Shown here piece after piece: positions 1-64,000 of a stretch of 64,000 nucleotides of DNA. Position 1 is the stretch's first letter. The number at the start of each line of letters is the position of its first letter. Made by a program: the position numbers and the translations under genes. The stretch lies in assembly GCA_000165345.1 (NCBI GenBank), contig CM000429.1, positions 96,001-160,000 of the forward strand, given 5' to 3'. The notes under the pieces were generated by a model that saw only the letters and a list, made by a program, of their open reading frames with translations, did no database searches and was not told the origin of the DNA.

Positions 1-227
1 ACGACGGTGAAATTAGTATTTTGACAAAGGGTGATAATAACGATGTTGATGATAGAGGATTATATAATGAAAATCAATTCTGGCTTAATAATAAACATAT
101 TATGGGAACAGCTGTTGGGATTATTCCAAAAGTTGGGATGATCACAATTTGGCTTAATGATTATCCTTGGCTTAAGTATGCTCTTGTAGGGATGATGGGA
201 ATCACAGTCTTACTTGGAAAAGAATAA
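1..227 (+). CDS. 3' terminal fragment of a gene that begins upstream of the window (C-terminal ~75 aa with two hydrophobic segments)
   Basis: The frame of track ORF 21..227 stays open back to nt 3 (DGEISILTKGDNND...). Stop TAA at 225-227. Hydrophobic stretches GTAVGIIPKVGMITIWL and ALVGMMGITVLLG. Confidence 0.3.
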   Translation, partial: DGEISILTKGDNNDVDDRGLYNENQFWLNNKHIMGTAVGIIPKVGMITIWLNDYPWLKYALVGMMGITVLLGKE

Positions 228-244
228 GATAATAGATTTTAATT

Positions 245-2011
245 TTACTTGCAATAACATGATGAAAGCATATTTGATATATTTGGGCTAATAACAAGAT
301 AACAATTCTCAAGATTTTCCAAAGATTGAAGTCTTCTTCCTCTAGGAAGATTTGGAATTGGTATAGGAGTTTGATCATAAGTGATAATTTGCATATCATA
401 AGTTCTTGCAACTCTTTGATCTAATGAAAAGTTTGAGTTAAGAGTTTCACTAGATTCAGATTTTAATAATGTAATTGGAATATTGAATTCTTGAACTTGT
501 TTAACTTCATCTTGATTTGTAGTAAAAATTCCATCTTCCAAGAGAATTATATTATTCTTAGCATTATCATTATAATCATCAGCTTTATTATTATTGTTAG
601 GATAGTTTATCTTAGGTTCTGATAATTTCTTACTAAATTGAACATCAGAATAAGTTTTTGAGGGTCTTCTTCCAAGTAAATTTGAGAACCTTTTTGATAT
701 TCTGGATGATCTCTTCTTTTCTGGTTTTTTAAGATCCATTTCAAATGAAACTTGTTTCTTAGAATTTTTCAAATTTTTTATTGTTTTGTTCAAAGAGTTA
801 AGATCTTGGTCATAAAGAGAAGGAGAGTTTGAGACAATAGTAGAATTTGAATGTCTTGAAAAGGAAGATTCGGATGATTTAGAGCTTTGAATTTCTAAAT
901 TATTAAGTAATTTATTAATAGATTTAACTTCATTTCTTTCACTACGTCCTTTACTACCTCTTTTGTTCATAAGATTAATTACACTTTGTGCTAAAATTCT
1001 TAGAGATGATGTTCTATGCCTATTCTTAGTGTTTTTAATAACTTCTTTACCTTTTAATTCATCGTTCAAAAATTGGTCAATATGAATAATTGGTTCATTT
1101 GGAGCAGAAAATATTCTCTTTCTATTTTCTGGAGAATTCTTATTAGAAATTTTCGACTGAATTGTAGAAATTGGTTTATTTTTATCAGGGTCATAATAGT
1201 AATGATTATTGTCATGATCATGATCATTACTAACAGAATTTGTATCTGAAATGATTAAATCAGTAATGTTATTTTCTAAATCATTTTCTAAAACATCTTC
1301 TAAAACATCTTCTGTGCTCTTTTTCTTGCTTAAAAATCTCTCAATATAATCATTTGATGTAATATAATCATTAAAAGAAAGATCCTCAAAGTGATTACTT
1401 GAAGATTTTAAAGGTTCATCATTTTTCTTTAAAGAACTTGTGGATTTAACAAAGTTATTTGATGAATTAGTACCAACTCTTTTGATTTCCCTTGGTTTAA
1501 TATTAACTGGGTTAACAATAACACTATTGCCAGTTTGTCCATTAACGGGTTTAGATTTAAGTTTTTGAATAATTTGATTATTTGACTCATCTAAATAATC
1601 ATTAGAATTCTTAGAATTGGTATTTTGATTTTTAAGAATTAGGTCAGATTCATTATTAGAGTCTAGACTTTGATATATATAATAATCAGGATTCTTTTCA
1701 TTATCATATTCCAGATCCAAATCTTGATAGTTGTTTTTGAAAGATAAATTTTCTCTTAATAAGTCACTTTTTGTTGGAAGTTTTTCAAATTTATTTTCTA
1801 AAGAATATTGGGATTGAGAATCTGAAATAGTATTTAAATCCTCAACATCCAAAGATAAGCTCAAAGCTCTGGATAATTGTCTTCCTTCCCTAATAAATCC
1901 TGGAATTACCAACGATTTCTGAATTAGAATAGGCGGTGGATACACACTAACGTCAGCAATTGAAGAAGATTTATTAGGGTTTCCCTTTCTTTTACCAAAA
2001 CAAGAAGCCAT
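245..2011 (-). CDS. Ser/Asn/Lys-rich low-complexity hypothetical protein (588 aa)
   Basis: Uninterrupted 588-codon ORF with ATG at 2009-2011. Composition typical of apicomplexan low-complexity proteins. No recognisable domain. Promoter motifs (GTACCGGTAC, GCATAC) lie just upstream at 2199-2230. Confidence 0.5.
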   Translation of the reverse strand: MASCFGKRKGNPNKSSSIADVSVYPPPILIQKSLVIPGFIREGRQLSRALSLSLDVEDLNTISDSQSQYSLENKFEKLPTKSDLLRENLSFKNNYQDLDLEYDNEKNPDYYIYQSLDSNNESDLILKNQNTNSKNSNDYLDESNNQIIQKLKSKPVNGQTGNSVIVNPVNIKPREIKRVGTNSSNNFVKSTSSLKKNDEPLKSSSNHFEDLSFNDYITSNDYIERFLSKKKSTEDVLEDVLENDLENNITDLIISDTNSVSNDHDHDNNHYYYDPDKNKPISTIQSKISNKNSPENRKRIFSAPNEPIIHIDQFLNDELKGKEVIKNTKNRHRTSSLRILAQSVINLMNKRGSKGRSERNEVKSINKLLNNLEIQSSKSSESSFSRHSNSTIVSNSPSLYDQDLNSLNKTIKNLKNSKKQVSFEMDLKKPEKKRSSRISKRFSNLLGRRPSKTYSDVQFSKKLSEPKINYPNNNNKADDYNDNAKNNIILLEDGIFTTNQDEVKQVQEFNIPITLLKSESSETLNSNFSLDQRVARTYDMQIITYDQTPIPIPNLPRGRRLQSLENLENCYLVISPNISNMLSSCYCK

Positions 2012-2339
2012 TACTTTTCTCTTTCAATTACTAATCTTTAGCTGTAGTTTAGACAACTCAAAAAAAAAAAAGAAAAAAAGTGTAATATATTAAATATAAA
2101 AAAAGAAATTCATTACTCACACATATATTACAATCTCTACACTTTTTTTCTTATTATTATTGTTATCTTAATATTTTTACATTTTCAATATTTTACAAGT
2201 ACCGGTACTGCAGTGCATACGTCTATGTCTTCCATGCATAAATTTTAGTCGATGAAAAAAGGTGATTATATATATTAGAATGTCAAGAATGAATAAAAAA
2301 TAAATATATAAAAATAATTCAAAAGATTATAGTAAAATT

Positions 2340-4154
2340 CTAGGGTCCTTTAAGTTGTTGTATGACAGAGAATATTTCATCCCAATTTTCATCGGAATAA
2401 TTATTGTGATTCAAGGTTGAATAATAGTTTTTAGATCTAGATAGTTTGTTAAGTTTTAAATTGTTAATTAATTTATAATTTTCATTATAATTATGATCAA
2501 AATTTTGATTTGATAAAGAAGTATTATAAGTTTTATTTCTGATAATTTTGTTCTTCAAGTATGAGATTTCCTCTGAAAGTTTCTTATTTTCAAGATCTTT
2601 GAGTTTAAGTTTTTGTTTGGAGGCATCCAGCTGATTCTTTAAAATATTGATTTCGTTTCTAAGTCTTGTAACTGATACACTGCTTACAAAGTCAATATTT
2701 CTTTCATTATTAGTTTTATTAAGAAAATCTTTCTTGTGAACATTTTCTAAAATATAATTGCTTGTAATAGGAATATCTTCATAATAGTTTTGGTTTTGGA
2801 GATTGCTTATTGATTGGATGAAGATATTGGAAATTCTTTCGACATTTAATTTGGTTTTAGTTTTATTTTGAGGATTTGTTTGAGTTTCTGAATCCATTAA
2901 AAAAGTATTTTTTTTATTCCACAAGAGTTCTTTTAGAGGCTGGAAGACTTTATCAATAATAATAATAAATTCAATTAAATTTGGATAGCTTTCCCAAATC
3001 AGTGAGTCTTTGGAATAATTATCAAAAAGATCAGAAAAGTTTGACTCAAGAATAGATTCACTTTCAATATGATATCCAATGAAATTTAATAGATCTTGTA
3101 AAAAGTCATTTAAGCTTTTTTTTTCAAATTCCAGTTTCTGAACTACTTCATTTAGAACGGAATTATTAGTATTAAATAATTCTTGTTGCTCTAAATGATA
3201 TTTTTCATTTTCGGATGCTTTTTCTAAAAGCTGTTTCATTTGATTTCCCATTTCAATTACTGTTTGTTGACTCTTTTTTAAATTCTCTGATTCTTTTGCA
3301 AAAAGACTTTTTTGTTTAACAAGCTCAAGACTGACTGATGAAAACTGCTCATTTCTCAGATCTAATTGTCTTTGAATTTCAATGTTTAAATCTTCAAGTC
3401 TTTGAATATAGTTATTTTTCTCTATTAGTAATTGTTCATAATCTGTACTTTGCATTGTAGTATCTGGTAAAACCTCAGGGAAAAGTTCAATTTTGTGTAC
3501 CAAAGAACTTACAAACTCATTATTAGTTTTACTAAGTAAAATTTGAATTGAATCTAACATTTGTAAATTCAATTCTATATTTGTATTTGTATTTATTCCT
3601 TTCTCCTCAAACTTTACTTCTTCATCTTTAATATTAATTCTTTCTTCTACTTCTCTCAAACTTTCTTTCTCCTCCATAATATCATGTTCTGCAATTTCAT
3701 TAATCTTATTCTTAGACATCTGCAGAATTTGTGATCTTAATTCTGCAATTTCATCCAAATATATTTTTACCTCCTCTTTGTGTACATTTTTAATTATATC
3801 AGTAACTTGTAATAACTCTAGAGTTTTTGATTTTCTTGCCATATTATAATCATCTAATTTGTCAGGTTCACCAATTTCTCTTAATGTTATATCTACATTG
3901 TTCACATTATCCACAGGTGGCTCCTCATATTGGTTTAATTCTTGCTCATCAAACAGATTTGTTCTTCTTAAAATCGAAGATAAGCTATACTGGGGTTTTC
4001 TATTAGAGTGAACAATATGCCCTATTTCTGACCAAATCATTTTACTCTTATTGCTTTCCGTTTCATCTTGGAAAAATCCTTCATTCGAGCTCGGCTCAAA
4101 TTCAGAGTAACTTTCTGAATTCATTCTTTTTTCTAATTCTTTCTCTTCAATCAT
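2340..4154 (-). CDS. coiled-coil protein (604 aa), function unknown
   Basis: ATG at 4152-4154. Long heptad-like E/K/L/Q-rich stretches (IEIQRQLDLRNEQ..., LEQQELFNTNN...). An E2F-like GGCGGGAA box lies upstream at 4343-4350. Confidence 0.55.
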   Translation of the reverse strand: MIEEKELEKRMNSESYSEFEPSSNEGFFQDETESNKSKMIWSEIGHIVHSNRKPQYSLSSILRRTNLFDEQELNQYEEPPVDNVNNVDITLREIGEPDKLDDYNMARKSKTLELLQVTDIIKNVHKEEVKIYLDEIAELRSQILQMSKNKINEIAEHDIMEEKESLREVEERINIKDEEVKFEEKGINTNTNIELNLQMLDSIQILLSKTNNEFVSSLVHKIELFPEVLPDTTMQSTDYEQLLIEKNNYIQRLEDLNIEIQRQLDLRNEQFSSVSLELVKQKSLFAKESENLKKSQQTVIEMGNQMKQLLEKASENEKYHLEQQELFNTNNSVLNEVVQKLEFEKKSLNDFLQDLLNFIGYHIESESILESNFSDLFDNYSKDSLIWESYPNLIEFIIIIDKVFQPLKELLWNKKNTFLMDSETQTNPQNKTKTKLNVERISNIFIQSISNLQNQNYYEDIPITSNYILENVHKKDFLNKTNNERNIDFVSSVSVTRLRNEINILKNQLDASKQKLKLKDLENKKLSEEISYLKNKIIRNKTYNTSLSNQNFDHNYNENYKLINNLKLNKLSRSKNYYSTLNHNNYSDENWDEIFSVIQQLKGP

Positions 4155-4342
4155 TTATTAAATTTTACCTACGTACTTTTTATTTGTCATTTCAGTATAT
4201 CAATACAGCCTTTCGTTTATTATTCCTCAAATTTCTATCTTTTCTCATTTACATTTGTTGGCTTTATTAATTTGTTCTTTCTTAACGCATGCAAAAAAAA
4301 AATGAGCCCCTCATCAACAAATTAATTTTAAATTCCGGTTTA

Positions 4343-4366
4343 GGCGGGAACAGCTATACCGGTATT
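4343..4366. promoter_or_regulatory. E2F-like box GGCGGGAA followed by ATACCGGTATT, in the divergent promoter between the 2340..4154(-) and 5219..8017(+) genes
   Basis: Sequence taGGCGGGAAcagctATACCGGTATTact. GGCGGGAA and TGGCGCCA are the established Cryptosporidium upstream (E2F-like) elements. Confidence 0.5.
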
Positions 4367-5218
4367 ACTATTTATTTATTAATATTATACTAGTAAAAAA
4401 AATAAGTTGAAGCTTAACTAAATAAAAAAAGTCTTAAAAACAAAGCAAATTTTATCCATTTTCCTAATTAAAATAAGTTTTATATACTCATTCATTGTTT
4501 TTATTATTTTGTTTTTGTTCGTTTTTTTTTAATTTTAATTATTCTCTCGCATTTAGTAATTTTATAGAGTTTGGCGCCTACTATTTTTTCTAAGAATAAA
4601 ACCTCTTAGTTACTTGCTCAGAAATTCACCGCATCTTTTTTTTCTCAATATTATCATTACGAATTAGCAAAGATATATTAAATGGAGGTAGTCTTTGATA
4701 ATGGTTGGGTTTAGGAGCTTCAAACCTTAAAATAATTTCAAAATTTGAAAACAGGTACCTGACTTAATATAATAGACTGAAATAGCACTAGTATAATAGT
4801 CTAGAATATTATTTAGGAGATTTCTCGGATGGAAATTAGGTATTAATCTGGTATTTTTATTTAAAGGAGGCTGGGATCCTAAGTAATCATGGCTTTGAAA
4901 CGTAGATGTTTACGAGTACTAAGTTTATAATTTAATCAGAAGAATATCGCGATATCGTTCACTCATATAAATGTACAGTCTCTTGGGTGCCCCCCCTAGA
5001 AAAGGCTAGAAAAAGATAATAAGATATTTTATATTGTTAAGTATAACATTCTATTCATTTTGCCAGAAAAGTAATTTTCAAAAGTCGATATAATTTGACT
5101 AAATTTTCCTATCCAAAATTTATCAGTTTTAGTACATCTTTCACTTACTAAACTGTAAATAACTTGGATTCTTCTACATTTATAAAATCAGAAATAGAGA
5201 CAATAATATTCATCAAAT

Positions 5219-8017
5219 ATGAGATATTTATTTCTGGCTATTTTTTATTTATTTACCTTATACACTTCACTAATTTATCCAGTTAGTTATGGTTCTAATT
5301 ATTATCAAGCCATTAGTGAAGTTTCTTTGGTAAAACTTAAGACTCTCCCCAAAAATAAGACTGGAGAAAATGGTAGTGGTAAACCAGCTACCCCTAAAGT
5401 AGGATCAAGACCTTCAGCTGTAGGAGGTTCAACTACTTCAGGATCTAGCAGTAAACCTAGGGTTACTATACCAAGACCATTAGGGCATAGCGCCTCTTCA
5501 TCTTCAAGAGTTGTCTCGGGAGCTACGCAAGGGCCTTCAAAAAGAAATAATCAACCTAAGCCAAATGAATCTGGAGCTACAGGAGATCCTTCTGATAAGT
5601 CTGTAGGAACTCCATCTACAGGCTTGTCTACACCAAAAGAGGGGCAATCAGGAGTACAACCTCCATGCGGTGAACCATCTCAAGAGGGAATACCATCTCC
5701 ATGTTTAACATCAAATTCGGCAGCAGGAGGAGTTTCTGAATCCAAGTCATCTACATCTAGCCCAAAGCTTACTACAAAACCAGCACCACTTGGAGTAGCA
5801 CCAAAGCCGTCAGCACCATCTAGGCCAACGAAACCTTCGGGGCCTCTAGCAGGAGTAAGACCACTAGGATCTGGAGTAACATCAAAACCATCTGCACCAT
5901 CTAGACTATCAAAACCACTGGGACCTGGATCAGGAGTAAAACCATTGGGATCTGGAGTAACGCCGAAGCCGTCTGCACCATCTAGACCATCAAAACCACT
6001 GGGACCTGGATCAGGAGTAAAACCATTGGGAACTGGAGTAACGCCGAAGCCATCAGCGCCATCTAGTTCATCAAAACCACTGAAGCCTGGATCAACAGGA
6101 GCATCAAGAGCATCGGCAACAGGAGTAGCACCAAGAGTATCGGCAACAGGGTTAACAAAACCGACATCGTCAGGTTTGTCAAGAGCGTTTTCATCAGGGT
6201 CATCAAAACCATCGACTGGGGGATTATCTAAACAATTGGTAACAGGAACGACAAAATCTTCTGCAGGATTAGGAGCAAGACCGAAATCATCACTACCTAC
6301 TACCAGAGCTTCTCAACCCAAAACCAAACTCGGTACTACAACAACTAGAACTCGTTCTAGGTCTAGGAGCAGATCTAGGAGTAGAGATAGATCTTCAGGT
6401 GGCCATCATCCTCTTGAATCTACAAAACCAGGTTGCAGCGGTGAAACAGGAGATAAAGGAGGTTCAGGTGAGGACCGTTCATCTGGAGGATCATCTGGTG
6501 GTGCATCAGGAGGAGGAGAAGGAGGAAGTGGCGAATCAGGATCCTATGGAGGAAGTGGAAGTGGAGGCGGTGACGATAAAGGAGACAAAGGCAATAACTC
6601 AGGAAGAGGAAGATACGGAATATCTATCGACTCTTCTGGTTCTAGTTCTGATTCTGATTCTGATTCTGATTCTGATTCTGATTCTGATTCGGATTCTAAT
6701 TCTGATGATGAAATTAGAGATGCAGTTTCTTTTGCTGCCATACCTTCCGTCACACTTTTCTGTAGAGAAGTCATTAATTTCGTCACCAACCCCGGTAAAA
6801 CTACCCTATCTTTTGAACAAAATAAAGCCTCTTCACTCGATTATGTTGAAGGGTATTTTTATAAGTGGGAGGCTATCCTGAAAATGTTAAAAAAAAGACT
6901 AGAATCCTTGATTAGGAGGTTTGAGGCGTTGGGTTGTGAAGGTCCAGAAGCTAAAAAAGACCGTAAACTGCAAAAATTATGCCAAAAATTAGAGGAAAAA
7001 ATCAGAGATGTTGAAAGTTCCATCTACTTAGCTAAAAGGAAAATCCACAAACTAAAAAAATGTTTGAAAAAGATTGCAAAAATTGAAGAGGAAGAAGAAG
7101 AAGAAGCGCGTGCACCCAAGAAACATCGTAGAGCTAGGAGGTCACAATCTGATTTGGAAACAGGACATAAAGATTCTCAACAAGAAGCAGGAAGCTCCAG
7201 TGACGAAGATTCATCTCAAAGAGAAAAATACCCTAAAAGACGTTCTAAGAGAGGAAGAAGTGGAGTGGCTGTGAAATCACTCGACGAATCAGCTCTTGGT
7301 GCAGTTGGGGGTCAGCCTTTGGACGGTTCTTCGCTTGAATCCAGAAGTTCAGGCTCCACTTCCAGTCTTGATTCCACAAGCTCCAGTTTATTGGAAAATT
7401 CTGAATCAAGTGTAAGACCTGATCCAGAAAAAGTGCCTGTATATAATGGAAAGGTTATTACTCCTTCTCTTATTTATGAAGAGATAGAATCTTCTCGACG
7501 TCACTGCAAAAGAATCTTATCCTCAATTGGAATTGTAAGCGAAGAAGATTTATCGCAAACTCTAGAACAATTTGGTGTCACAGTATCGGCTTTAAAATCA
7601 TTACTTAGCTCTAACTCAGAAAAGATGTTACAAACTCGAGAGAGATTACTTGAACTTAATCAAAAAACTGGAGAATGTACAAATTCTGGACGTGAAGTAA
7701 AAAGGTGTGAAGTGCGCGCTTTATCTTTGAAATTGAAAAGTGAAATCTACGAGGGTAAGCTGTCTGTTCTAGAAGAATGCCTTTTAAAGATATTAGAAAA
7801 AGTTGTTGAATTGGAACTTGAATATCTATTACCCCAAGTTAAATCAATGGCTTGTAAATTCCATCCTGAGCTCGAACAAACTGTTGAAGAAACTGATCAG
7901 GGAGATGGAAATGATGGCGAAGATGATGATGAAGATGATGATGAAGATGACGATGATGAGGATGGGACCCGATATGATTCTGAATTTTTGAAAGAACTTA
8001 CGGATGATGATTCTTAA
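5219..8017 (+). CDS. secreted mucin-like Ser/Thr/Pro-rich glycoprotein with tandem repeats and an acidic C-terminal tail (932 aa)
   Basis: N-terminal signal peptide MRYLFLAIFYLFTLYTSLIYPVSYG. About 27-aa tandem repeats (KPSAPSRPSKPLGPGSGVKPLGSGVTP) x3, RSRS run, Gly-rich block, (SD)n block, a KEKIRDVESSIYLAKRKIHKLKK coiled segment, and a DDDEDDDEDDDDED tail. Confidence 0.65.
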   Translation: MRYLFLAIFYLFTLYTSLIYPVSYGSNYYQAISEVSLVKLKTLPKNKTGENGSGKPATPKVGSRPSAVGGSTTSGSSSKPRVTIPRPLGHSASSSSRVVSGATQGPSKRNNQPKPNESGATGDPSDKSVGTPSTGLSTPKEGQSGVQPPCGEPSQEGIPSPCLTSNSAAGGVSESKSSTSSPKLTTKPAPLGVAPKPSAPSRPTKPSGPLAGVRPLGSGVTSKPSAPSRLSKPLGPGSGVKPLGSGVTPKPSAPSRPSKPLGPGSGVKPLGTGVTPKPSAPSSSSKPLKPGSTGASRASATGVAPRVSATGLTKPTSSGLSRAFSSGSSKPSTGGLSKQLVTGTTKSSAGLGARPKSSLPTTRASQPKTKLGTTTTRTRSRSRSRSRSRDRSSGGHHPLESTKPGCSGETGDKGGSGEDRSSGGSSGGASGGGEGGSGESGSYGGSGSGGGDDKGDKGNNSGRGRYGISIDSSGSSSDSDSDSDSDSDSDSDSNSDDEIRDAVSFAAIPSVTLFCREVINFVTNPGKTTLSFEQNKASSLDYVEGYFYKWEAILKMLKKRLESLIRRFEALGCEGPEAKKDRKLQKLCQKLEEKIRDVESSIYLAKRKIHKLKKCLKKIAKIEEEEEEEARAPKKHRRARRSQSDLETGHKDSQQEAGSSSDEDSSQREKYPKRRSKRGRSGVAVKSLDESALGAVGGQPLDGSSLESRSSGSTSSLDSTSSSLLENSESSVRPDPEKVPVYNGKVITPSLIYEEIESSRRHCKRILSSIGIVSEEDLSQTLEQFGVTVSALKSLLSSNSEKMLQTRERLLELNQKTGECTNSGREVKRCEVRALSLKLKSEIYEGKLSVLEECLLKILEKVVELELEYLLPQVKSMACKFHPELEQTVEETDQGDGNDGEDDDEDDDEDDDDEDGTRYDSEFLKELTDDDS
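6648..6706 (+). repeat. GATTCT hexamer microsatellite (about 9 units) encoding (SD)n inside the mucin-like CDS
   Basis: gattctgattctgattctgattctgattctgattcggattct. Confidence 0.8.
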
Positions 8018-8808
8018 AGGAAATTGGTATAACTGATTAAGATGGAGTAATTGGGATAACACAATTTGGGATTCGTAATGAAAAAAATTAAAACTTTTTT
8101 CATTATGAATATACAAGATAAAAAAAATCTGACTTTTTAAAGTTAATGTATGGTTAAAGCATAGAAAGTTAGTAGATGCTGAATAAAATGACAAAATTCA
8201 CATTTAACTAAAACTAATCCAATTAAGCCTGAATTGGAAGTTCCAAAGTTATGTGATTATGAATAAGCATATTTATTTTTTTATTTTCAAATATTCATTA
8301 CATGCAACTAATTTTGCACCATAGTTGGAAAATTATGACCATTTGGGCGCCAACAACAGGGCTGCATGTAGTAATAAGAATTCAATTAATATAATAATGG
8401 GTGGTTGAATAGTTCTTGAGAATTTCCGAGATTTTTAATGTTACATTTTACTTCATTTTTGAAGCTGTAGGGTTAGCTCTTAATGTGGCAATAAAATTGA
8501 TTGAAGATAGAAAAGTGACAATATTTCTCGCATGCTCATCCAAATGCATTCAGATTTTTCAATGAATATTCTAAATAATTATTTATGTTCAATCAGTTGG
8601 CGCTGGATTTAAAGTTATAAATTTAAGCAAAAGAAGCTGTAACATTAGTACGCTTATGTATCTTTTGAAGTGTTTATATATTTATATTGTGATTCTTTAT
8701 TTCACAAACTTTCAATTAGAAAATAATTCAGAACAAAATTTTCTTACATAATTGTGATTTAGTTAATTGAAATGGGGAATTTTATTATTATTATTATTGC
8801 TTTCCGCA

Positions 8809-10057
8809 TTAATGAAAATAATCATTAATTTCAATCTTTGATTTCAATGTAATGGCATCACTGACTTGAACTCCAATGGCACCAATGATCTGGATAACAA
8901 CATTCTGAAATTTGTTTGAAATTTTAAAATGTTTCACGAATAATTATTTAGATATGGCAAATATTTCAAAAAAAAAAACTTACAAGTAATGATGTGTAAA
9001 GAACACGATTGATTTTTGTAGATGATTGCTCTGGAGACCAATTGATTAACAAATTATGATTATTTTGCATATTAAATAGATACAATGATGGTACAGTTAA
9101 AACTGAAGTTATATCTTTAAATTTTTGTCTAATGGGTATGATATTAATTGTCTTTGACGTAATAGTCTTAGAAGAAGGGAATAGAAGTTAATGTGTGATA
9201 TTTTTGTTTAAGTTTAAGACTTACTATTTTAACACAAGTTAATTGATTTTCCATAAATAAGCTTATGGTTTCGTGAGAACTGGATGACAATGTCAATGAA
9301 TTAATCTTGAAGATAATATCTTTGTATTGATAAGGAGAGTATCTCGTAGATTGGCATATACTTGACTTGGGATCGTATGAAATGGAGGAATAATTGAATG
9401 CTTTAAATATTTTTGAATCTTTTTCTATATTCTTATGAACCATTATTTTAAAATTCAACTCACTAAGTTTATTGATTTCTGTTTCCTTAACTATATTGTT
9501 TGGAATACAAGAAATCAAACAGAGTATATCTTCGTATACTTGTTTAAATAATTCAAATAGAATGATTTGATTATTATCAATTCTTGTAGGTAAATATTTA
9601 ATTATAAGACTGAAATTTGTATTTTTATTTGTTATGATTTGAAATTTGATGATTAAGTTAAACATTACCTTAAATACTTTGAAAAGTATGCCCCATTAAT
9701 TAATATTATTCTAAAATCATCTTTGTAATCTCTAATTTTATCATCAGATCTCAGAAACTGACAAATATTCTCAAAGAGCTCTCCTGTTGAAACAACTCCA
9801 AAGGAATTTCTTTCTGTTGCCAATATTTGGTCCAATGGTATTTCTATTTTTTGTTCTATTTCACATTTTGGGACTAGTAATTCTTTACCATTTGAATCAC
9901 TTTCTTGAAATTTGCCGCTCAAATCAAATTCATGTTTTTGTATTTTCATGATTAATGCATTCATTTTATTAATTTTCTTAGATTTTACCCCTTCGTTAAA
10001 AAATTCCATCAACTTCTCCTCAAATAGACTGCTACCTACTAATACAAACTCACTCAT
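8809..10057 (-). CDS. four-exon gene, ~350 aa hypothetical protein: join(10057..9669, 9609..9225, 9166..8984, 8904..8809) on the minus strand
   Basis: Track ORFs 9665..10057 and 9168..9665 overlap as G-TAA-TG. Intron 1: donor AAG|GTAATG at 9668, acceptor caaatttcAG at 9610. Intron 2: donor AAAATA|GTAAGT at 9224, acceptor ttcttctaAG at 9167. A third frame then stays open for 61 codons to CTT|GTAAGT (8983), with acceptor aaatttcAG at 8905 and a final exon NVVIQIIGAIGVQVSDAITLKSKIEINDYFH*. Total 1053 nt = 351 codons. Confidence 0.45.
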
Positions 10058-10500
10058 TTTGATACTTTATTGATTAAATTGGCTTCCTAACTTATTTGAG
10101 TTTTTAACATTTTATTTATCAATTTTGTTTTATTATATAATTTTTGAAAACATCATGCCTAATGCTGCATGCATTCTTTTTTTTATGGCAGTTTAGGCGG
10201 GAAGTCAATTAGAGAGGGGAGGAATAAAGTGGAAAAATTAAAAAAAGTAATTATGATTATGGGATATGAAATTAATTAATAGAAAAAGAATGATTGGTAA
10301 ATTATTGGTAGTATTGAATATAATTAGATGTAAGAATTGATTATTTATATATTTTCTACTAAAAAGTAATATGATTACAGAGTAGATTTTGCTTAAGTTT
10401 TAAAAAAAGTACGTGTGCATGTGAATTTTCTCCAATTATATGTGGGGTAGTAATGAATAATAAAACTTATTATAAATCTATTATAATTTAAAAATTATCT

Positions 10501-11305
10501 TTATTTTTTATTAATAACACGATCTTTTGTTTCAGTCAAAGTTGGATAATTATCAGTGAAACACTGAGTATAGCACTTAATCAAGTCATGGTCTTTATTT
10601 AAACTATTTAGAAGATCCTTAGGTTTCTGTTTGTATATAAATTATTTATAAAATAAGGAGAAGAAATTTTAACAAAAAAAAAATTGTCATTTTGTTGCAA
10701 GTAGATATAAAGTTAAGTAAATTTTGCCTTAATAATTATTAGCTTACCTTAAATAGATTTTCGAATTTATTGAAACACAGTTGGTGGCAATTCATCACAT
10801 TTTCGTTAATAATATTTAATTCTTGATTAACTTTATTTTGAAAGGTTTCAAGAGGATCTTGACATTTCTGCATTATAATGGAAAACCAAACAAAGAAAGA
10901 AAATCCAATATAAAAAAAGTATAATCATTTTTATTAAATTTTGCTATTATCATTAGTTTATTAACATACCTTTAGACAATCTTGAATATTTTCTAATGAT
11001 TTTTTTTTGTCTGAATTTTTTAAGTATTTTGAAATACAATTTGAAGAGCATTCAAAAGCTTTTTTCTGGTCATTTAGAGTAGAGAATGTGATCTAATTAA
11101 AAAAAAAGTTTTGCAATTTTATACGTAACAATCAGCATTCAATGGCATGAATTATAGATTAAGTATTAAATCAAGTATTATTAAAACTAGTTTTGGAAAG
11201 GGGAGGAATGAAACATACATCATCAACTTGATCTTCAAATTTTTTTCTGAAATCTCCAATATATTCCTCAATTTTATTTACTAAGTCAATTGTAAAATTT
11301 GACAT
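10501..11305 (-). CDS. FAM136A/DUF842-like protein with four CX3C motifs (151 aa), four exons: join(11305..11219, 11092..10970, 10867..10748, 10626..10501)
   Basis: No track ORF. Exons end in GAT|GTATGT, AAG|GTATGT and AAG|GTAAGC. Acceptors are ttaattAG, ataatgcAG and acaaacAG. Spliced protein MSNFTIDLVNKIEEYIGDFRKKFEDQVDD-ITFSTLNDQKKAFECSSNCISKYLKNSDKKKSLENIQDCLK-KCQDPLETFQNKVNQELNIINENVMNCHQLCFNKFENLFK-KPKDLLNSLNKDHDLIKCYTQCFTDNYPTLTETKDRVINKK. The four CX3C motifs align with human FAM136A (FRCSASCC, QCIERCHVPL, RCTMHC, SCVTKCVDD). 456 nt = 152 codons. Confidence 0.6.
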
Positions 11306-11787
11306 TCTTAAAATTTTCTTTTGTGGCTTATTGTCAAAATTACTTTTTTAGTTACTTGGCCGGGTGAAAATAAAAATTAATGTGGGGGGCTGTTTACAAT
11401 GGGGGAGAGCGCGTTGGAAAAGTTTCAAAAGGTATTAAGCTACAAAGGCAACAAAAAACTATTAGCTTTTTAATAAGCTTATCTTATTTTGGTATTAAAA
11501 AAACTAAAATTTTCATTCTAATTCAATTTATGAGAAGAAACTAAACTCTTAAGTAAAATTTTGAATTTATTCTTCTTTTTCTTTTAATCGTAATAATAAA
11601 TAAAACAAATATTGAAATAATTTCCTTTTATTTCTCTCATCTAATTATTTTATTTATTAAAAGAAATAATTTGTCCACATGAAATTGCATGTAATTTTTT
11701 ATCATCAAAAACATTAGCACACATTCCTATACCGGCATTAATAAAATAAAGAAATTGCATGTGGGGGAAAAAAAATAATCATAAATA

Positions 11788-13128
11788 ATGAATATTTCAT
11801 CATTTAGAATAAAAAGAAGGAAAAAAAGTGAGGATGACGATGATGAGAAAAAAGATAGTTCAAGCTATGAGGAATTACTGGAAGTTATTGCACCAATAAA
11901 CAAATTTAAGAGTAAGCCAGCATTAGGAGTAACTACATTTTCAAGACAAATGTGGTGCGAAAAAAGCTTAGAAATTTGTCTCGAAAATAATATTAAAATT
12001 ACAAGTAAAGCTATTGAAGAAGGTATTAAACACCATGAAGAATTAGAGCTAGAAGATCACCAAGTTCTCAGTGTAATGGTAGAGAATGAATACGAGAAAA
12101 TGGCAATTGAAATTTTAAGTATAGTAAATCTATTGGATGGGTTAATTGAAAGAGGATATATTCGTGAGCTTCCAATAATTGGATTTTACAAAGGAATAAT
12201 GTTAAGGGGAATAATTGATTCATTACAATTAAAACCAAAATTAAATGGAATTGGAGAAACTAATAATGTAAAATATTCATCAAATAACATCAACAAGTTT
12301 ATTATTTTGATATCAGATACAAAAACTAGAAGAAATACAACTCTTCCAAGTAATGTTCAGCAAAAGACTACAGTTCTACAGCTTGGATTGTATAGAAAGA
12401 TATTGGGTGAAATGATTAATTTTGGAAAAATCTGGAAATCTTGCCATCCTAATTTAATTGATTCCAATGCAATTAAAAAATATTTGAATTCTTCTTCAAC
12501 CATAGATTTGTCAAACTGTTGCTCTGGTTGCAGTTTCCTAAATAATATTTTCGAGTTTCATGGATTAGACCCATTAATTTCTTTTTCAATATTTCAAGAA
12601 TTGGAAGATGCAAAAAGAAAGCAATCTTGTAAAGAAAAAAATGATATTTGTGATACAAATCAAGACCAAATTCAAACCGAAACACATTCTGAGACAGAAT
12701 CTGTAGTTGATACTGACGGGAAAAGCGTCCTAAAAGAGTTTGAAAACGCCCTTGAAATTGGTTTTAACATGTTACTTTGCTTCTCAAAACTTCCAGATAT
12801 TCAGTCAGAAATGAAAGTTGAATACGATTGCCAAGGTAAAACTTTCGCTACAAAATGGTATAAGTCTTCAGAACAGACTATTGAGCTTGAACTAGATTAC
12901 TTATTGGGTTGGTGGCTTGGTGCTAGAGAAGCTGAATTTGTTAGAATCTCAGAGGCATGGAAATGTAAGTTTTGTAATGTAATTGAATATTGCCAAGTAT
13001 GTCCTCTTTCAAAAGAAGAAAAAGAGAAATGTATTGAAAAAATACGTCAAGACGAACTAGAGTCATTACTAATTAAAGATTTGGAAGAATCATCTAATGA
13101 GCATATTTTAACATTAAATTGTTCATAA
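11788..13128 (+). CDS. EXO5: Exonuclease V (Exo5/DEM1 family; PD-(D/E)XK nuclease with Cas4-like 4Fe-4S cysteines), 446 aa
   Basis: N-terminal VTTFSRQMWCEKSLEI (the WCE motif of Exo5). C-terminal C-x2-C-x5-C (CKFCNVIEYC) plus the N-terminal Cys gives the one-plus-three cysteine FeS pattern of Exo5/Cas4/AddB nucleases. Basic KRRKK N-terminal tail. Confidence 0.65.
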   Translation: MNISSFRIKRRKKSEDDDDEKKDSSSYEELLEVIAPINKFKSKPALGVTTFSRQMWCEKSLEICLENNIKITSKAIEEGIKHHEELELEDHQVLSVMVENEYEKMAIEILSIVNLLDGLIERGYIRELPIIGFYKGIMLRGIIDSLQLKPKLNGIGETNNVKYSSNNINKFIILISDTKTRRNTTLPSNVQQKTTVLQLGLYRKILGEMINFGKIWKSCHPNLIDSNAIKKYLNSSSTIDLSNCCSGCSFLNNIFEFHGLDPLISFSIFQELEDAKRKQSCKEKNDICDTNQDQIQTETHSETESVVDTDGKSVLKEFENALEIGFNMLLCFSKLPDIQSEMKVEYDCQGKTFATKWYKSSEQTIELELDYLLGWWLGAREAEFVRISEAWKCKFCNVIEYCQVCPLSKEEKEKCIEKIRQDELESLLIKDLEESSNEHILTLNCS

Positions 13129-13436
13129 CTATTTTAAATTTTATTATATGGTCATTAATCAAAAATATGAGATTCAAGTTAAAATATTTTTTTCATATTT
13201 TCTTATATTCATTTTAAACTTAAATAAAGAAATTACTTTTTTTAACAATTCAAATTTAATTTATTGTTAAATACGTGTGAAGCTTAAATAGTACCATAAT
13301 AACTATTAACAAATAATATTTACCTAACACACACTATAAAAGACCCCAAAAAAAAAAAAATTAATGAACAAATAAATGAAATTACTCATCTAAATAATTT
13401 TTAAAAAATAATAAAATTTCATAATTTTGATATATA

Positions 13437-15221
13437 ATGCCATCAAGCTCAGCTTTATCCACTAAATGCTGTAAAATTATTGATGAATATGAAACTAAGC
13501 TAAACAAAGAGCTTGGAAATGCATGCAGGGAGGGGGCAGTAAGCGCGCCAGAGTTAAAAAAGTACAATAACTTAAGAAAAGGAAGTCTTCTGGGAACAAA
13601 TTTGGTAAATAGTGTTATAGCATCTGAAAGTCCATTTAGAAGAGATTCGAGCTTATTGTGGTTATCATATGATCCATCTAATGAAAGACAAAGTGAGATA
13701 AATAAGATGATTAAAAATGAAGATGGAACAGCAGTTCCAGATATGTGCGATAAATACGTGTTGGTAGATACTTATACAAGTATTTTAGCTTCAAATAGAC
13801 AGCAGGCTTGCTATATTTCACTATTATCTCCTCTTCCTCAGGATACTGTAGTTGGTATAAAATTTGGAGATCACTTGTGTCAAGGAAGAATTAACGATAC
13901 AATGATTGAATATATATCTCCATCTCTTCCTGTTGGACGTCAATATGCAAGACTATATTTAAATAGTGTGAAGATGGGAGTAAAGTTTGGGAATGGGAAT
14001 ACAATGTCAGAAGCAAGAAGTTATTTACCTTTTGATGTAATAGTTCAAGAACCAAAATCGCGAAGATTGAATATTAAAAAGCATAAGACCTCAATACCTG
14101 TTGGAGTTATGGGGCCAGCCCCATTACCAGAAGTTGATATAGAAGATGAAGTTGAGGAGCTATTAATAATGCATAAGCCAAGAGGAAATGCTTCTATAAT
14201 TTCAAGAAGGCATGCTTTAGATAAATATTTCAAAGGCACGCATTCAAAAGTAGTTAATGCTCCAAGACGTGAAACTGGTGACTTAAATAACTTAGACCCA
14301 TCATTCAAGGCTGCAGTTAATAGAGATTTTTTGAGAAGACTCTCAAATATTACTTTAGAACCAGATTGTAGAAGAACTATTAATTTATTAAATGAATTTA
14401 TATCTAAGTTAGACCCAGGTGCAACAAATAATTTAATACCTTTTAATGTTAAATTAGAGTATTGGAACAGAGTTTTATCCGATGGATGCCAAGAGATTAT
14501 TGATAATTATCATAGTTATATTACACAAGAATCATCCAATGAGAAATCTGTTTATATATTTACTAAAACTTCTCCTGATTCACTTGAACCATACAATGTA
14601 TTTATGTTTTCTTGTATTATGGATGAGGAAAATAACAATTGTGTACCATTATTGAGAAGATTCACATGTAGCCCAGAAAATTGTGGAGATGTAAGGCTTT
14701 GGATATGTATTGGAGATTGCTATCTTGCAAAGAACGAAGTTGCAAATAATTATCGAAAGATTGATTTGCCTTGCCCAATTCCTCCAATAATGAAGTCAAA
14801 AAAATCTGCTCATATTTGGAGTAGAGCAAAAAATAAGTCTAATACAAACTCAACATTTTCATCAAGGAAGTTTGGTATTGGTAATTTTGTGTCAACACGA
14901 GGAGTTGGAGGAGGGTTACTAGGAGCTGCTGGTGTTGGTGCAGGCGGTATCGGAGCAGGAATTGGTGCTGATGAAGATTTTAATGCTGAAAACGAAAACT
15001 CTTCTGAAAAAGAAAGGTGCATTCAAATTTCGAATGATGTTTTTTTATTTTTTGAGATGTGGCCTTCAAAACTTCTTCCAAATGCTGGTAATACTACAGA
15101 GTCATATTCATTTATCTTATGTATTAAAAATCATCAATATCACTCAATAACTGGTATTTCAAAGCCAGTACTTAACTTTATTCTTCAAAAATGGCTCACA
15201 AAAGTCCCCATTAACTCTTGA
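13437..15221 (+). CDS. hypothetical protein (594 aa) with a Gly-rich segment near the C-terminus
   Basis: ATG at 13437. Continuous 594-codon ORF. No recognisable domain. GVGGGLLGAAGVGAGGIGAGIGAD glycine tract. Confidence 0.5.
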   Translation: MPSSSALSTKCCKIIDEYETKLNKELGNACREGAVSAPELKKYNNLRKGSLLGTNLVNSVIASESPFRRDSSLLWLSYDPSNERQSEINKMIKNEDGTAVPDMCDKYVLVDTYTSILASNRQQACYISLLSPLPQDTVVGIKFGDHLCQGRINDTMIEYISPSLPVGRQYARLYLNSVKMGVKFGNGNTMSEARSYLPFDVIVQEPKSRRLNIKKHKTSIPVGVMGPAPLPEVDIEDEVEELLIMHKPRGNASIISRRHALDKYFKGTHSKVVNAPRRETGDLNNLDPSFKAAVNRDFLRRLSNITLEPDCRRTINLLNEFISKLDPGATNNLIPFNVKLEYWNRVLSDGCQEIIDNYHSYITQESSNEKSVYIFTKTSPDSLEPYNVFMFSCIMDEENNNCVPLLRRFTCSPENCGDVRLWICIGDCYLAKNEVANNYRKIDLPCPIPPIMKSKKSAHIWSRAKNKSNTNSTFSSRKFGIGNFVSTRGVGGGLLGAAGVGAGGIGAGIGADEDFNAENENSSEKERCIQISNDVFLFFEMWPSKLLPNAGNTTESYSFILCIKNHQYHSITGISKPVLNFILQKWLTKVPINS

Positions 15222-15465
15222 AATAGATCTTTTTTAAACCTAGTACATTAATCATCTATAATATCTCATCTATTCTTACCTGAATAAACTTATATATTCT
15301 TCGTTTAACTTGAAAATCCCCATTATTCAGGTCAAAGAAAAACTGAATAGATTAAAAACTGAAATTAGAAAAAACTATAGAAAAAAAATAATGCAGACAT
15401 GTCATAAATAATTTATTTAAAATAAACTATAACTAGTATTCTCTCCCTTAATAATGCATGCAAAT

Positions 15466-15540
15466 ATTACGTGGCCAAATTAATCTTTAATAATTACATG
15501 TGGAAAGCGTGCATATACTATGCAATACCGGCATTACATG
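15466..15540. promoter_or_regulatory. promoter-like motif cluster (GCATGCA ... ATACCGGCATTACATG ... TTGCCGCG) inside a 3'-3' convergent gap
   Basis: taatGCATGCAaatattacgtgg ... caATACCGGCATTacatgtaaatg ... tttgccgcg. The flanking genes (13437..15221 on + and 16051..16548 on -) both end here, so there is no obvious promoter target. Confidence 0.35.
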
Positions 15541-16050
15541 TAAATGATTAAAAACTTTGCCGCGTATACAAATATCAGCTGTCATAAAGATTTAAAAAAA
15601 AAGAAACTGCATACACGATAACTGGAGTATTATTTGTTTTGAATCATTTATATAAATCTTTGTGACTTCTCAAGTGTAATTGTGGAAAGAGATAATAACC
15701 AAGTAAAAATGATCATCAAAAACCTTATTCATTAGTTTACAATGCTTTGAGTAGGAATAAAATATGGATTGTCCGTTCTTCAATCACTTTATATTTGTTA
15801 ATAGGTTCATAAGGCTATAAGAGTAGAAATAGTAATATGTACAATTGTCTCAGATGGATACATAGAAGTTACCATTTCAATTCAAGTAAACACCAAAAAC
15901 AGAAAAAAAAAATGAGAAAGACGAATTCTCTCCATATCACTATAAACTCAAATGAACAATTTTACTAAAATATGTTTATTGCCCAATTATAATTCCCAAC
16001 CTTGAACTTTTTAATAGTCACAAAAAAAAAAGAAATATTTAGTAACTGAT

Positions 16051-16548
16051 TTAAATGTATGATGCACATAATTGGCCAGTTGGCTTTGTAGTACCCATAA
16101 TGATACCAATAATGACACCATAAATGGCCAAAGCTTCACCGAAAACCAAAATCAAAATCATACCAGTAAGAAGTCTTGGTTGTTGAGCAGCAGCTCTAAC
16201 ACCAGCATCACCGACAATACCAATAGCAAGACCGGCAGCTAAACTACTGAGACCAATAACCAAACCAGCGCTCATTTGAGCATAAGCAGTGTAAGCAGAG
16301 TACAAATTTGGTTCTCCCATCTGGAAGAAAATGACCAAAGAACCAATCAAACCATAAATACCCAAAATACCTGCCATAACAGCTGGAATAATTGATCTCA
16401 TAATTAAATCTGGTCTCATTACGGCCATAGATGAAATACCAACACCTGATTTAGCAATTCCATAAGCTGCTCCTAAGTTTGCAAAAATCAAGCATCCTGC
16501 AATTCCCAGAAATCCAAAAAATAAACTGTTTGGGTCACAAGTGATCAT
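16051..16548 (-). CDS. VHA-c: V-type H+-ATPase 16 kDa proteolipid subunit c (165 aa)
   Basis: Four transmembrane helices. Signature GAAYGIAKSGVGI...MRPDLIMRSIIPAVMAGILGIYGL...IVGDAGVRAAAQQPRLLTGMILILVFGEALAIYGVI with the conserved proton-binding Glu in TM4. Confidence 0.9.
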   Translation of the reverse strand: MITCDPNSLFFGFLGIAGCLIFANLGAAYGIAKSGVGISSMAVMRPDLIMRSIIPAVMAGILGIYGLIGSLVIFFQMGEPNLYSAYTAYAQMSAGLVIGLSSLAAGLAIGIVGDAGVRAAAQQPRLLTGMILILVFGEALAIYGVIIGIIMGTTKPTGQLCASYI

Positions 16549-17180
16549 CTTTTATCTACCAATATACAGCTAATTGCCTTTCAGCGATTATTGTTTAATT
16601 ATATAACAAAGTTCTTGTACTTACGATTCTTAATAGAAAAAAAAATTTCTATATTGAACCAAGCTTGCCTAATATTAGTTAGAATTTGTCTCTTGGGGGT
16701 ACATTATTGGATAAATCTTACCGCCACAATTTGGCGGTAATGATTCAATTATTCCTCAAAGTTGCTCAAATTACTTATTAAATATTCCTTAAAATGAACT
16801 AAAATTGTGTCCCAGATTAATTATTTTTTACTGAAAAATCAAATTTATTTTATTCACAAAGGTCGATATTTTTTAATTATTTTTTTGTTTTTAATTTATC
16901 AAAATTCATATTTTATTCTTTGTTTTTTATGCTGATATTTATATATATTTCATCTTCTTAAAGTCTACTCACAATTTTCTCTACAATTTTAAACTAGTCG
17001 TATGATCATAAATCTTCTATTCTTTTGAATCATTTGAATCATTTCGAGAAGTTTTTCGTTCTATATGAAATTCTATTGCTAATAACTTTGGCGCCAGACA
17101 TACGGCGCCTCAATAATAACATTGAAATACGATAAATAACGCTGCATTTTGATTAGGAAGTTACGAATTAATAAATAAAG

Positions 17181-17420
17181 ATGTTTTTGAGGTTTTACAA
17201 GAACGAGAAAGGAGAGAGAGTTTATACATTATCGGTAAGTTTTTGATTTTTTTTTCTATTATGAATGCTTAATGATATTGAAAATTAATAGGCAGTGAAT
17301 AAGGAGGGTGAAATCACATTTTCAGCTCATCCTGCAAGATTTTCTCCTGATGACATTTATTCATCTCAGAGAATTGCATGCAAAAAGAGGTTTGGACTAT
17401 TACCAACTCAGCGTCAATAA
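17181..17420 (+). CDS. NOP10: H/ACA snoRNP protein NOP10 (60 aa), two exons: join(17181..17234, 17292..17420)
   Basis: No track [21 protein letters not shown] | GTAAGT ... ttaatAG | [42 protein letters not shown]. Matches the NOP10 consensus (YTLK....[29 protein letters not shown]). Intron 57 nt. 183 nt = 61 codons. Confidence 0.8.
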
Positions 17421-17878
17421 AATGGGTGAAGCTTTTGCAAATAGAGAGTTTAGGTTAAAGTGAATACATTCCTATATAATGATCGGGAATATTTCATTGT
17501 TATAACGGTATTCATCGATTCTAACAGGATACTTTATAAACAATACATAGGAATATCACTGGAAAAAAAATAATATTTAATAAATTGAATAATTTCCTAA
17601 TATAGATAAAAATAATTAATCTAATTATTATTATTCTTATTATCATCTATCCATTCTGTCTAATTTTTGTATGAATTCCTTATATTTAAATGAAATCACA
17701 ATATATTGAATAATCAAACTTATTCTTATGTTCTTGAAAGTATATTATACCTTTATAATAATTATAAAAATAATACAATAATAACAATAATAATAATAAT
17801 AATAATAATATTGATATTAATATTAATAGTGATTATAAACACTAATAGTAATAACAGTAAGATTAGTTATATTAATCA

Positions 17879-18376
17879 TTACTTAATAGGTACACAAAGA
17901 TTATTCGCAGAAGGGCTGGAAATGAGTACCAATGAAACAATAATACCATAAATTGCAAGTGCTTCACCAAAGATAAGTATAAGCATTGAAGCAACAAATA
18001 ACTTAGATTGTTGAGCAGTACCACGAATTCCTGCATCACCTGCAACACCTATAGTAAAACCACTAGCAGCACAACTGAAACCAGAGATTAATCCAGCAGC
18101 AAGATGACAATATCCCTGATATAATGAATAGTCTGTCCTTATTTGAGAACAAATAATGACTCCCACAATTAAACCATAAACTCCTAAAATACCTGCCATA
18201 ACAGCTGGAATAATTGATCTCATTACTAAATCTGGTCTCATTACACCACATGATGCAATTGCTAATCCTGCTTTAGCTGTACCATAAGCTGCTCCAAAGT
18301 TTGATAAAGCTGTAGCCAAAGTTGAACCAAGCATTCCAAATAAAGTTGCTGTTGGTGTACAAAATGGAGGTGCCAT
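17879..18376 (-). CDS. second V-ATPase proteolipid c-type paralog (165 aa)
   Basis: MAPPFCTPTATLFGMLGSTLATALSNFGAAYGTAKAGLAIA...MRPDLVMRSIIPAVMAGILGVYGLIVGVII...IGVAGDAGIRGTAQQSKLFVASMLILIFGEALAIYGIIV. Same fold and orientation as 16051..16548, roughly half the residues identical. Confidence 0.85.
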   Translation of the reverse strand: MAPPFCTPTATLFGMLGSTLATALSNFGAAYGTAKAGLAIASCGVMRPDLVMRSIIPAVMAGILGVYGLIVGVIICSQIRTDYSLYQGYCHLAAGLISGFSCAASGFTIGVAGDAGIRGTAQQSKLFVASMLILIFGEALAIYGIIVSLVLISSPSANNLCVPIK

Positions 18377-19404
18377 CTTTATCTAATTTTCTTATCTCTG
18401 TTTTCAATAATATAACAATTGGTAGATATTCTCTATTATTTGTTCAAGATTCCGTAAATTTCCGAATTTTGTCTAATAAACTTTTATTAGTCTAATCTTC
18501 TTTAATCGATCTTCTAATTGGAATCTTTTTCAAATCTTATTACTATTATTATTTTCTTTCAGTTTTTCCTTTCCCTCGTAATTGATATTTTTCTCTTAAT
18601 TATTTAATTCTCAATATTCACCAAACCTACCCATTTTACCGCCATGAGACAATTTCCTTCCCGCCTATTTCTTATTGCTTTATATTAATTTTTTGGTTAA
18701 GAAAATTTCTGTCATCCACTCTCTTTTCAAATTTGAATTAATAAAATGGATTAATATTGTGTTTTTATAGCTTAGTATCAGCTTTATAAGTTTTCAAAAA
18801 AAACAATTGAACGAAAAAGCATAAATATTGTTAATTGCGCATTGAATGTTCACTATTTTTGTTTTTTTTTCTCTTGAACTTTATACATTCTTTTTTCTTG
18901 ATTAACTTATTAATTTTTATATAAATTTTGGGAAAAATTACAATATATGAGTTACAGACAATTTCACGATTGGTTGATATCTGAATAGTTTTTTTTTTTT
19001 TTTGCCTTTTCTTTTTGATTTTTTTTCATTAATTCCTTTATTTCTCACATTTCAAATACTTCTGCGAAATACGGTCATATTGTTTTGCTCTTCATATCGA
19101 TATTTGCATGATTATCTTTTAACATTCATTCTTTTTCCTAATTTAAAATAAATAATTTATGTGGATGCATGCCATTAATATATTCAGTTAAAAACGATGA
19201 CGTAATACATGCAGAAAATGATTAAACAAATTATTGTCATGCAATTTGTATACCGGTCTGCAAACATTACATGCAAATTACACGTAATAAGTAATGTAGT
19301 AAATGTTGAGAAAAGAAAATATATTAAACAAGTAAAACAAAAAAACAAAGTTATCATACAAAATGTATTATATATAAATACATAAATATATATTTTAAAT
19401 CTAA

Positions 19405-20094
19405 CTACCTGGTCATTTCAGCTGCAAGCATTGAATGATTTTCCGTCCATGCTTCTTCTGTCTGAACTTTTTTTAACCTAAAAAAAAAGAATTATGAGTA
19501 ATAAGTATATAAAATTAATATAATTATGGCAACAATTATTAGATAAATTTGGAAAGGAAGAATATCTCCAAATAATTAAGAGAATTCTCATTCATTTGTG
19601 ATGATGATTATTATTATTCCCTTTAAATTCATATAATAGCCATAATTTAATTTAATAATATAAAACTTACATTCTTTTATGGTCCTTACTTTTATTATGA
19701 GACATTAAAGATGGAGAATCAATAAAATATCTTGCACATGTAATACAATAAAACTGGCCTAAAGTTTATTATGATTAATTATATTAAATTTCATTATTTT
19801 GTTTAATCCATTATAACGTACCATTTCCTGGCAAATCTAGATCCACTGGTAAATTTACACCTTTTATATAATCATTTTGAACTAAATATCAAGAAATAAT
19901 GAAAAAATAATAAGGGAAAAAAAAAGGAGGAAAATTGGAAAATAATTTAATAATCTGCTTTACCCCCTTTTTTCTTTCTATTAAAACTTACCAGTCTCAA
20001 AATCCTTCGTTCTTCTTTTAGTCTTCACATACTTTCCTACAGCTCTATTTTTTGCTCTTCCTGCTTTTCTAGATTTTCTTTGACCAAGCCCCAT
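19405..20094 (-). CDS. BUD20: Bud20 / ZNF593-type C2H2 zinc-finger protein (60S subunit export/biogenesis factor), 107 aa, four exons: join(20094..19992, 19881..19822, 19758..19671, 19477..19405)
   Basis: No track ORF. MGLGQRKSRKAGRAKNRAVGKYVKTKRRTKDFET-V-QNDYIKGVNLPVDLDLPGN-G-QFYCITCARYFIDSPSLMSHNKSKDHKR-M-LKKVQTEEAWTENHSMLAAEMTR*. Compare yeast Bud20 (RYSVKRYKTKRRTRDLD...LPGLGQHYCIHCAKYMET...HLKGKVHKRRVKEL) and human ZNF593 (HKKRLKQL...QEEAERAAGMG). Donors GTAAGT, GTACGT, GTAAGT. 324 nt = 108 codons. Confidence 0.7.
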
Positions 20095-20330
20095 TGAGTT
20101 TTTGAAATAACAACTAGAAATTTAAAAAAAAAAAAAAAAAACTTTTTTCTTATTATTATCTGAAAATTGTCCTCTAAATAATTATTCTAATATTACCAAA
20201 CTCTCTTCACCTTTAATCCTCTTTTATTCTTATCCACTTAATATGGAAATATACCGATAATCATTAAAGATAAGATGAAATCTCTATTTCATCTTTATTT
20301 TATAAATACCATTTTGTAAAGTCTGACATT

Positions 20331-20350
20331 GGCGCCAAAGTTTTGGCGCC
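20331..20350. promoter_or_regulatory. tandem E2F-like GGCGCC boxes in the divergent promoter between Bud20 (-) and the giant gene (+)
   Basis: attGGCGCCaaagttttGGCGCCcgtt. Confidence 0.5.
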
Positions 20351-20769
20351 CGTTACTGTAATTTAATTTTTTAATAATAAATTGTGTGGAATAAAGAAAA
20401 ATTCATTATTGGTTGATTAATATATGAAGAAAAGGATCCAAAAAGGATTCACCAATTATTAAAAAGTTGTGATTTATATCTATGCTTCTTTTATAAGAGT
20501 TTTATCAATTATTTAAACTTTTTAAGAACTGTTTTTATCATTTAATAAGTAATTTATTATAAAAAGAGTTTGCTGAAGAAATTATTTAAAGCTTCTTATA
20601 TTATAGAGTTGAAAGAAATACCAATAAATAATTATTAATTTGTGGCCTTTTATGATTCTGAAATGCAAGAATATCAATTATATTCAAGTAATTAAAGCAT
20701 TATTTAAAGTCAATGCACTTTTAGTGTAATTGGTTGAATGAATATATATTTGGAAAAGCAATCAGAAAA

Positions 20770-23700
20770 ATGAGTGTTTTACAAATCATTCTTTCAATAA
20801 TATTAATAATATTCTCTCTATTATGTATATTTGTCCATATTTTAAAACAATTTCTTCAAAAAAAAGGCTTTGAAGTTTCTTTTTCTGGATTTTTTTCACT
20901 TGGAAATTTGAAAATAAAGATACTTGAAAAATATCTTAAAAAATATGATAATATTAGTGGATTCGAATTTTTTCTTTCAAAAATTTCAATCAGATTTCAA
21001 TCTTGGAAGCTTAAGTTTATTTTATATGAAAGTAAATGTATTTGTTTTATATTAAATGGAAATCATTTCAAAAACAAACAATTTGATCATCATCTTTCCC
21101 AATATTCTAGATTACAAAATCATTCATCTAGAAAAACTAATATTGGTACTGATGATAATAGTATTGGAATTATTCGTAATTTAATGTTAATTGTTACAGC
21201 ACAAATTATTTCCAGAATTATTTTATTTGAACTTGAAAATATTCAATTCCAATTTTATATGGTTGATTGTAAATGTATTGGTAATCATAGAAATCTTAAA
21301 ATTACTCAAGATGGTAGATGTGAAAAATGTGGTATTCAAATGAAGTATGGTATATATTCCAAACTTGATATTAATAGTTTAAGTATATTTCCAAAAGCTT
21401 ATTTTGGTGGAATCATGGTAAATTTTCTAATAAATAATCCAGTATTATACTTGAATCCTATTGAAAATACAATTTCTGAAAAAAGATGTCATACATTTTA
21501 TTTAAATTCCAATAATAAATATAATTCATCATCCAATCATAAAACAAGTATTTTGAATTATATTCTTAATCAGTTTTACATGAAAAATAATAAAACTATA
21601 TCAAAAAAATGCCATTCAAATCAAAATAATTATCCTCCTTTAATTTATATTGATAATAATTTAAATATTAAACTCAAATTAATGCATTCAATGTCTGGAT
21701 CTGATATTAGAGTTTGTATTCTTCGAAATGTGAATATTGAAATGAATCAACTTTGGATTACATTAATACCAGAAATTATTTGTGAACTGGTTTATATATT
21801 TCATACAATTAAATCCAATTTTAAGAATTTGAATAAAATTTCTTTTAATAAAAATAATCTTCAAGTATTAGATCCCAACATTATTAATCAATCTGATCCA
21901 ATTATTAAGTTATCCCCAAAATACCAATTATTAAGTAATAATGTACTTCCAATATCTCCTATTCCTTTAGCATCACCTTCTTCTCCAAGTATAATATCAT
22001 CATCAAACTCATACTCTCATTCTCCTCTTCCTCCTTCATTTGGTAACTTTGAAAATAAAGTCCCTAGAAATAAGAAAAAGCTTATAATGAATGAGAATTT
22101 AGATAGACAACTTCAAATTACCTTCAAAATTTCTCAACCATCTTTAATATTTTGTGATAATACTCAATCTAGCTCAGGTTTTGAGATATTATTTCATGAA
22201 TTTGAAGCACATCTTATAATTCAATATTTTATTGAATATCTTCAAAGTACACTTAAACTTTATAATCAAGATTATGATTTTGAATCTTCAAATTCAGAAA
22301 TATCTGACTTTAATATTATTGGTAATGAATCCAATCATTTTGATTTAGATACAACAGACTTGAAAAAAAAAACTAGAAGAAGCTTAAAACTTGTTTTTGG
22401 AAGTAAGCTTATCTTTGGGAATTCTATTTTATATTTAAACCCTAAAGAAAGCCATTATTTTTCAAAACAAATTATGCCAAATACCATAAAAGATGGAGAT
22501 TTTACCTTTGATCGAATGTTTGTGATTGAACATTATAAATCAATTGTTGAGATTTCTGACAACAATTTTGTTAAGCTTTATTTGAAGAGTTCCATTCAAA
22601 GAATGTTTGGAATATGGAGGGAAAATGGATTTTACCAGAACCTGACTCTATTTCTCCAATTAATTAAGTTTCAAAAGTACCTTTCCAAGATTAAAAACCA
22701 AGTTAATATTGATAATAGTGGTAATAGTAATAACAATAATAATAATAATAATAATAATAATATTGAAAAACCATTCATAGATCAAGCAACTGAAGAGATT
22801 CCAAAATTGCCTTCAAGAGTTGAATTGGAAGATGACGATATTCTTAAAAGTGATTTTCTTATTAAGAATAACAAATACTTAAAAGAGATTATGACAATTA
22901 AAGATTTTGCAGTTAATTTACTCTTTTACCTTGAAATCAAAGATATTACCATTCAAACCAATGATATTAATTGTTTTAACCATGAACTACACATTCTCAA
23001 AAAGAATGATTGCTCTAACAATCATTGTGAAAATTGTTTTATTGAATCCTTTGGTCCAAAAGAAAGGTATGAATGGAGAACTGATTTTGATTATGAATCA
23101 GATACCAAGTTCAATATGAAAATTAAAAAAGATGATAATGATACTGATCATGATAATCATAATGATGACAAGTTCTTCATTTTGAAAATTAATAATTTGA
23201 AGATCTGTAATACATCAATAAATAGAAGTTTCTCAATGCTCTTTTCTGATTTAGATCTTTACAGTATGAATGAATTTATTGATTTGGAAGATATATCTAC
23301 CAAGTATTTAAATTTACCATCATGCTTGAAACATAACCATGATATTTTAGATTTTCAAAAAACATGTATTTATCGTTATGGTTGTTTTGACCAAAGAATT
23401 CAAGTATTAAACTTTGAAATCTCACCAAAAATTAGAGATAAAAACCATTTAGTCAAATTATGTGAATCAATTATTATATCTCCTTGGGATTATAAAAGAA
23501 TTTCACTCAGATTTAAAGGTATTAATGGAAATCTCCATACTTGTTATATTCCAATATACCTTTATATTTTGGGTTGTTTTAGTATTGATTGTCTTGCTCT
23601 TAAAAAGAATAATTTAAACAAAGTTTATTATGGAATAAATAACCAATTTGAAGAAAATTTTGATTTTTATTGTAACCAAAGATTTAATTATTTTGAAAAA

Positions 23701-26700
23701 TTTAATGAAATAAAAAATGATATTTCCAATATTATCAGAGAATTTAATCCTCAAGAATTAAAAAATAGAAATATACAATTTTGGAATATTCCTGATTTAA
23801 TACAAAGTAAAGTTGGATCTTTAAAATATACTTGGTACTTTGACTTTGATGATATCACAGTAAACTTTTTGGATGGTTTTAAATTATTAGTTAATAAATT
23901 AAGCCTTTATAGATGTAATGAATATGGAAATTATGATATAAAAATGAATAATGTTAAGATATTTGATATTTTTGGTATTAATATTATTAATTCAAATTGT
24001 ATTAGATTAAGATCTGATATACCATATAAAAGTACCAAAATTAAATCACCAATTTGTCTTAAAAAACAACTGAGAAGAATTTTAGATTTGTCAGTGAATG
24101 GAGATTTACTTTTGCTTTCTATTCTTGGAAATACAGAAAAATCTGAGAATAACTTGAAAGATATTAATAATGGAATGATTTTCTTTGATTCAAAAAGGTT
24201 CATTCTTGAAATAGATAAGCTTGATATATTATTCTTTGTAAATTGTGAATATATGGAATCTTTTTTCAAATACTTTTATCAGTATATATATATAACTTAT
24301 TATCAGTTATTCCATCCTCCTTTAATAATAAGAACAGGAAAATTACTTTCATTTTCACGTAATCATCCAATAATCTTTTCTTGCAATAATATATTTGATT
24401 TTTCAATTACAAAAATGAATTTAAGCTTAATAAGTTTAGCTAATTTTATGCTTTCACAAAACTTTGAAAGATTTTCTCTTGGTTCTTCAGTATATAGAAA
24501 CAAAATTTACTCCAAGGATGATTTATATATTCAAAATAATTTTAAATTTGATAATTCTTTAAATCATAAAATAAAATTTGGAATTAATAATATCTTTAAC
24601 TTACCAATTTTTGAATTAAAATTAGATAATTTAAGATTAATCATCCGAACAAAGCATACATCCAATTCAAAATCTGTTTGTAATGATAGGGAATGTTACA
24701 ACATTCCAAACTATCTTACTAATAGTATGATTTCGGAAGAAGGATTTCTTATTAATTCAAGTTATAATCCAATCAATATTTTTGTATCTTTATTTGGAAT
24801 TTCTTTCAATTTATATAACCAATTGAATCTGTATAAAAGCAGAACCACAATTCAATCAAGGAAAGAAATTACTTTTTTTAGCGAGAATATTGTTATTGAC
24901 TTTAGAAGGAATTATTCTCATGTGGATTCCAATATTAATGGTGATTTTCCTGAGTTAAGTTCTGATGTGACAATTTCAATTTACTCAAAGTCTAAGACTT
25001 CAGTTAATTTGAGTAATGCAAGCTCATTTAAAGCCATAAAATTTATAAATCCAATCTTTGAAATGATTAAAAATTGTCCAAATTTCAAATCCAAGTTTCA
25101 AAAAAGTAACTGTGAGGTCTTCTCAAAAGAATTCAAGAATATAATCATCTCAAGAAATACCCTGATAATTTCTATCATCACTTCGGATTTGACAAGCTTG
25201 TATTTGGTTCCTTATATTAATCTTCAAAGCGAAAGAGAAATGAGTGAAAATTCTTCAGTATGTATTCAATTACCAAAAATTGAATTTTATTTGAAAAAGT
25301 ATAATAATTCTCATGTTGAAAATCAAGAAATAAATAACTTTTTAAGTCAGATAGAATCATCTTCTTTATTTCTTAAGGAAGGAATCTTAATTTGGATACT
25401 TTCCAAAGAAATCTTTGCTCCTGTATCAAATAAAAAACTTCAATGTCGTCTTTCTTCAATTTTGAATTCAAAAAATCAAAAATACTCTTTAAAAAGTACC
25501 TTGGTTTCTATTTCAAAGTTCAATATAAATACTCAAAGGAATACATATAATAATTTCAATATAAAATTGGACTTGGATGGTTTGGATAAGAAGTCAATAA
25601 TAGAAAGATGTTTTGGAAATGACTTTAATAATGGTGATAATACTCAAAATATGGTTATACCTTTGACTTTAAATTTGGATTCAGAGAAATTGATCCAACT
25701 TTCCACAATATTAGAATCTTTTCTTGATGAAAGTAATTTTGATAGTATTTCCATATATTATTGTGAAGATTGCAATAAATTTAAACCAACAAAATCAGAG
25801 TCTTTATTGAGATCACAAAAAGTTTTGAATTTGGATCAAAAAAGCTTATCCCATGAAAAGAATAATAATCAACCAGAATTGAACTTTAAATTAAAAATTT
25901 CTTTGAATTATATTAATTTGAGATATGAAATCTTTAGCCTGATAATTAATCATGTATTACTTGACTTGAGATATTGTAATTCAAAGATTGGAAATCTGAA
26001 ATTAGGAATAAAAGAAACTCAGCTGATTGCTGAATATTTTCCATATAAACTCAGTCAATTTTCTAAGTCATCCCAGTCTTTCAAAATTTTACGTGAATCT
26101 AGTATTCAGATATCTTCAAACTTTAGTGCGAAAACAAAAATGTTGGAAATAGCTAGAATTGGAAGTATTTTTTTTGATAATAATAATGACTCAATTTTGC
26201 TTGTTTTAAGAGCTCCTCAATTTAGTTTAAGTACTTTAACAATTATTTACTTGGAAGTTTTAATTAAAATCATTAATATGTTAAAGTTAAAATCAAAAAG
26301 AGTTCCATTCAAAAACGAGAAATCTTCATTAAGTCCAATAAATAATACATCATCTATTCCTTTAATTTCAGGAAGGAAGCTGAATATCCAGATTAATGAA
26401 ATTATGTTTAATATGCATAATCTTGGAACTTTTAGAGATTATACAATTCAAAGAGATGATCGAAAGTTTCGTCTTGGATCTAGCTATTCAGGATTCAAAA
26501 AGATAAATATAGTACCTGATTTAGATACTCAAAGTGAATTTCTTTTTCAAGTTATAGAAAGGAATCCAATAAATAGTACTTTTACTTTAGTTGATGATTT
26601 GGAAGAATCAAATACAAATCTTGATATTTTTAAAGGTAACAATGGCCAATCTTGTCTTGAATGTAGGTATCATTTAAACAAAGCACTAATATATACTTCA

Positions 26701-29700
26701 AGAATTTCCACAGATTTGAAAGATAATAACCATTTTCGAGGAAATACTAATATTAATATTAGTAATTGCAATAATAATAGCAGTAGTAGTAACAGTCAAT
26801 TCGATGAAATCTTTAGGAATTATTGCAATGACTACTTCTCCTTGCTTGATGAGCATGTGATTTCAGACAAATATCAAAAATCCAGCTTTGAGATGATCCA
26901 AGAATATAAGAGGATTTGTTTATATACTGAAAGTAATATAAGCATCCCTTTAGAATATGGCCAAATAACAGATTACATGATTCTTGGAGAATTTGGATAT
27001 GGAATAAAATCTGATCATATTTCATTATCAAGAAGCTTTAAGCAAATAATAACTAGGATTCCTAGAGTTGATTGCTCAATTGGTATTCATGATAGAAACA
27101 AGAATTTCGAGTTTGTATTAAAGATATTTCCTGTTTCAATTGATGTTTTTCTCTCAAACAGATTGATTTGGGATTTGTTTGGAGAATGTACACTTGAGGA
27201 TTTATTTGATATAAATAAGGAAGATCATCCCAGAATTTTTCCAGAAATCTCCAATTATTATTGCTGTAGATCAGAAGAGTCATTTCAATGGGATGATCAT
27301 AATTGCCAGGCTCACCCTCATTCTCAAAATGACTGTAGTAGGATCATTTCCGATATTCCACATGTAATAAAAAGTAATGAGAATTTTGAGGTGGTGACGG
27401 AAAATTTCTTATCATCTTCATCATCATCCTCTCCGCCTTTAGCCCTCATAGAGGAATTCCAATCGGATAGAAAAAGAAGTTTATATGATTCCACTCAAGA
27501 GATTCTGAAGACAACTCCCATTTTTGTTAGTATTCGAATTCATACAGAAAAACCAAGTACTCAACTAAAGATGTATTCAAAACTGCTTTCAGTTTCAATT
27601 GATTCAAGTAGAGTCCAATCAATTAATGAGATCTTGAATTCATTTGAGCTCAGGAATATAAACACAAACAAGAATAATCCGTCGTACCAAGTATCCAATA
27701 ATATCTCAAATCACCCTTCAACTTTGACCAGTTCGAACAATACAACTATAAATAATCATCCAATGAGCGTTTTGTCAAACACAATGAATAGTGTTGCAGG
27801 TGGAAATCTTCCACCTCCAATTTACTATTCACATAACTTGAACCCAACAAACAGTATAGTAAGTTCTGGAGATCAGGCCCAAAATCTAAGTTCCCATATT
27901 TCACAACAAGGATACAACTTTAATGCATATCCCACAGCAAAGACTCCTTCAGTATTATCTTTCTCGAACTATTTTTACGACCAAAAACAAGAACAGGGTC
28001 AAAGAATAAACGCAATGAACCTATTGAACTTGAATAATAAAACCAAGAATGCAAATCCCAAATCTAATTCTTTGGACTTTAATGCCAATCGACTTCTTTT
28101 AAATTGTGATTTGAATGATAAGAATGTAATGAATATGCTTAAGTTTGAAATTGATAAATTTTTAGCAGATAATCCGCTTTTTTATACAGTTGTTGATAAT
28201 ATCCAATGTCAGGCTGGAGGAGACAATAACCATCTTAACCAATATAGGCTTCAGATAGAATGTATTGTAGATCAGCTGAATGTTGATATGTTCATTAATA
28301 ACAAAAGATTCTCAAATTTCCAATCAAAAGATATTAACTTTGTTATGTTCTCAAATAATAATCCTTCAAACTCAACAATAATAGAGTTTGATACATCATT
28401 TATCCATTTATCGGCCAATAAAGACTTTGTACAGTCGAATGGCAACTCAAATGTTATTCCAGGTACAAACGGCGTTGGTAGTGGCGTTGTTTCTGGTAAC
28501 AATAATAGCAATTACAATAATCAAATTAACTTTAATATCTCGAATTCCAATTTAAATCCAAATTCAAACAATATCTTCAATGCAAATGGTAATGGTATTG
28601 GTAATGGAAATGTAAATTCCAATATCATTGGAGAAGGTGGAACGGGTCTTAATCATAATAACTCAGGCTTGAATGTTAGTTCGGTATCTACGATTGAAAA
28701 TAGCATTAATGCAACTTCTCAGGAAGAAATTTCCATAATTCATCCCATGTACATTGATGGACATACTAGTCAGGGGCATGGACATGTTTTATCAATTCGT
28801 ATAAATATGAGGCAGGTTAGATTACTAGAAGTATATAACATACGAATCTTAGAGAGCGTTGTAATCAGAGTCCATCCAATTCGGGTAAACATTACTCAAT
28901 ATTTAACTTCTTGTTACTATGATATATTCTTCCCACCACCAATAACAAACCAGCCAAGCATGACTTCAATCCAAATTGGAAGTAATACCCAGAACTTTTT
29001 ACAAATGTCAAATGTTGCTTCTGAAGCTGCTTCATCCAAGATAAAAGAAGATAATGCTATTTATGCCGAAAACTCTTACATTATCAATAGTAATACCAAT
29101 AGTGATATAACAATACCAACAATTGAACAAGAAAATTCTTCTTTAACATTTAATAACCAACAACCACAAAATAATAACACATCAGTAGACACGCAAAACT
29201 GCTCAAAAAATATACTATACTTTAATTACCTTCGAATATCATCAATTCTTGTGGAAGTCACTTATCGTGGATCTGTATCGTTAAATAACGTACTTTTGGA
29301 ACTTAGCTCTTTCACTCAAAGAAGAAAGCATAGAACTGTAAAGGAAATGGTTGACAAATATATCTCTTTCCTTAGACGTCAAGCTGCTAGACCTGTTATT
29401 TCATATACTTTCAAACAACTCAGACACTCTTTACTTCCTAAACACTTCAAATCCCATAAACGTAATAGCAACTATAATTCTCATTATGATATTATCCAAG
29501 CAAATATTCAAAATAACCACCTTAATAATGGAAATGAACGTTCCTTGAAAATTGATTCTTCTTATCAAGACCTTCTTTCTGAAACTACAAACAATGGAAA
29601 TCATTCCAATTACAACAATAATATTAACTCCATTCTTTCTAAAAACGACGATGACCTTCCTAACACTTATCGCAAGATTCAAAATACCAACTGCTCAAAA

Positions 29701-29757
29701 AATGACTCAGAATACAATAAATTTAGACTCATCTTTGGTAATCAACTTTTGATTTAA
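20770..29757 (+). CDS. giant (~2995 aa) Asn/Ile/Ser-rich protein with an N-terminal transmembrane anchor; function unknown
   Basis: The first codon of track ORF 20734 is TTG. The first ATG in frame is at 20770 (MSVLQIILSIILIIFSLLCIFVHIL, a transmembrane helix). The frame stays open to 29757. Poly-Asn encoded by (AAT)n at about 22735-22775. Confidence 0.6.
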   Translation: MSVLQIILSIILIIFSLLCIFVHILKQFLQKKGFEVSFSGFFSLGNLKIKILEKYLKKYDNISGFEFFLSKISIRFQSWKLKFILYESKCICFILNGNHFKNKQFDHHLSQYSRLQNHSSRKTNIGTDDNSIGIIRNLMLIVTAQIISRIILFELENIQFQFYMVDCKCIGNHRNLKITQDGRCEKCGIQMKYGIYSKLDINSLSIFPKAYFGGIMVNFLINNPVLYLNPIENTISEKRCHTFYLNSNNKYNSSSNHKTSILNYILNQFYMKNNKTISKKCHSNQNNYPPLIYIDNNLNIKLKLMHSMSGSDIRVCILRNVNIEMNQLWITLIPEIICELVYIFHTIKSNFKNLNKISFNKNNLQVLDPNIINQSDPIIKLSPKYQLLSNNVLPISPIPLASPSSPSIISSSNSYSHSPLPPSFGNFENKVPRNKKKLIMNENLDRQLQITFKISQPSLIFCDNTQSSSGFEILFHEFEAHLIIQYFIEYLQSTLKLYNQDYDFESSNSEISDFNIIGNESNHFDLDTTDLKKKTRRSLKLVFGSKLIFGNSILYLNPKESHYFSKQIMPNTIKDGDFTFDRMFVIEHYKSIVEISDNNFVKLYLKSSIQRMFGIWRENGFYQNLTLFLQLIKFQKYLSKIKNQVNIDNSGNSNNNNNNNNNNNIEKPFIDQATEEIPKLPSRVELEDDDILKSDFLIKNNKYLKEIMTIKDFAVNLLFYLEIKDITIQTNDINCFNHELHILKKNDCSNNHCENCFIESFGPKERYEWRTDFDYESDTKFNMKIKKDDNDTDHDNHNDDKFFILKINNLKICNTSINRSFSMLFSDLDLYSMNEFIDLEDISTKYLNLPSCLKHNHDILDFQKTCIYRYGCFDQRIQVLNFEISPKIRDKNHLVKLCESIIISPWDYKRISLRFKGINGNLHTCYIPIYLYILGCFSIDCLALKKNNLNKVYYGINNQFEENFDFYCNQRFNYFEKFNEIKNDISNIIREFNPQELKNRNIQFWNIPDLIQSKVGSLKYTWYFDFDDITVNFLDGFKLLVNKLSLYRCNEYGNYDIKMNNVKIFDIFGINIINSNCIRLRSDIPYKSTKIKSPICLKKQLRRILDLSVNGDLLLLSILGNTEKSENNLKDINNGMIFFDSKRFILEIDKLDILFFVNCEYMESFFKYFYQYIYITYYQLFHPPLIIRTGKLLSFSRNHPIIFSCNNIFDFSITKMNLSLISLANFMLSQNFERFSLGSSVYRNKIYSKDDLYIQNNFKFDNSLNHKIKFGINNIFNLPIFELKLDNLRLIIRTKHTSNSKSVCNDRECYNIPNYLTNSMISEEGFLINSSYNPINIFVSLFGISFNLYNQLNLYKSRTTIQSRKEITFFSENIVIDFRRNYSHVDSNINGDFPELSSDVTISIYSKSKTSVNLSNASSFKAIKFINPIFEMIKNCPNFKSKFQKSNCEVFSKEFKNIIISRNTLIISIITSDLTSLYLVPYINLQSEREMSENSSVCIQLPKIEFYLKKYNNSHVENQEINNFLSQIESSSLFLKEGILIWILSKEIFAPVSNKKLQCRLSSILNSKNQKYSLKSTLVSISKFNINTQRNTYNNFNIKLDLDGLDKKSIIERCFGNDFNNGDNTQNMVIPLTLNLDSEKLIQLSTILESFLDESNFDSISIYYCEDCNKFKPTKSESLLRSQKVLNLDQKSLSHEKNNNQPELNFKLKISLNYINLRYEIFSLIINHVLLDLRYCNSKIGNLKLGIKETQLIAEYFPYKLSQFSKSSQSFKILRESSIQISSNFSAKTKMLEIARIGSIFFDNNNDSILLVLRAPQFSLSTLTIIYLEVLIKIINMLKLKSKRVPFKNEKSSLSPINNTSSIPLISGRKLNIQINEIMFNMHNLGTFRDYTIQRDDRKFRLGSSYSGFKKINIVPDLDTQSEFLFQVIERNPINSTFTLVDDLEESNTNLDIFKGNNGQSCLECRYHLNKALIYTSRISTDLKDNNHFRGNTNINISNCNNNSSSSNSQFDEIFRNYCNDYFSLLDEHVISDKYQKSSFEMIQEYKRICLYTESNISIPLEYGQITDYMILGEFGYGIKSDHISLSRSFKQIITRIPRVDCSIGIHDRNKNFEFVLKIFPVSIDVFLSNRLIWDLFGECTLEDLFDINKEDHPRIFPEISNYYCCRSEESFQWDDHNCQAHPHSQNDCSRIISDIPHVIKSNENFEVVTENFLSSSSSSSPPLALIEEFQSDRKRSLYDSTQEILKTTPIFVSIRIHTEKPSTQLKMYSKLLSVSIDSSRVQSINEILNSFELRNINTNKNNPSYQVSNNISNHPSTLTSSNNTTINNHPMSVLSNTMNSVAGGNLPPPIYYSHNLNPTNSIVSSGDQAQNLSSHISQQGYNFNAYPTAKTPSVLSFSNYFYDQKQEQGQRINAMNLLNLNNKTKNANPKSNSLDFNANRLLLNCDLNDKNVMNMLKFEIDKFLADNPLFYTVVDNIQCQAGGDNNHLNQYRLQIECIVDQLNVDMFINNKRFSNFQSKDINFVMFSNNNPSNSTIIEFDTSFIHLSANKDFVQSNGNSNVIPGTNGVGSGVVSGNNNSNYNNQINFNISNSNLNPNSNNIFNANGNGIGNGNVNSNIIGEGGTGLNHNNSGLNVSSVSTIENSINATSQEEISIIHPMYIDGHTSQGHGHVLSIRINMRQVRLLEVYNIRILESVVIRVHPIRVNITQYLTSCYYDIFFPPPITNQPSMTSIQIGSNTQNFLQMSNVASEAASSKIKEDNAIYAENSYIINSNTNSDITIPTIEQENSSLTFNNQQPQNNNTSVDTQNCSKNILYFNYLRISSILVEVTYRGSVSLNNVLLELSSFTQRRKHRTVKEMVDKYISFLRRQAARPVISYTFKQLRHSLLPKHFKSHKRNSNYNSHYDIIQANIQNNHLNNGNERSLKIDSSYQDLLSETTNNGNHSNYNNNINSILSKNDDDLPNTYRKIQNTNCSKNDSEYNKFRLIFGNQLLI

Positions 29758-29782
29758 TTGCTTCAACTGACTGCTTTGCAAC

Positions 29783-29870
29783 TCCCGCCCACTATTCCTC
29801 TTGTAATTATCTGCATGCGACCAAGTACATGCAAAAAAACACTTGCAATATACCGGCATTGGTTGGCGCC
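29783..29870. promoter_or_regulatory. motif cluster upstream of the WD40 gene: CTCCCGCCC (E2F-like, reverse), GCATGC, ATACCGGCATT, TGGCGCCA
   Basis: aactcccgcccac ... ctgcatgcgacc ... caatATACCGGCATTggtTGGCGCCAtacg. Confidence 0.45.
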
Positions 29871-30129
29871 ATACGTGGGAAGTTTTTTATCTGACAAATT
29901 TCCTGAATTATTTATTTTTTTTATTTTCTTTATTCTTTAGTTTATTCTTTTTTTTTAACTTGAAATAATAATATGAGAGTTAGGGTTTAAAATTATGATT
30001 ATTTGTTCTTTTTTCTTGGATTTTAGAGAAAGATATTCTTGTTGTGTATAATTTGGATTTTAAGTTATCCACATAAATTAATGTTATTTGACTTTCAAAA
30101 AGGCCAGAAATTGAATGAATTGAAAGAGA

Positions 30130-31567
30130 ATGGAAGAACCTAATTACCAGGAGGAATCAATAGAATGTATTGCATCTTGTAATCTTTCTGTAAGTTCAAA
30201 TGATTAGAATAAGTGAAATGCGGATTTTTTTTTTGTTACTAAATGAAAAAATAAAGAAATTTTCGTTATCAAGTAATTAAATAAACTAAATAACTTTGAT
30301 TTTTATAATTTTCACTAATAATCATAATTTCAGAATGAAAACACTCCTGTTGGAATAATTCTAAATGATACAGAAAAGAAAGTCTTAACAGCATGTAATG
30401 ACAAGCTTTACTACTTTAATTTGAGTGAGATTATTGATTCATATACTTCATTTCTTGAAAAAGAAGATGGAAGAATTTCCTATTACAAATCTATTCATCT
30501 AGGGTAAGATTTCACGAATTTAATCATGAGAAATTATTTTTCAAATTTATCAAAAATCTAATGATTTTTAGAGGAAATATAAGAAGTATTTCTAGAAATA
30601 AACAAATAAGAGACCATTTAAGAACCAATAATATGGCCTTATTTGCCTTGAATTGTAGAAATTATCCAGTAAAAGTATATAATTTTGATGGTGAACTAAT
30701 AACTAGCGTATATATGAGAAACCAATTTGAAGAAATTGATGAAATTTATTCACTGGAATTTATATATTCAGAAGAATCATCTATTATTTTAGGAGGAGGA
30801 AAGAATTGTATCCATGTATATGATTATAATTCCGGTAAAACACTTGAATATATCGTAAGTTTAATCCCAATATTAATATTCTTAATTAAAATTAAACTAA
30901 ATATTCGTAGAATTTCAATTCCAAAGAATGTAAAATAGAAAATTCAAAATGCCAGAAAGGTATTATATCATGTCTATCACTCAAAACAAGTGGTATAGGA
31001 TCTTTCTCTGTATTTGCATCAGGATCTTTCTCAAAAACAATCTTTTTACATGATTTAAGTGACCTTCATAGCCAAATTCAACTCAGTGATAACAATTTAA
31101 ATCTTAATTCTGTAACTGAACTTTATTGGTTAGATGGTTCCTATGATTCTAAGTTTATGGATTACCACTTAATTTCTGGTCATAGAAATAGTGACTACTT
31201 ATATATTTGGGATGTAAGGAAGCCTAATAATATACTTTTTAAATTAGATAGAGAAAATTTTGGTTCAAATCAAAGATATAATATTAACCTTAAATATTTT
31301 GAAGATGAGTTAATATTAACTTATGGAGATTCCAGAGGAAACCTTAATATACAAAAACTAAAATTTAATTATGATTACAATAAATTCCTTCAAAATGTAA
31401 AGCAAAGACAAAAAATCAAATTAAAAAGTCAATCCATTCCTTGCGTTGAGAGGTTTTTTGATCAAAAGTTATTAGTTACGTTATCTGGTGAAAGATTCAC
31501 GAGTTGCGAAAAAGATCAAGGATGCACTTTCAATGTTTGGAAGATTAACACGAATACCCCCAGTTAA
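30130..31567 (+). CDS. WD40-repeat protein (374 aa), four exons: join(30130..30189, 30334..30503, 30572..30854, 30956..31567)
   Basis: Introns: GTAAGT...aatttcAG (30190-30333), GTAAGA...gatttttAG (30504-30571), GTAAGT...aaaatgccAG (30855-30955). Track ORFs 30561..30938 and 31157..31567 are its exon 3 and exon 4 fragments. WD-like motifs GSFSKTIFLHD and GHRNSDYLYIWDVR. 1125 nt = 375 codons. Confidence 0.55.
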
Positions 31568-31758
31568 TTTGTGTTTCTCAAATCCAAATATCATTTTCTG
31601 ATTGAATCTCATTATTACTTTAAATCTTATTTTCAATTTCAGATCCAAAGTTAATCATTTCCCAAACTTTTTATTTTCATTCAATTTAAAGTATTATTAA
31701 TATATGCTTATTATTAGCATTATTATTTTTAAATTTATATTATAAAACAATTATAAAC

Positions 31759-32463
31759 TTATTTCCTTTTTTTATTACCAGAATTGTTCTTACTATCATT
31801 ATTAGATAAACTCTCCTCCTGTTCAAGTAACTCCTGAGCAATTTTATTTGCAAGATTGCTTTCAGTTTTCTCTTTTTCCTTGGCTTTCTTCTCCTCTAAT
31901 TCTTTCTCCTTAGCAAGTCTCTCCTTTTGTAAGCGCATTTCTTCTTGTTGTTTTCTAATAGCATTCAGCTTTCTGGCATCCAAAAATATATAATCTCCCC
32001 AGGAATCCTGAATTAAGTTTGCTTCATCTCTTATATATTCTACAGTATCTTTTAGTTCTTCCATAGAATTCTCAACATATAACCACTGCTTTTCTGAAAG
32101 AAGTAATTTCTTATATAATTGCATATTTCCCACATACTCTGATGAAATTCTGGAATAATTATCTTGAACTGCCATTGCTGCTCTTAATAAAGCTTTCTTC
32201 ATTTCAGATACAAGCTCTGGACTTGATGCTCTAAGTCTTAGACGGAACTCCTCAAGACCTACATTTTGTGGAGCAACTTCATCTCTTAATTGAAAATAAT
32301 GTTTCAAATCTTTTTTAGGAAATGTTAATCTACCAGATGAAATAAATGCATCACAAAGAGCTTCATCTTGGGAATTCAAAATTTCAACATCCTTAAATGA
32401 ATAATAGACTATTATTCCAAGAAGGAAACATGAAACAATGAAAAATAAGATTTGTAGCCACAT
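31759..32463 (-). CDS. single-pass membrane protein with a K/E-rich coiled tail, possibly a Sec66 (Sec71)-like translocon subunit (234 aa)
   Basis: N-terminal transmembrane helix LQILFFIVSCFLLGIIVYY. Central region MKKALLRAAMAVQDNYSRISSEYVGNMQLYKKLL...EANLIQDSW resembles yeast Sec66 (KVLKAALLNRGA...LLYKNGSIGEDYW...EAERLQPGW). The family assignment is tentative. Confidence 0.4.
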   Translation of the reverse strand: MWLQILFFIVSCFLLGIIVYYSFKDVEILNSQDEALCDAFISSGRLTFPKKDLKHYFQLRDEVAPQNVGLEEFRLRLRASSPELVSEMKKALLRAAMAVQDNYSRISSEYVGNMQLYKKLLLSEKQWLYVENSMEELKDTVEYIRDEANLIQDSWGDYIFLDARKLNAIRKQQEEMRLQKERLAKEKELEEKKAKEKEKTESNLANKIAQELLEQEESLSNNDSKNNSGNKKRK

Positions 32464-34003
32464 ATATGTACATATAATATATTATAAATTGTTTTTGTCG
32501 TTATTTTCTTTCGTTTTTCCTTTAAATCATAAATTAACCACAGCTTTACGTGAGATTTACCCAGTAACTTGTATTATTATTTTAATGTTATTCTTAATTT
32601 ATATTTAAACTCTGTAGAATTTAAGTTTTCAATATTATTAAAAAAAATTGAAGAAAACTGTTGTTTTCCTAATAGTAAGCCAATAAAATTATTATTTTAA
32701 TCCAGAAAAAAAGAAAACACACAGAATTTCTTTATCTCTGTCTTTCTCTCTAAATAAATAAACTTGTTCACTAAAATAACAATTTTACAATATTTCTTAA
32801 TTTGTTTCGTATTTAATCCTCAACTCTTCGCATCAGCGCCCCCCAACCGCCATTTAATCATTATGCCTCATTTTTTTTCTACTAAGCAAATGAATACTTA
32901 GATCTAAACTTACCCTCAAATTGAAAATTATTATTATTTTTTTTATAACTTTTATATTAACTCAATTGAAAGTAAAAAAGCACTTTCCAATACGCTTTTC
33001 TCTTAATCTGTATATCAAATTAATTAATAATCCTCTTAATTCTTTTAATTCATTATTTTTTCCAGGATTATCTTTAGCTATAAAAAAGCTATTATTTTTA
33101 AGCTTTAATATTATTATTCTGCCCATATCACTTTAAATAAGTCCAAAACGAAAACAAATGAGCATAAAAACTGCACCAATCCACCCTCATTTCTCTCTAA
33201 AAGTTACAATTTACTTGAAATTTGTAACTCGAATTTTTGACTCTTCTTAACACACTTTCTGAGAAATTTACTCTTAAAATAAAAATTATAATTTAAACTT
33301 TTCTTGATTTTGTTTACACGTAATATTAATATTTTTTTCTTATTAACTGAATTATTTTCTCAAAATTGCTTGCATGCATTTGCCCCTCACTTTTAAAACC
33401 TCGTCATGCACATTCTTATATACCGGTGTCGCAGTTTTTTATGTGGACAATTTTTTGGCTCAATTGCAATGCATGCAATTTCGAGAAAATCAAATTTGAA
33501 TAAAAGAAATAATTAATATTTCTGGATGGAGAGGGAAAACAAAAAAAAAAGAAGAAACAAAGAGTTCCTCAAGTGTAAAGTTAAAATCAAAATAAAATGT
33601 AACAGAAGCGATAACTATATCATCTATTTTAATATTACAGTAGTCACATAATTTAAACTTGAATAATAATTTAATAAGAAAAAAAGGTAAGTATTACTTT
33701 TTTTGTGTTGAATAAATATGCCAAATTCGTATTTGTATTTTAATAAGAGCAAAAATCAATCCATTTTTCTATTTTCTAGATTCTTCCCTTGACTCTTTCC
33801 TACACTTTATTCATTTATTCTCTTGAATTACTATAAAATTAATCTCTATTATGTCCAAATATAAGCATCTCATATTCAGAAATATAAAGAATTACTAATA
33901 TTTGGAAATTATTAAAGTAGTTGGCTTTTTTTGCTCTGATAATGTGAATATGAATATAAATGCACAGTGGTAGGAATAAATCAAAACAACAAATACAAAT
34001 TAC

Positions 34004-36611
34004 TTAGAAATTAGCAAAAAGAGGGTCTCTTTGAGCTTGCTTTTGTCCAGGAACTGAGGAGAATAAAGCAGCCTTTGCTGAACTGGGATTATTCATATTT
34101 GGATTCTGCATTTGAGAAGATCCTCCTCCAATATTCCCACCAGCTCCACCATTACCACTGCCAGAAGATAATAATTGTTGGTTAGGCATAGATTGTTGAT
34201 TATTTCTAAAATTGTTCTGAGATTGGGAATGCTGCATTTGCTGCTGTCTCATATTTCCTGCTCCAGGTTGACCTCCTCCAGAGAGTTGCATCTTTTGATT
34301 GAAGTTATTCTGCATTTGCTGCAAATCATTATCATATTGCTCATCAAAGTCATTGTTAGTTAAAGCCGCAATATTAGGATCTCTTTGGAGTATTGTTGAA
34401 GCCTTTTTCAAAGTATTCAACTGATTCACCAAAGCCTTACGTTCTTCAACAATATGATTTGGTTCATTTAACAAATCAGAAAGTCTTTCAGCTTTATTAA
34501 ATTCATTATACAATTGAAATTGTAACTTATCCATAATTTGTCTAACTAAAAAGTGACCAATGATCTTTGGAACAGAATCACGAATATTTCTCACAACTAT
34601 TGAAAAGTAAGAATCAAGTCTTTTTCTTATTTCCTTCAAGAATACTTGAGAATATCTAGTTTTCCTCTTATTATTATCTTTATTTTGAGAAAAAGGATCT
34701 TGTGACCACAAATTGGCAGACAAAGAGTTAGTCATACTCCCCACTGTCTGTTGAACCTGACTAAATATTTGTGAAGTCTTTGTTTGCTCTTTTTGTATTG
34801 GTTGTCCATCTGACCCCACTTGCATCATATTCGGGTCTTGCATGCCATTGGCGCCCATCTGACCAGCTCTGGCGCCGGCGGCATTTGGATCGTTTGGATT
34901 ACCTTGTGAGTTATTGTTAATTACACTTCCATGTTCAGTTAAATATTTTGAATCATTTGTGAAAAGATAGCCAGTCTCAGCTTCAACCAATTGTTCAAGA
35001 ATTGTCTTTGTATTTTCTTTCTCTTGTAGTAGAATCTCTTGGCTTCTATCTAGTATTTGATCTGAAAGTTTTGGAAATCTACTAAAGACCTTATGTGCAA
35101 CCTTTTGACTAACATTCTCCAAAGCTGAAGTAACCTTGTCCAAACATTCCATAACAGGAGCTTGAATTTTTCTTAAATGAGGTAAAATTAAGTATTCAAA
35201 CATATCAGGAGAAGGAAAACCAGGCATTGAATCTCCTTCATGCATTCTTATTGCAGCATCAATGTCATAATCTGTGAGTTCTGAAGTTACATCATTTTCA
35301 GTATACTCATCTAAAAGTTCATTAAAAATTACTCTTATTTGAGCCCCACTTGACATTCCACCATCACTTCCATGGTCAAAATAAGTTTGAAGTCTCTTAT
35401 CATATTTTCCACGGATTGTATTCTTAATCATCTCACAATAATCTGTTATCATTGCCCACATTAATTGAGTCCTATCGCTGCTTTCTAAAGGTACTGACTG
35501 TCCAAACTCATCTAATCTTGATGATAAAGTTCTAATTCTTGCATTGATTTCTCTTCTAATATCTGGTAAGAAAGTTCTAATATGTTTGAATAAAACTTTT
35601 GTCAACTTTGAAACTAGATTCTTTGTACCAACTAATTCTGGTGAAAGATTTCTATAAACTGGATGTGTTGAAAAGAATGTTGCTTCATCCTCTAAAGCAT
35701 CTTTTATCGATTTCCCCGCCTTTAAATCTGCTGAACTTCTATTCTTCACACCTGTATACCCTAATCTCAACGGAACTTCATCTCCATGAAGCATTTTTGA
35801 AGCGTCTGTACCTCTATCCATTAAGTCTATCTTAGTTACAACACCAATAGTTCTCAAACCTTTAGGATCCACTCTTCTAGAAAGTTGAAGAGCATCAGAA
35901 GTTGACATATCAGCATTAGCTGGAATTACCGCTAGAATGATTGTCCTTGGATCTCTTGCATATCTTATTGCCATATCTCTAGTCAATTGTTCAATATTAT
36001 CACATTGATCACTACCTTTTAATGGTACCCTTGTAATACCTGGTAAATCTATTAAAGTTAAATCAGGGCATTGGGTACCATAAATTGTTAATATTATTGG
36101 ATCATCTACAATACCTTTATTTTTCCCTGCTACTTCATCAGTAAGACGGTCAATTTCTTCTCTAACTTTCTCAAAGTCTGTGAATTTCTTATTCTTATCT
36201 TTTTCAAATACTACATAAGCTTCATCAATTCCATTTTTACTTGGAATATGTACTAGACGCATTTCAACAGGACGTCTGGTTACTATTCCTTCTCCTCTAG
36301 GTAGAAAATCGAATCCAACTACAGATTCTAATACACTTGATTTTCCTGAACTTTGTGTACCAACAACACAAATCCTAGGGAGATTAATGTACTGTTGTAG
36401 TCCCACATCTCTGAGTTCATCCTAGAATTTTAATTAATTAATTAATAATAGTTATTATTGTTAAATATTTGCACGCATGCATGCAATTTTAAATGTGGGG
36501 TTTAGAATTCAGTTTAAATTCATCCACATTTCATCTTCTTTTTTTTTTAGAAGAAAATTATTAATACAAACTTACCACCAGGCTAATTAGTTTTCTCAAG
36601 TTTTGGTACAT
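34004..36611 (-). CDS. dynamin-related GTPase (817 aa), two exons: join(36611..36576, 36421..34004)
   Basis: G1 to G4 motifs GTQSSGKSSVLE, DLPGITRVP, TKID. The first codon of the track ORF is GTG at 36406. A 12-codon upstream exon MYQNLRKLISLV | GTAAGT (donor 36575) joins at acceptor ttctAG (36422), giving MYQNLRKLISLVDELRDVGLQQYINLPRICVVGTQSSGKSSVLE. This matches the dynamin/Drp1 N-terminus (LIPVINKLQDVFNTVG...LPQIVVVGTQSSGKSSVLE). Q/N/G-rich C-terminal region. Confidence 0.85.
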
Positions 36612-37645
36612 TTCCAAATTAATTTAACATCAATTTGCTTAATTTCTTGATTTATTAACTTTTAGAATTTATTATTATATATATCTTATGCTAACTTAAA
36701 TCCTATTTCTACTAATATCTCATTAATTGTCAAAAAATGCTTTTTTTTTTTAAGCTTAATTATTTTCACAGATTCTTCGAATTATTATTTATTTGTTTGC
36801 CAATATATTTATATTTTAATTTAAATATATATCTATCTATATTTATTATTGTTAATTGAATTTATTATTAAAGACAAATACTTGGGCATAGTATACGTAT
36901 TCTCCCTCATATGTTTATCAGTATAATGCAATAAAATAACATTTTACAAAAAAAAAATTCTCAAACTTGCAAGAATTTGACATATAATTTTTTTTCTTCA
37001 CCTTCATAATTTCAAACATTAAAACCTTAATTAAATTATCCTTTTTTTTATAAATGAAATATCAATTCTAACTATTTTCTGTCTCCCCCCCTCTTCCTCT
37101 TTTTTGATATATTAATATTTTTTTGACTATTCACCCCCATCTCCCTCTAACTCATTTTTTTAGGCTTTAATGATAATTAAAGAAACCATTGAAGGAAAAA
37201 AACCAAGTTAAAATGTTCAAAATATATATGTAAATAAATATATTTTAATTATCTTTTCTTTTTCATGATATCTTATTGTCATTTCTCTTTTTAGAAACAT
37301 TAAAAAACATTTCCACATAATTATTGCATGCAATGGCGGGAACTTGAATAATAGGTATTGCCTTTAAGCGGGAACTTTTCTGAATAATTAAAGGAAATAC
37401 ATGCATTTAAAATAGATGAAAGAAAGAAATTATGATAGGGAAGTAAGAAACATGTATAAAAGATAATAGAAAATTAGTTAAAAATTTAAAGTAGCTATTT
37501 TATGATTAAACTTTAAGATATATTTAATTCTTATATTTAAAAAAAAATTCTTGGAATAAGAATTAATAATTTATATTAAAAATGAATAATATACTCTGTA
37601 TATATAATAAATAAATAATAAACAAATGAGATTTTAAGTTACTTA

Positions 37646-40600
37646 TTAAATATCAGCTTCTTCAGCTTCTTTATTAATATCATCTATTTGTTGTTGTATT
37701 TCTTGGTTGAGAATTTTATCTTCAGTAGTTTTTTTTGCCCTCTGACCAAAATCACGTTGCAAAAAGTCGTCAGAATCACTTTGGTAGTCTCCTTCATCTG
37801 TAGTTATATCAATATTTGTGCTAGGTTGTTGGTTTAAATCAGAAGGATATCCTGAAGTGATAGTTTGCCCTGGAGCTTGTGGGGGTGTTGGTGGCGTTGG
37901 TGTTGGAGTTGGTGGAAGTGTTGGTGGTGGAAGTGTTGGTGGTGGAAGTGTTGGTGGTGGAAGTGTTGGTGGTGGAAGTGTTGGTGGTGGAATTGTTGGT
38001 GTTGAAATTGGTGTTGGTGGAAGTGTTGGTGGTGGAATTGTTGGTGCTTTTGGAGTTGGTGGGAGTGGTGGGAGTGGTGGGAGTGGTGGGAGTTTCGGTA
38101 GTGTTGGAGATGGTGGAGATGAAGGAGATGGTGGAGTTGGTGGGAGTGTTGGAAGTGTTGGTGTTGAAATTGTTGGTGTTGAAATTGGTGTTGGAGCTGG
38201 TGGAGTTCCTGCAGGACCCGATATTACCGAAGCTCCTTGTTGTATTGGTGAAGCTGGCTTTAAGCCTGATGATGTAGTTGCCCCTGAATGACGCATTTCC
38301 TTTTCCTTTTCAAGAGCTTCTTCATGTGCCTTATTTAAATCAACACTGCTTGAATCGGTTAAAATTCCTTTAATATCATCTCCTTCTCCGCCAAGCTCTT
38401 CCAATAACTTATCTTCAACCTCTTCAGGGGTAGGAGATAATGGGCTTGGAAGTGTTGGAGATGGAACTCCTGGGGCTGTTGGAGGTGGTGAAGACGGAAA
38501 TGCTGGCATTGGCGGAGCTGGTGGAGATGGTGAAAGTGTTGGAATTGGAGGCGGTGGAGGTTGGTATTCAGGTTTTGGCGGAATTGGTGAGGATGATGGT
38601 GGTGTTGGAATTGGAGACGATGGAAGTGGGTATCCAGGCATTGGTGGAGATGGTGGAGGGAATAATGGTGGTGCTGGCACTGGCGGAGGTGGTGGGGAAA
38701 ATGATGGTGGTGTTGGAATTGGAGACGATGGAGGTGAGCGTCCAGGCATTGGTGGAGATGGTGGAGGGAATGATGGTGGTGCTGGTGCTGGCACTGACGG
38801 AGGTGGTGGGGAAAATGGTGGTGTTGGAATTGGAGTCCCTGCAATTGGCGAAACTTCTGCAGGTGAAGCAACTCCTGAAACTTGTGAAGCTGGAACCGTT
38901 GGACTTCCTGCAGCAATTGGAGTCCCTGCAACCGTTGGACTCTCTGGAGTCATTGGAGATCCTGTAGCAATTGGAGTTCCTGTAGCCGTTGGACTTTCTG
39001 GAACTGATGAAGAAATTTGAGTTTCTGGAATTTCTAAAGTAGGCTTTGATTCTTTAACTAAAGAAGTACCCAATTTTTTTCCAAGCCCTAATCTTCTTTT
39101 CTTTCCGTTTGTTTTTGCTTTTTGCTTTTTATCACTCCTTGACTTCTTTCTGCCTGCTCCCTTTTTCCCATGCTTTCTAGAAGCAACTCCTTTACCTTGC
39201 TCTGCATCTGATGACAACTCCGAGCTTGAATATTCTTTGTTCCCAGTCTTCTGTATTCTAGACCTTAGTCTATCCAATACCTTTCTTTTTTTCAATTCCT
39301 TTTGTTTAGACCATCTTTTCTTGAATTTCTCTTGTTTCATCTCACTAATTATACTATTTGCAACCAAATCTATTATACTTTCGCTTGAACCTTCTGTTTT
39401 ATTATCTTCTAACTCCGCATTTTCTTTACCTACTTCTCCTTTTTTCCTATCCATCTCTTCTTTAATGGCGTTTTCCTTTTCTTTAGTTAAATCCAAACTA
39501 CTTGCACTTGTGTCAATTCCTTTAATATCATCACCTTCTCCTCCTAATTCTTCTAACAACTTTTCCTCTGATTCCCTTGCTGACTTTTCTGAACCCTCAA
39601 CTCTCACTGTAACTTCTCCTTTAGGTATTTTTCCTTTCTTCTCCTTGTACTTCTCTTCTTTGATGGCTTTCTCCTTTTCTTTAGTTAAATCCAAACTACT
39701 TAAACTTGTTTCAACTCCTTTAATATCGTCACCTTCTCCTCCAAACTTTCTCAATAATTCATCCTCAGACCCCTTACTTCCCTTCTTAATTCCTTTCTTA
39801 CTTCCCTTTTTACCTTCCTTCGGCCTTCTTGATATTGTAATTCCTCTCTTGGTCTTCTCCTTCTTGGTAGCTTTCTCCTTTTCTTTAGTTAAATCCAAGC
39901 TACTTGCACTTGTGTCAATTCCTTTAATATCATCACCTTCTCCTCCTAATTCTTCTAACAATCTTTCCTCTGATTCTCCTGTAGAGCCTTGTAAATAATC
40001 CCAAGTCTCATGTCTCTCAATCCTTGCCTTTTCCTTATTTATTCTCCTCATCCTATCTTCTTCCATCTTCTTCCTTCTATTAGAATCCAAAAGAGATTTT
40101 CTTAGTCTTGTTCTCGGCCAAGAAAACAATAATTTCCTTTTCAAAAACTTAATGGATTCCTCCATTCGTTGATTGTAGTATTTCTTTAATTGAATTGCTT
40201 CTTTAACATAAACAGAAATCTCCTCCCTTAGTTTCGTCCTAGCACTTGATATATTCTTACTCTTCTTTTGACCAGAAAGTGCTTTAAACTGTTCCAATTT
40301 ATCGCTTAATTCCGATCTTAATTTTATCATCTTCGCTCTAACACTTTCTGATTCTCTTTCATTCGTACTTGGACCAGTTGCTATCTCCCTATCCAAAATC
40401 ATTATTGCGTTGGAAATCCTGGAAATCATTAAAGAACCAGAAGGCCCTTGCTCATTTCCTGAACTGTCTGAATCACTAGTCAAATCAAAACTACCTATTT
40501 CTGAATCTCTACTTGCGTCACTTGTTTGAACATCGCTTGTATCTGTCATAAAACTATCCAAGTTTAATCCAGGAACAATGTTTTTCATTGTATTTAATAC

Positions 40601-43600
40601 CTCACTAAATTGCTCCTTCTGCTCTTCAAATTTCTTCTTCATATCACTAAAACGAGAAACAGCTAACCCTAATAACTTTATCTTTGTTGAAATCTTCTTT
40701 TCTAACTTTCTAATCCTAATATTATAAGCAGAAGTTCTTGCCCTCTCTCTCATTCTTGAACTGCTCTCTTCCGTTTCTTCAGTTACTATTACATTCAAAG
40801 AGTTTAATCTACTATTCAATAATTCTCTTGTATTCGATAATAAATACATATCAGAGTTTATTCTTTCTGTCGTTCCAATATATTCTGATAATTTTGCTAA
40901 TATCTTAGCTTGTCTTCTTGCCATTACCTGACATTTCTTTAAAATCTCTGAATTCAGCAGTGTATTGCTTCCAACTAGAGTAAGTGATAAGATTGCTAGT
41001 AAAGACTTGATTCCAGCTTCCAAACCATCAATATTTGTCTCAAAAACTTCCAATAATAATTTAGTTGAGACCAATAATTCGTTAGAAAGTGCAACACAGT
41101 GAACTCCTGCTCGAATAATATCATCTTGATAAGCAACTTCCTCTTCAAATCTTAACCTATCAAGATTTATTTGGCACTTATAGTAGTCCATAAGACTCTC
41201 TAATTTGTTCTCTTGTTGAACTGCTGTATTTAATGTTGAGTATTCACTTTCAAGCAAAACTTCATGTGACAATAATATCAACTTTTCCAAAGATAAAATC
41301 ATCAAAAAGTATGTTTGATTAACCCTGTAATAAATTAAAGTTTGATTAAACAATTCCAAGTTCCTTTTCAGCAATGACTCGTAACTACTTGCCATGACGT
41401 ATCGATTCATCTTTGCTTCACTCAAATTCATATCCTCCTTTCTTAAATTGACCATGATACCCTGACATTTCTTCTCAAGCCTACGATACTTTTTAAATTC
41501 TCCCTGTATTTTCTTCAATAAATCCTTGTAACTTTCAGAATCCATTTTATTCTTACTCTTTTGCTTAGATATCTCACCTTTCAACAAAGAGTAAAAAGAC
41601 TTCTTTGCTTTGCTTAATTCAGTCTTGCATTTCTTATATTTATTATGTATATTCTTTCTTACTTTATTTATTTTATCCAATTTCCTTTTAAAGTTCTTTC
41701 TAATTATTCTAGATTCAATCTCAAGTCCTTTTGTTACCATAATTGATCCTGTTAACTTCTTAAGACATTCTTGATATTGAGCTGTCAATCTCACTACGTC
41801 CGATAAAATACCCTTTGCGTCATCTAAACGATTTGTATTTACAATATCTGATAGCAGACCTTCTTTTAAATCAAGCATTCTATATAAACTACTTTGATAA
41901 GACATACACTCAGACCTCAAATTCTTTATCTTAGAACCTTCCAACTTCAATGAATGGAATATAGCAGCATAATCATTTTCTTCATTTATGTACCCAAATC
42001 TCTCTTCATCACTGCTAGCCATTATTTGTGTGCTTCTCTCACCGATAGAAGAGCTTTTTTCCAACTCAAATTCCTCTTGAAGGAAGAAATTAGATGTGAA
42101 TGGAAATGTTGGTCCAACTGTACTCTTTATTAAATTCTCTTCAAACTGTAATTCCGTAGGTGTTTCTAAAGCAGGAGGTTTATCTTGTGCTGGCTTTTTC
42201 TTCTTGGGCTTTGACGAGGAAGCAGGTTTAGTCTTTCTTTTCGGAGTAATATTTGATAATTGTATCAATTCTTGTCGTAAATAGAAGGGAATCTTCATAC
42301 CAGCTGGGCTGAAAGCTGAAGGTGCAGAGTGAATTTTGGCTGATAATAATCTCTTACGAGCTTTACTTCCAATAGGGAAAGCTCCAGTAGAAGATCTAAC
42401 TTTAGATTGTCCATATCGTGAATGTGAATCTAATAATGGATGTTTTTGACTTGACATTTTCTTTAACATTTTAACCCTCCTGGCAATAAGAGCACTCTTA
42501 ATCTTTAACTCTCTTTCAGTCTTAGGCTTTCTCTTAAGCTTTAATTTCTCAAGTAAAGCAAGCTTTCTAACAACACGAGCTGATCTTTTCTTGGAAACTG
42601 TTTTAAGGTTTGGAACATTTGTAATTAGAGAAAGTTCTAGTTTAGTACCAAAACTAGCCAAAAACGACTCATCTAAACGATCACTTTTAGTCTTCATTGC
42701 TCCCAATATCTTATTTGAAATACTCTTGGACTTGGATTTTCTCCATTTATTTAGAATTTCTAATCTTAATACGGATGAAAAAAATATAGGACGAGTATCA
42801 TCCGAGGTTGGAGCAACAAACATTTCTTGTAACTTTTGGATCTCCTTATATTTCTCAGAATTTAACTTTTTGAGTTTGTTATTTAAGATTTGTCTAGATG
42901 TTTGAATGCCTTCAATGAACTCGCCTTCAATATTGAATAAGTTTGGGATTGGTCCAGAATGTGATGGGATATCTGTTGGACTTTGGGAAGGAAATAAATA
43001 GGTATGTTTATTAAGTGCGTCCAGCATAGCATCGGTTTTGGCTTGTACATTACCCCCATCCAACAATTTCTGATTTTGGGAAAGAGGATAAGTCAAGTAA
43101 TCTCTTTGTCCTGGAACTTTGGAAAAGATATAACTTCCATCCAATTTATCAGAGTTGATTTCAAAGTATTTCTCGGCGTTATAAATTTCGTTTTCAACTG
43201 AACTTATTATAACCAATGGATCCAAAGAACATGCAACTTTTGATGTTGCAATTACCTGTTTGACAATACCAGTATGCATTGAGAATATATTTATCTTAAT
43301 TGGATCCCTATTCTTGAGCTCTGCAGTGAATTCTATGGTAACTGTTCCCAAAAGAGTCTCAGCTCCCTCTTCTCCACTAACAAACATCCCTGCAATAACA
43401 AACATCTCGACAGAATACTTCATTAAGGAAGAAGTATAGATGTTATAATCATCTAATTCACCAAACTTTCCAAACAAATACAAAAATTCTCTGGAAAGAA
43501 GATATCTAATATCTCCATAGCGATACATAGAAACCATTCTAATTACATCCAAACTCAGAAAATCCAAATTCCATGGTCTTGGACCGAATATCTGGATCTC

Positions 43601-45229
43601 TTTCCCAGTGTAACTTGCAGCCTTCAGTTTAATCCTTTTCTCGTCATTCTTCATGTTATTCCATCCTGCAATTGCTAAGCCTTCCCATTTTGGTACTGGA
43701 AGTTGGTTTTCTTGGTAATTTTCGAGATGTTGTTTCTCCATATTGTAAACATAGGTGTTTCCAGGGACGCTTCCACTTCTAACCCTCCTTTCAAAATTTG
43801 ACATTTTTGCTTTGGGAGCCATATTGCTTCTGAGCAACAATTTTGAATCATTTAATCTTTCTAATGAATCATTTTCTTCTCTAAGAACCACCTCTTTGGG
43901 TCTTTCTTTATCCTCACCTTTGTTAGGTTTAGGCAAAGATAAATTTGGTAATAAGTCTAATTCAAGGCCAAAATTTTTCATGTGGCTTATTAAAGTATCT
44001 CTTAATTCATCCAAAGTTTTAGTAGCTTTAATATCAAAAATCATTTCATTCCTCAAATTTGATGAGATATTTTTACTGTTGACCTTTATCAAATTCAGGC
44101 TGTTTTTTATATGTTCTTTTACCAGCCAGTCACTAACCTGGCCAAATCTATCGCTTACCAAAATATCGTTTGGATATCTTTTTTTTAAGCCTGGTCTGGG
44201 AACGAGATAAGAAGGACTTGAGTTGCATTTTATAACTAACATAATCTCTTCCATGTAATCCTTATTCCCGTAATACCCTGAATTTGTCTGGCTAGCATTC
44301 AAGCCTGAAGATTTACCATATTGTAGCCACCTTTCGCTAAGCCAAACAATTGATCCATCACATGGAGAAACAATATTCTCCATATGAGTTTTACCCTCCT
44401 TGGTAATTGAAGCTATCGCAAAAGGAACATTTTCCTTGACAAGTGTGCCCACACTTCCTGTTAAGCTCGCCCCAACATTCAGGTTGAGCTCTAGCTTAAG
44501 TTCTGAATCACTGTAAATAGGTTTAATTTCGGCAACATAACCACTCCTTAGAAAGGCATCCAATGAACTCAAAAGAGTTGATGATGAATTCTTATATTTT
44601 TTTGAATATTTGAAGAGTGCTGAAACATGAAGTAATCCTCGAAACATAATTGGTAGATAAGTATTTGAATCTACAACAATGTCATCCAGATCAATTAGAT
44701 TCATTTCTGGATTCTGTAAACTATAATCTCTCATCTTCCAAAACAAAAATCTTATGTCATCATGCTTAATGCCTCGATTCTTGAACAACTTTGTGCAAGC
44801 TAATATATTCGTTATAGACATATGAGTACTACCAGGCCCTAATATTCCACTATTTCCATTTTCATAGATACAAGGAGATCCCAAAAATATGCCTACTTGA
44901 ACCTCATCCCCAGTACTTTCCAAAATTTGGAGGTCAGTCTTCGAGCCATCCCTTAAATTATGCATTTCAGGCTCAACCAATCCTACAAGTAAATTGTTTC
45001 CAACAACAAGCTCTCCTCCTCCTAATATGGAGCCATTATATCCCATTTCAATATTATATTTGACATTTCCAGAGTGTACTATCTCAACATTTCTCTTTGT
45101 ATCAAATACAGTTATTAAAGGTTCATTACTTCCAGAGCTTGTACTCGGAGACTTTAACCCAATTCCCGTACAAAGACTCGAAAATAAGAACAATGTGACT
45201 GCGGTTGAAGTGAGTAAGAGTCTACCCAT
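37646..45229 (-). CDS. giant secreted repeat protein (2527 aa): signal peptide, ~1000-aa N-terminal region, long coiled coils, repeated EELGGEGDDIKGIDTSASSLDLTKEKEKA units, C-terminal polyproline (PPTLPPPTLPP) block and acidic tail
   Basis: ATG at 45227-45229, signal peptide MGRLLLTSTAVTLFLFSSLCTGIG. Continuous 2527-codon ORF. Nested nucleotide repeats at 37911-38005, 38590-38830 and 39460-39985. Confidence 0.6.
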   Translation of the reverse strand: MGRLLLTSTAVTLFLFSSLCTGIGLKSPSTSSGSNEPLITVFDTKRNVEIVHSGNVKYNIEMGYNGSILGGGELVVGNNLLVGLVEPEMHNLRDGSKTDLQILESTGDEVQVGIFLGSPCIYENGNSGILGPGSTHMSITNILACTKLFKNRGIKHDDIRFLFWKMRDYSLQNPEMNLIDLDDIVVDSNTYLPIMFRGLLHVSALFKYSKKYKNSSSTLLSSLDAFLRSGYVAEIKPIYSDSELKLELNLNVGASLTGSVGTLVKENVPFAIASITKEGKTHMENIVSPCDGSIVWLSERWLQYGKSSGLNASQTNSGYYGNKDYMEEIMLVIKCNSSPSYLVPRPGLKKRYPNDILVSDRFGQVSDWLVKEHIKNSLNLIKVNSKNISSNLRNEMIFDIKATKTLDELRDTLISHMKNFGLELDLLPNLSLPKPNKGEDKERPKEVVLREENDSLERLNDSKLLLRSNMAPKAKMSNFERRVRSGSVPGNTYVYNMEKQHLENYQENQLPVPKWEGLAIAGWNNMKNDEKRIKLKAASYTGKEIQIFGPRPWNLDFLSLDVIRMVSMYRYGDIRYLLSREFLYLFGKFGELDDYNIYTSSLMKYSVEMFVIAGMFVSGEEGAETLLGTVTIEFTAELKNRDPIKINIFSMHTGIVKQVIATSKVACSLDPLVIISSVENEIYNAEKYFEINSDKLDGSYIFSKVPGQRDYLTYPLSQNQKLLDGGNVQAKTDAMLDALNKHTYLFPSQSPTDIPSHSGPIPNLFNIEGEFIEGIQTSRQILNNKLKKLNSEKYKEIQKLQEMFVAPTSDDTRPIFFSSVLRLEILNKWRKSKSKSISNKILGAMKTKSDRLDESFLASFGTKLELSLITNVPNLKTVSKKRSARVVRKLALLEKLKLKRKPKTERELKIKSALIARRVKMLKKMSSQKHPLLDSHSRYGQSKVRSSTGAFPIGSKARKRLLSAKIHSAPSAFSPAGMKIPFYLRQELIQLSNITPKRKTKPASSSKPKKKKPAQDKPPALETPTELQFEENLIKSTVGPTFPFTSNFFLQEEFELEKSSSIGERSTQIMASSDEERFGYINEENDYAAIFHSLKLEGSKIKNLRSECMSYQSSLYRMLDLKEGLLSDIVNTNRLDDAKGILSDVVRLTAQYQECLKKLTGSIMVTKGLEIESRIIRKNFKRKLDKINKVRKNIHNKYKKCKTELSKAKKSFYSLLKGEISKQKSKNKMDSESYKDLLKKIQGEFKKYRRLEKKCQGIMVNLRKEDMNLSEAKMNRYVMASSYESLLKRNLELFNQTLIYYRVNQTYFLMILSLEKLILLSHEVLLESEYSTLNTAVQQENKLESLMDYYKCQINLDRLRFEEEVAYQDDIIRAGVHCVALSNELLVSTKLLLEVFETNIDGLEAGIKSLLAILSLTLVGSNTLLNSEILKKCQVMARRQAKILAKLSEYIGTTERINSDMYLLSNTRELLNSRLNSLNVIVTEETEESSSRMRERARTSAYNIRIRKLEKKISTKIKLLGLAVSRFSDMKKKFEEQKEQFSEVLNTMKNIVPGLNLDSFMTDTSDVQTSDASRDSEIGSFDLTSDSDSSGNEQGPSGSLMISRISNAIMILDREIATGPSTNERESESVRAKMIKLRSELSDKLEQFKALSGQKKSKNISSARTKLREEISVYVKEAIQLKKYYNQRMEESIKFLKRKLLFSWPRTRLRKSLLDSNRRKKMEEDRMRRINKEKARIERHETWDYLQGSTGESEERLLEELGGEGDDIKGIDTSASSLDLTKEKEKATKKEKTKRGITISRRPKEGKKGSKKGIKKGSKGSEDELLRKFGGEGDDIKGVETSLSSLDLTKEKEKAIKEEKYKEKKGKIPKGEVTVRVEGSEKSARESEEKLLEELGGEGDDIKGIDTSASSLDLTKEKENAIKEEMDRKKGEVGKENAELEDNKTEGSSESIIDLVANSIISEMKQEKFKKRWSKQKELKKRKVLDRLRSRIQKTGNKEYSSSELSSDAEQGKGVASRKHGKKGAGRKKSRSDKKQKAKTNGKKRRLGLGKKLGTSLVKESKPTLEIPETQISSSVPESPTATGTPIATGSPMTPESPTVAGTPIAAGSPTVPASQVSGVASPAEVSPIAGTPIPTPPFSPPPPSVPAPAPPSFPPPSPPMPGRSPPSSPIPTPPSFSPPPPPVPAPPLFPPPSPPMPGYPLPSSPIPTPPSSSPIPPKPEYQPPPPPIPTLSPSPPAPPMPAFPSSPPPTAPGVPSPTLPSPLSPTPEEVEDKLLEELGGEGDDIKGILTDSSSVDLNKAHEEALEKEKEMRHSGATTSSGLKPASPIQQGASVISGPAGTPPAPTPISTPTISTPTLPTLPPTPPSPSSPPSPTLPKLPPLPPLPPLPPTPKAPTIPPPTLPPTPISTPTIPPPTLPPPTLPPPTLPPPTLPPPTLPPTPTPTPPTPPQAPGQTITSGYPSDLNQQPSTNIDITTDEGDYQSDSDDFLQRDFGQRAKKTTEDKILNQEIQQQIDDINKEAEEADI
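37911..38005 (-). repeat. 15-nt tandem repeat (GGTGGAAGTGTTGGT)x5-6 encoding PPTLP units inside the giant CDS
   Basis: ggtggaagtgttggtggtggaagtgttggtggtggaagtgttggt... Confidence 0.8.
39460..39985 (-). repeat. three ~205-nt direct coding repeats (EELGGEGDDIKGIDTSASSLDLTKEKEKAIKEEK units)
   Basis: The string ttctccttttctttagttaaatccaa(a/g)ctacttgcacttgtgtcaattcctttaatatcatcaccttctcctcctaattcttctaacaa occurs at about 39462, 39665 and 39875. A degenerate fourth copy lies near 38360. Confidence 0.75.
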
Positions 45230-45580
45230 CCTCCAGTCTTCTTACCTACTAATTAATTTCTTCTAGGAATTCTGGATTTGTAGCCACTTATTTAATATTA
45301 TAAAACTTTCTTTAAGAATCCTTTTACTCAAAAAGCTTGTTCCCTCTAACTATCTTAATTCATATAACTTAACTCGCAACTATCTCCCTAATTTTATATA
45401 TACCAGTAAGATATTGTGATAAACAGCAACACCCTGTTATATTATTTTAATATAAATATCAAATTCCTCCAATTTAATAACATCAACCAAAAAAAAAACT
45501 ATTCTATCGACTTGCCACCCTTCTGGATGTGTATGCCGTTAAATCATCAAATCCATGCAAATTCTGCTTACCCACTAAAT

Positions 45581-45723
45581 TGCATGCATGCAAGCGGTAG
45601 ATCTATTAAACTTCTACATGCAAGTAGATTGATTGGGCGGGAATCCGCTGGGGGGGGGTGGAGAACAGAAATTATAATTAAAAAAAACTTAAAGCTAGTT
45701 TGCATGCGGCGCCTAAAGAGCGG
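45581..45723. promoter_or_regulatory. dense motif cluster upstream of the giant minus-strand gene: GCATGCATGCAAGCGG, GGGCGGGAATCCGC, a G10 tract, GCATGCGGCGCC
   Basis: ttgcatgcatgcaagcggtag ... gattgggcgggaatccgctgggggggggtgg ... tttgcatgcggcgcctaaag. Unusually GC-rich island for this genome. Confidence 0.45.
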
Positions 45724-45926
45724 TAAGTCATTGGTGATTCAATACAAAACTTCTGAATCACAGTGCTCACTACTATTCTAGAGCAAGAGATTTTTCAATG
45801 TCGCCGGACTAAGGAACAAGCCTTTAACTATACAGCCTCATATCAATAGCATTGAATCTGCCAAAATAAGTAGATTGTATTAATCAAATAGCTTTAGAGA
45901 AGTTGTTTGAAAAATTTAATTAATAA

Positions 45927-47015
45927 TTAGAATTTTTTGTTAAGCCAATCCATGCAAAGTAAGGTTATCATTGCATGTGGAGCAATCCTAAAATAGTACG
46001 TTAGGTACCCTTTAAAGAAACCACTTAGCCCTTGGCTCTTGTATATGTGTGTGATAACTTTACTATAACTATTCAAATTGTGATCTTCGTGTTTTGTTAT
46101 TAAAGACTCAGAATCCTCTTCATCAACTGTCTGTTTTTGTATTTGGGTCTTTATTGTGTCAAAAGGGAGGGATACTACGCTTGCAACGGCACCCGAAAGA
46201 ATGGATGAAAGAACCTTAACAAAAACTTGATTCTTTTCTGGTCCTGTCCATCTATAACATACTTCAATAAAATGGTCGAATGTGGCAAGCATTCCCATAT
46301 TAATTGACATTGCTCTAATTATAGAGGGAATGGATCCTTTCCACATTGAAAAGAAACCCTCTTCCTTAATTATATATTTCATTGCTTGTAATACATTTTT
46401 GTAGTATTTTTGTTTGCTTAAAGGTAACAGAGAATTGGTTTGTAGCCTGATAAGTGCTAAATCTACAGGATTGCAAATAAATGAAGAAATACCTCCAGAT
46501 GTTAACCCTATCAGGGCTTTAACTCCAAGAGACAGATTACATACTTTGTGGCCCTGATAAACCATTTGGTTCTTATAGTAATCACATAATAACCTGAAAA
46601 TTCCCAATCTCGCAGTCGAATAAGTTAGTTGTCTGATTAGACCTGCATCTAATCCCTTATAAAGCCCCAAAATTCCATTCTTGTTAACTATATCTCTAGC
46701 TAAAGAAAAAGGAGTTGGTTTTGAATATCCTTCAAAGTTCTGTAATTGCATTTTTATCTTAACAATGTCTATTGGTTGAATCTAAGAGTTGAAATTATAT
46801 ATTAAAGTTAATTAAAATAATAATATTAATTAAAAACGTATATATGGCCTCCACTTAGTTTTCATGACTCTCAGATTCACTAAAAGTCTGAAACCCTACT
46901 TTATAATCCTTTAACTTACACATATTGTCGCAATACATCCTGAAATTCCTCCATTTATGAAAGGCCTTAACACTCTAAACCATCTTCTTACCAACCCTTC
47001 TTTCAACAATATCAT
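45927..47015 (-). CDS. mitochondrial carrier family protein (SLC25; oxoglutarate/dicarboxylate-carrier-like), 316 aa, two exons: join(47015..46920, 46781..45927)
   Basis: The track ORF starts after the first PxDxxK motif. In-frame upstream codons read IQPIDIVKIK-MQLQ with an acceptor (ctcttAG) at the upstream TAG. Exon 1 (MILLKEGLVRRWFRVLRPFINGGISGCIATIC | GTAAGT) supplies TM1. Compare the oxoglutarate carrier (FLFGGLAGMGATVFVQPLDLVKNRMQLSGEG). Two more PxD/ExxK motifs (NPVDLALIRLQ, LPFDTIKTQIQ). 951 nt = 317 codons. Confidence 0.75.
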
Positions 47016-47465
47016 TCTCTAACAGCTATTTGAATCAAATAAGCTTCAAGAAAAATCTTAATATTCTCTTCACCTATTTTTTATTTTTACTCGTCAAATA
47101 CTTGATACAAACAAAAACATTCTTATTCTTTACTATTTAAAAAAAAAAATTGCAACACTAACATAACTAAAAGGTTCATATACTAATATTGTTAAATACA
47201 AATAATATACCACCCTTCATAACCAAAAACATGAACCAGTTAAAATCTTATTTCAATTAATCGTTTTGCCTTATTTTAGTGTCCGCAAGACATTTTTTGG
47301 TCATGTTACATGTTTTTGGCGCCAACTTTATTCCAAACATGTTGAATAATTGGAGTTAAGTATTTTTTAAAAAAAAAAAGTTTGGAGTTGCCGCCTTTTC
47401 CTTTAGAGGTTAAAAAAAAATATTAATCAAGTTAGGAGAAAAAATAAAACCAAGGGAAATTCGAA

Positions 47466-48229
47466 ATGTCATCTTTGAAGCACTCAATCCATAGGAGAGT
47501 GCACTTGGAGAGAGCGACTCCAGTGAACAGACTTCGATTTGGGATTTTAGAGCGTAAGAAAGACTATAAGATAAGAGCAAAAAGGTATCATGAGAAGGAA
47601 AATCTCTTAAAATCTCTATCAGAAAAGGCAAGAACAAGAAATCCAGATGAGTTTGACTTTGGTATGGTGAATTCCAGACTGGAAAATGGTAGATATAAAA
47701 AGATTGGATCTGACCTACAAAACGGCGGTCTTACAAGTGCTGAAGAGAGAAAGCTTGCGGAGAGTCAGAACCTGACATATGTCCATTTTAGAAAATCAAT
47801 TGATAATAAGGTAAGTTGTTTCGCTAAATTATTCCCTGTTTGTTTCTTTTGTTTATATTCTATTAGAAAATTGAAAGAATGGAAAAAGAGTTGACATTAT
47901 TTGGCCAAAATATGCAAAGAAGCCATATTTTTTTTGATGATGAGCACGAACAACTAGAAAGTGGTTCACAGAAAAATAAAAGCAATTCAAAGAAACTCAA
48001 AGATTTAGATTCACTTTCGAATTTAGAAACTATTCCAAAGGAAGTTGTCAAAAATATTACCAAATCTTATAAGATTTTTAATGATACAATTGCTAGATCA
48101 CAGAAACTAGAAAAAGTATCCAAGCATCTTGAGCTACAGAGAGACCTCAAATCTAAAGGAAAGAAGAAGAAGGTTGTAACAAAGAATGGAAATACTGAGT
48201 ATGTATGGTATCCAAAAAGAAAAAAGTGA
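47466..48229 (+). CDS. UTP11: U3 snoRNP / SSU processome protein UTP11 (235 aa), two exons: join(47466..47810, 47867..48229)
   Basis: MSSLKHSIHRRVHLERATPVNRLRFGILERKKDYKIRAKRYHEKE...RNPDEFDFGM...KSIDNK | GTAAGT ... tattAG | KIERMEKELTLFGQNMQRSHIFFDDEHEQ...YVWYPKRKK. Colinear with human and yeast UTP11 (MAAAFRKAAKSRQREHRERSQ...LLEKKKDYKLRADDYRKKQ...KNPDEFYYKM...HVFFFD). Joins track ORFs 47466..47894 and 47879..48229. 708 nt = 236 codons. Confidence 0.8.
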
Positions 48230-48481
48230 CTTTTTCCTCTATTTCTATTTTAGTTTTCTTATACAAGCACTTTTTTCCTGAATATTCCCGCCCTTTCTTC
48301 TACTCGAGGGGTAATTTTTAGATTATATTAATTATTGTCTACTACATTTGTTCTTGAAGTCCTAACTTGAAAGTTGTGGTGTTGTCTTGTGCTTTAAACT
48401 AAACTCTTACAAACTTTGCTTGTCAATAGCACATTCCAACTTGCCTAGTATATTAAAGAATATTCATTTTAATACTAAGAA

Positions 48482-49798
48482 ATGGCTTACCTTAGCCGAA
48501 GATTAAAAGCCCAAGCCATTACACTATTCTTCTTTCTAATTGCTTTCATCTCTTTAAATGAGTTCTTTTCTGAAGCATCATCTACTCAACAAAAAAGAGA
48601 ACTTAAAAGTGTCCGATTTGTTCAAAGTGGGCAACCCCCATATGTATCATCTTCAAAACCAGGGCAATACTTTAGACATCTCCAGACAACTGTAGAACAA
48701 GATTCTAGCTCATCTCCTGATGAATCTTCTCCAAAAGAACAATCTCGTCTCAAACATGTTGGTCCAAAGTATAGATTTGTTCACGCACCAGTTGGATATG
48801 AGAAGTCAAAGAGTACATATTTAGCCGAAATCCAATCATTAAAGGAGGCAAATGAAAAATTAAATGAAGAAGTTAAAAGTCAGGCTCAAAAGATTAAAGC
48901 TTTAATGGCTGAAAACAAAGAGTTGAGAGAAAAAATTGAGGCTGAATTAAAAAAGACTAATTCATCAAATTCCAAGCTTAGAAGTTTAGAAGAAGATTTA
49001 AAGAAGAAAGAAAGACAAAATAATTCATTGTCAAGTACATTATCCCAAAAGGAAAAGACTATAAGTGAACAAAAGGCAGAAATCAGATCATTAGTACAAA
49101 AAATCCAAGATAAGGAAACATTTTTGGAATCTAAAGAAAAAGCACTATCTGAATTAGAAAAACAAATGAATAATAAAATTGAGCATTTACAAGTAAGAGA
49201 AAAAGAACAAGAAAAAGTCAAAGAAGAAAAAGAATTGGAAGTATTGAGACTTATGGAAAAGATTGAGGTTCTTTCTGCCAATGTTAGGGAAAATTCATCA
49301 AAACAAGAATCACTAGTTAGTGAAAAGAATCAACTTGAAGCTAGGATCAAAGAATTAATGGCGGAAAGAGATAATGCAAATAAGGCCCTGAATGAATGTC
49401 TTGAATCTCTTAATGCTAAAGAAGTCAAGAATGAAGCAGAGAATGTTCCGAAAGAAACTCAGCCAGAAGAAAAAAGAAGAGCTTTATATAATCTTGTATT
49501 AAAGCAAATGGGTAGGAAACAAATGAAAGAAAGATGGGTGAAAGCACCTCCACTTAGACGTCCTGAAGGAATTAATGTAGAAAGTGACTTGGTTCCTGAA
49601 ATAGTTAAGGTCTTTGATTCACTTAAGAAAAAAAGAGAGGACGAGTTTAAAGCCTTTGTAACTGAAAATGGCCTTGAAAATGAAGATAGTGTAAAACAAA
49701 GACAATTATATGAAAAATATAAAGAGAAAAATATTGCTTCATCACCAGCTGGAATCCAACAATTTGCCCGTTTTAAGAAAGAAAGCGTTTCTGATTAA
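48482..49798 (+). CDS. secreted coiled-coil protein (438 aa)
   Basis: Signal peptide/anchor LKAQAITLFFFLIAFISLNEFFSEA. Long K/E/L heptad region (EIQSLKEANEKLNEEVKSQAQKIKALMAENKELREKIE...). Confidence 0.5.
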   Translation: MAYLSRRLKAQAITLFFFLIAFISLNEFFSEASSTQQKRELKSVRFVQSGQPPYVSSSKPGQYFRHLQTTVEQDSSSSPDESSPKEQSRLKHVGPKYRFVHAPVGYEKSKSTYLAEIQSLKEANEKLNEEVKSQAQKIKALMAENKELREKIEAELKKTNSSNSKLRSLEEDLKKKERQNNSLSSTLSQKEKTISEQKAEIRSLVQKIQDKETFLESKEKALSELEKQMNNKIEHLQVREKEQEKVKEEKELEVLRLMEKIEVLSANVRENSSKQESLVSEKNQLEARIKELMAERDNANKALNECLESLNAKEVKNEAENVPKETQPEEKRRALYNLVLKQMGRKQMKERWVKAPPLRRPEGINVESDLVPEIVKVFDSLKKKREDEFKAFVTENGLENEDSVKQRQLYEKYKEKNIASSPAGIQQFARFKKESVSD

Positions 49799-50343
49799 TT
49801 TGTCAATTTCATTCCAAAAAAAGCTTTCGTGATGGCGCCATTGCATGGTTTTGAGCGCCTTTCAGCGGCACGGCATGCAAAACGGTAACTTTGTTTATGC
49901 ATAGCATTATAATGAGCAATAAGTAATAGAATAATATAATATTAGTAAATATAGTTAAATGTGCATATGTATAAAATTTGTCTATAATTTGCATAAAAGA
50001 TACAATGTTAAAATTTTTGAATACTAATTTGAAAAATAAGCTATAGGCTTTAAAAAGATTTTATCAAAGGTGGCTATAAATAGGTAATAGTAGAACAAGA
50101 GAGCTGAATACTTTTTGGCTTAAAAGTTATTAAATAAACTGAATAATGGCTTAAAACTTAAGATCACCAAGTTACGTTAATATATTGTAGAAATTATATA
50201 AACGAAAATATATATTTATAATTTGATAAAGCTTTTTCTTCTTTCCTATCTGTTTTAAATGGATTTATGTGTTACTCTCTAAATTAGCAAGAATTAAAGA
50301 TTCCAAAATTCATATATCAGAAGATATCAATTAGAAGGGAAAA

Positions 50344-51273
50344 ATGGTTATGAAATTAGAACTCAAACTTCCAGGTACTGACGTCGGAATGAGAATAGCT
50401 TTTGGTCACCTAGATGAAAATTCAACTGGGTCAAGGACAAAAGCCTCCTCTTCTTCTTCATCCTCCACTTCCTCTCCTACTCTTCCCTCTAAACAAAACT
50501 CTGGAGCGAAGATTAAGGTAATAAAGAATGACCTAGAAGAAAGTGAATGTGAATGTGATGATTGTTCTGGAAAAGCCAAAACTAAAGAAAAGGCTATTTC
50601 TCATAAAGATGATGATCAATATTCTGTTGACATGGTAACCAAGGTATTTGCATCACTTATGCAGTGTACAGCATCCAATATTAATAACAGTCAGTTTAAC
50701 CAAAATAATAAACTTAATCAGAAATCTAAAGGATTAAAACAAGTCAATTCATCCAAATCCAATAATAAATACGCTTCTGATAGTGAAGATGACCCCTTAG
50801 CAAGAGGTATTCTTGGAAAAGGATGTTCATCCGACTTCTCTGTCTCCCAATCTCTCTATCCTGATGATATCCTAGTTTCTTATGAACCCAGAAGGAAGAA
50901 GTCACCTAAATCTAATAAAAGTCCCGCCAAAACTAAATCTGCTCCTTTGAGTAGCCAAGTTCAACAAAATACTAAGGATCTTAAAGATGTAAGAATCATC
51001 CCTATCAACAAATCAACAAATGCTAAGATTCTACCCAACAGAAATTTCAAAGAAAGTAAATATGATATTTCTTGTATTTCAGTCCCAACTTTCTGTAACA
51101 AGGCAAAACTCATTAGTTGTTGTAACGCCAGACTTATTCCTCAAATTCCTAGGTGTGATCTAACCAGACATGAAGACGAAAATCTGATGATTTCAGTTCC
51201 ATCCGCGATTTATCCAGATAATATCATTCTCACATTAAAAAATCCAAAGCCAAAGAAAAATAAGAAAAAGTAA
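50344..51273 (+). CDS. hypothetical Ser/Lys-rich protein (309 aa)
   Basis: ATG at 50344. Continuous ORF. Poly-Ser tract, CECDDC cluster, KKNKKK C-terminal tail. No recognisable domain. Confidence 0.4.
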   Translation: MVMKLELKLPGTDVGMRIAFGHLDENSTGSRTKASSSSSSSTSSPTLPSKQNSGAKIKVIKNDLEESECECDDCSGKAKTKEKAISHKDDDQYSVDMVTKVFASLMQCTASNINNSQFNQNNKLNQKSKGLKQVNSSKSNNKYASDSEDDPLARGILGKGCSSDFSVSQSLYPDDILVSYEPRRKKSPKSNKSPAKTKSAPLSSQVQQNTKDLKDVRIIPINKSTNAKILPNRNFKESKYDISCISVPTFCNKAKLISCCNARLIPQIPRCDLTRHEDENLMISVPSAIYPDNIILTLKNPKPKKNKKK

Positions 51274-52108
51274 CCTATGTCCATGCATACCAATATGCAT
51301 GCGCACACAACTTGGCGCCCAAAAGTTAACTTCTATATTACAATTTATTTATATAAATGGCTCATTAAAGTATATTCATTTAAACAGAGAATTAAAACAG
51401 AATATCAACAAAAAAAAAATTATATCAAAAAAAAAGTCATTCTTTAATAGAATATAATACCAGGGGGTCACAATTCTTTTTACTTTTACAACATCTTACA
51501 ATCATAAAATCTCACTTCATTCATGTCGACAATGTCATAAGGGGCTTTTCAGAAAGAAAAATAATAGAATGAAAAACAAATATAGGAGCTTCAATAATAA
51601 ACCTATTTAGATAACTAAAATTAAGAGCTAATTATTTCTGAAATAGACCTGAACAAAATTACCTAAAAGAATTCGTGTACTTATTAACCTAGTAGGACTT
51701 CCTATTCTTTTTCCTTTTTACTCTAAAAAAAACCTTAATAAAGTATATCCTAGTCTTTTCCTTCCAAAAAACTGACCCACTTTGGCGGGAAAATAGGAGC
51801 CAATATTTTAGCTAAATATTCATCCATTTCAAAAGGCGTCTGTATTTACTTTATCAAATACTTTTTTATTTAAATTTAAACGTCATCAAGAAGTTTCTAA
51901 GAAGGTCCAGATCCTTAATCACATCTATTTTGATGACCACTGTTTAAATAGGTGTTGCTCTTTAGGCCTTGAATCGCTCAAATTCATAATACATGCAAGT
52001 GTAAATGTCTAATCTTAATTAATTTTAGTAATAATAAATACAAACTCTCAAAACAAGCAAATAATCAAAGAGTCTGAGTCATATATGGAAGCTATTGACT
52101 TGATTTAC

Positions 52109-55100
52109 CTAGTTTTTTCTTCTCATTCTTCTTTGTTGTTTATTTGATGGGCTTGGACTCGAACCTTTCTTATCCGAGAGGACTATTTCGCTTTCATTTC
52201 TGCTGCTTTCATCCTCTGAAGATTTTGATTCAGAAAAAATTGTTTCCAAAGCTGAACTACCATAATATTCCCTTTCAAACTTTACTGCACTGTCAAACCA
52301 TTCTTTAATTTCAAAGTAAGCCTTCTTTAAAGATCTTCTCAAATCCTTATTTTTCTCTCTAAATATTAACTTCTTCAATAATTTCATCAACTTTGTTCTT
52401 TTTGTGAAAATACTTGACTCTATGTATTCATCAGAGTAAATTAATTTGCTTAGTTCTGGATACCTCAAGCTATCTAATAAACTCATCATCTCTAAATCAA
52501 ATCTGTAACTGCCCAAGTCATACTCAAAACCTGAAATTAATCTATTATAGAAATCAAGCTTCATATCATAATAATCCAGCTTTTTAAAACCATAAATTCC
52601 GATTGGTTGCTCATCTTCACCTAGTTTAAACTTTGGTAAGTAAGTATATCCAAATCTTGACAAGATACCTCTTTCCTCTAACTCTTTAAGTTTCAAAGAA
52701 GAACTTGGTTTAACTCCACGGAAGTGTGGATAGAAATACAACTTATCAAGTACCTCTCTAACATACATCAACTTTGTCTTTTCCTCGTGAATCTTGAGTA
52801 AAATTCTCATCTTAAGCTCATCATTCTCATTTTCATCAATAATCTCATCCTCTGGCAATGCTACTCTATTTAGTACAACAGATAAGGATTTGCGGTGTCT
52901 TGAGATTTCTCTAATCAAAAAGGACTCCAACTTTAACAACTCTAACATTCTCTCCTTTCTATCAGCTACTGCAATGTATAAATCTCTAACATAGTCCTCA
53001 ATAATTGTCAAAGCTTCCTCAAATACTAACTTTACTTTGCCCTTAAAGTCTGTAGAATACTTGGAAGCCTTCTTTGACTTATCTGAGTCCTTGTCGCTCT
53101 TCTTCTTACCACCCTTAATTTCTTCTTCATCATCTCCCTCATCAGAATCCACAAAATCGCCATTCTTTGGCTCCTCTATATAATACCTTGTTGAAGCATG
53201 GTTGGTATCAATCAACTTCTTAAAGTCGGAAGCTTTCCTATCTCCACTAAAAATACCAAATGTCTCACTATCCAAAGTCTTAGATATCTCTGGATTCTTT
53301 TCAAAGTCATCGAGTTCAATTCGGGTAATATCAACATTACCAACTGCATGTGCATTTTGTAAAAGATAATCATTCAATTTCTCTAACTTGTCCAATTCAT
53401 CCAATATCTGAACTCCTATTCTCTGTCTCTTATCTAAAGACTCTAAAACCTTGGAGGTAACCTCATCTTCCAAAGAGCTAATCTCAACGTTAATCAAGCT
53501 TGAATCTCTTATCAAATCATCACAAGCATCCTCTAATTCTCTAAAGTTATCATGGCATTCCTTTCCAATCCTTTGCAACTCTTGAACATTATTTTCATGC
53601 TCATTCTCAACCACATTTTTCAATTCATCTCTATTCTCAAAGAAAGAACCAAACTTCTTATTATCTGGCTCACTTACATACTTTGAAATGTCAATTCCTG
53701 TATCTGATCCTTTTAAAGCACTTGAAACTATATTCACATTCTCCAAAAGTGCTTTTGTTCTAAGAACTGACTTAGACTTATTCAATTCATCCAATAACTT
53801 CTTCTGGGATCTAATATATTCATTTCTTTTTTCTTCATACCTTTTCAATAATTGTGCACTGCGCGCCAAGTGAGCCGTGATTTTTCCCGCCACCTCCTTT
53901 TTCTCCAAATCATCCGAAGTTTCAATATGGTCTCTATATTGAGCAAGAGTGCCTTCGAATTTATCAAAGTTTGAAACCTTGTCATCAATTGCAGAGATGA
54001 ATCTATATGGAGATGGAGCTTGAGAGTCACTAAGTTTCCATCCTGTTGTTAAGAAGTTTTCTAATAGATTTTTGTGTGGATAACTTAACTTTCCAAGGTA
54101 TCCATTTAGGTAGAAACTGTCTTTATCAGAATAATCGATATTGAATGATAAATCAGTAGCTAAATGATGAATTTTAGCAACACCATCAAAGTTTTCAACT
54201 AATTTAAATCCTGTTGCAGAAACTGGGAGTATTTTTTCATTATTTTTCTCTTTTAAGTAGATAGTTTTGGGAATAAAGAAAAGAGAATTTCCAAATTTGT
54301 TGAATAAAAATTCCCTATAAACTTCAGTATTTGTTCCAACATCTCCTCCTTGTTCTCCAAGACGTTGTTTGAAGTACTTTTCTTCTTCTTTTACATCAGC
54401 ATCTGTATATAGGTTTTCAAATATAAGTGTATGTAATGATAGCATTTGTCCAACAGTCATATTATTAATATCTACCAATGTATAATCATCGATTCTGTCA
54501 ATTACTCTCTTTTGGGAAGAAGTGGAGTATTCTGATCTCTCGAAAAGTAACTGAGAGGGAGACTTAATGTTGTTATATTTGTTAACTCTGGTTAACTTAT
54601 GGAAAGTAGTTGATGATGAATCTTGGTTATTTTCTGACTCTTTTTCGTCAATATTTAAGCTTCCAGTTCCAATAGAATTATATCTATTACCATGATCACT
54701 TCCAGTAATTAATTCATCAAACTGTTCTCCAATATCACTACCATCAGATCTGGTGTTATATCTATCGCCTTTATAGATTAACCTACCATGATTGTCATAT
54801 ACATCTTCTCCTTTAACAATCTTTTCATATGCATTAGTCATGTTAATAATAGAAGACTTCGAAATAGTATCAGTCCAAGCTCTACCTTCAATTGGATCAT
54901 AAGGAGATGGTAAAGAATTATCGAAAGGATCAAAGTTATCAAGAATCAGATTATCGTTGAATAATCCATCATTGACAAAGTTTGTAGCATTTGCAAATCT
55001 GTCAATTGGAGTACCAGACTTATATTTCTCATATTCATCCTTAAGAGCATCTCTGAGGAAATAAGAAATCTCAATACTTTTGGAAATTGGGTCACTGCTA

Positions 55101-55927
55101 GCTTCTCCTGAGACAAAACCAAGCTTGTAAGCTTCTCTTTCTCTAAGTTTAATAGAGTATAAGAGGAATTCCTTTTCAGTCATAACTGGACCAAGTGGAT
55201 TCTTTTCAAGATATTTACGACGATACTCATTATATACCTTTCTAAGTTTGTCATTACTTTTTCCAAGCATTTCCCAAGCTTTGAGATAGGCAGCATCAAT
55301 TTCTTCTTTAGAAGCATTAATTGGAACACGTGGCATGTGTTTGAGAGCTTCTTCAGGATCAAAGTCAAATTTGTCCATATCATCAAATAATAAGTACTTT
55401 GGTAAGACTCCATCAGCTTTTTTAGTGGTTTCAACGCCAAATAGAGACTTCATTTCTGTATCAGTAGCATTGAGTTCTTTCTTGACGTAATCCATAAAGT
55501 GTTTCTTCATCTTTTTCACCTCACCTAGAGTTGGTACTTGTCCTGTAACATTAAATACATGTTCTCTGAAAGATTCTCTCATCATTCTTATGCGAGCTTC
55601 AGGAGGAAGTGGAGCTAAAGAATCCTTAGTTAAAGTACGTTCTGGTTCGTAAGCATATGGATATTCTTTATACTTAGAACCAAAAGCTCTATCCTTAGCA
55701 TCTCCCTTTTCATAATCTCTCAATCCCGGAATAGTTCTTCCATAATAACCTCCTCCAATTGCACCAATCTTAACAACTTTCTCGCTATCTGCTGGACCTT
55801 CCTTTCCCCAACGATTAGTTGCAATATGTTCCAATGGAACAGTCTCCATTGGAAAATAATAGTCGTAACTCATTGCCAGCTCAAAAAGCATTGGCAAGAT
55901 TACTGCCAACTTACGTTTTGATAACAT
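52109..55927 (-). CDS. large secreted protein (1272 aa), function unknown
   Basis: ATG at 55925-55927. N-terminal hydrophobic signal LAVILPMLFELAMS. Continuous ORF with moderate complexity. An E2F-like box (cccgccaatatgtggcgg) lies upstream near 56430-56460. Confidence 0.55.
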   Translation of the reverse strand: MLSKRKLAVILPMLFELAMSYDYYFPMETVPLEHIATNRWGKEGPADSEKVVKIGAIGGGYYGRTIPGLRDYEKGDAKDRAFGSKYKEYPYAYEPERTLTKDSLAPLPPEARIRMMRESFREHVFNVTGQVPTLGEVKKMKKHFMDYVKKELNATDTEMKSLFGVETTKKADGVLPKYLLFDDMDKFDFDPEEALKHMPRVPINASKEEIDAAYLKAWEMLGKSNDKLRKVYNEYRRKYLEKNPLGPVMTEKEFLLYSIKLREREAYKLGFVSGEASSDPISKSIEISYFLRDALKDEYEKYKSGTPIDRFANATNFVNDGLFNDNLILDNFDPFDNSLPSPYDPIEGRAWTDTISKSSIINMTNAYEKIVKGEDVYDNHGRLIYKGDRYNTRSDGSDIGEQFDELITGSDHGNRYNSIGTGSLNIDEKESENNQDSSSTTFHKLTRVNKYNNIKSPSQLLFERSEYSTSSQKRVIDRIDDYTLVDINNMTVGQMLSLHTLIFENLYTDADVKEEEKYFKQRLGEQGGDVGTNTEVYREFLFNKFGNSLFFIPKTIYLKEKNNEKILPVSATGFKLVENFDGVAKIHHLATDLSFNIDYSDKDSFYLNGYLGKLSYPHKNLLENFLTTGWKLSDSQAPSPYRFISAIDDKVSNFDKFEGTLAQYRDHIETSDDLEKKEVAGKITAHLARSAQLLKRYEEKRNEYIRSQKKLLDELNKSKSVLRTKALLENVNIVSSALKGSDTGIDISKYVSEPDNKKFGSFFENRDELKNVVENEHENNVQELQRIGKECHDNFRELEDACDDLIRDSSLINVEISSLEDEVTSKVLESLDKRQRIGVQILDELDKLEKLNDYLLQNAHAVGNVDITRIELDDFEKNPEISKTLDSETFGIFSGDRKASDFKKLIDTNHASTRYYIEEPKNGDFVDSDEGDDEEEIKGGKKKSDKDSDKSKKASKYSTDFKGKVKLVFEEALTIIEDYVRDLYIAVADRKERMLELLKLESFLIREISRHRKSLSVVLNRVALPEDEIIDENENDELKMRILLKIHEEKTKLMYVREVLDKLYFYPHFRGVKPSSSLKLKELEERGILSRFGYTYLPKFKLGEDEQPIGIYGFKKLDYYDMKLDFYNRLISGFEYDLGSYRFDLEMMSLLDSLRYPELSKLIYSDEYIESSIFTKRTKLMKLLKKLIFREKNKDLRRSLKKAYFEIKEWFDSAVKFEREYYGSSALETIFSESKSSEDESSRNESEIVLSDKKGSSPSPSNKQQRRMRRKN

Positions 55928-56852
55928 TTCTGTTTTCTATAAAGTTGGATGTAATTCTAAAAAAATGAATAAACCTGTTTGCTTATATTTCAAAAAAAAA
56001 AATTAACAAATCTAATAAATGCATGAATTTGAAATACAAAAATCAGCGAATTTACTTGCAAGCCTCTCAATTATAGTCAAATCCATTTAGATACCTCTAG
56101 ATACTCTCCTTTATATCCTTTTACCACTATCAATAGACTTGTTATGAATGTAAATATCCATTGATTTTAATTATCATGACGTATATTTTTACCGCCAATA
56201 AGTCTCAGTGACATATTAAAAGTGTATTGTCAAAATAATAGTGAATTTAGCCATTAAGTGTAAAATTGTGCCTTTAATTTAATAAGTGAAATAATAGAAA
56301 CTAATATAATAAATTGCTTTTAAAATTTGGTTTTAACCATGATATTCATTCTTACTTTCTTTTTCTCTCTTTATTTGAAAACTTTCCTTTCACTTGACAA
56401 TTTTTGATATTAATTGATTTGGTACCGTGTTTCCCGCCAATATGTGGCGGTTTCTGCATGGCCAATGGATGGCTTTGCGATTTTGAATATTTTGGGCGGG
56501 GCATTGGAGTTAACAAAGTAAAATAAAAAAGGTAAAAAAACTGGGAGGTAAAAAGTTTGCATGTGCATGCGTACATTGGAATTGGAACAATAGTTATTAA
56601 ACATAAGATAGTAAAGAGGGTGGCTGTAGTTTAATACAAAATTACTTTTTATATAAATGCATGAATAGAAATAAGTAATAGAAAAGAGAGTCGAATAAAA
56701 CTTTATAAATGATTAACATAATTCAAAAATACATTAGTTATCGTTAAAATATATTTAAATTTGTAAGCTTGGGCTTGATAATAAGGCCCATTAATTATAA
56801 TAGTTTATAATAAGAATTACCATAAAATATACATTTATCATAAAAGGAAATC

Positions 56853-56933
56853 TGACAGGGACGGGATTCGAACCCGCGCAGTTACCTATAGGTGCCTAAA
56901 ACCTACCCCTTAGACCAACTCGGGCACCCTGCC
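56853..56933 (-). tRNA. tRNA-Leu(UAG): tRNA-Leu (anticodon UAG), class II with a long variable arm, 81 nt, no intron
   Basis: Reverse complement GGCAGGG TG CCCG AGTTGGTCTA AGGG G TAGGT TTTAGGC ACCTA TAGGTAACTGC GCGGG TTCGAAT CCCGT CCCTGTC A. 7-bp acceptor stem with one G-U pair, GTCTAAG D-loop typical of Leu, anticodon loop TT-TAG-GC, T-loop GGTTCGAATCC. Confidence 0.8.
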
Positions 56934-57237
56934 TAATAATTGTCGTGTTGAATAAGGTCAGAGATGAGATAAGATAGAAATTTAATTGTTTTTGTTGAGA
57001 AGATTTTGTGATGGTTAATTTTGAAATTTTAGATTTTAGGATGATATTATTCTCGAGTATTAATATAGTTTTTTTTAACAGTAAGTAGAGATGATAGTAA
57101 ATTTTATCTTTTAATTAGACAATTTGAATGGTACCATAATTTCTGAAAAGATTTTAGGATAATAGATAATGTAAGTTAGTCCCTTCGCCAGAACGCACCA
57201 CAACCCCTCCAGATAAGCAATAAATAATAGTATTATA

Positions 57238-60200
57238 TTACTCATTCTCCAAGATTTGAGATATAGAGATAGAGAGATCTGGTGTTAAGAATCTCCAATA
57301 ATTTGTTTTATAATCAAACAAGAAAAGATAGAGTGAATTACTGAGGGAAAGTCCATAAAGTTCATTTGCTGCAACTACTGCTAAGCAGTCAAAATCTTTA
57401 TGATTAATTTTCTTAGTCATAGATTTATCGAAGAACTTTTCCAATATTGAGGGGATCCTTTTGCAGAGATTTTCAGCCTTAGTTTCAATAGATCCTGGAT
57501 CATTTGATTTGGCAATTAAATCTTGACTAGTTTCAATAATGAAAGGTCTCTCCAATTGTTCTGGAATCATTCCATCTTTAATAACATCCTGAGTGAAGTG
57601 CTGTTTTAACCAAAAATTGGTAGTATTTAACTTTTTATCTTTTTTATAATGTTCTTGAGTTATTTCAGTGGGAAACAATTTAATTAGATAGCGCTTCAAG
57701 TTTGTAGTAATATCTTTAGTAGTCAAACCAATAGATTTTAAAGCTGTGAAACTACCTCCTCCCAACATTGCAGCTATTTTTTTAATAGCTTTCTCCATAT
57801 CTATATTATCAAATTCGGTTGTTCCTTGATGAAAATGTATAGAAGATTTAACTATTTCATTGATTTCATCAAAAGAGTTCTCAATTACTGCCTTATCAGC
57901 AAATTTGTATCTTAAAGCTGCATAACTTTGAATGAAATAAACAATTATCTTTGACAGATTTTTGTATTCTTCTTCAACATTTAAGTATTGATCTTGATTT
58001 CCTTTTATTTGATCACTTGAAGCTAAATCTTCTTTGGATGATTTTTTATCAAATCCAAAGAACTTTTTTGTGTTCGCAAATAATGTTGATAACTTATTTT
58101 CAAATATCTTTGAAAATTTCTTTTTGATTGGCTTTTCTTTATCTGAGAAACGTGTATCACCCTCTTCTGAGTGCTCTTTAGTTTCCTCTTCTGAAGGATC
58201 ATCATCTTCTTTTGGCAAATATTTACTTGAATTAGAAGGTTCAGTTTTTGAAGTCTCTCCTGTTGGTTCATAATGGAATTTATTCTCTTCTCGATAACTC
58301 GGTACAGAATAATTTTCTAAATCTTCATTTTCTGGAAGAGATGTTGTCTCATATTGAGATCCTAATCCATTATCAATTTTTTTAACACTTTTCTCACTAA
58401 TATCTTGAGAAATTTGATCATTTTTATTAATAATATCTTCATTCTCTTTTAGCTTAAAAGAATCCTCACTATTGAACGATTCATCTGCAAGTGGAATATC
58501 TTCAAATAAATTTACCATCACTGTAGTTTCCGGAGAAACATCTGCGCTTGGTTCTTTTTTTGGAGTTTGTTCAGATAAATCCATTTTTTCTTTTTCCTTA
58601 ACTTCTTCCTTTAAACTTGTTGAAGTTTCACTTTTTTCTGGTTCAACTTCATTATTCTTCTCTAAATTATTTAACTTTTCTTCTAACTTACTTTGTTCAG
58701 GAGAAGGAAGAGAAGGCTCTCCTCCAAGCTTCTTAGGCTCATTTAAATCCTCAAAAGACTTTTCAAATAGAGTATCTATTCCAAATCTTTCAGAAAATTC
58801 GCTATTTTCTTGCTCATCTTTAATAGGAGATCCAAAGTTAAGCAAGTTAAATGGAGAATCACTGCTTTTCTCAACATCATCCAAAGTAGATTCTGATGAA
58901 GAAATATCATTTTCCGAAGATTTGGCTTTGGATTCTTCGCTAGCATGAACTTCAGGTTCCTTTTTAAACGATTCCAATAATTCTTTTGCTTTGTTTAAAA
59001 TTCCGGATCGTTTTTCTTTTCCTTTATTATTTTTTTTCTTTTTACTCTTTCTTTTCTTATTTTTCCCCTTCTTTTTACCTATAATTGATTTCTCATCCAA
59101 TTCTGATTTTTTAGAAGAATCTCCTGCTTTTGAGTCTTCAGTTTCGCTTCCAATATTATACATTTCCGAAATTTCTTTGCTACTCTTACTGAGTTCCCCA
59201 TTACTTTGACTTTTTTCTCCCTTGAATATTCCCATTTCCTTTGCTCTTTCACGATTTCTAATGAGCTCATCTTCAAAAATAGGTTCAATTTCACTTTTTT
59301 CTGGACTAATTGTTCTCTTTTTTGATAAATGAATTAACTTGTTTGCTGTATCGTTAAGATTGCCGTCCCAATGTTGTCTCATGGCTTCTCTTATTTCCAC
59401 ATCAAATAAATCCTTTTTCAACAAGTAACCATTAGCAATGGTTTGCCCATTGAAGATTTCTCTTTCTATTTGATTAAATATCGTCCAAATATCATAAACT
59501 ATATGAATTTTTTCATCTTCAGTTGTAGAATCTGAGAACTGGCTTCCAAATCCGCTTCCCATAAATATATCCAAAATAACTTCTGGTAAACCTTCTGAAA
59601 TAGAAATTTCAGTTTTGAAAAACTCAATGACTGAAGGGTTATTACAATATTCTTCTAATATTGAAAATTTAATCCCAAGTCTCGCCAAATAATCATTTAC
59701 AAATATATTAAACCATTTGATTCTTAATTTAACAAACGTTTCAAGCTGAGAATTTGGATCTATTTCTATTGCTTGACTTTTCTCGCCTTTAATACTTTTC
59801 GATAAAATTTCTCCACTTTGGCTATTATCAATAGCTACCACACTATTCTCATACTGTTTTTTATTTGTCTTAGATACTGATCTTGAAATACTAGATTCTT
59901 CAAAAGTATCAGGAACTTCTAATGATGAGGAATTTATCGAAGAATTTGATAAATCATTTGAAGTAAATTCTTGCGACTTAGTATATTCTTTATCGTTATT
60001 CTTACTCATAATAGAATTATCTCCTTTTGAATCTCGTTGGAAATTTATAGATTCTCTATAATATTTCATCGTATCCAAAGCATTTTCAACTCCAAGCCCA
60101 TTCAAATAAGAGTAATATTTAGAGTCCAACTCAGAATCCATATTCTGCAAATAGTATCTTTCTAAACCATTAAAGAAAGCATTTAAAGACTCTAAGACTA

Positions 60201-61059
60201 ACATTTTTCTCATTTCCTCACTCATATTTGTAGTTGTAATTGATGTGAGAATACCACTAGCCAAGAAAACCCTCCAAATTGAGTTTGGAAGTACTTCAAT
60301 ATTTAATTCCTTTTCCCTTGATGGCCAGTTGGAATTGAAAAAATCAAAGTTTTCTGGACTATACATTGCCTCTTCATTAATATTTAATGGGAGTCCTTTT
60401 CTTGCCAAGTAATCCATGCTGAATTCCTTGAACATGAACATTCTCATCTTAATACCATCATTATTTTTAGATATATCCAAATCATCTAATAGTGATGAAT
60501 CCTCAAAATCTGATATTTCTTCATCATTTTTATTTATTAATTCTGTGTGCGCATGTGGATGACTATTCCCATGCAAAGGAAATACATACTCCGGTATAAT
60601 GGTTGGCTCATTAACCACATGCATGCCAATATTGTCAGTTTTCTGGCTGGCTTTGGCGCCATCGCTCGTTATTAAAAGGTCATTAAGCGCAGAAATAATT
60701 TGTTCATCTTTTTCTGCAACATCTTTTGCTTCATTAACAAGTTGGGAGAATTCTTCATAGTCTTTGGGAATTAAAATATTGTTGTCCCATATATCATTTT
60801 CTATTTCGAATAAATTTCTTGGGCTGTCACAGAACTCTGAATCCGATGGGATTATTAGCGGAATGAGCCTATGACCTTTATGGACCATTAGGATTCCCCT
60901 TCCAGGGATTTCCAAACCATCAAAAGGAGGATCAAAGCAAGAAATTAAATTTGAACCTTCCTCATAATTTCTACCTATTTCTTCTGAATAGCATATTTGG
61001 AACGTTGAATACAATAAAATTAAGCTAAATATTAAATTGAAACCTGATTTTTCAAACAT
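57238..61059 (-). CDS. large secreted acidic/Ser-rich protein (1273 aa), function unknown
   Basis: ATG at 61057-61059. Signal peptide MFEKSGFNLIFSLILLYSTFQICYSEE. Long E/S/K-rich central region with a KKKGKNKKRKSKKKKNNKGKEKR basic patch. Confidence 0.55.
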   Translation of the reverse strand: MFEKSGFNLIFSLILLYSTFQICYSEEIGRNYEEGSNLISCFDPPFDGLEIPGRGILMVHKGHRLIPLIIPSDSEFCDSPRNLFEIENDIWDNNILIPKDYEEFSQLVNEAKDVAEKDEQIISALNDLLITSDGAKASQKTDNIGMHVVNEPTIIPEYVFPLHGNSHPHAHTELINKNDEEISDFEDSSLLDDLDISKNNDGIKMRMFMFKEFSMDYLARKGLPLNINEEAMYSPENFDFFNSNWPSREKELNIEVLPNSIWRVFLASGILTSITTTNMSEEMRKMLVLESLNAFFNGLERYYLQNMDSELDSKYYSYLNGLGVENALDTMKYYRESINFQRDSKGDNSIMSKNNDKEYTKSQEFTSNDLSNSSINSSSLEVPDTFEESSISRSVSKTNKKQYENSVVAIDNSQSGEILSKSIKGEKSQAIEIDPNSQLETFVKLRIKWFNIFVNDYLARLGIKFSILEEYCNNPSVIEFFKTEISISEGLPEVILDIFMGSGFGSQFSDSTTEDEKIHIVYDIWTIFNQIEREIFNGQTIANGYLLKKDLFDVEIREAMRQHWDGNLNDTANKLIHLSKKRTISPEKSEIEPIFEDELIRNRERAKEMGIFKGEKSQSNGELSKSSKEISEMYNIGSETEDSKAGDSSKKSELDEKSIIGKKKGKNKKRKSKKKKNNKGKEKRSGILNKAKELLESFKKEPEVHASEESKAKSSENDISSSESTLDDVEKSSDSPFNLLNFGSPIKDEQENSEFSERFGIDTLFEKSFEDLNEPKKLGGEPSLPSPEQSKLEEKLNNLEKNNEVEPEKSETSTSLKEEVKEKEKMDLSEQTPKKEPSADVSPETTVMVNLFEDIPLADESFNSEDSFKLKENEDIINKNDQISQDISEKSVKKIDNGLGSQYETTSLPENEDLENYSVPSYREENKFHYEPTGETSKTEPSNSSKYLPKEDDDPSEEETKEHSEEGDTRFSDKEKPIKKKFSKIFENKLSTLFANTKKFFGFDKKSSKEDLASSDQIKGNQDQYLNVEEEYKNLSKIIVYFIQSYAALRYKFADKAVIENSFDEINEIVKSSIHFHQGTTEFDNIDMEKAIKKIAAMLGGGSFTALKSIGLTTKDITTNLKRYLIKLFPTEITQEHYKKDKKLNTTNFWLKQHFTQDVIKDGMIPEQLERPFIIETSQDLIAKSNDPGSIETKAENLCKRIPSILEKFFDKSMTKKINHKDFDCLAVVAANELYGLSLSNSLYLFLFDYKTNYWRFLTPDLSISISQILENE

Positions 61060-61603
61060 TGTTTTTCATTTCTTATAAATTCTTTTTAAATTAAAAGATA
61101 TTCTCAGAGTTTTCATATATATGGAAAGCTTTACTTGACAAAGAGAGTTTACGTTTGACCGATTCTTCCTGTTTGTTTTTTATTTTTTGGATTTCTGAGA
61201 TATTAATGTCAAAATAACTATACCGCCCTCCCTTGTGTGTTAGACATGCACACAAATAATTAAAAAAAAAAAAAATAAAGTAAATCACAGCTGACACCAA
61301 AATGTTTGTTCTTCTTTAAACTTAAACGTCGCATTCTAGCTTAATTTAAGATCACAATCTTTGCTGTAATGTACTTGAGTAGTCGGTAGGCTCAAATAAC
61401 CTTGGAGTGATTACTAAAGACAATTTACACACACACGAAAACTATAATTTAAGAATCTTAAACGAAAAAAAAAATCATCTAGAAAGATAACATAGATTTT
61501 ATCTGCCCAAAGTTTTATATTATTTTTAGAAAAGGATAAATTATGTTTTGATGTATTTTAATCGAAATTTTATATGAATGCCAACAATCCAATTCTTTGA
61601 CGC

Positions 61604-62620
61604 TTAGAAAATGAGCGTTGATAACAAAACAAAAATGACTGGTATGTAAAGACTGGTCGAGACCTTAAAAGCAAAAGATGAATCATTTTTTCCAGAATCA
61701 TTTCCTGCATCTTTCATAATAGTTTCGTTGTGTGGGACAATATCATCAATTTCTTTGGTTTTATCATCTTCTGTTTCCTTGACAGAACTTTTTGTCTTAT
61801 TTTCAATATTTTTCGTATCAGGTTCAGTTTCTTTGGAATTCATTATTTCAATGGGCTCTGAAGTTGTAGTTGTACTGCTACTTGAAGTTGGTTTTGTGAG
61901 TAAATCAATGAACTTTTGACAAATTGAAGAATCTGGCTGGACATCGCATGGGCAACCGGGGTTCTTGTTATTTTTGTAACAACTACAGATGAGAGCATCC
62001 TCATCAGTGATTTGTTGATCTGCTGAGCATGGACAACCTTCCGATTCGGGATCTGTCACACATTTGTCCTGAATTGAACTTTCCTCAATAGAAATTGGAG
62101 TTAATCTTCTACAAGACTTTAATGTTACACAATGCTCGGAAAGCTCAGAATCTCCACTACATAAGCCTTCTTCCCCTAATGGATTTAAGAAGGAAGTACA
62201 ATTTGCATATGGGGTTACGTAAGTTAGTGGTGAAACAATGCACATTCTATCATGTTCTTCGTCCAAGCTGCTTAATCCACTTAAACATTTACATTCATCA
62301 GAGTCAGGTTTTGAGCAGAAGCAAGGAGGACTAGAAAATCCACTTTGTTGTGAGTCATAGCATGAACAATCTGATGGCAAGAAGTCGTAAAATGTTGGAC
62401 GAGTTTCTAATAGAGGATCACAAGGACATCCTGGGATTTGGGGAATTAAAGCACATAATAAGATGAAATTTGGTACTTTTGTGACTTCAGTATTACTATC
62501 TGAGTCTGCAATCCCGTTATCATCCTTATTTTGATGGCCCTCTTCAGATTCGAGTATTACATCTTGAGCTGTTGCTCTAAAGATAAGTTCAAAAAGAAAT
62601 AGAATGGCAAGTAATTTCAT
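61604..62620 (-). CDS. Cys-rich secreted/surface protein with a Thr/Ser stalk and a C-terminal hydrophobic (GPI-anchor-like or transmembrane) tail (338 aa)
   Basis: Signal peptide MKLLAILFLFELIFRATA. About 30 Cys in repeated GCPCD / CSCY / CKC contexts. Stalk TKPTSSSSTTTTSEPIE. C-terminal hydrophobic stretch VSTSLYIPVIFVLLSTLIF ending the ORF. Confidence 0.55.
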   Translation of the reverse strand: MKLLAILFLFELIFRATAQDVILESEEGHQNKDDNGIADSDSNTEVTKVPNFILLCALIPQIPGCPCDPLLETRPTFYDFLPSDCSCYDSQQSGFSSPPCFCSKPDSDECKCLSGLSSLDEEHDRMCIVSPLTYVTPYANCTSFLNPLGEEGLCSGDSELSEHCVTLKSCRRLTPISIEESSIQDKCVTDPESEGCPCSADQQITDEDALICSCYKNNKNPGCPCDVQPDSSICQKFIDLLTKPTSSSSTTTTSEPIEIMNSKETEPDTKNIENKTKSSVKETEDDKTKEIDDIVPHNETIMKDAGNDSGKNDSSFAFKVSTSLYIPVIFVLLSTLIF

Positions 62621-63885
62621 AACTTGTTGCGAGAGCTGGATTTAAGAATTGATTCTATATTAATGGCAGAATATTAATATTTAGTGACGAAAAACTTGAT
62701 AAAAGTGTTTTCTTTGGTTTTAGGTTTCAGGATATGTAATGCATTATTTGCATTTCCTTGTATCTCAACTCGGGCGCTTGTAAATTACTCGAATTAGAGT
62801 GTATGAAGTAATTTTGTGGGAAATAATTTTTTTCTTAGCTTCTACTAGGAAAATTTCATCTTTTTTTTTTTAATATAGTTATTCTCCAATAATATATCTG
62901 AAAATGTATTTATCTTATTCATAAGTTATTGGATTTTAAGCCAATATTTCCCTGCCATTTAATTATGTTATTTTCTAAATAATGATCTATATGAGGGGGT
63001 GGGTAATTGCACTGGTGCGCTAATATTAGTAAACATAATAATTATTAAGAAAAAAAACTCTAATAAAACATCAATGATAACCAATAATCTACAGTGTTAA
63101 TTCTCAATTCTTGCTTAATTTTAAAATCTGAAACCTTTAGTTCTTAACCTCAAACTTAAATCTCTACTCTGATTTTATCTAATTGTCAGTGTCCACATGC
63201 AATTGCATGTGCACATGCAAGGAATTTGCAAACACTGCGCTTACGTGTCAGAAAAACTGAATCTTCTGAATTAATTTAGTTGAAATATTACAATTATGAG
63301 CTTTCCAATAAATTTCCTCAGTTTAAGTTATTGAAGGTATTATTATTATTATTATTTCTCAGTTGGAGTTGGTAAAGCCAAGTATTGAAAAAAAGGGGTT
63401 AAAGAATTAAAAAAAAGTATTGGTACAATTAACTACAGTTAAAACCAAATTTAGCTATCTAAATGGTGAGAGCAAAGTATTCAATAATTAGAAGAAAAGT
63501 ACGTAATTAACAATGAAAATAATACAAATAATAAATATTAGAACAATTACGAGTAATATTGAATATTAACAAAATAAAAAGAAATTGGCAGTGATTCAAG
63601 TATAAAATTAATATATTTTCAGAACATTTTTTGGTGATTCAATGAATAAAATGCTTAATTTTTCCTAAACTAGGAAAAAAATTGACTAAGGCGGGAAAAG
63701 TGCATTTCAAATAATTAATTAAAGCAATAATAAGAAATTAAGCTCGATACTCGAGGTGCGCACAAATTTGCAGTATTTGACTCTAATGAGAAAAGTTGAA
63801 GCAAACTAGAATTAAAGATTAAATAAATGCACATTGAACTTACATATTTTTGAGTCAATAGTATTAATTCAAACGTTTGTTTCAA

Positions 63886-64000
63886 ATGGATACGTTTAGA
63901 ATTGCCAAACTGTTGTTATTTTTGACAACGCTAATAGCTATAAAGATCGCAGAAGAGAGAGTAACATTAAATTTATGTCAGATTTCTATAAATAGTTTAA
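63886..64000 (+). CDS. 5' end of a signal-peptide gene that continues past the window end (partial)
   Basis: ATG at 63886. MDTFRIAKLLLFLTTLIAIKIAEERVTLNLCQISINSL stays open to nt 64000. Hydrophobic N-terminus. Confidence 0.3.
   Translation, partial: MDTFRIAKLLLFLTTLIAIKIAEERVTLNLCQISINSL

Follow-up and report, generated by a model that had tools for sequence, protein, structure and literature searches.

A conserved TACCGG palindrome in intergenic DNA of Cryptosporidium parvum is a probable cis-regulatory element

The motif (T)ATACCGG(T/C)AT recurs between genes in a 64-kb window of C. parvum IOWA-ATCC chromosome 1, the whole stretch of DNA analysed here, and its intergenic copies keep their orthologous positions in related Cryptosporidium species in which the DNA around them has diverged. 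We consider it a cis-regulatory element of the intestinal clade, most likely the site of a dimeric protein at ATACC-GGTAT within composite modules, with a probability of about two in three. We infer this function from conservation and context. Counts cover the window, and the conservation analysis adds orthologous loci.

In full, the element is a 10-bp palindrome, ATACCGGTAT, and its site-weighted frequency matrix is symmetric (T-A-TACCGG-T-A-T). The window holds ten TACCGG sites, seven intergenic and three in coding sequence (Table 1). The seven intergenic copies reported in the first-pass annotation were all recovered at their positions. The same annotation had found no copy inside any CDS, which did not hold once the reverse complement CCGGTA was counted. 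The coding copy at 60589..60598 is surrounded by a promoter-like cluster (GGCGCC, GCATGCATGTGG, TTGCATGGG, and CATGCGCACAC). Its context suggested an intergenic position, which was rejected because the copy lies inside a genuine CDS with a signal peptide, and its membership of the TACCGG element class is uncertain.

Table 1. TACCGG sites in the window, their genomic setting, and their counterparts in other Cryptosporidium species
Element	Position	Strand	Setting	Other species
Palindromic copy GTACCGGTAC	2199..2208	.	189 nt upstream of 588-aa gene (-) ATG; 140 nt beyond 604-aa gene (-) stop	C. meleagridis identical; C. canis TACCGG on opposite strand, 2-nt shift; chipmunk genotype I 1 mismatch; absent in C. 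ubiquitum and C. felis
Composite: E2F-type box GGCGGGAA, 6 nt, palindrome ATACCGGTAT	4343..4365	.	Divergent promoter region; 203 nt upstream of 604-aa gene ATG	Box and TACCGG at 6-nt spacing in C. meleagridis and chipmunk genotype I, at 5-nt spacing in C. ubiquitum; not retained in C. canis and C. felis
TATACCGGCATT	11728..11739	+	Divergent pair; Exo5 ATG 58 nt downstream, DUF842 gene ATG 425 nt away; TGCATG boxes at 11686 and 11756	Block ATTCCTATACCGGTA retained in C. meleagridis, chipmunk genotype I, C. ubiquitum, and C. canis
AATACCGGCATT	15524..15535	+	Between the converging 3' ends of the 594-aa gene and V-ATPase c	TACCGG retained in C. meleagridis, C. canis, and C. felis; 1 mismatch each in chipmunk genotype I (TATCGG) and C. 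ubiquitum (TACCGT)
Conserved cluster around 15524: GCATGCA, CATGTGGA, ACATGT, TTGCCGCG	15455, 15496, 15536, 15557
TATACCGGTC	19249..19258	+	154 nt beyond zf-jaz gene stop; 875 nt upstream of second V-ATPase c gene ATG; CATGCA at 19238 and 19270, ACGTAAT words flanking	Retained in C. meleagridis; chipmunk genotype I TATACCAT, C. canis TATACCGT (TATACC preserved); C. ryanae TACCGG within same intergenic gap (L009:16611)
TATACCGGCATT, 4 nt, GGCGCC, A, TACGTG	29849..29877	+	279 nt upstream of WD40/CDC20-like gene ATG (30130); 94 nt beyond 2995-aa gene stop	Block AACACTTGCArTATACCGGC...GGCGCCATACGTGGG retained in chipmunk genotype I and C. canis
TATACCGGTG, 12 nt, ATGTGGACAA	33419..33450	+	1540-nt intergenic gap; 958 nt upstream of 234-aa gene ATG; 583 nt beyond DrpB dynamin stop	Block ATTCTyrTATACCGGTnnCGCAGT..ATGTGGACAA retained in chipmunk genotype I and C. 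canis
Coding TACCGG copies (as CCGGTA)	6792, 30832, 60591		Coding sequence
TATACCGGAG	60589..60598	-	Within CDS of 1273-aa secreted protein

The 11-mer ATACCGGYATT occurs four times in the window, on the + strand each time, and in none of 100 dinucleotide-preserving shuffles. The first count of four copies, far above chance, was thus confirmed. Its chance expectation was revised from fewer than 0.01 to approximately 0.03–0.06 by base-composition arithmetic. With 12 strand hits in the window, the hexamer TACCGG exceeded its expectation of 3.0, and this number was attained in none of the shuffles. The site density was 7 per 18 kb of intergenic DNA and 3 per 46 kb of genic DNA. Between genes the strand count was 9 against 1.1 expected (8.2-fold enrichment), whereas inside genes it was at expectation (3 observed, 2.1 expected). 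In this one 64-kb window TACCGG is therefore over-represented in non-coding DNA relative to both composition and coding DNA, in line with the earlier proposal of a regulatory site.

A hexamer scan of intergenic DNA without preselection placed TACCGG at rank 12 of 2080 (P = 2.6e-6 against an order-2 Markov model), in a count that takes each of two palindromic sites twice. All words ranked above it belonged to the known CATGCA, E2F, and G-run types or were A/T runs. When TACCGG is counted as seven distinct sites, the in-window enrichment is about 1e-4, which taken alone fails Bonferroni correction for 2080 hexamers. The enrichment within the window is insufficient by itself after correction, and the case therefore rests on cross-species conservation.

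Among the 16 TACNNG words, TACCGG was the most enriched. A general TAC-NN-GTA half-site model was rejected, as enrichment was limited to some central dinucleotides, with CG the strongest by far. TACCGC was also rejected as a variant, being the E2F-type word TTACCGCC. In a scan of the window for repeated 8–10-mers, coding repeats predominated. The 80-nt flanks of the seven intergenic sites had a mean identity of 30.0%, compared with 28.7% for random pairs, and a dispersed repeat or mobile-element remnant was rejected because the flanks share no similarity beyond that of random pairs. No Rfam family was found at or near the motif sites; the sole confident match in the window was tRNA-Leu at 56853, and permissive Rfam scans of 15222-16050 and 32464-34003 gave no credible match. 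A known structured RNA gene at the motif sites was rejected by these Rfam and tRNA scans.

A CATGCA box lies 15–71 nt from the motif at every intergenic site. The median distance from a TACCGG site to CATGCA was 25 nt, compared with 248 nt from randomly chosen intergenic positions (P = 0.001), and ACATG, ATGTGGA, and TACGTG were likewise nearer than random. The nearness to GCATGCA and TTACATG described previously was thus borne out. The nearness to E2F boxes was not, as it applied to three of the seven sites and did not go beyond random (P = 0.9). We propose that a sequence-specific DNA-binding protein would bind the palindrome as a dimer. The element may act within composite modules, approximately 15–30 nt from CATGCA/ACATG (AP2_1-type) boxes, often together with ATGTGGACAA and TACGTG words and sometimes with an adjacent E2F box.

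Four of the seven intergenic sites lie 58, 189, 203, and 279 nt upstream of an ATG, which are typical promoter positions. The sites at 15526, 19251, and 33421 have no annotated gene start or 5' end nearby, and for this reason the term "upstream element" describes the motif too narrowly. These three copies stand in similar modules, closer to gene 3' ends. They probably give rise to antisense or intergenic transcripts missing from the annotation, or else work over a distance. Among the lncRNA sequences listed in the accessible part of Li et al. 2021, no transcript covers any of the three. The supplement of Li et al. 2021 has the extended motif word beside TGCATGCA and ATGTGGACA at other C. parvum loci, and there the word precedes two lncRNAs by 80 and 20 nt. 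The MEME motif4 given there (CCCATACCAGGTGGA) captures two true copies (CCTATACCGGCTGTC and CCCATACCGGCGTTC), although its consensus corresponds to a 15-nt word that recurs every 15 nt upstream of one lncRNA. Motif discovery in sporozoite ATAC-seq data reported E2F-type and poly-T motifs only, which counts against a function of TACCGG.

The positions can also be read as gene boundaries, where a Reb1/TTF-I Myb-type general factor at TACCGG would stop read-through or keep a nucleosome-free gap. Five of the seven sites lie 94–583 nt beyond a stop codon, three of them at 94–154 nt. One site lies between converging genes, a place where a promoter would not be expected, and in two long gaps the motif is far from the downstream ATG (875 and 958 nt). 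The yeast Reb1 site TTACCCGG presumably resembles the motif, and a Myb protein of Phytophthora infestans is able to bind an ACCGG core. However, gaps of 330–370 nt put every position near a stop, so that stop proximity weighs little. The sites at 4357 and 11730 occupy divergent promoter regions, away from any 3' end, the motif accompanies the classical promoter words CATGCA, E2F, and ATGTGGACAA, and copies in about one-third of the window's gaps fall short of what a general boundary element would show. We regard this explanation as unlikely.

The conservation analysis showed that each of the seven intergenic sites is retained, at its orthologous position, in one or more other species. The intergenic TACCGG was retained at 5/5 sites in C. 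meleagridis and at 4/7 in chipmunk genotype I, the latter against a background of 15–16%. In C. canis, four of the seven were exact and in register and one was shifted, against a background of 3.4% of intergenic hexamers (binomial P ~4e-5), and all five intergenic TACCGG copies of the C. canis loci coincide with C. parvum sites. Retention was incomplete in C. ubiquitum (2/5) and C. felis (1/5), and 44 kb of orthologous sequence from C. muris contained no copy of the motif. Of the coding copies, those at 6792 and 30832 were conserved in none of the species checked. Retention of the intergenic sites at orthologous positions thus exceeds the background rate, and these sites are under purifying selection. 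The candidate transcription-factor site of the first-pass annotation gains support from this retention as a putative functional cis-element.

In the C. parvum–C. canis alignments, TATACC, ATACCG, and TACCGG were among the top-conserved hexamers, level with TGGCGC (E2F) and CATGCA. Conservation peaked at motif positions −2 to +5. The neighbouring bases from −13 to +20 were also conserved above background, and part of the signal therefore belongs to the whole module. These conserved flanks, and the CATGCA box present at every site, are what would be expected if the constraint really fell on the adjoining CATGCA/E2F modules and TACCGG was carried along unbound. Such a passenger would vary from site to site, whereas an identical 8–10 nt word stands at seven unrelated loci whose flanks are only as alike as random. 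In addition, the conserved islands in C. canis are short and centred on the motif word, and TATACC and TACCGG rank with the most conserved hexamers. We find this explanation still harder to accept than a gene boundary. Chance recurrence, spotted post hoc in a small AT-rich sample, is very improbable and already disfavoured: the motif was selected after inspection, its seven distinct sites fail correction, and intergenic copies are missing from the second half of the window, but no shuffle contained the 11-mer, orthologous retention is independent of the choice of motif and significant by itself, and published supplements contain the extended word at further C. parvum loci.

The reading as a cis-regulatory element raises the question of the bound factor. 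The 25 motifs of Oberstaller 2013 do not include TACCGG, and neither do Mullapudi 2007, Cohn 2010, or the tables of a 2025 review, which agrees with the earlier view that it is not a named Cryptosporidium upstream element. Oberstaller 2014 and Xiao 2025 contain no CCGG-type motif; the chromosome 6 non-coding words of Bankier et al. 2003 were outside this comparison. A full-text search for TACCGG, TACCGGTA, or ACCGGT with Cryptosporidium or Apicomplexa returned primers only, oomycete papers aside. The primary motifs of 18 C. parvum AP2 proteins, in the accessible part of the source, are TGCAT-like, CACACA/GTGTGT, G-box, GCGTGCA, GGTGCACC, and AAAA, and four proteins are without a motif. None of these published primary motifs, compared in text form, resembles TACCGG, and the AP2-type factor first suggested finds no match there. 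The published motif lists report no AP2 domain as a binder of TACCGG. Our leading guess is that the factor may be a Myb-type protein. An AP2 protein without an array motif is open as a binder, and a zinc-finger protein equally so.

Gene regulation in Cryptosporidium is poorly understood, with about six named motif families. To our knowledge, most of its non-AP2 transcription factors lack a known target. A compact palindromic motif under selection is a concrete handle on this regulation, and the parasite is now open to genetic modification. The partnership with CATGCA and the lack of a match to a published primary AP2 motif may indicate a second class of regulator beside the AP2 proteins. The modules beside gene 3' ends bear on the start points of the abundant antisense transcripts of this parasite.

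The plant DRE/CRT element TACCGACAT is bound by DREB-type AP2/ERF domains. It is presumably one base from TACCGGCAT, so that AP2-fold domains should be able to read a CCG core. We take DRE/CRT to be non-palindromic, however, and its defining CCGAC core to be absent from the C. parvum motif. We know of no ApiAP2 protein with DRE/CRT-like specificity.

The named Cryptosporidium motifs are AP2_1 (TGCATGCA), E2F (GGCGCC / GGCGGGAA), the G-box, and motif5 TTGTCCACATK (Li et al. 2021). Like these, TACCGG is short, intergenic, over-represented, and conserved, and it occurs in the same modules. It differs in that its sequence is distinct and stands in none of those lists.

The sole in-vitro precedent that we found for the ACCGG(T/C) core is the P. 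infestans Myb protein PITG_08960. On protein-binding microarrays its top-ranked 8-mers are NACCGGTC / ACCGGCC (PMC11267843, supplement file 3). The core is common to both, and TACCGGTC is exactly the copy at 19251. The Myb protein prefers the flank ...GTC(G/A), whereas the C. parvum motif has ...GTAT, and its binding was recorded in vitro and in another organism.

The palindromic form ATACCGGTAT given by the site-weighted matrix is identical in sequence to an oomycete promoter palindrome, known as M94 of P. infestans (TACCGGTA; Roy et al. 2013, PMC3597505), motif-9 (GTACCGGTA; Seidl et al. 2012, PMC3520976), and streme-5 of Plasmopara halstedii (ATACCGGTAT; PMC10031896). As in C. parvum, the oomycete palindrome is an abundant, computationally predicted upstream motif without an assigned factor. 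We speculate, with low confidence, that ATACCGGTAT may be an ancient word of oomycetes and Cryptosporidium, read by a conserved non-AP2, probably Myb-like factor together with the CATGCA-binding AP2 proteins, and that the entire CATGCA/TACCGG vocabulary may have been lost or replaced in the gastric C. muris lineage. A variant of this idea would have a Reb1-like general factor marking gene boundaries in a very compact genome. The oomycetes differ in belonging to the stramenopile and not the apicomplexan lineage, and their gene sets with the palindrome are effector-rich and infection-related; a 10-bp palindrome could have arisen twice, independently in oomycetes and Cryptosporidium. The sister palindrome of P. 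infestans, TACATGTA (M93), parallels the TACATG words that adjoin the motif in C. parvum.

All seven intergenic copies of the motif (T)ATACCGG(T/C)AT (core TACCGG) listed in the first-pass annotation were recovered at the same coordinates. The 11-mer ATACCGGYATT occurred four times in the window, every copy on the + strand, and was absent from 100 dinucleotide-preserving shuffles. The core gave 12 strand hits in the window versus 3.0 expected; since sites 2200 and 4357 (sites are named by core position) are palindromic, these hits represent 10 places, seven intergenic and three in coding sequence. The annotation had reported no copy in any CDS, which was wrong, as three genes carry reverse-strand copies. 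Coding TACCGG was at expectation (3 vs. 2.1), and intergenic TACCGG was enriched 8-fold. The coding sequence for the 1273-aa secreted protein also holds a promoter-like cluster (GGCGCC, GCATGCATGTGG, ATTATACCGG, TTGCATGGG, and CATGCGCACAC over ~130 nt), which may be coincidental or may represent a promoter, either internal or antisense.

Because the motif was picked after looking, all 2080 strand-collapsed hexamers were scanned in the intergenic DNA of the window under an order-2 Markov model. TACCGG ranked 12th (P = 2.6e-6, a value that counts both palindromic sites twice), outranked only by CATGCA/GCATGC, E2F words (GGCGCC, GGCGGG, TGGCGC, GCGGGA), a G run, and A/T runs. With seven distinct sites, in-window enrichment alone would fail multiple-test correction, and therefore the case rests on cross-species conservation. 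Intergenic TACCGC was tried as a variant of TACCGG and rejected; it is the E2F-type word TTACCGCC.

Features of the window, with sites given by position of the TACCGG core
Feature	Position	Strand	Context	Conservation
Site 2200	2200			retained in C. meleagridis; C. canis copy on opposite strand, 2-nt shift
Site 4357	4357		GGCGGGAA box at constant spacing	retained in C. meleagridis, chipmunk genotype I, C. ubiquitum
Site 11730 (ATTCCTATACCGGTA)	11730			retained in C. meleagridis, chipmunk genotype I, C. ubiquitum, C. canis
Site 15526	15526		gap between two converging genes	retained in C. meleagridis, C. canis, C. felis; one mismatch in chipmunk genotype I, C. ubiquitum
Site 19251	19251		154 nt past zf-jaz stop; 875 nt to next ATG	retained in C. 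meleagridis; TATACC in chipmunk genotype I and C. canis; copy in same gap in C. ryanae
Site 29851	29851			retained in chipmunk genotype I, C. canis
Site 33421	33421		middle of 1540-nt intergenic interval	retained in chipmunk genotype I, C. canis
Coding copy	6792	reverse	930-aa protein gene	in no species compared
Coding copy	30832	reverse	exon, WD40/CDC20-like gene	in no species compared
Coding copy	60591	reverse	1273-aa secreted protein gene	
Promoter-like cluster	60540-60690	-	CDS of 1273-aa secreted protein	
Blocks AATAATTTATTTAAAATAAACTATAAC and GAATCATTTATATAAATC	15407-15433 / 15641-15658		gap between converging 594-aa and V-ATPase c genes	
ATGTGGA(CAA) and TACGTG	33441-33450, 15496-15503, 19159-19165			strongly kept, C. 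parvum-C. canis (C. canis locus L012)
Block CCCATTTTACCGCCATGAGACAAT...TTCCCGCC	18630-18680		~260 nt upstream of second V-ATPase c gene	C. parvum to C. ryanae
Exo5 gene	11788-13128			
V-ATPase c genes	16051-16548, 17879-18376		tandem copies, small Nop10 gene between	layout in every species examined, C. muris included
Tandem repeats, 81-nt units	5791-6094		930-aa protein	
Tandem repeats, 15- to 108-nt units	37910-39002		2527-aa protein	
tRNA-Leu gene	56853-56933	-	sole Rfam/ARAGORN match in window	

The window showed 99.9–100% identity to chromosome 1 of C. parvum IOWA-ATCC (CP044422.1, ~716.6–780.6 kb, reverse strand), and the Exo5 gene encodes the same product in two C. parvum assemblies. Gene positions were taken from the annotations of the fetched loci and from long ORFs; approximately 72% of the window is genic, and the intergenic DNA totals 18 kb with a GC content of 25.8%. 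The duplicated V-ATPase gene encodes a 165-aa proteolipid (c subunit). Both coding tandem-repeat tracts, the longer one built of Gly/Thr/Pro-rich units, overlap local GC maxima (0.41–0.43).

Orthologous loci surrounding the Exo5 and DrpB dynamin genes were compared in C. meleagridis (locus L004), C. ubiquitum (L005), chipmunk genotype I (L006, L011), C. canis (L007, L012), C. felis (L008), C. ryanae (L009), and C. muris (L013, L014). Gene order is conserved, so the intergenic gaps could be aligned one by one. For each of the seven intergenic sites, one or more of the other species had a copy at the matching alignment position. The background of perfectly retained C. parvum intergenic hexamers was 3.2–3.4% in C. 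canis and 15–16% in chipmunk genotype I; retention of 4/7 sites in C. canis has a binomial P of ~4e-5. The C. canis loci hold five intergenic copies of TACCGG, each of them orthologous to a C. parvum site, and TATACC, ATACCG, and TACCGG were among the top-conserved hexamers of the C. parvum–C. canis alignments, together with TGGCGC and CATGCA. The motif is thus a genuine, selectively maintained cis-element of intestinal-clade Cryptosporidium.

The gastric species C. muris had no TACCGG in 44 kb of orthologous loci, and TACCGG, ATGTGGA, and TACGTG each numbered zero in the 10.4 kb of intergenic DNA therein. CATGCA, with 50 strand counts in the 18 kb of intergenic DNA of the C. parvum window, was not enriched between genes in these C. 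muris loci (one intergenic, six genic); E2F-like GGCGCC/CGGCGG boxes were still present in their intergenic DNA. The AP2_1-type vocabulary appears to be missing from the gastric species at the orthologous loci examined.

A site-weighted frequency matrix built from every conserved instance was T(0.71) A(0.71) TACCGG T(0.72)/C(0.28) A(0.60) T(0.69), which gives the symmetric 10-bp palindrome ATACCGGTAT. At and around the sites there was no match to an Rfam family. Compared among the seven sites, flanking sequences of 80 nt showed 30.0% identity, versus 28.7% for random pairs, so the motif is not a dispersed repeat. The same word amid such unrelated flanks, and a cross-species retention independent of how the motif was picked, disfavour both chance recurrence and a TACCGG carried as a passenger within neighbouring conserved modules.

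The first-pass annotation had also placed the motif near GCATGCA or TTACATG and near E2F boxes. The closeness to CATGCA holds (median 25 nt, whereas positions drawn at random from intergenic DNA gave 248 nt; P = 0.001), and the sites were also nearer than random to ACATG, ATGTGGA, and TACGTG/ACGTAA; the closeness to E2F boxes was no better than random (3/7 sites within 30 nt, P = 0.9). Usually TACCGG is flanked by CATGCA-type boxes on both sides. ATGTGGACAA is motif5 (TTGTCCACATK), found upstream of lncRNAs by Li et al. 2021.

Four sites lie upstream of a start codon, at 58 nt (Exo5), 189 nt (588-aa gene), 203 nt (604-aa gene), and 279 nt (WD40 gene), and sites 15526, 19251, and 33421 are away from all annotated 5′ ends. 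Antisense RNAs of C. parvum are mostly at gene 3′ ends, with E2F and AP2_1 motifs upstream (Li et al. 2021); among the lncRNA sequences searched from that study, none covers these three sites. The supplement of the study has the same word upstream of two lncRNAs, at −80 in one and at −20 in the other, and at other C. parvum loci beside TGCATGCA and ATGTGGACA. The CATGCA/TACCGG/E2F cluster around site 15526, in the gap between the 594-aa gene and the V-ATPase c gene, is enclosed by an AT-rich block of 27 nt (AATAATTTATTTAAAATAAACTATAAC), near-invariant in the six species aligned, C. felis among them, and by a conserved TATA-like block (GAATCATTTATATAAATC). This gap, which had no Rfam match, may be an unannotated transcription unit.

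The best-supported candidate reading of these sequence features is that a sequence-specific factor binds the motif as a dimer and would act inside CATGCA-type regulatory modules. The analysis shows that the motif recurs, is enriched between genes, is under selection, is symmetric, and lies close to CATGCA; protein binding and a transcriptional effect are what we infer for it. The main rival is a Reb1-type boundary or terminator element, which suits the 3′-proximal and convergent-gap copies but clashes with two copies in divergent promoters and with the words that accompany the motif.

As for the identity of the putative factor, the AP2-type proposal of the first reading is without support, because the primary motifs published for the 18 C. 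parvum AP2 proteins are all unlike it; four C. parvum AP2 proteins without an array motif are possible binders. As had been proposed, the motif matches no named Cryptosporidium upstream element in the lists surveyed: it is outside the 25 motifs of Oberstaller 2013, it does not appear in Mullapudi 2007 or Cohn 2010, and it is missing from the motif and AP2 tables of a 2025 review. In the Cryptosporidium literature surveyed it has no name; it is compact, testable, and apparently non-AP2. MEME motif4 (Li et al. 2021) includes two true copies among its instances, but its consensus matches a 15-nt word repeating every 15 nt upstream of one lncRNA. The closest known counterparts are predicted promoter motifs of oomycetes, namely M94 of P. 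infestans (TACCGGTA; Roy et al. 2013, PMC3597505), motif-9 of P. infestans (GTACCGGTA, upstream of 1284 genes; Seidl et al. 2012, PMC3520976), and streme-5 of Plasmopara halstedii (PMC10031896), which has the same sequence as the Cryptosporidium palindrome ATACCGGTAT. In C. parvum, Myb proteins listed as DNA-binding include cgd6_4510, cgd3_2510, cgd3_1120, cgd5_110, and Myb-M cgd6_2250. Since the P. infestans Myb protein PITG_08960 has an array preference for NACCGGTC (PMC11267843), a Myb-type factor is, by analogy, a reasonable candidate for the Cryptosporidium motif.

Follow-up and report, generated by a model that had tools for sequence, protein, structure and literature searches.

A gene of Cryptosporidium parvum chromosome 1, annotated in pieces, probably has four exons and may encode a divergent protein with two tandem ADF-H domains

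The window analysed here is a stretch of 64,000 nucleotides from chromosome 1 of Cryptosporidium parvum, and all positions given below are counted from its first letter. Its minus strand carries two open reading frames, 9665..10057 (130 aa) and 9168..9665 (165 aa), which overlap by one base in the string G TAA TG; this overlap was part of the original prediction and the coordinates stood on rechecking. The surrounding DNA is AT-rich, with a GC content of ~26% around the gene described below, which lies between the mucin gene cgd1_470 on one side and a DUF842 gene on the other. In most of the orthologous loci that we fetched the order Exo5, DUF842, four-exon gene, mucin is kept. When three introns are removed from the region 8809-10057 of the minus strand, the exons sum to 389 + 385 + 183 + 96 = 1053 nt, the total already predicted, which form a single frame of 350 codons followed by TAA, with no internal stop.

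Exon 1 (9669..10057, minus strand) has 389 nt, comprising codons 1-129 and 2 nt of the next, and corresponds to the old cgd1_490 minus its stop codon. Its start is conserved among orthologues, as MSEFV, MGEF or MDEF. Intron 1 (9610..9668, minus strand; 59 nt, AAG/GTAATG...TTTCAG, GC 0.19) holds both the stop codon (TAA) of cgd1_490 and the start codon (ATG) of cgd1_480, and is used by the models P0001, P0002 and P0003 (chipmunk genotype I). Exon 2 (9225..9609, minus strand; 385 nt) covers codons 130-258, the first of which, Ser130, is a split codon rebuilt across intron 1. Intron 2 (9167..9224, minus strand; 58 nt, ATA/GTAAGT...TCTAAG, GC 0.28) takes in the final 18 codons of the old cgd1_480 frame, so that about 22% of that frame is intron. 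From there the coding sequence passes into a third frame, in exon 3 (8984..9166, minus strand; 183 nt, codons 259-319), and after intron 3 (8905..8983, minus strand; 79 nt, CTT/GTAAGT...TTTCAG, GC 0.19) it closes with exon 4 (8809..8904, minus strand; 93 nt and the TAA), whose codons 320-350 read NVVIQIIGAIGVQVSDAITLKSKIEINDYFH. The junction peptide of the four-exon product is VLYTSLLNVVIQIIGAIGVQVSDAITLK, and the stretch that tells this product from a 324-aa product reading through intron 3 is NVVIQIIGAIGVQVSDAITLK.

The splice sites set out in the original prediction were all found again on rechecking: the donor at 9668 and acceptor at 9610 of intron 1, the donor at 9224 and acceptor at 9167 of intron 2 with the 61-codon exon beyond it, and the donor at 8983 and acceptor at 8905 of intron 3 with its 31-codon last exon. 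A single detail had to be adjusted. The first 19 codons of the second frame had been described as intronic, and this is correct for about 18.7 of them, but not for the full 19, as codon 19 (AGT) straddles the acceptor of intron 1.

The first point to consider is how far such motifs can be trusted. The window contains the donor string GTAAGT 30 times, where 22 +/- 4 copies would be expected by chance, and splice motifs alone are therefore weak evidence; it is conservation across Cryptosporidium species that raises the splice pattern above chance. The lengths and base composition of the three introns do fit those published for C. parvum, where introns average 84-99 nt with a GC content of 22% (PMC4637869).

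We therefore rely on comparison between species, for which we used a DNA alignment of five Cryptosporidium species and six further loci (C. hominis, the distant C. felis and C. xiaoi, and three other assemblies), the latter examined with a frame-aware search for GT..AG combinations. All six splice dinucleotides occupy homologous positions in each of the five aligned species, and the same three introns with a conserved exon 4 were recovered in each of the six further loci, giving 11 loci in total, in all of which the sites of the three introns are conserved. For intron 3 the donor is always GT[AG]AG and the acceptor [CT]AG or AAG, and in intron 2 the string ATAGTAAGT is conserved in all five aligned species. 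The exon 4 of C. xiaoi, to give one example from the further loci, reads KTIIELVGALGIFVNNSHTIKARNELFEYLH.

The exons and introns also differ in the way that they vary. Among the five aligned species the exon lengths are 389 or 386 nt, 385, 382 or 379 nt, 183 or 180 nt, and 93 nt, so that every difference, including each of the indels in exon 2, is a multiple of 3. Intron 1 ranges from 54 to 74 nt in the same alignment (54-134 nt in the other loci), intron 2 from 52 to 64 nt, and intron 3 from 72 to 79 nt (60-80 nt elsewhere). Mean pairwise identity over the five species is 0.72-0.77 in the exons versus 0.52-0.60 in the introns and flanks. Codon position 3 is the most variable in every exon, and the dN/dS ratios of exons 1-4, calculated by the method of Nei and Gojobori, are 0.20, 0.27, 0.10 and 0.10, respectively. 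On the sequence and its conservation between species, the four-exon structure is thus very probably correct, and the original proposal of one such gene is supported by the comparison of splice sites, frames, identities and dN/dS across Cryptosporidium. Introns 1 and 2 are additionally present in the RNA-seq-guided IOWA-ATCC annotation.

Existing annotations divide the locus in several ways. The Iowa II annotation (2004) has two genes, cgd1_490 (XP_627907, 130 aa) and cgd1_480 (XP_627906, 165 aa), and the same split is found in several C. hominis and C. tyzzeri annotations and in a further one of C. parvum; in the 2015 re-annotation cgd1_490 and cgd1_480 are again separate entries (supplement of Isaza et al. 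2015, PMC4637869). That these are two independent, unspliced genes, as their separate deposition in several genomes and their separate rows in the 2015 table would have it, is very hard to believe and is already contradicted by the comparative data, as the first ~19 and last 18 codons of the 165-aa frame evolve like non-coding DNA (identity 0.52-0.55, with indels that are not multiples of 3), the stop of the first frame and the start of the second both fall inside a GTAA donor that is conserved, the frames are joined in newer annotations, and the N-terminal domain of the modelled protein spans their junction as one fold.

The merging of the cgd1_490 and cgd1_480 frames is indeed already made in current annotations. 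Over 91% of its length our spliced 350-aa protein shows 100% identity to the 324-aa "uncharacterized protein" annotated as cpbgf_100490 and CPATCC_0038920, which uses introns 1 and 2 and reads through intron 3 to end in ...LLVSFFF*. The introns of the IOWA-ATCC annotation are described as 100% supported by RNA-seq (Baptista et al. 2022, PMC8744675), a statement that covers introns 1 and 2, as both are present in the IOWA-ATCC model. None of the models retrieved for C. parvum, C. hominis or C. meleagridis treats intron 3 as an intron; they read through it to VSFFF* or a similar ending. The exact 350-aa product is absent from a collection of 15 billion proteins, and it is found in no retrieved record of C. 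parvum, C. hominis, C. tyzzeri or C. meleagridis. As far as the retrieved records go, intron 3 and exon 4 are thus novel in C. parvum, C. hominis and C. meleagridis.

Elsewhere in the genus the picture is a mixed one. The full four-exon product is annotated in two species only, chipmunk genotype I (ELE39_003318, 348 aa) and C. ryanae (FG386_000067, 334 aa). The C. canis model (P0005) ends wrongly within intron 2 (KIVSL*), that of C. ubiquitum drops part of exon 2, and that of C. felis keeps part of intron 1. In the C. hominis UKH1/TU502_2012 model exon 2 is joined straight to exon 4, so that the UKH1 protein contains exon 4. The deposited proteins of the locus bear only hypothetical or uncharacterised names, and there is no Pfam domain on record for any of them. 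In the literature we found no mention of cgd1_490, and cgd1_480 appears there only as a polymorphic hypothetical gene.

The deposited models raise the possibility of a gene with three exons, in which introns 1 and 2 are spliced, intron 3 is read through to VSFFF* (324 aa), and the downstream 31-codon frame lies outside the main product or belongs to a minor isoform only. This is the model deposited for C. parvum IOWA-ATCC and BGF and for C. meleagridis. The RNA-seq-guided IOWA-ATCC annotation, with introns said to be fully supported (PMC8744675), has no intron 3, splice motifs are common by chance, and retention of intron 3 may be a real, even dominant, isoform. Against it stands the behaviour of exon 4, which is used in the chipmunk genotype I and C. 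ryanae annotations. Its 93 nt contain no indel in five species, its identity is 0.77 versus 0.54 in the 3' flank, and the variable fractions at its codon positions 1, 2 and 3 are 0.45, 0.23 and 0.74; its low dN/dS points the same way, as does the conservation of the intron 3 donor and acceptor in 11 loci. The read-through tails, by contrast, differ between species in both length and sequence (VSFFF*, VSFL*, VSS*, VSFLKYPPF* and, in C. canis, 45 residues). Truncation would, moreover, be predicted to halve the long helix of the domain described below. Taken together, we regard the three-exon gene as distinctly improbable. The spliced exon 3/4 junction found no match in metagenome contigs, which is as expected and uninformative either way.

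The original prediction named no family for the protein; the predicted ADF-H domains described here come from profiles and from an AlphaFold model. It had suggested a profile search with the spliced protein, and such a search gave a match to ADF-H for the C-terminal half but no signal for the N-terminal half. Pfam Cofilin_ADF (PF00241) was the sole family to match recurrently, in 7 of 10 orthologues with a best E of 7e-4, and each time over residues about 282-343, a stretch that crosses the exon 3/4 junction. The Pfam gathering score of 22.4 bits was not reached, the best score being 19.7 bits, for the C. canis orthologue, with 16.2 bits for C. parvum. Searching the sequences of the PDB with a family profile returned one weak match only, to a trypanosome cofilin over the same stretch as the Pfam match; an earlier profile search had returned none.

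We then compared alignments with hhalign, using 10 full-length Cryptosporidium orthologues as the query and, as the ADF-H reference, nine sequences, each of which Pfam confirmed as Cofilin_ADF (E 1e-12 to 6e-42), together with real twinfilin domains. Residues 215-350 matched this reference with a probability of 80% (P 1.4e-5, score 36.0) over 84 columns crossing the exon 3/4 junction. Among 100 column shuffles the score was 11.6 +/- 2.5 with a maximum of 20.6, and the reversed alignment scored 16.8. Without exon 4 the score was 32.3 versus 36.0. As the match crosses the exon 3/4 junction, recognition of the domain depended on splicing the gene correctly.

Conservation within the family is highest at the start of the long helix, where the pattern is W-S-P-[DE]-Q...T-[KR]-x-[NS]-[RK]-V-x-Y. 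Here W301, S302, P303, Q305 and Y315 are invariant, and T308, N311, R312 and V313 nearly so. Exon 3 carries the invariant motif LINWSP[DE]Q...Y. In the hhalign alignment R312, which is R or K in all orthologues, aligns with K114 (Lys114) of cofilin and Y315 with its Y117, and K309, the other basic residue, is shifted by one position relative to cofilin. That residues about 235-350 form an ADF-H (cofilin-fold) domain is well supported by these profile comparisons and by the predicted structure.

For structure prediction we used AlphaFold2 without templates on the chipmunk genotype I orthologue (348 aa), which is 76% identical to the C. parvum product, with a shallow alignment of 17 rows drawn from closely related Cryptosporidium sequences only. 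The resulting model has a mean pLDDT of 67.7, with values of 70-90 in the cores of both domains. A first model made from a 5-row alignment had a pLDDT of 31 and was discarded as meaningless. In the model, residues 14-188 and residues 239-347 each follow the order helix-strand-strand-helix-strand-strand-long helix-strand-helix that marks the ADF-H fold, a mixed sheet flanked by helices, and residues 185-231 form a low-confidence linker with pLDDT below 50, in keeping with a variable stretch of about 45 residues encoded by exon 2.

The exons map onto this model as follows. The part of the N-terminal ADF-H-like domain from helix 1 to strand 3, with its long beta-hairpin, comes from exon 1, and exon 2 encodes the remainder of that domain, the linker, and the first helix and strand of the C-terminal domain. 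Exon 3 supplies strands 2-4 of the C-terminal domain and the first half of its long helix, and exon 4 completes that helix and adds the final strand and the final helix. Intron 1 falls between two adjacent strands of the N-terminal domain (116-124 and 127-135), which pair as a hairpin across it. Introns 1 and 3 thus cut within domains, so that one domain was broken up by the two-gene model and the other is cut short by the 324-aa model; since intron 3 splits the central long helix, the final third of this domain would be missing from the annotated product of 324 residues.

When the model was compared with the PDB using Foldseek, the top match was a full-length twinfilin (7ccc_B, E 5e-10, 383 columns), and the next matches, with a probability of 1.0, were the single ADF-H domains of cofilin, twinfilin, GMF, Abp1 and coactosin. 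At the level of sequence, the N-terminal half gave no significant hhalign match to ADF-H, whether taken whole, without the hairpin or as sub-segments (P 0.26-0.52), and a search for an internal repeat detected no significant similarity between the N-terminal and C-terminal halves. The model predicts that residues about 10-190 make up another ADF-H-like domain, far more divergent than the C-terminal one and bearing an elongated beta-hairpin. The predicted arrangement of two tandem ADF-H domains and a linker is the domain architecture of twinfilin.

The likeness to twinfilin thus lies in the tandem ADF-H layout of the predicted structure, which is shared with mouse Twf1 (PDB 7ccc chain B) and with the twinfilin of Entamoeba (6k2f). 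There are also clear differences. Whereas twinfilin is described as including a C-terminal tail for binding capping protein (PMC10638096), the Cryptosporidium protein has none, as it stops with His350, where the last predicted helix finishes (339-347 of 348 in the model), and the position of this stop shifts by no more than about 1 codon among all orthologues. Its N-terminal domain, unlike those of twinfilins, has a long beta-hairpin insertion and lacks detectable sequence similarity to ADF-H. With hhalign, the match to vertebrate twinfilin had a probability of 24% and a P of 8e-4, against a shallow reference alignment of vertebrate sequences only. No homologue outside Cryptosporidium was found among 1.84 billion representative proteins, nor among 5.8 billion proteins searched with a 10-orthologue profile, where the sole addition was C. 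ryanae; neither of these large searches recovered any twinfilin. For these reasons we describe the protein as predicted to be twinfilin-like in architecture and refrain from naming it an orthologue of twinfilin.

Instead of descending from twinfilin, the protein may have arisen by duplication of an ADF-H domain within the lineage. Members of the ADF/cofilin family consist of a single domain of about 120-165 residues. Compared with this family (PF00241; for example T. brucei cofilin, 2lj8, Leishmania cofilin, 7q8s, and Plasmodium ADF1/2), the Cryptosporidium protein is predicted to have two domains and not one, stays under the Pfam gathering threshold, and is in register with cofilin at only one of the two basic residues where the long helix starts.

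ADF-H domains contact actin largely through the start of the long helix. Given the W-S-P-[DE]-Q...Y stretch at this position, and R312 aligned with Lys114 of cofilin, we infer that the C-terminal domain most likely binds actin monomers or filament barbed ends and aids filament turnover. In the mechanism that we envisage, the four-exon gene would be transcribed into a pre-mRNA with three short, AT-rich spliceosomal introns of the GT-AG type, and their removal would give the 350-residue protein, whose C-terminal ADF-H domain would bind actin and so help to control how the short and unstable actin filaments of the parasite turn over. As for the N-terminal domain, it could be degenerate or have another binding partner. 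Lacking the C-terminal tail, the protein should not bind capping protein in the canonical twinfilin manner.

It is also conceivable that the four-exon gene is right and its product is specific to Cryptosporidium and unrelated to actin. The likeness to ADF-H would then reflect a weak motif match together with a bias of AlphaFold towards alpha/beta sandwiches, or a fold that has been reused for another partner. Every sequence match does lie under the curated thresholds, the N-terminal domain has no sequence signal, and the model was built on a shallow alignment of 17 rows, all of one genus, the 5-row model having failed. The twinfilin of Leishmania, a divergent protist twinfilin, reportedly did not bind actin in one cited study (PMC7581878). 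We consider a product unrelated to actin unlikely, though somewhat less so than the three-exon gene.

The best explanation of the data as a whole, and one that we hold to be likely, is therefore a single four-exon gene encoding a divergent, tail-less, twinfilin-like candidate regulator of actin. Two recent reviews of actin in apicomplexans name profilin, ADF, CAP, coronin, capping protein and formins, without twinfilin, and they expect further divergent regulators in these parasites, which are described as having about ten-fold fewer actin-binding proteins than opisthokonts (PMC12713339, PMC10638096). We found no assignment of this protein as a twin-ADF-H protein in the annotations or in the searchable literature. 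A more far-reaching reading, which we put forward tentatively and to which we give rather less than even weight, is that Cryptosporidium possesses an unrecognised, extremely divergent actin regulator of the twin-ADF-H (twinfilin) type without the tail that binds capping protein. Such a regulator would have stayed hidden because all the C. parvum and C. hominis annotations that we retrieved either split the gene or cut it short.

For the genome of a major diarrhoeal pathogen, the correction of the gene model is solid: two "hypothetical proteins" become one gene, at a locus where the current reference models lose the final 31 residues and where cgd1_490 and cgd1_480 are still handled separately in population-genomic and dN/dS tables. 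The candidate actin regulator is plausible, and its function is a prediction, one open to testing with the CRISPR tools that exist for C. parvum. If the tentative reading is true, it would add a component, possibly a genus-specific one, to the 'minimal' actin-regulatory set of apicomplexans, and the degenerate N-terminal domain may have taken on a new partner. A tail-less twin-ADF-H protein, detected only in Cryptosporidium, would then be a candidate regulator of the actin dynamics that serve gliding and invasion.

The models deposited for orthologues of the four-exon gene, which encodes a predicted twinfilin-like protein (8809-10057, minus strand), disagree from one species to another in five ways: an intron placed spuriously inside the gene, termination within intron 2, skipping of exon 3, partial retention of intron 1 and read-through of intron 3. 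All the loci concerned, those of C. ubiquitum (L002), C. canis (L003), C. hominis UKH1 (L005), C. felis (L006) and C. xiaoi (L007), fit a single consistent four-exon model.

On one side of this gene lies a 446-aa unspliced ORF (11788-13128, plus strand) which, from its match to Pfam Exo5 (E 6e-54), is clearly an exonuclease V, and which carries a cysteine cluster (CKFCNVIEYCQVCP) at its C-terminal end. Between the two genes (10500-11305, minus strand) there are just short ORF fragments, including 11171..11305, starting MSNFTIDLVNKIEEY, and 10739..10873, both on the minus strand. At orthologous loci, a spliced gene of ∼150 aa carries DUF842 (PF05811) in the same position, and the region looks like a further multi-exon gene, of which an ORF track would display nothing but pieces. 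Upstream of its four-exon orthologue, C. xiaoi (L007, 1-1500) has a gene called as an Rpc34 subunit of RNA polymerase III and not DUF842 or Exo5, and therefore local synteny is different in the C. bovis/xiaoi/ryanae clade.

On the other side, a 932-aa ORF (5219-8017, plus strand) corresponds by position to cgd1_470, named mucin 8, for which high polymorphism has been reported (PMC9317183). Its start resembles a signal peptide, its long repeats are rich in Ser, Pro, Gly and Thr, its tails are acidic, and its GC content is 0.41, compared with ∼0.26 in the surroundings. It had no significant match in Pfam.

The old cgd1_480 ORF (9168-9665), a piece of the four-exon gene, has also been placed among the ‘highly polymorphic genes’ (PMC9317183), and its reported dN/dS is 0.42, versus 0.036 for cgd1_490, the other old piece (Isaza et al. 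2015 supplement). Introns account for ∼37 of the 165 cgd1_480 codons, and this may explain part of both the high reported dN/dS and the listing as polymorphic.

Follow-up and report, generated by a model that had tools for sequence, protein, structure and literature searches.

The share of Cryptosporidium parvum genes that contain introns, as published, has moved from 4.3% to 10.8% (PMC4637869), 14.6% (PMC6617386) and 18.9% (PMC10438818), and the IOWA-ATCC annotation holds 1,364 introns for 3,892 genes, or 0.35 per gene (PMC13125899 Table S1). Genome-wide, C. parvum introns measure 87–99 nt with 22% GC (PMC4637869, PMC13125899 Table S1). A clear branch-point consensus is absent in the species (PMC2483917), and the introns of the IOWA-ATCC annotation are stated to be 100% supported by RNA-seq (PMC8744675).

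The stretch of 64,000 nt analysed here, hereafter the window, matches four C. parvum assemblies (CP044422.1, CP029780.1, CM109961.1 and CP141118.1) at 99.9–100% identity along more than 60 kb and is syntenic with C. parvum chromosome 1, corresponding to roughly 101–165 kb of CP029780.1. A recount gave 24 protein-coding genes and a single tRNA-Leu, where about 26 protein genes had been proposed. One of its ORFs, of 594 aa, is intact here; in IOWA-ATCC, 7 nt are deleted at that place (window 14821–14827), and the corresponding 570-aa IOWA-ATCC model treats 65 nt as non-coding, apparently as a way of regaining the frame. Models were built by searching for ORF-restoring introns within annotated gene ranges, and this independent rebuild gave 16 GT-AG introns in 8 genes within 8809..48229 (Table 1), the same counts as in the original prediction. 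With a probability of roughly 0.8, these are ordinary C. parvum introns, 15 of which are in the current annotation, the surprise that they caused comes mostly from an outdated baseline, and their local excess is likeliest to reflect gene content. The apparent anomaly arose because the original prediction took as its baseline the 2004 ORF-based estimate of 4–5%, a figure no longer usable as an expectation for Cryptosporidium; its premise that introns are confined to a small minority of genes is outdated, current figures being about 19% of genes for C. parvum and as much as 27.6% for C. proliferans. As first stated, the finding is already known, and the raw sequence alone reproduces the RNA-seq-guided re-annotation.

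By length (56–193 nt, mean 99 nt) and GC content (20.8%, about 21%, versus 32% in exons), the window introns are typical of C. parvum. The predicted range of 56–154 nt held at its lower end and gave way at its upper end to the third Bud20 intron. All 16 have GTA...AG ends. The donors comprise GTAAGT in 10 of 16, GTATGT in two and one each of GTACGT, GTAATG, GTAAGC and GTAAGA, so that the four predicted types were all found, together with GTAAGC and GTAAGA, which had not been listed. Read unspliced, each of the 8 genes meets a stop at codons 17–143, well short of the gene end. Spliced, seven yield exactly the deposited C. parvum proteins, in the case of cpbgf_100490 the 324-aa model (8966..10057); the eighth, the DUF842 protein, differs from QOY43581.1 solely by a SNP at 10518. 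Relative to the IOWA-ATCC and BGF models of chromosome 1 (cpbgf_100490, cpbgf_100493 and neighbours; QOY43568–QOY43582), 15 of the 16 introns give identical proteins, that one SNP aside, and the only intron lacking there is the third of cpbgf_100490, together with the terminal exon behind it. Pfam domains cross splice junctions in the DUF842 (E=2.7e-17, profile positions 5–128 of 131), Nop10 (Nop10p, 1–52 of 52, E=6.5e-20), UTP11 (Utp11, 1–242 of 242) and mitochondrial carrier products, the last having three Mito_carr repeats of which the first (residues 14–102) spans the junction at residue 32. The Bud20 product carries zf-C2H2_jaz (E=9.5e-8), and the dynamin-related product carries Dynamin_N, Dynamin_M and GED.

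Table 1 Genes, introns and terminal exon in the window (coordinates are window positions)
Feature	Position	Strand	Length	Ends	Remarks
cpbgf_100490 / CPATCC_0038920	8809..10057	-	350 aa, 4 exons		Corrected model; uncharacterised, twinfilin-like ADF-H fold
Intron 1	9610..9668	-	59 nt	GTAATG..CAG	Phase 2; sole ORF-restoring solution
Intron 2	9167..9224	-	58 nt	GTAAGT..AAG	Orthologous introns 64, 60, 53 nt
Intron 3	8905..8983	-	79 nt	GTAAGT..TTTCAG	
Unannotated terminal exon	8809..8904	-	31 codons + stop		NVVIQIIGAIGVQVSDAITLKSKIEINDYFH
DUF842 (FAM136A-like) gene	10501..11305	-	151 aa, 4 exons		
Intron 1	11093..11218	-	126 nt	GTATGT..TAG	Orthologous introns 117, 113, 106 nt
Intron 2	10868..10969	-	102 nt	GTATGT..CAG	ORF restoration and orthologues
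Intron 3	10627..10747	-	121 nt	GTAAGC..CAG	Three-intron model equals deposited protein, SNP aside
Nop10 gene	17181..17420	+	60 aa, 2 exons		Exact match to deposited proteins
Intron	17235..17291	+	57 nt	GTAAGT..TAG	Orthologous introns 61, 58 nt
Bud20 / ZNF593-like gene	19405..20094	-	107 aa, 4 exons		Exact match to deposited proteins
Intron 1	19882..19991	-	110 nt	GTAAGT..TAG	ORF restoration and orthologues
Intron 2	19759..19821	-	63 nt	GTACGT..TAG	ORF restoration and orthologues
Intron 3	19478..19670	-	193 nt	GTAAGT..TAG	Longest of 16; orthologous introns 180, 236 nt
WD40 gene	30130..31567	+	389 aa, 4 exons		Exact match to QOY43573.1
Intron 1	30190..30333	+	144 nt	GTAAGT..CAG	ORF restoration
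Intron 2	30504..30571	+	68 nt	GTAAGA..TAG	Phase 2; ORF restoration
Intron 3	30855..30910	+	56 nt	GTAAGT..TAG	C. muris 77-nt GTAAGT intron, same residue
Dynamin-related protein (DrpB-like) gene	34004..36611	-	817 aa, 2 exons		Exact match to QOY43571.1
Intron	36422..36575	-	154 nt	GTAAGT..TAG	After codon 12
Mitochondrial carrier (oxoglutarate/malate translocator) gene	45927..47015	-	316 aa, 2 exons		Exact match to QOY43569.1
Intron	46782..46919	-	138 nt	GTAAGT..TAG	ORF restoration
UTP11 gene	47466..48229	+	235 aa, 2 exons		Exact match to EAK88603.1 / QOY43568.1
Intron	47811..47866	+	56 nt	GTAAGT..TAG	C. ubiquitum 55 nt, C. serpentis 66 nt, same place

Comparison with orthologous loci, which drew on at most three further species for any one gene and judged WD40 intron 1 by eye only, placed a GT..AG intron at the orthologous position in at least one other Cryptosporidium species for all 16. 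Orthologous exons have equal lengths or lengths that differ by whole multiples of 3 nt, the introns vary freely in length, and intron identity between species is usually lower than exon identity. The first intron of cpbgf_100490, for example, has GT..AG at the same place with lengths of 74 nt in C. ubiquitum, 54 nt in chipmunk genotype I and 59 nt in C. canis, and the exons flanking DUF842 intron 1 are of equal length in all species compared. Matches in C. muris were found at the WD40 and dynamin genes: a short WD40 exon 1 is followed at the same place by GTAATA..CAG (in C. ryanae, also by eye, a homologous exon 1 is followed by GTGGGT), the frame changes at the same residue as in WD40 intron 2 with a GTAAGT donor, and the dynamin intron sits at the same codon with 81 nt (90 nt in C. 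ryanae). The C. serpentis carrier shows a frame change at residue 33, and its annotated model has a 55-nt intron. Judged by these alignments together with the reading frames, protein matches and Pfam domains above, the introns are real, U2-type GT-AG spliceosomal introns conserved across Cryptosporidium, and old ones, their positions being common to other intestinal species and, where tested, to the gastric clade (C. muris and C. serpentis). For splicing in mRNA, the 15 annotated introns rest on the annotators' general RNA-seq statement (PMC8744675), and the intron at 8905..8983 rests on comparative evidence.

Older or ORF-only calls had fragmented these genes. UTP11 was split into 142 and 116 aa and the 8809..10057 gene into 130 and 165 aa; only 274 aa of the carrier, 752 or 800 aa of dynamin and 136 or 312 aa of the WD40 product were called; and the DUF842 gene was left out. 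The RNA-seq-guided re-annotations of 2015–2022 corrected 15 of the 16 introns (PMC4637869, PMC8744675); the systematic under-annotation first suspected was true of the earlier calls. The one intron still unannotated is the third intron of cpbgf_100490, whose donor the deposited C. parvum model reads through (...LL, then VSFFF and a stop). This intron is annotated in the chipmunk genotype I model P0033, and its GT(A/G)AG..AG ends are kept in three species, with lengths of 78, 72 and 77 nt. The ORF of the terminal exon is kept in four species, and substitutions within it peak at third codon positions (13/20, 11/16 and 14/31). The corrected 350-aa protein was not found in a collection of 15 billion proteins. 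On this comparative evidence, intron and exon together make a minor gene-model correction, new relative to the deposited C. parvum models queried. The same read-through ending recurs in the models deposited for C. meleagridis, C. ubiquitum, C. bovis and C. xiaoi, so that reading through a GTAAGT donor truncates a conserved C-terminal exon in cpbgf_100490 and in the orthologous genes of no fewer than four further species. This suggests that these annotations still have a blind spot for short 3′ exons.

Such omissions raise the alternative that under-annotation continues genome-wide, with a true share of C. parvum intron genes clearly above 19% and a window nearer to the typical. The deposited C. 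parvum models queried lack one of the 16 introns, the published share has been higher after each re-annotation, the C. proliferans annotation, trained on RNA-seq, reaches 27.6% (PMC13125899), and two of the 8 genes are still split or left out in GCA_031892065.1, a recent annotation of C. parvum. Against this, all 8 genes already contain introns in IOWA-ATCC and the missing intron adds no gene, so that 15 of 16 annotated amounts to a small shortfall in intron number only. We lean against this alternative while regarding it as a serious one; if terminal exons are still being missed, C. parvum may be less intron-poor than published.

The corrected cpbgf_100490 product has an N-terminal ADF-H fold, and in four orthologues Pfam Cofilin_ADF matches residues ~282–343 (E between 7e-4 and 0.03, with every score under the cut-off of 22.4 bits) across the intron 3 junction, with the terminal exon inside the match. 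The best of these scores, 19.8 bits, falls short of the Pfam gathering score, structure-model confidence over the C-terminal ADF-H region is low (33–77), and a PDB profile search gave no ADF-H match. Exhaustive phmmer returned 10 matches, of which four were identified, all as Cryptosporidium (C. ubiquitum, C. canis, C. felis and C. xiaoi/C. bovis); among these, no homologue outside the genus was recognised by sequence. The searchable literature yielded no report of such a twinfilin-like protein in Cryptosporidium or other apicomplexans. The product differs from described twinfilin and ADF-H proteins in its sub-threshold similarity and low-confidence C-terminal domain; it has the look of a divergent, twinfilin-like protein with two ADF-H domains and is a putative actin regulator, which, if confirmed, would be an added member of the notably small apicomplexan set.

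The claim that intron density is far higher than expected is only partly right. The window is extreme if set against the 4.3% of 2004 (P about 5e-6); 8 of 24 genes (33%) compared with the current 18.9% (PMC10438818 Table 1) is not significant (binomial P=0.07), and its 16 introns stand against about 9.6 expected in 64 kb (PMC13125899 Table S1; Poisson P=0.035). What stands, once the flanks are included, is a modest but real local excess of about two-fold. In the flanks outside the window, 7 of 9 complete genes have introns (P=2e-4), so the excess extends over about 84 kb, with 15 of 33 genes (~45%, P=4e-4), and this flank result suggests spatial clustering beyond a simple binomial model. It also argues against the alternative that the excess is sampling noise with post hoc selection, in which a window flagged for looking intron-rich simply sits in the upper tail. 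At P=0.07 and with about 160 such windows in the genome, roughly ten would look alike by chance; the flanks, however, were not picked by the earlier reader, and we consider the noise explanation unlikely.

The local excess is probably better attributed to gene content. Intron-containing genes are shorter than the others, within the window (median 276 versus 591 aa, P=0.013) and with flanks included (median 235 versus 591 aa, P=0.002). Within the window, 7 of 8 have a Pfam domain compared with 4 of 16 others (Fisher P=0.008), and the large lineage-specific low-complexity genes have no introns. The segment appears rich in short, conserved housekeeping genes, the class that would have kept introns, and gene content is the likeliest cause of the two-fold excess, as far as an association drawn from the 24–33 genes of this segment can indicate. 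A combined picture, of an intron-dense island of about 84 kb (~45% versus 19% genome-wide), a reference that misses short terminal exons and one such exon in a candidate twinfilin-like actin regulator, we hold as tentative and rather unlikely as a whole.

Two further alternatives fare far worse. That some introns are modelling devices bridging frameshifts, sequencing errors or decaying genes has a nearby precedent in the 7-nt deletion and 65 non-coding nt of the IOWA-ATCC 570-aa model, and is very improbable given that all 16 have GT..AG at the same codon in other species, with differing intron lengths and preserved exon lengths; sequencing errors and frameshifts would not be kept in this way. 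That the source is a relative richer in introns than C. parvum, for which only the impression of the original prediction speaks, is refuted by the identity to C. parvum chromosome 1 and the exact matches of window proteins to C. parvum records.

As ordinary C. parvum introns, those of the window resemble the intron complement of intron-reduced genomes, namely hemiascomycete yeasts and C. parvum in the 2008 account by Irimia and Roy (PMC2483917), in being short, in their strong GTAAGT-like donor and in their residence in short housekeeping genes; 12 of 16 fall within the first half of the coding sequence, at a relative position of 0.50 or below. GTAAGT donors make up 10 of 16 here, as opposed to 84% of the 213 C. 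parvum introns known in 2008 (PMC2483917). With its 0.35 introns per gene, C. parvum exceeds today the cut-off of 0.15 used in that study and leaves the 'intron-poor' class, in which comparative studies had placed it as an unexplained exception.

The window is C. parvum chromosome 1, corresponding to ~101–165 kb on CP029780.1. Three intron-free ORFs from it, looked up as exact sequences across assemblies, occur on the chromosome-scale contigs CP044422.1 (IOWA-ATCC), CP029780.1, CM109961.1 and CP141118.1, from four C. parvum assemblies. By BLASTN, the identity to the fetched loci is 99.5–100% in 20-kb stretches, and 99.9–100% for IOWA-ATCC and CP029780.1. One alternative offered with the original prediction, that this DNA comes from a relative with more introns, therefore falls. 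Differences from other isolates lie mostly within two repeat-rich, low-complexity proteins, whose lengths vary among C. parvum assemblies (928, 930 and 932 aa for the first; 2,513–2,527 aa for the second; see table).

To model the genes, we used the ranges and product lengths that these assemblies record for them and searched the window for all GT..AG combinations whose removal yields an ORF as long as the record states; choosing the canonical-donor solutions gives 15 introns. Bud20, WD40, carrier, DUF842 and Nop10 each admitted several solutions; here those with canonical GTA donors were retained, and the choices were confirmed by exact identity to deposited proteins. A four-intron alternative for DUF842 was discarded in favour of the three-intron model backed by the deposited-protein match. 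The spliced product is exactly a deposited C. parvum protein for 7 of the 8 genes; the sole difference in DUF842 comes from an SNP at 10518, and substituting that single residue yields QOY43581.1. A sixteenth intron, in the 8809..10057 gene, has a GTAAGT donor at 8983 and a TTTCAG acceptor at 8905, followed by an exon of 31 in-frame codons that reaches 8809. The predicted 8 genes and 16 introns are thus reproduced exactly, with two adjustments of detail: intron lengths span 56–193 nt rather than 56–154 nt, and the window holds 24 protein-coding genes and one tRNA-Leu rather than about 26 protein genes. Searches for structured RNA with Rfam and ARAGORN found that tRNA only.

Features of the window and its flanks (window positions unless a locus label is given)
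Feature	Position	Strand	Introns or remark
324-aa deposited model of the 8809..10057 gene	8966..10057	-	2 introns
DUF842 (FAM136A-like)	10501..11305	-	3 introns
Nop10	17181..17420	+	1 intron
Bud20 / ZNF593	19405..20094	-	3 introns
WD40 protein	30130..31567	+	3 introns
Dynamin-related protein	34004..36611	-	1 intron
Mitochondrial carrier	45927..47015	-	1 intron
UTP11	47466..48229	+	1 intron
Repeat-rich, low-complexity protein (first)	5219..8017	+	
Repeat-rich, low-complexity protein (second)	37646..45229	-	
ORF with 7-nt assembly difference	13437..15221	+	
V-ATPase proteolipid (ATP-synt_C), 165 aa	16051..16548	-	intronless
V-ATPase proteolipid (ATP-synt_C), 165 aa	17879..18376	-	intronless
Inverted repeat TACCGCCAAATTGTGGCGGTA	~16712..16735	-	
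tRNA-Leu (anticodon TAG)	56853..56933	-	
Left flank	L022 11785..21134		outside window
Right flank	L020 1684..4957		outside window

The 16 introns are ordinary, ancient spliceosomal introns. Read unspliced, all eight genes meet a stop at codons 17–143; once spliced, Pfam models cross the junctions (Nop10p 1–52/52, Utp11 1–242/242, DUF842 5–128/131), and residue 32 of the carrier falls inside its first Mito_carr repeat. Set against orthologous loci from C. ubiquitum, Cryptosporidium chipmunk genotype I, C. canis, C. muris, C. ryanae and C. serpentis, the introns held up: GT..AG is kept, exon lengths are constrained and intron lengths drift. In genomic alignments, every intron of the first four genes in the table, and of dynamin and UTP11, has GT..AG at orthologous columns; exons have the same length or differ by multiples of three, introns vary in length (126/117/113/106 nt for one DUF842 intron, 154/81/90 nt for that of dynamin), and introns are usually less identical between species than their flanking exons. 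For the C. serpentis carrier, where the nucleotide alignment of exon 1 is unreliable, we relied on tblastn, which shows a frame switch at residue 33, and on the 55-nt intron of the annotated model. WD40 junctions in C. muris and C. ryanae were sought around tblastn anchor matches. C. muris switches frame at the residues of C. parvum introns 2 and 3, with GTAAGT donors, and at the intron 1 site one can read by eye a short first exon and, after it, GTAATA..CAG; in C. ryanae, this search found no junction for intron 2. The mean intron length of 99 nt and GC content of 20.8% (exons, 32%) match published genome-wide values (PMC4637869 Table 1; PMC13125899 Table S1).

Two differences between species stand beside these results. 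In the C. ryanae WD40 orthologue (locus L016, 6376..7401), C. parvum residues 78–385 align in one frame; intron 3 (30855–30910), present in C. muris, may thus be absent there, a presence/absence difference within the genus. The C. ubiquitum stretch orthologous to the carrier gene (locus L017, ~8860..9590) has no annotated carrier gene and yields only fragments in tblastn with the C. parvum carrier, in three frames at 26–45% identity. That species may have lost its oxoglutarate/malate carrier, or the gene may be in decay.

The sixteenth intron is missing from the deposited C. parvum models queried. Five deposited models read through it and finish in ...SL(L/Q)VS.., the translated GTAAGT donor: those of C. 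parvum (CPATCC_0038920 and cpbgf_100490, one 324-aa sequence), C. meleagridis, C. ubiquitum, C. bovis and C. xiaoi. Only the model from chipmunk genotype I (P0033, 348 aa) has the extra terminal exon. Once the columns of the three C. parvum introns are taken out of the genomic alignment, complete ORFs of 348–350 aa remain in all four species; no stop interrupts the last exon in any of them, its ends agree to within one codon, and its substitutions peak at third codon positions (13/20, 11/16 and 14/31). The corrected 350-aa C. parvum protein has no match in a collection of 15 billion proteins. Judged from sequence, the 8905–8983 intron appears to be a small, genuine case of under-annotation.

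The corrected product, annotated as uncharacterised, carries a second, C-terminal Cofilin_ADF match at residues ~282–343 in all four orthologues, under the Pfam cut-off (E 7e-4 to 0.03) and straddling the junction of the newly added exon. A length of ~350 aa with two ADF-H domains is the architecture of twinfilin. The AlphaFold2 structure, predicted on P0033, has a mean pLDDT of 60, with 60–88 across most of the N-terminal half. Together, these features hint at a putative twinfilin-like protein; membership of that family is not established, because the second match falls under the Pfam threshold and the second domain is of low confidence. Profile searches found no ADF-H protein among PDB sequences, named sequence homologues are Cryptosporidium records only, and literature searches on this gene's identifiers and on a Cryptosporidium twinfilin turned up nothing of relevance.

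Intron density had been called far higher than expected, against a picture in which only a small minority of genes have introns. That baseline is outdated. The published share of C. parvum genes with introns rose from 4.3% in the original annotation to 10.8% (688 introns) in a 2015 RNA-seq re-annotation (PMC4637869), 14.59% in a 2019 comparison (PMC6617386 Table 1) and 18.9% in IOWA-ATCC (PMC10438818 Table 1), which counts 1,364 introns in coding sequence across 3,892 genes (0.35 per gene; mean length 87 nt; PMC13125899 Table S1), 100% RNA-seq supported according to its authors (PMC8744675). The share is 20.3% in C. muris and 27.6% in C. proliferans (PMC10438818, PMC13125899).

Against 18.9%, the 8 intron genes among 24 in the window give P=0.07, and 16 introns against 9.6 expected give a Poisson P=0.035 with introns treated as unclustered within genes. 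Since there are ~160 such windows per genome, this density is unremarkable, and chance together with selection of the window would account for it. Chance leaves the flanks unexplained. In the 10 kb on either side, outside the earlier reader's choice, we called intron genes where the gene range exceeds the coding length. On the left, 5 of the 7 genes that are complete qualify, namely those for signal peptidase S24, EMP24, Coq4, a ubiquitin-conjugating (E2) enzyme and a proteasome subunit, and on the right 2 of 2 do; these seven include 450-aa and 357-aa proteins. The flanks (7/9, P=2e-4) and the window plus flanks (15/33, P=4e-4) therefore indicate a real local excess, roughly two-fold, in a neighbourhood that reaches ~84 kb; what remains of the density claim is this modest excess.

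The claim that introns break up small housekeeping genes the most is supported. Intron genes in the window encode shorter proteins than intronless ones (median 276 versus 591 aa, P=0.013; 235 versus 591 aa with the flanks added, P=0.002) and more often have a Pfam domain (7/8 versus 4/16, P=0.008). The six largest window genes (932–2,995 aa) have no introns, yet make up most of the coding sequence, and four of them have repeat-rich, low-complexity stretches in translation. These comparisons, drawn from ~30 genes, suggest that the local excess mirrors gene content, with short conserved eukaryotic genes bringing the introns.

Under-annotation of these loci, the other alternative first proposed, holds historically. 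Its persistence genome-wide is plausible in degree: 1 of the 16 introns is still missing from deposited C. parvum models, and in GCA_031892065.1, also a recent annotation, two of the genes are split or left out. The remaining introns are in the reference annotation, and no extra intron-containing gene was gained here. GTAAGT is not enriched in the window (30 sites versus 22 ± 4 expected).

One GTAAGT, at 16619–16624 upstream of the V-ATPase c gene, was rejected as an intron donor; it is not conserved, reading GTAAAT in two other species. Close by lies the inverted repeat TACCGCCAAATTGTGGCGGTA, with the V-ATPase c start (16548) ~170 nt downstream; together with the next ~60 nt, the repeat is near-unchanged in both C. 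ubiquitum and the chipmunk genotype I, a conservation well above that of typical intergenic DNA. The region, which contains GGCGG, may be a candidate promoter element. The two V-ATPase proteolipid paralogues sit either side of Nop10, with the same layout in both species.

Within the 13437..15221 ORF, intact at 594 aa in the window and CP029780.1, 7 nt (GTAGAGC, 14821..14827) are missing from the IOWA-ATCC assembly, where the model has 570 aa over 1,778 nt with 65 nt non-coding; this gap looks like an 'intron' put in to span an indel or a mistake in the assembly. That the 16 introns are themselves frameshift-bridging artefacts is ruled out for all of them by cross-species conservation.

The intron finding is accurate, but ordinary and already within the reference annotation; its remaining value lies in one gene-model correction, the twinfilin-like hint and a modest clustering of intron-bearing housekeeping genes. 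The introns differ from earlier sets in their donors: GTAAGT is used by 10 of the 16, compared with 84% among the 213 that were known by 2008 (PMC2483917), and a bias towards the perfect donor consensus may have affected early C. parvum sets.

Follow-up and report, generated by a model that had tools for sequence, protein, structure and literature searches.

Introduction

The closest described counterpart of the gene reported here is human FAM136A (Q96C01; DUF842, InterPro IPR008560), a soluble protein of the mitochondrial intermembrane space that carries no presequence, is a substrate of MIA40 and forms a non-covalent dimer (PMC12557607). Eight of its nine cysteines lie within CX3C motifs, and oxidation by MIA40 yields four disulfides in two twin-CX3C motifs (PMC12557607). 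According to an unreviewed 2026 preprint, FAM136A uses an acid-lined hydrophobic groove to bind VDACs in unfolded form and some small proteins of the inner membrane, and thereby keeps these clients soluble and insertion-competent (10.64898/2026.08.03.742567). Human FAM136A has VDAC1-3 and small respiratory-chain subunits as its main clients. Recognition of FAM136A as an intermembrane-space chaperone dates from 2025-2026, and recent papers on the protein give its distribution as metazoa and plants.

In the apicomplexan Toxoplasma gondii, the orthologue TGME49_319730 is listed as mitochondrial, including by ToxoDB (PMC12292971, PMC12607534). Its likeness to both FAM136A and Tim10 has been noted, and knockout parasites are viable (PMC8509533, PMC12292971, PMC12607534), so the parasite may be able to do without a FAM136A-type role or to cover it by other means. 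Cryptosporidium parvum, which harbors a mitosome, is reported to possess Tom40, Sam50 and Tim17/22/23 (PMC5747110, PMC3044749) and only one small Tim, a combination that offers plausible clients alongside a thin chaperone repertoire. In inventories of protein import into the Cryptosporidium mitosome, no intermembrane-space chaperone is listed other than this single small Tim. Mia40 was not found in T. gondii (PMC9490983), and a 2011 BLAST survey showed Erv1 to be absent from C. parvum (PMC3044749 Table 8). The human-type machinery for oxidizing FAM136A thus seems to be missing in Cryptosporidium. To our knowledge, the C. parvum mitosome also lacks complexes III and IV.

Here we describe a four-exon gene in a 64-kb stretch of C. 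parvum DNA (64,000 nucleotides of contig CM000429.1, assembly GCA_000165345.1; hereafter the window). The explanation that we prefer for the whole of the evidence is that this gene is the C. parvum orthologue of FAM136A and that its product serves as a chaperone in the mitosomal intermembrane space, to which we assign a probability of roughly 60%.

Results

A spliced gene in an apparently empty gap

A six-frame scan of positions 10058-11787 revealed no ORF of at least 60 aa, and because the longest one reaches 54 aa the gap looks empty in a six-frame track. Reading the minus strand across three introns gives an uninterrupted frame for a small protein with four CX3C motifs (Table 1). Exon coordinates, intron lengths, donors, acceptors, the phase of the junctions and the lengths of coding sequence and protein were all reproduced exactly as given in the original prediction, and its exon 1 peptide and four motifs (CSSNC, CLKKC, CHQLC and CYTQC) were all recovered in the spliced product. 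One detail needs correction: the motifs begin at residues 44, 68, 97 and 128, with gaps of 19, 24 and 26 residues between them, rather than at the uniform spacing of about 22 residues proposed before. The second motif is present solely in the spliced product (CLK from one exon and KC from the next), so the splice model finds support within the sequence itself. A gene this short with three introns is unusual for the intron-poor Cryptosporidium genome. A scan of positions 8000-14000 against Rfam found no RNA family.

The gene had been presented as one without an entry in the ORF track, which holds for a naive six-frame track but not for GenBank, where the identical 805-bp, 151-aa model is already deposited, with DUF842 precomputed. 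Its entries cover seven species or genotypes of the genus, namely C. parvum (QOY43581.1, WRK30439.1), C. hominis, C. tyzzeri, C. meleagridis, chipmunk genotype I, C. ubiquitum and C. canis. The annotated gene of two C. parvum assemblies covers exactly the same 805 bp and adjoins Exo5, and the deposited models (CPATCC_0038910 and cpbgf_100493) are identical in structure. The names under which these proteins are deposited are "uncharacterized" or "C2C2 zinc finger" protein. We regard it as nearly certain that the four exons form a genuine, protein-coding, spliced C. parvum member of the FAM136A/DUF842 family.

Table 1. Positions in the window of the FAM136A-like gene, its parts and the features beside it
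Feature	Position	Strand	Description
Coding sequence	join 11305-11219, 11092-10970, 10867-10748, 10626-10501	-	456-nt open frame, 151 aa; every junction phase 0
Exon 1	11219..11305	-	87 nt, residues 1-29, ATG 11305-11303; acidic N-terminus
Intron 1	11093..11218	-	126 nt, GTATGT...TTAG, phase 0
Exon 2	10970..11092	-	123 nt, residues 30-70; CSSNC (CX3C-1) 11050-11036; CLK of CX3C-2 10978-10970
Intron 2	10868..10969	-	102 nt, GTATGT...GCAG, phase 0; splits second CX3C motif
Exon 3	10748..10867	-	120 nt, residues 71-110; KC of CX3C-2 10867-10862; CHQLC (CX3C-3) 10789-10775
Intron 3	10627..10747	-	121 nt, GTAAGC...ACAG, phase 0
Exon 4	10501..10626	-	126 nt, residues 111-151 and TAA 10503-10501; CYTQC (CX3C-4) 10575-10561
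12-mer ACATGCAATTTC, two copies	11681..11692, 11751..11762	-	70 bp apart
Exo5 homologue	11788..13128	+	446 aa; Pfam Exo5 E=6e-54
Neighbouring gene	8966..10057	-	324 aa in the C. parvum annotation

Family membership and predicted fold

The spliced protein matched profile positions 5-128 of 131 in the Pfam family DUF842 (PF05811), scoring 63.1 bits where the cutoff is 25.1 (E=2.7e-17), which bears out the FAM136A/DUF842 identity that the original prediction had based on motif order and spacing and had offered for an HMM check. All other Pfam matches stayed under the cutoffs of their own families (best E=0.0087). With the same DUF842 model, orthologues scored 60-90 bits. The sequence that we take to be human FAM136A scored 150.7 bits, which backs its identity together with the published nine-cysteine description, and BLASTP of the C. 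parvum protein against it gave 26% identity over 107 columns (E=2e-9).

An exhaustive search with a profile built from the database orthologues returned 27 proteins at E≤0.001, and the nearest relatives outside Cryptosporidium were apicomplexan and chromerid (Siedleckia, Eimeria, Chromera, Cardiosporidium, Digyalum and Selenidium). Among the matches was also a fly-labelled record, which may or may not be contamination. All eight cysteines were invariant or nearly so in an alignment of 21 sequences, with C44/48, C68/72, C97/101 and C128/132 in register with the motifs of human FAM136A and a gap of 24 residues between motifs 2 and 3 in every aligned member retaining both. Cryptosporidium differs from the other aligned members by an insert of six residues in the first hairpin loop.

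Exon 1 read through into intron 1 appears in public collections as 'proteins' of 44 aa (window 11171-11305) and 33 aa (positions 3001-3102 of an unannotated Cryptosporidium-like contig). These fragments come from prokaryote-style gene callers and can pass as independent homologues in searches.

The AlphaFold2 model of the protein was confident and all-helical (pLDDT 86.1, pTM 0.72), with the main helices predicted at residues 3-33, 35-53, 58-104, 123-134 and 137-149. In this model, C44/C48 fall in helix 35-53, C68/C72 and C97/C101 at opposite ends of helix 58-104 and C128/C132 in helix 123-134, a predicted layout that fits two disulfide-stapled hairpins with the CX3C pairs on adjacent helices. 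Fold searches of the PDB returned generic helical bundles alone, and a sequence search of solved structures found no relative (best E=0.0097, to a coiled-coil spike construct). Residues 1-30 include eight acidic and four basic residues and, judged from this composition, the N-terminus does not appear presequence-like; the whole protein has a net charge of 0 and a pI of 6.7.

Conservation and selection within Cryptosporidium

Across 6805 bp around the gene, the window was identical to C. parvum IOWA-ATCC at 6804/6805 positions (99.985%), and one base differed between the window and two C. parvum assemblies. The original prediction's guess of a Cryptosporidium-like parasite is thus borne out. 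An alignment of the window with the C. ubiquitum and C. canis loci revealed exon identities of 80-92% (exon 1, 92%) and 69-74%, respectively, with zero indels, compared with intron identities of 53-59% (intron 1, 54%) and 31-43%, every indel being intronic. All six GT/AG splice sites occupied matching alignment columns in the three sequences. The unannotated Cryptosporidium-like contig, which derives from a public sequencing run, had the same structure, with introns of 101, 92 and 131 nt, and Exo5 neighbours the FAM136A-like gene there as well. Exons 1-3 were exactly 87, 123 and 120 nt long and without stops in 4/4 species (C. parvum, C. ubiquitum, C. canis and the unannotated contig), while intron 1 measured 117, 106 and 101 nt in the three species other than C. 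parvum. Conservation in other Cryptosporidium assemblies, which the original prediction had named as a point to check, was therefore found in C. ubiquitum, C. canis and the unannotated contig.

Substitutions were piled up at third codon positions (13/9/50 and 34/17/81 at positions 1/2/3). The Nei-Gojobori dN/dS was 0.06 between C. parvum and C. ubiquitum, and pN/pS ranged from 0.11 to 0.20 for more distant pairs, in which synonymous sites are saturated. The FAM136A-like gene is under strong purifying selection across Cryptosporidium.

Two further observations concern variation at the locus. The sole difference between the window and IOWA-ATCC lies in codon 147 (10518-10516, minus strand, exon 4), which reads GTT (Val) in the window and CTT (Leu) in IOWA-ATCC. 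Leucine is invariant at this position in three deposited orthologues (C. parvum, C. ubiquitum and C. canis) and on the unannotated contig, so Val147 would be either a polymorphism derived in this isolate or an error of the assembly; the exact 151-aa sequence of the window was absent from the protein collection searched. At the intron 3 acceptor, C. canis and the unannotated contig carry a tandem TAGAAG, where splicing 3 nt downstream would remove a lysine (KK to K at residues 110/111). No tandem site is present in C. parvum, which has ACAG followed by AAA.

Comparison with described systems

Like human FAM136A, the C. parvum protein (151 versus 138 aa) belongs to DUF842, shows no apparent presequence and is predicted to form a helical bundle; in both proteins, four CX3C motifs occupy matching columns and make up two twin-CX3C units. 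Unlike human FAM136A, to which it is only 26% identical, it has the Cryptosporidium insert in the first hairpin loop. The cellular setting differs too, in that Cryptosporidium seems to have no Mia40 and, according to the 2011 survey, no Erv1, and its mitosome is without most of the respiratory-chain clients.

The apicomplexan and chromerid relatives (Toxoplasma and Eimeria, Chromera and others) share both family and lineage with the C. parvum protein, and the one from Toxoplasma is listed as mitochondrial, but theirs are respiring mitochondria and identity is 24-30%. In the Eimeria flavescens orthologue (contig positions 1501-2254), the only intron, 337 nt long and in phase 0, follows codon 85 and interrupts CX3C-3. 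No intron position is common to the Eimeria flavescens and Cryptosporidium orthologues, so intron conservation outside Cryptosporidium offers no support for the gene model.

Small Tims (Tim9/Tim10, CpTimS) resemble the C. parvum protein in their twin-CX3C helix-loop-helix hairpin, in a profile that weakly matches its second hairpin in register and, as we propose here, in the logic of a soluble intermembrane-space chaperone. Unlike it, they belong to another Pfam family and have one hairpin per chain instead of two. Human FAM136A is a dimer, whereas small Tims form hexamers.

Proposed function and competing explanations

By analogy with its described orthologues, we lean slightly towards the C. 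parvum protein being a chaperone in the mitosome intermembrane space. As suggested by these orthologues, it would enter that compartment through Tom40 without a presequence, and disulfides would lock its two helical hairpins, joining C44/C48 with C68/C72 and C97/C101 with C128/C132. Once folded, it would serve as a soluble chaperone and, beside the single small Tim, shield the hydrophobic segments of membrane-protein precursors in transit; the likely clients would be polytopic proteins of the inner membrane and two beta-barrels, Tom40 and Sam50.

Given the missing Mia40/Erv1 relay, the main competing explanation is that the protein has moved to another compartment, or functions while reduced or bound to zinc. 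It would then be a true DUF842/FAM136A protein residing outside the mitosome intermembrane space, in the cytosol or elsewhere, with its CX3C cysteines coordinating zinc and with a job other than that of a chaperone. We consider this unlikely, although it is by some way the most serious of the alternatives. The absence of Erv1 from C. parvum in the 2011 survey, the reported absence of Mia40 from apicomplexans and the apparent lack of a presequence on the protein would all suit such a relocation. Zinc binding by small Tims in the cytosol, ahead of their import, can be counted on the same side. The names given to the family in databases include 'YOU2 family C2C2 zinc finger', but no zinc-finger family is among the Pfam matches of the 151-aa protein, and authors who worked on T. 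gondii TGME49_319730 found no zinc-finger motif in it (among PMC8509533, PMC12292971 and PMC12607534). Moreover, ToxoDB lists TGME49_319730 as mitochondrial, and the single Cryptosporidium small Tim, which likewise is a twin-CX3C protein, is accepted as a resident of the intermembrane space. The retention of eight cysteines and of the invariant 24-residue spacing is as predicted by a disulfide-locked hairpin fold.

It is very improbable that the protein is instead a divergent small Tim of the Tim9/Tim10 type, which would supply the single Cryptosporidium small Tim with its missing partner, and not an orthologue of FAM136A. The C. hominis copy bears the UniRef name 'Tim10-like domain-containing protein', and publications remark on Tim10 similarity for both the human and the T. 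gondii proteins, but there was no zf-Tim10_DDP match at E≤10, whereas DUF842 was matched at 63 bits over the full length. When the protein was compared using hhalign with four sequences that we take to be those of small Tims, its second twin-CX3C motif fell in register with that of Tim9/10, though at a probability of 17% over 50 columns. Size and architecture also speak against a small Tim (151 aa with two twin-CX3C motifs, compared with roughly 90 aa with one), and the Cryptosporidium small Tim is reported to assemble with itself only. On its sequence, the C. parvum protein is best classed as a DUF842 member with a distant Tim10-like hairpin and not as a small Tim.

Finally, a chance string of short ORFs or a decaying pseudogene, as might be suspected in AT-rich sequence with common GT/AG dinucleotides and short exons, can be dismissed in view of the Pfam match (E=2.7e-17), exons of 87, 123 and 120 nt in four species with no indels or stops, a dN/dS of 0.06 and a CX3C motif rebuilt across intron 2.

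Neighbouring genes and the shared intergenic region

On one side, the FAM136A-like gene is flanked by the Exo5 homologue (Table 1), an arrangement that is kept in C. ubiquitum and on the unannotated Cryptosporidium-like contig. Yeast Exo5 maintains the mitochondrial genome. We know of no organellar genome in Cryptosporidium, and the Exo5 copy is therefore presumed to work in the nucleus.

Exactly two copies of the 12-mer ACATGCAATTTC are present in the 64-kb window, both within the 482-bp intergenic region between the divergently transcribed FAM136A-like and Exo5 genes. Its expected count in the window is 0.01, and two copies arose in 0/100 shuffles. The 10-mer core of ACATGCAATTTC is present in one copy in the same intergenic region of the unannotated contig, and no exact match to it was found in the C. 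ubiquitum locus. The pair may be a promoter element shared by the two genes.

On the other side, the downstream neighbour that the original prediction had placed at 8809-10057 is shorter in the C. parvum annotation (Table 1). ORFs at 9665-10057 and 9168-9665 abut in different frames, so this gene must also be spliced. Its annotated length varies by species (324, 291 and 259 aa), its two ORF pieces had no Pfam match and its models look unsettled.

Discussion

The gene model described here is not new, and its functional reading is a modest, unpublished interpretive point: among the papers searched, none names FAM136A together with Cryptosporidium or mentions any of the Cryptosporidium locus tags searched. 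We suspect that the mitosome import inventories drew on early annotations in which the three-intron FAM136A-like gene was lacking. The locus is also a clean case of a short multi-intron gene that is overlooked by ORF-based scans in an intron-poor genome.

The retention of FAM136A, under strong purifying selection and with its eight cysteines intact, in a parasite whose mitochondrion ranks among the most reduced known argues against the idea that the protein serves only expanded proteomes. More tentatively, and with somewhat less than even confidence, a second twin-CX3C chaperone of the FAM136A type, kept in a mitosome that is reported to have one small Tim and neither Mia40 nor Erv1, could be part of a minimal core of intermembrane-space protein biogenesis. 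The protein offers a concrete second substrate for studying oxidative folding where Mia40, and apparently Erv1 too, are missing. If the proposal is true, FAM136A would serve Tom40, Sam50 and carriers and would be no mere add-on for large mitochondrial proteomes, and Cryptosporidium, independently of the canonical relay, would either form disulfides by some other route or use the protein in its reduced or zinc-bound form.

Follow-up and report, generated by a model that had tools for sequence, protein, structure and literature searches.

In yeast, Bud20 joins late-stage pre-60S particles within the nucleoplasm and shuttles with them to the cytoplasm; efficient 60S export needs this protein, which binds FG nucleoporins and FG repeats through its zinc finger and interacts genetically with Nmd3 and Mex67-Mtr2 (PMC3542530). 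BUD20 is not essential, and the deletion strain is viable and slow-growing (PMC3542530). In the human system, ZNF593 was found on a nuclear pre-export pre-60S particle beside NMD3, GTPBP4, RLP24 and eIF6 and was gone by the next, cytoplasmic state (PMC7363849). Its basic N-terminal tail, which is missing from yeast Bud20, is buried among helices H35, H61, H62, H64 and H96 (PMC7363849). Regarding Bud20 in apicomplexans, our literature search returned nothing beyond a passing survey mention. Here we describe a four-exon gene on chromosome 1 of Cryptosporidium parvum which is very probably the orthologue of ZNF593 and Bud20, with a predicted product of 107 residues and three GT-AG spliceosomal introns.

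Exon structure and family assignment

The gene occupies positions 19405-20094 (690 nt) on the minus strand of the window, that is, of the whole 64,000-nucleotide stretch of DNA that was analysed, which is AT-rich (about 23–43% GC). The original prediction, made from raw sequence by a first-stage reader, had stated that no ORF of the automatic list covers this region, and indeed there is no long ORF here: only two minus-strand ORFs of at least 25 aa lie in the gene span, both of 37 aa, one being the read-through of exon 1 (19981-20094) and the other located inside intron 3. The start codon is the ATG at 20094, which opens the former ORF, and this ORF ends just past a GTAAGT. Joining the minus-strand segments 20094-19992, 19881-19822, 19758-19671 and 19477-19405 (103+60+88+73 = 324 nt) gave 107 codons and a stop, with the uninterrupted translation MGLGQRKSRKAGRAKNRAVGKYVKTKRRTKDFETVQNDYIKGVNLPVDLDLPGNGQFYCITCARYFIDSPSLMSHNKSKDHKRMLKKVQTEEAWTENHSMLAAEMTR. 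The predicted exon coordinates, the exon-1 reading, the intron phases (1, 1 and 2) and the total of 324 nt were all reproduced in this way.

Exon 1 (19992-20094, 103 nt; residues 1-34 and the first base of codon 35) reads MGLGQRKSRKAGRAKNRAVGKYVKTKRRTKDFET and encodes a basic N-terminal tail with a KTKRRTKDFE motif. It is followed by intron 1 (19882-19991, 110 nt, phase 1, GTAAGT..ATTTAG) and by exon 2 (19822-19881, 60 nt), which codes for residues 35-55, VQNDYIKGVNLPVDLDLPGNG, a pre-finger linker whose end codons are split by the flanking introns. Beyond intron 2 (19759-19821, 63 nt, phase 1, GTACGT..CTTTAG), exon 3 (19671-19758, 88 nt; residues 55-84) contains FYCITCARYFIDSPSLMSHNKSKDHKR and the entire C2H2 finger, which is thus encoded almost exactly by a single exon. 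Intron 3 (19478-19670, 193 nt, phase 2, GTAAGT..TTTTAG) precedes exon 4 (19405-19477, 73 nt including the TAG at 19405-19407; residues 84-107, (M)LKKVQTEEAWTENHSMLAAEMTR), whose product corresponds to the C-terminal helix and holds LKKVQTEEAW...AAEMTR. The finger and the LKKVQTEEAW...AAEM tail therefore lie in the exons to which they had been assigned. All three introns are of the GT..AG type and end in TTTAG, as expected for U2-type boundaries, and their GC content is 16–23% compared to 27–40% in the exons. Retention of intron 1 would lead to a stop after 3 codons, and retaining intron 2 or intron 3 likewise introduces stop codons.

The product had been predicted to be a Bud20/ZNF593 protein with a jaz-type C2H2 finger. 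Pfam identified zf-C2H2_jaz (PF12171) at residues 56-82 (E = 9.5e-8, 32.5 bits against a cutoff of 22.6), with the zinc ligands C59, C62, H75 and H81 in the spacing CX2CX12HX5H; these ligands are kept in 11/11 Cryptosporidium sequences under a uniform exon model. This 27-residue finger is all that Pfam recognises in the 107-aa product, a limit that would fit a generic jaz/U1-type single-finger RNA-binding protein which is not the functional counterpart of ZNF593/Bud20. Searches of solved structures make such an assignment extremely unlikely. With the single sequence as query, the matches were human ZNF593 (E = 6.8e-15), its Chaetomium homologue (3.9e-12) and yeast Bud20 (8e-12); a profile of the Cryptosporidium orthologues gave 7e-17, 1e-13 and 1e-11, respectively, and its match to human ZNF593 was colinear across query positions 7-103. 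These three proteins accounted for all of the top six distinct PDB sequences (E = 7e-15 to 8e-12). PRDM9 followed at E = 3e-5 with an alignment of the finger alone, and the other zinc-finger chains also showed finger-only alignments with far weaker scores.

The similarity to ZNF593 and Bud20 extends well past the finger and includes the basic N-terminus, a KTKRRT(K/R)D motif, a DLPG linker and an HKRxLK helix. The family motif K(T/A)KRR(T/R)xD(L/F)(D/E) was present at the N-terminus, colinear with the finger (VKTKRRTKDFET in Cryptosporidium, MKAKRRRPDLDE in human, YKTKRRTRDLDL in yeast and TKTRRRLRDLDQ in Chaetomium), and the basic helix after the finger, HK(R/K)xLKxL, reads DHKRMLKKV compared to DHKKRLKQL in the human and PHKRRLKQL in the Chaetomium protein. 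The exon 4 region aligned with that part of human ZNF593 and of its Chaetomium homologue in which the C-terminal helix lies, and EEAWTE..H.MLAAEMT is invariant across intestinal Cryptosporidium species. Size and single-domain layout also fit the ZNF593/Bud20 family, and the predicted product belongs to this family by every sequence-level criterion tested.

The best solved-structure match, human ZNF593 (PDB 6LSS chain 9 and 1ZR9), is also a small single-finger protein. It has in common with the Cryptosporidium protein the basic N-terminal tail, K(T/A)KRR..D, the DLPG linker, the CX2CX12HX5H finger and the HKxxLK helix, and CARYFIDS is identical in the two fingers. However, compared to human ZNF593 (134 aa), the Cryptosporidium protein (107 aa) has a shorter linker between motif and finger and a shorter C-terminus. 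Yeast Bud20 (PDB 3JCT chain I) has the KTKRRT(R/K)D motif, the finger and the following basic helix in common with it, but is longer (166 aa) and carries a C-terminal extension that is missing from the Cryptosporidium protein. The predicted colinearity with both proteins holds along the matched stretch. The alignment with human ZNF593 begins at chain residue 3, whereas that with Bud20 begins at query residue 21 (Bud20 residue 7), at the KTKRRT motif, which argues that the Cryptosporidium protein keeps the longer basic N-terminal tail that the human protein has and yeast Bud20 lacks.

Since all three conserved segments are kept, the Cryptosporidium protein may well have the same role as ZNF593 and Bud20, and that of a shuttling pre-60S assembly and export factor is the best-supported candidate function by homology. 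It would join late nuclear pre-60S ribosomal particles, with its basic N-terminal tail threading between rRNA helices and the single C2H2 finger and C-terminal helix sitting on the particle surface, and would then pass the nuclear pore with the particle and be released in the cytoplasm.

A word-indexed protein search returned Cryptosporidium proteins only; the wider family was reached when 1.84 billion representatives were searched exhaustively, which detected 706 relatives at E ≤ 1e-3, mostly of 95–170 aa and matched across most of their length. The nearest named relatives were from C. andersoni, the gregarine Selenidium, Cardiosporidium and Cystoisospora, and the Cardiosporidium and Cystoisospora proteins are labelled in their sources as "putative bud site selection protein" and "bud site selection", respectively. 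Outside Cryptosporidium, the closest relative (P0011, 128 aa, 48% identity) is encoded by an intronless gene (L015, 3001-3387) on a 146-kb ENA metagenome contig from a gene-dense eukaryote and was uninformative with regard to intron positions. We also considered fold evidence from AlphaFold2; the model obtained from a six-sequence Cryptosporidium alignment was too poor for this purpose (mean pLDDT 50, pTM 0.36), and the beta-beta-alpha pattern at residues 57-76 of this low-confidence model, which is compatible with a C2H2 finger, was not counted as evidence.

Conservation and deposited models

The gene is already known. Although it had been described as hidden and is invisible to a plain ORF track, the identical product is already deposited for both C. 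parvum and C. hominis, and its detection here is a correct re-discovery without novelty. A protein database search found the identical 107-aa protein on 11 contigs (accessions CUV03996.1, KAK9174246.1, KAL3129754.1 and KAL5370292.1), under the names "hypothetical protein CPHLJ_1g545" in C. parvum and "Zinc finger protein 593" in C. hominis (CUV03996.1). The C. parvum and C. hominis deposits have a 100% identical product and likewise a four-exon 690-nt span; the called gene span was 682–697 nt in six assemblies, and the 690-nt gene stretch of the window is identical to that in GCA_031892065.1 (record CP029780.1). Deposited orthologues also exist for chipmunk genotype I, C. felis and others. Biologically, our analysis confirms, for a conserved ribosome-assembly factor, the annotation already in place; it also illustrates that a correct multi-exon gene is recoverable from raw sequence by a first-stage reader.

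For C. parvum Iowa, 74 genes were added in the re-annotation of 2015, all with cDNA-library or RNA-seq support (PMC4637869), and the introns of the 2022 long-read re-annotation were all RNA-seq-supported according to its authors (PMC8744675). The ZNF593/Bud20 gene was not found by name in the texts of either re-annotation (PMC4637869, PMC8744675); the supplement of the former lists cgd1_540 and cgd1_550, and the gene was not found there under any name tried, nor was "cgd1_545" found in a literature search. Its link to the transcript evidence of these studies is therefore indirect. Support for the predicted intron coordinates comes from the deposited annotations and from comparison with orthologous loci in other assemblies and species. 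These loci provided a genomic DNA alignment of 10 sequences; the C. andersoni locus is the eleventh sequence compared.

The 103/60/88/73-nt exon model yielded a 324-nt coding sequence, with a product of 107 aa and no interrupting stop, in 11/11 Cryptosporidium genomic sequences. There was no exon gap in the 10-sequence alignment, whereas introns are indel-rich, yet keep GT..AG in every aligned sequence. Intron lengths varied from 49 to 116 nt (intron 1, 10 aligned sequences), from 48 to 64 nt (intron 2) and from 56 to 201 nt (intron 3, which has 60 nt in C. andersoni), and the length differences are not multiples of three. Among the aligned species, the five more distant ones had 69–91% identity in exons compared to 37–70% in introns. 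Substitutions were mainly at third positions: 7/3/55 by codon position for C. canis, and 19/19 synonymous third-position changes within the parvum/hominis group. Nei-Gojobori dN/dS values were 0.059 for C. ubiquitum, 0.062 for C. felis and 0.069 for C. andersoni. Synonymous sites are saturated across the 11 species, and the exons are still without indels or stops. This pattern points to strong purifying selection on the gene.

The same pattern bears on whether the four segments belong to a decaying pseudogene or are short ORFs joined in frame by chance, as one might suspect from the lack of a long ORF across the region and from the failure of the original ORF-based annotation to detect the gene. 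An older C. hominis record, which consists of the 37-aa exon-1 ORF alone and carries the UniRef label "30S ribosomal protein THX", shows how such annotation missed it. We assign next to no probability to this explanation: dN/dS is about 0.06, the 11 species have neither indels nor stops in the exons, splice sites are conserved and the homology E-values (7e-15 to 8e-12) are far beyond chance. Because of the conservation pattern, a pseudogene or chance join is effectively refuted.

A different question is whether the gene is real but its C. parvum transcript uses at least one different splice site, such that the product differs from the 107-aa model. Several deposited models, from six other species, deviate from this model (proteins P0002, P0004-P0008 and P0010; loci L008, L009, L010, L011 and L012), and a different choice of acceptor or donor underlies the entries for C. 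canis (131 and 114 aa), C. ubiquitum (101 aa), C. ryanae (119 aa), C. xiaoi (104 aa) and C. andersoni (100 aa). Lengths of 100, 101, 104, 119 and 131 aa have thus been deposited for other species, and several in-frame AG acceptors occur near exon 2 in C. andersoni, so alternative acceptor use may take place in some Cryptosporidium species. However, the 103/60/88/73-nt model is the only one that works in 11/11 sequences with the conserved residues kept. The alternatives drop conserved residues or add unconserved intron-derived sequence: for example, the finger is left without its first Cys pair in the C. ubiquitum model, and the C. canis models include intron-derived residues. The C. parvum and C. 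hominis deposits themselves use the 107-aa model, and a different product in C. parvum is very improbable.

In C. andersoni, which belongs to the gastric clade, the deposited 100-aa model has the three introns of C. parvum in identical phases. When the AG at L012:1669 is taken as acceptor, exon 2 becomes 60 nt and the protein 107 aa, and the residues thus added (VKSDFIKGVDL) match VQNDYIKGVNL of C. parvum. The deviating C. canis, C. ubiquitum, C. ryanae, C. xiaoi and C. andersoni models, as well as the 37-aa C. hominis record, are probably annotation errors, and the uniform 107-aa four-exon model, which fits 11 Cryptosporidium sequences, is useful in flagging them.

Intron density and intron age

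Re-annotation raised the proportion of intron-bearing C. parvum genes from 4.3% to 10.8%, with 2–10 exons each (mean 2.6), and the 688 introns of this organism have a mean length of 99 nt and a GC content of 22% (PMC4637869). From published figures (688 introns, and 3,865 genes of 1.78 kb), we calculated a genome mean of approximately 0.10 introns per kb. The ZNF593/Bud20 gene, with 3 introns in 0.324 kb, has 9.3 per kb of coding sequence, about 90 times this mean. Three introns in such a small gene had been called striking for an intron-poor lineage, which is justified with regard to density; on the other hand, introns in approximately 10.8% of genes, and genes with 2–10 exons, had already been reported. 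The gene is an outlier in intron density but not in kind, and we regard it as a mild curiosity.

To place the introns in other apicomplexans, exon maps of the Cardiosporidium and Cystoisospora genes were rebuilt from deposited proteins, which are computational annotations, and positioned on the protein alignment. Intron 1 (phase 1, directly after DFET / DADQ / DIDQ) is common to Cardiosporidium and Cystoisospora, and intron 2 (phase 1), which splits the Gly codon of GQFYC, is common to Cardiosporidium, in which exon 2 likewise has 60 nt. Intron 3 (phase 2, after KR) was found in Cryptosporidium only, where it is genus-wide; its position is empty in the gene models of Cardiosporidium and Cystoisospora, and the third intron of Cardiosporidium has another position and phase 0. 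Because introns 1 and 2 have position and phase in common with other apicomplexans, we read them as retained and not gained, and at least two introns of the gene appear to be old apicomplexan introns that were kept. The simplest account of all three would be survival from an apicomplexan ancestor through the intron loss that this lineage underwent. The gene offers a clear case of introns that are apparently ancestral and persist where most others of the lineage were lost.

A further step would be that the high intron density is more than a passive remnant, and that introns of small ribosome-biogenesis genes, such as ZNF593/Bud20 and Nop10 (see below), have been selectively kept because splicing aids their expression or regulation. 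For the introns of yeast ribosomal-protein genes, splicing has been argued to contribute to expression or regulation. In Cryptosporidium, this idea is based on introns 1 and 2 apparently predating the split from the compared apicomplexans and on intron 3 being genus-wide, and we consider it speculative and rather unlikely.

We also looked for RNA genes hosted by the introns. A permissive Rfam scan of positions 19300-20800, intron 3 included, detected no family at threshold, and candidates for an intron-hosted snoRNA or other ncRNA in this interval were limited to two sub-threshold plant-miRNA matches, which we attribute to chance. A conserved RNA inside intron 3 is disfavoured by the shrinkage of this intron to 56–60 nt in C. 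ryanae, C. xiaoi and C. andersoni.

Upstream region and neighbouring genes

The gene is arranged divergently with a giant gene, and the intergenic region from its ATG to the first ATG of the giant gene (20770) has 675 nt. A near-palindromic pair of E2F-like sites, GGCGCCAAAACTTTGGCGCC, is located at 20331-20350, 237–256 nt upstream of the ATG. The sequence TTGGCGCC has 12 sites in the window compared to 0.15 expected (about 80-fold enriched), and a [C/G]GCGC[G/C] core was present upstream of the gene in 11/11 Cryptosporidium sequences. Among upstream motifs of C. parvum, the E2F-like motif has been described as the most abundant one, and as over-represented upstream of ribosomal-protein genes (PMC3734150). 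The pair at 20331-20350 is likely a promoter element, and a divergent promoter with E2F-like sites probably drives the gene. In addition, a run of 18 T (as read on the minus strand) was observed at 20124-20141, 30–47 nt upstream of the ATG, and may be a promoter or 5'-UTR feature.

The giant gene corresponds to an intronless plus-strand ORF at 20734-29757 (3007 aa from a TTG start); its first ATG at 20770 gives 2995 aa, as annotated in the identical assembly. Its length is 2732–2998 aa across species, and a Pfam family is on record in none of them.

Another tiny intron-bearing ribosome-biogenesis gene was observed 2 kb from the ZNF593/Bud20 gene. It codes for the H/ACA snoRNP protein Nop10 (17181-17420, plus strand, 60 aa; exons 17181-17234 and 17292-17420) and is split by one 57-nt GTAAGT..AATAG intron. 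A TTGGCGCC site is located at 17088-17095, 86–93 nt upstream of its ATG. Nop10 is flanked by two minus-strand genes for V-ATPase proteolipids (ATP-synt_C), each of 165 aa (16051-16548 and 17879-18376). These two genes have about 41% nucleotide and 26% amino-acid identity in an ungapped position-by-position comparison, and we read the pair as old paralogues and not as a recent duplication. From C. parvum through to C. andersoni, these genes are found in a conserved order: giant gene, ZNF593/Bud20 gene, V-ATPase proteolipid, Nop10, V-ATPase proteolipid. The sole RNA gene of the window to reach the Rfam gathering score was a tRNA-Leu (anticodon TAG) at 56853-56933 on the minus strand.

Follow-up and report, generated by a model that had tools for sequence, protein, structure and literature searches.

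The question that this locus raises is where its dynamin gene starts. On the minus strand of the window (the whole 64,000-nucleotide stretch of Cryptosporidium parvum DNA that we analyzed, with a G+C content of 30.3%), the list of open reading frames includes a frame of 800 amino acids, 34004..36406, and that frame opens on GTG, just as the initial annotation had observed. The list is produced mechanically, using as a rule the first ATG, GTG, or TTG after a stop, and it does report non-ATG starts. The GTG at 36406 is one of them: it is chosen because it is the first such codon past an in-frame TAG, and that TAG belongs to a splice acceptor. We are highly confident that the gene in the window is the C. 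parvum gene for a DrpB-type dynamin-related protein of 817 amino acids, with two coding exons and one 154-nt intron in phase 0 (Table 1).

Table 1. Features of the dynamin gene, in window coordinates, under the two-exon model; the two other proposed start codons are included.
Feature	Position	Strand	Description
Exon 1 (micro-exon)	36576..36611	minus	ATG at 36611-36609 plus 11 codons, encoding MYQNLRKLISLV
Spliceosomal intron	36422..36575	minus	154 nt, phase 0, donor GTAAGT at 36575-36570
Exon 2	34004..36421	minus	codons 13-817 plus stop TAA at 34006-34004; opens GAT GAA CTC (DEL...)
GTG of the mechanical ORF	36404..36406	minus	codon 18 (Val) of the gene, internal rather than initiating
ATG of Met66	36260..36262	minus	first codon of the older 752-aa Iowa II model
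Dynamin_N GTPase domain (PF00350)	35828..36373	minus	residues 29-210, E = 2.7e-51
P-loop GTQSSGKS	36338..36361	minus	residues 33-40; upstream of the 752-aa model start
Dynamin middle region (PF01031)	34922..35806	minus	residues 218-512, E = 1.2e-80
GTPase effector domain (PF02212)	34385..34648	minus	residues 604-691, E = 4.2e-24

Translation upstream of the GTG reads DELRDV in frame, back to the TAG, and the intron ends in ...ttaaaattcTAG, with the AG at 36423-36422. A further 154 nt in the 5′ direction lies an exon with an ATG, ATGTACCAAAACTTGAGAAAACTAATTAGCCTGGTG on the minus strand, followed directly by GTAAGT. All of these elements had been pointed out in the initial annotation, and we find each of them in place. 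Removing the sequence from GTAAGT to TAG leaves one open frame: the spliced exons encode 817 amino acids with a single stop, at the terminus. The spliced N-terminus reads MYQNLRKLISLVDELRDVGLQQYINLPRICVVGTQSSGKSSVLE..., and the product of joining 36576 to 36421 is MYQNLRKLISLVDELRDVGLQQYINLPRICVVGTQSSGKS... The intron has 21% G+C, its length is not a multiple of 3, and retaining it would introduce stop codons in frame. In the proposed mechanism, translation would begin at the ATG at 36611, the intron from 36575 to 36422 would be spliced out after 12 codons, and the reading frame would resume at 36421 and continue through the 800-codon ORF to give the 817-aa protein.

The 1.2-kb intergenic region upstream includes 14 candidates for a first exon, that is, an ATG followed by a GT in phase 0. 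The exon at 36611-36576 is the only one of the 14 that has a consensus GTAAGT donor, and also the only one with a dynamin-like peptide; the 13 other candidates have neither a good donor nor homology, and we rejected them. An in-frame TAA is located 5 codons 5′ of the dynamin ATG. The same region contains a small upstream ORF of 3 codons, ATG TTA AAT TAA, at 36619-36630 on the minus strand, 8 nt 5′ of the dynamin ATG. A scan of the upstream region for bacterial promoters and terminators reports 15 promoter-like sites versus 12.4 expected, a result that is irrelevant to a eukaryote.

The bare ORF lacks residues that precede the P-loop in dynamins. As the initial annotation had noticed, the deficit is of that kind, and we count 17 residues: the first P-loop glycine is residue 16 of the ORF and residue 33 of the joined protein. 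The offset of the joined protein is like that of Drp1, in which the glycine is at position 32. The missing residues belong to a motif, Y-x-N-L-R-x-L-I-x-V-V-D-E-L-R-D-V-G-L-Q, that is found ahead of the P-loop in about 100 of the 120 best homologues. Among the carriers of the motif are entries from transcriptome assemblies (MMETSP and EukProt TSA), thus orthologues derived from mRNA read across the proposed junction. In an alignment of 32 diverse homologues, L5, R6, and I9 of exon 1 are invariant, and Y2 and L8 are nearly so; at the start of exon 2, D13, L15, R16, D17, and G19 are invariant, as are G33, T34, Q35, S36, G38, K39, and S40 of the P-loop. The claim that the joined N-terminus aligns with that of Drp1 holds up in a phmmer search against the sequences of the PDB, in which dynamin-3, dynamin-1, Drp1, Vps1, and Dictyostelium dynamin A align from query residues 2-8 onward.

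This conservation leaves practically no room for a single-exon gene that initiates at the non-canonical GTG at 36406 and produces an 800-aa protein. The mechanical ORF call would agree with such a gene, and prokaryote-style callers applied to Logan contigs gave the same 800-aa products. On the other hand, the six in-frame codons that precede the GTG (DELRDV) are conserved, with the invariant residues D13, L15, R16, and D17 among them; conservation ends exactly at the AG acceptor; the upstream ATG exon is conserved in every species compared; and initiation at the GTG would lose most of an N-terminal helix that is present in all homologues and in solved dynamins. We reject GTG initiation as effectively refuted by the conserved DELRDV codons together with the conserved exon 1.

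The helix itself depends on the two-exon model. An AlphaFold2 model, built from the 32-sequence alignment, predicts one helix for residues 2-17, running across the exon junction, with pLDDT of 77 for residues 1-10 and 90 for residues 11-20. The micro-exon supplies about two-thirds of this helix, and only with exon 1 in place does the protein have the N-terminal helix of dynamin-related proteins. The helix immediately ahead of the GTPase core in dynamins and Mx proteins counts as helix one of the bundle signalling element. In dynamins, this three-helix bundle is completed by the GED C-terminus and by the helix that ends the GTPase domain, and it couples GTP hydrolysis to the stalk. The GTPase-GED fusion structure of Chappie et al. 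2010 (2X2E), reportedly the source for the bundle-signalling-element helix, is among the phmmer matches in the PDB sequences. By homology, we infer that helix 2-17 serves as the bundle's first helix and packs accordingly. For MX1, the helix before the GTPase domain has been described as part of the bundle signalling element (PMC9808005).

A different kind of evidence comes from the orthologous loci of other Cryptosporidium species. We compared C. parvum, as the reference, to C. meleagridis, C. ryanae, C. muris, and C. andersoni. All four have the 12-codon exon with the identical peptide, MYQNLRKLISLV, and yet the codons differ from those of C. parvum at 1 synonymous codon in C. meleagridis, 7 in C. 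ryanae, 8 in C. muris, and 8 in C. andersoni, with 0 non-synonymous differences. The intron, which has 154 nt in C. parvum, has 141, 90, 81, and 81 nt in those same species, and for the three distant ones (C. ryanae, C. muris, and C. andersoni) it is only about 42-47% alignable or identical. In the five Cryptosporidium species, the donors are GTAAGT or GTAAGC, the acceptors are TAG, AAG, or CAG, and each of the introns would bring in stops if retained. By this pattern, the codons of exon 1 are under purifying selection across the five species, and the intron is not.

The same comparison bears on the exact position of the donor. On the minus strand, 36570-36578 read GTGGTAAGT. An in-phase GT is present 3 nt upstream of the donor, at 36578-36577 (GTGGTA), and if it were used, either mainly or as a substantial alternative, exon 1 would end one codon earlier, MYQNLRKLISL would be followed by DELRDV, and the protein would have 816 amino acids. 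We consider this very unlikely. As a donor, GTGGTA is far inferior to GTAAGT; between the S/N/T position and DELRD, homologues have a pair of hydrophobic residues (LI-x-V-V/I-DELRD), which fits a 12-codon exon; and in C. ryanae the last codon of the exon is GTT, so that the GT context is different, while the annotated product is unchanged. Apart from the main product, the tandem donor could give rise to a minor 816-aa isoform without V12.

Returning to the GTAAGT donor at 36575, we can ask how far the intron extends in evolution. Outside the genus, we mapped annotated proteins onto their own loci to obtain the positions of their introns. In the Besnoitia besnoiti DRPB gene, exon 1 ends with ...LRKLINVV and is followed by DELRDV, with the intron in phase 0. 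The Eimeria stiedai orthologue has the same phase-0 intron between VV and DELRD, with a GTAAGT donor. An intron at this position is absent in Plasmodium vivax (with a first exon of 2240 nt) and in Gregarina niphandrodes, and Perkinsus marinus has an intron 8 nt further on and in phase 2. From the five Cryptosporidium species to Besnoitia and Eimeria, position and phase are kept while the sequence of the intron drifts. The intron between VV and DELRD is probably old; the Cryptosporidium gene has kept no other, compared to 16 introns in the Besnoitia gene. One may go further, and propose that the intron between V12 and D13 was already present in the ancestor shared by Cryptosporidium and the coccidia, and that it has been kept amid genome-wide intron loss because it is functional; to this we assign only a slim chance. 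If it were true, the candidate roles would be expression that depends on a 5′-proximal intron, or a stage-regulated retention that switches DrpB off, and the survival of this intron as the only one of the gene would be no accident.

Is the two-exon model new? It is not. A search of protein collections finds the 817-aa joined protein, residue for residue, as QOY43571.1 / WRK30449.1, "Dynamin-like protein [Cryptosporidium parvum]", so that the start proposed in the initial annotation coincides with public annotation at 100% identity and coverage over the 817 amino acids. QOY43571.1 has the locus tag CPATCC_000372, in the chromosome-scale record CP044422.1 (about 0.9 Mb) of the IOWA-ATCC assembly GCA_015245375.1. 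We find coding loci for the protein in CP044422.1 (GCA_015245375.1) and in CP141118.1 (GCA_035232765.1); the gene spans 2608 nt in both, and in both assemblies this span is equal, base for base, to positions 36611..34004 of the window. Since 2608 - (817+1) x 3 = 154, the public model includes precisely the intron proposed. The QOY43571.1 and WRK30449.1 models have the same 36-nt exon 1 and the same 154-nt intron, without any difference, and the locus is the same.

The authors of the IOWA-ATCC assembly GCA_015245375.1 state that all introns are supported by RNA-seq (Baptista et al. 2022; PMC8744675). From that statement and the comparative evidence, we infer that the 154-nt intron would in fact be spliced. 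C. parvum introns have been reported to have a mean length of 99 nt and 22% G+C, and to occur in about 11% of the genes (Isaza et al. 2015; PMC4637869). Relative to those values, the dynamin intron is typical in G+C (21%) and, at 154 nt, above the 99-nt mean in length. A search of JGI metagenome contigs for the exact spliced-junction string has no match, and C. parvum transcripts are unlikely in that collection. Among the homologue matches there is no spliced C. parvum transcript contig; the 800-aa entries found there are prokaryote-style calls on genomic contigs. In sum, the reconstruction is correct, but the two-exon model is already known and present in public annotation. GenBank has the correct two-exon model for C. 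parvum, C. hominis, C. tyzzeri, C. meleagridis, C. ryanae, C. muris, and C. andersoni. The result has little value for discovery, and its practical use is as a check on the method and on the data.

As for the data, not all database models of this gene are equal. An old Iowa II model of 752 amino acids (XP_001388141.1 / EAZ51318.1 / UniProt A3FQB9) persists in RefSeq and UniProt, and two C. hominis records copy its start. This model opens at Met66, the ATG at 36262, and as a result the P-loop is absent from it. The chances that Met66 is the correct start are negligible, despite the persistence of the model and its propagation to C. hominis. Such a start would delete the P-loop GTQSSGKS and the switch I region, two segments that lie in the same frame immediately 5′ of it and do not vary among homologues; the Pfam Dynamin_N domain already begins at residue 29; and later evidence-based reannotations have superseded the model with the one of 817 amino acids. 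We reject the Met66 start, as it would remove an invariant P-loop.

Records of two other species are labeled "partial" and open exactly at DELRDV, which means that exon 1 was missed there. Another C. hominis protein, OLQ15907.1 (815 aa), has an aberrant N-terminus, MYQNLRKLISLVRCSSDLQQ. In the C. hominis assembly GCA_001593465.1, record JIBM01000007.1 reads GATGAACTCAGAGATGCTCTTCCGATCTACAACAG where the window (at about 36406-36399) has GATGAACTCAGAGATGTGGGACTACAACAG. The segment GCTCTTCCGATCT, which differs from the window, sits just past the acceptor in that assembly. GCTCTTCCGATCT matches the Illumina TruSeq adapter at its 3′ tail, and the C. hominis string is probably an assembly artefact, a remnant of a sequencing adapter. 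The string shifts the frame, and this accounts for the MYQNLRKLISLVRCSSDLQQ N-terminus of OLQ15907.1. The models to avoid are then the 752-aa model of Iowa II and UniProt, which is without the P-loop, and the 815-aa model of C. hominis, distorted by a likely adapter remnant.

The rule of the ORF list affects another gene in the window. On the plus strand, an ORF of 3007 codons at 20734-29757 opens on TTG, as the initial annotation had reported; the first ATG comes 12 codons later, at 20770 (MSVLQIILSIILIIF...), and opens a hydrophobic N-terminus, MSVLQIIL... The 2995-aa product from the ATG at 20770 is exactly the annotated single-exon protein in three public C. parvum assemblies. This giant gene requires no exon further upstream, and its TTG start results from the ORF rule only. 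In this eukaryotic window, the GTG and TTG starts of the mechanical ORF track are artefacts, and the true start may be upstream in a micro-exon (as in the dynamin gene) or come a few codons later (as in the giant gene). In the region at about 30130-31567 on the plus strand, some 374 nt past the giant gene, there is no ORF longer than 136 amino acids, and yet a gene of 389 amino acids is annotated there, with a faint Pfam match to WD40/CDC20. Having no ORF longer than 136 amino acids under it, the 389-aa gene must be multi-intron, unusual in an intron-poor genome.

We return to the 817-aa protein, and to the kind of dynamin it is. A Pfam scan (E <= 0.001) reports Dynamin_N, Dynamin_M, and GED only, and neither a PH domain nor a proline-rich domain; without those two domains, the protein is a dynamin-related protein and not a classical dynamin. 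The AlphaFold2 model has a mean pLDDT of 71.6. Residues 512-597, between stalk and GED, and 726-811, in the tail, are low-confidence or disordered; the C-terminal tail is Q/N/G-rich, and pLDDT is below 50 for 726-811. The predicted fold matches the Drp1 structure 4bej (with a target-normalised TM of 0.84) as well as dynamin and Mx structures. Human Drp1 and yeast Dnm1 and Vps1, likewise dynamin-related proteins with neither a PH domain nor a PRD, have in common with the C. parvum protein the architecture of GTPase, middle region, and GED, and their N-terminal helix aligns; identity is about 45% over the GTPase-BSE portion and about 30% for the whole, and the tail is unrelated, as is the variable insert between stalk and GED.

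Outside the genus, the named proteins most closely related to it are DRPB of Besnoitia, Hammondia, and Toxoplasma (56-62% identity, E = 0), in line with the apicomplexan family to which the initial annotation pointed, and the Plasmodium dynamin-like protein; one Cryptosporidium sp. record already carries the name "dynamin-related DRPB". Across apicomplexan DrpB and the Plasmodium protein, identity ranges from 53 to 62%, and several local alignments span the full query. Apicomplexan DrpB and the C. parvum protein share the three Pfam domains and the N-terminal motif. In contrast, the C. parvum protein does not have an N-terminal extension before MYQ, and its Q/N/G-rich tail is lineage-specific. 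A second C. parvum dynamin, cgd8_1990, has also been mentioned (PMC7371110).

In Toxoplasma, DrpB is reported to be Vps1-like and to be required for the biogenesis of micronemes, rhoptries, and dense granules (PMC3812028). By analogy, the C. parvum protein may have a DrpB-like role in the biogenesis of post-Golgi vesicles and secretory organelles. For work on C. parvum DrpB, whether by tagging, knock-in, or expression, the 817-aa N-terminus is required.
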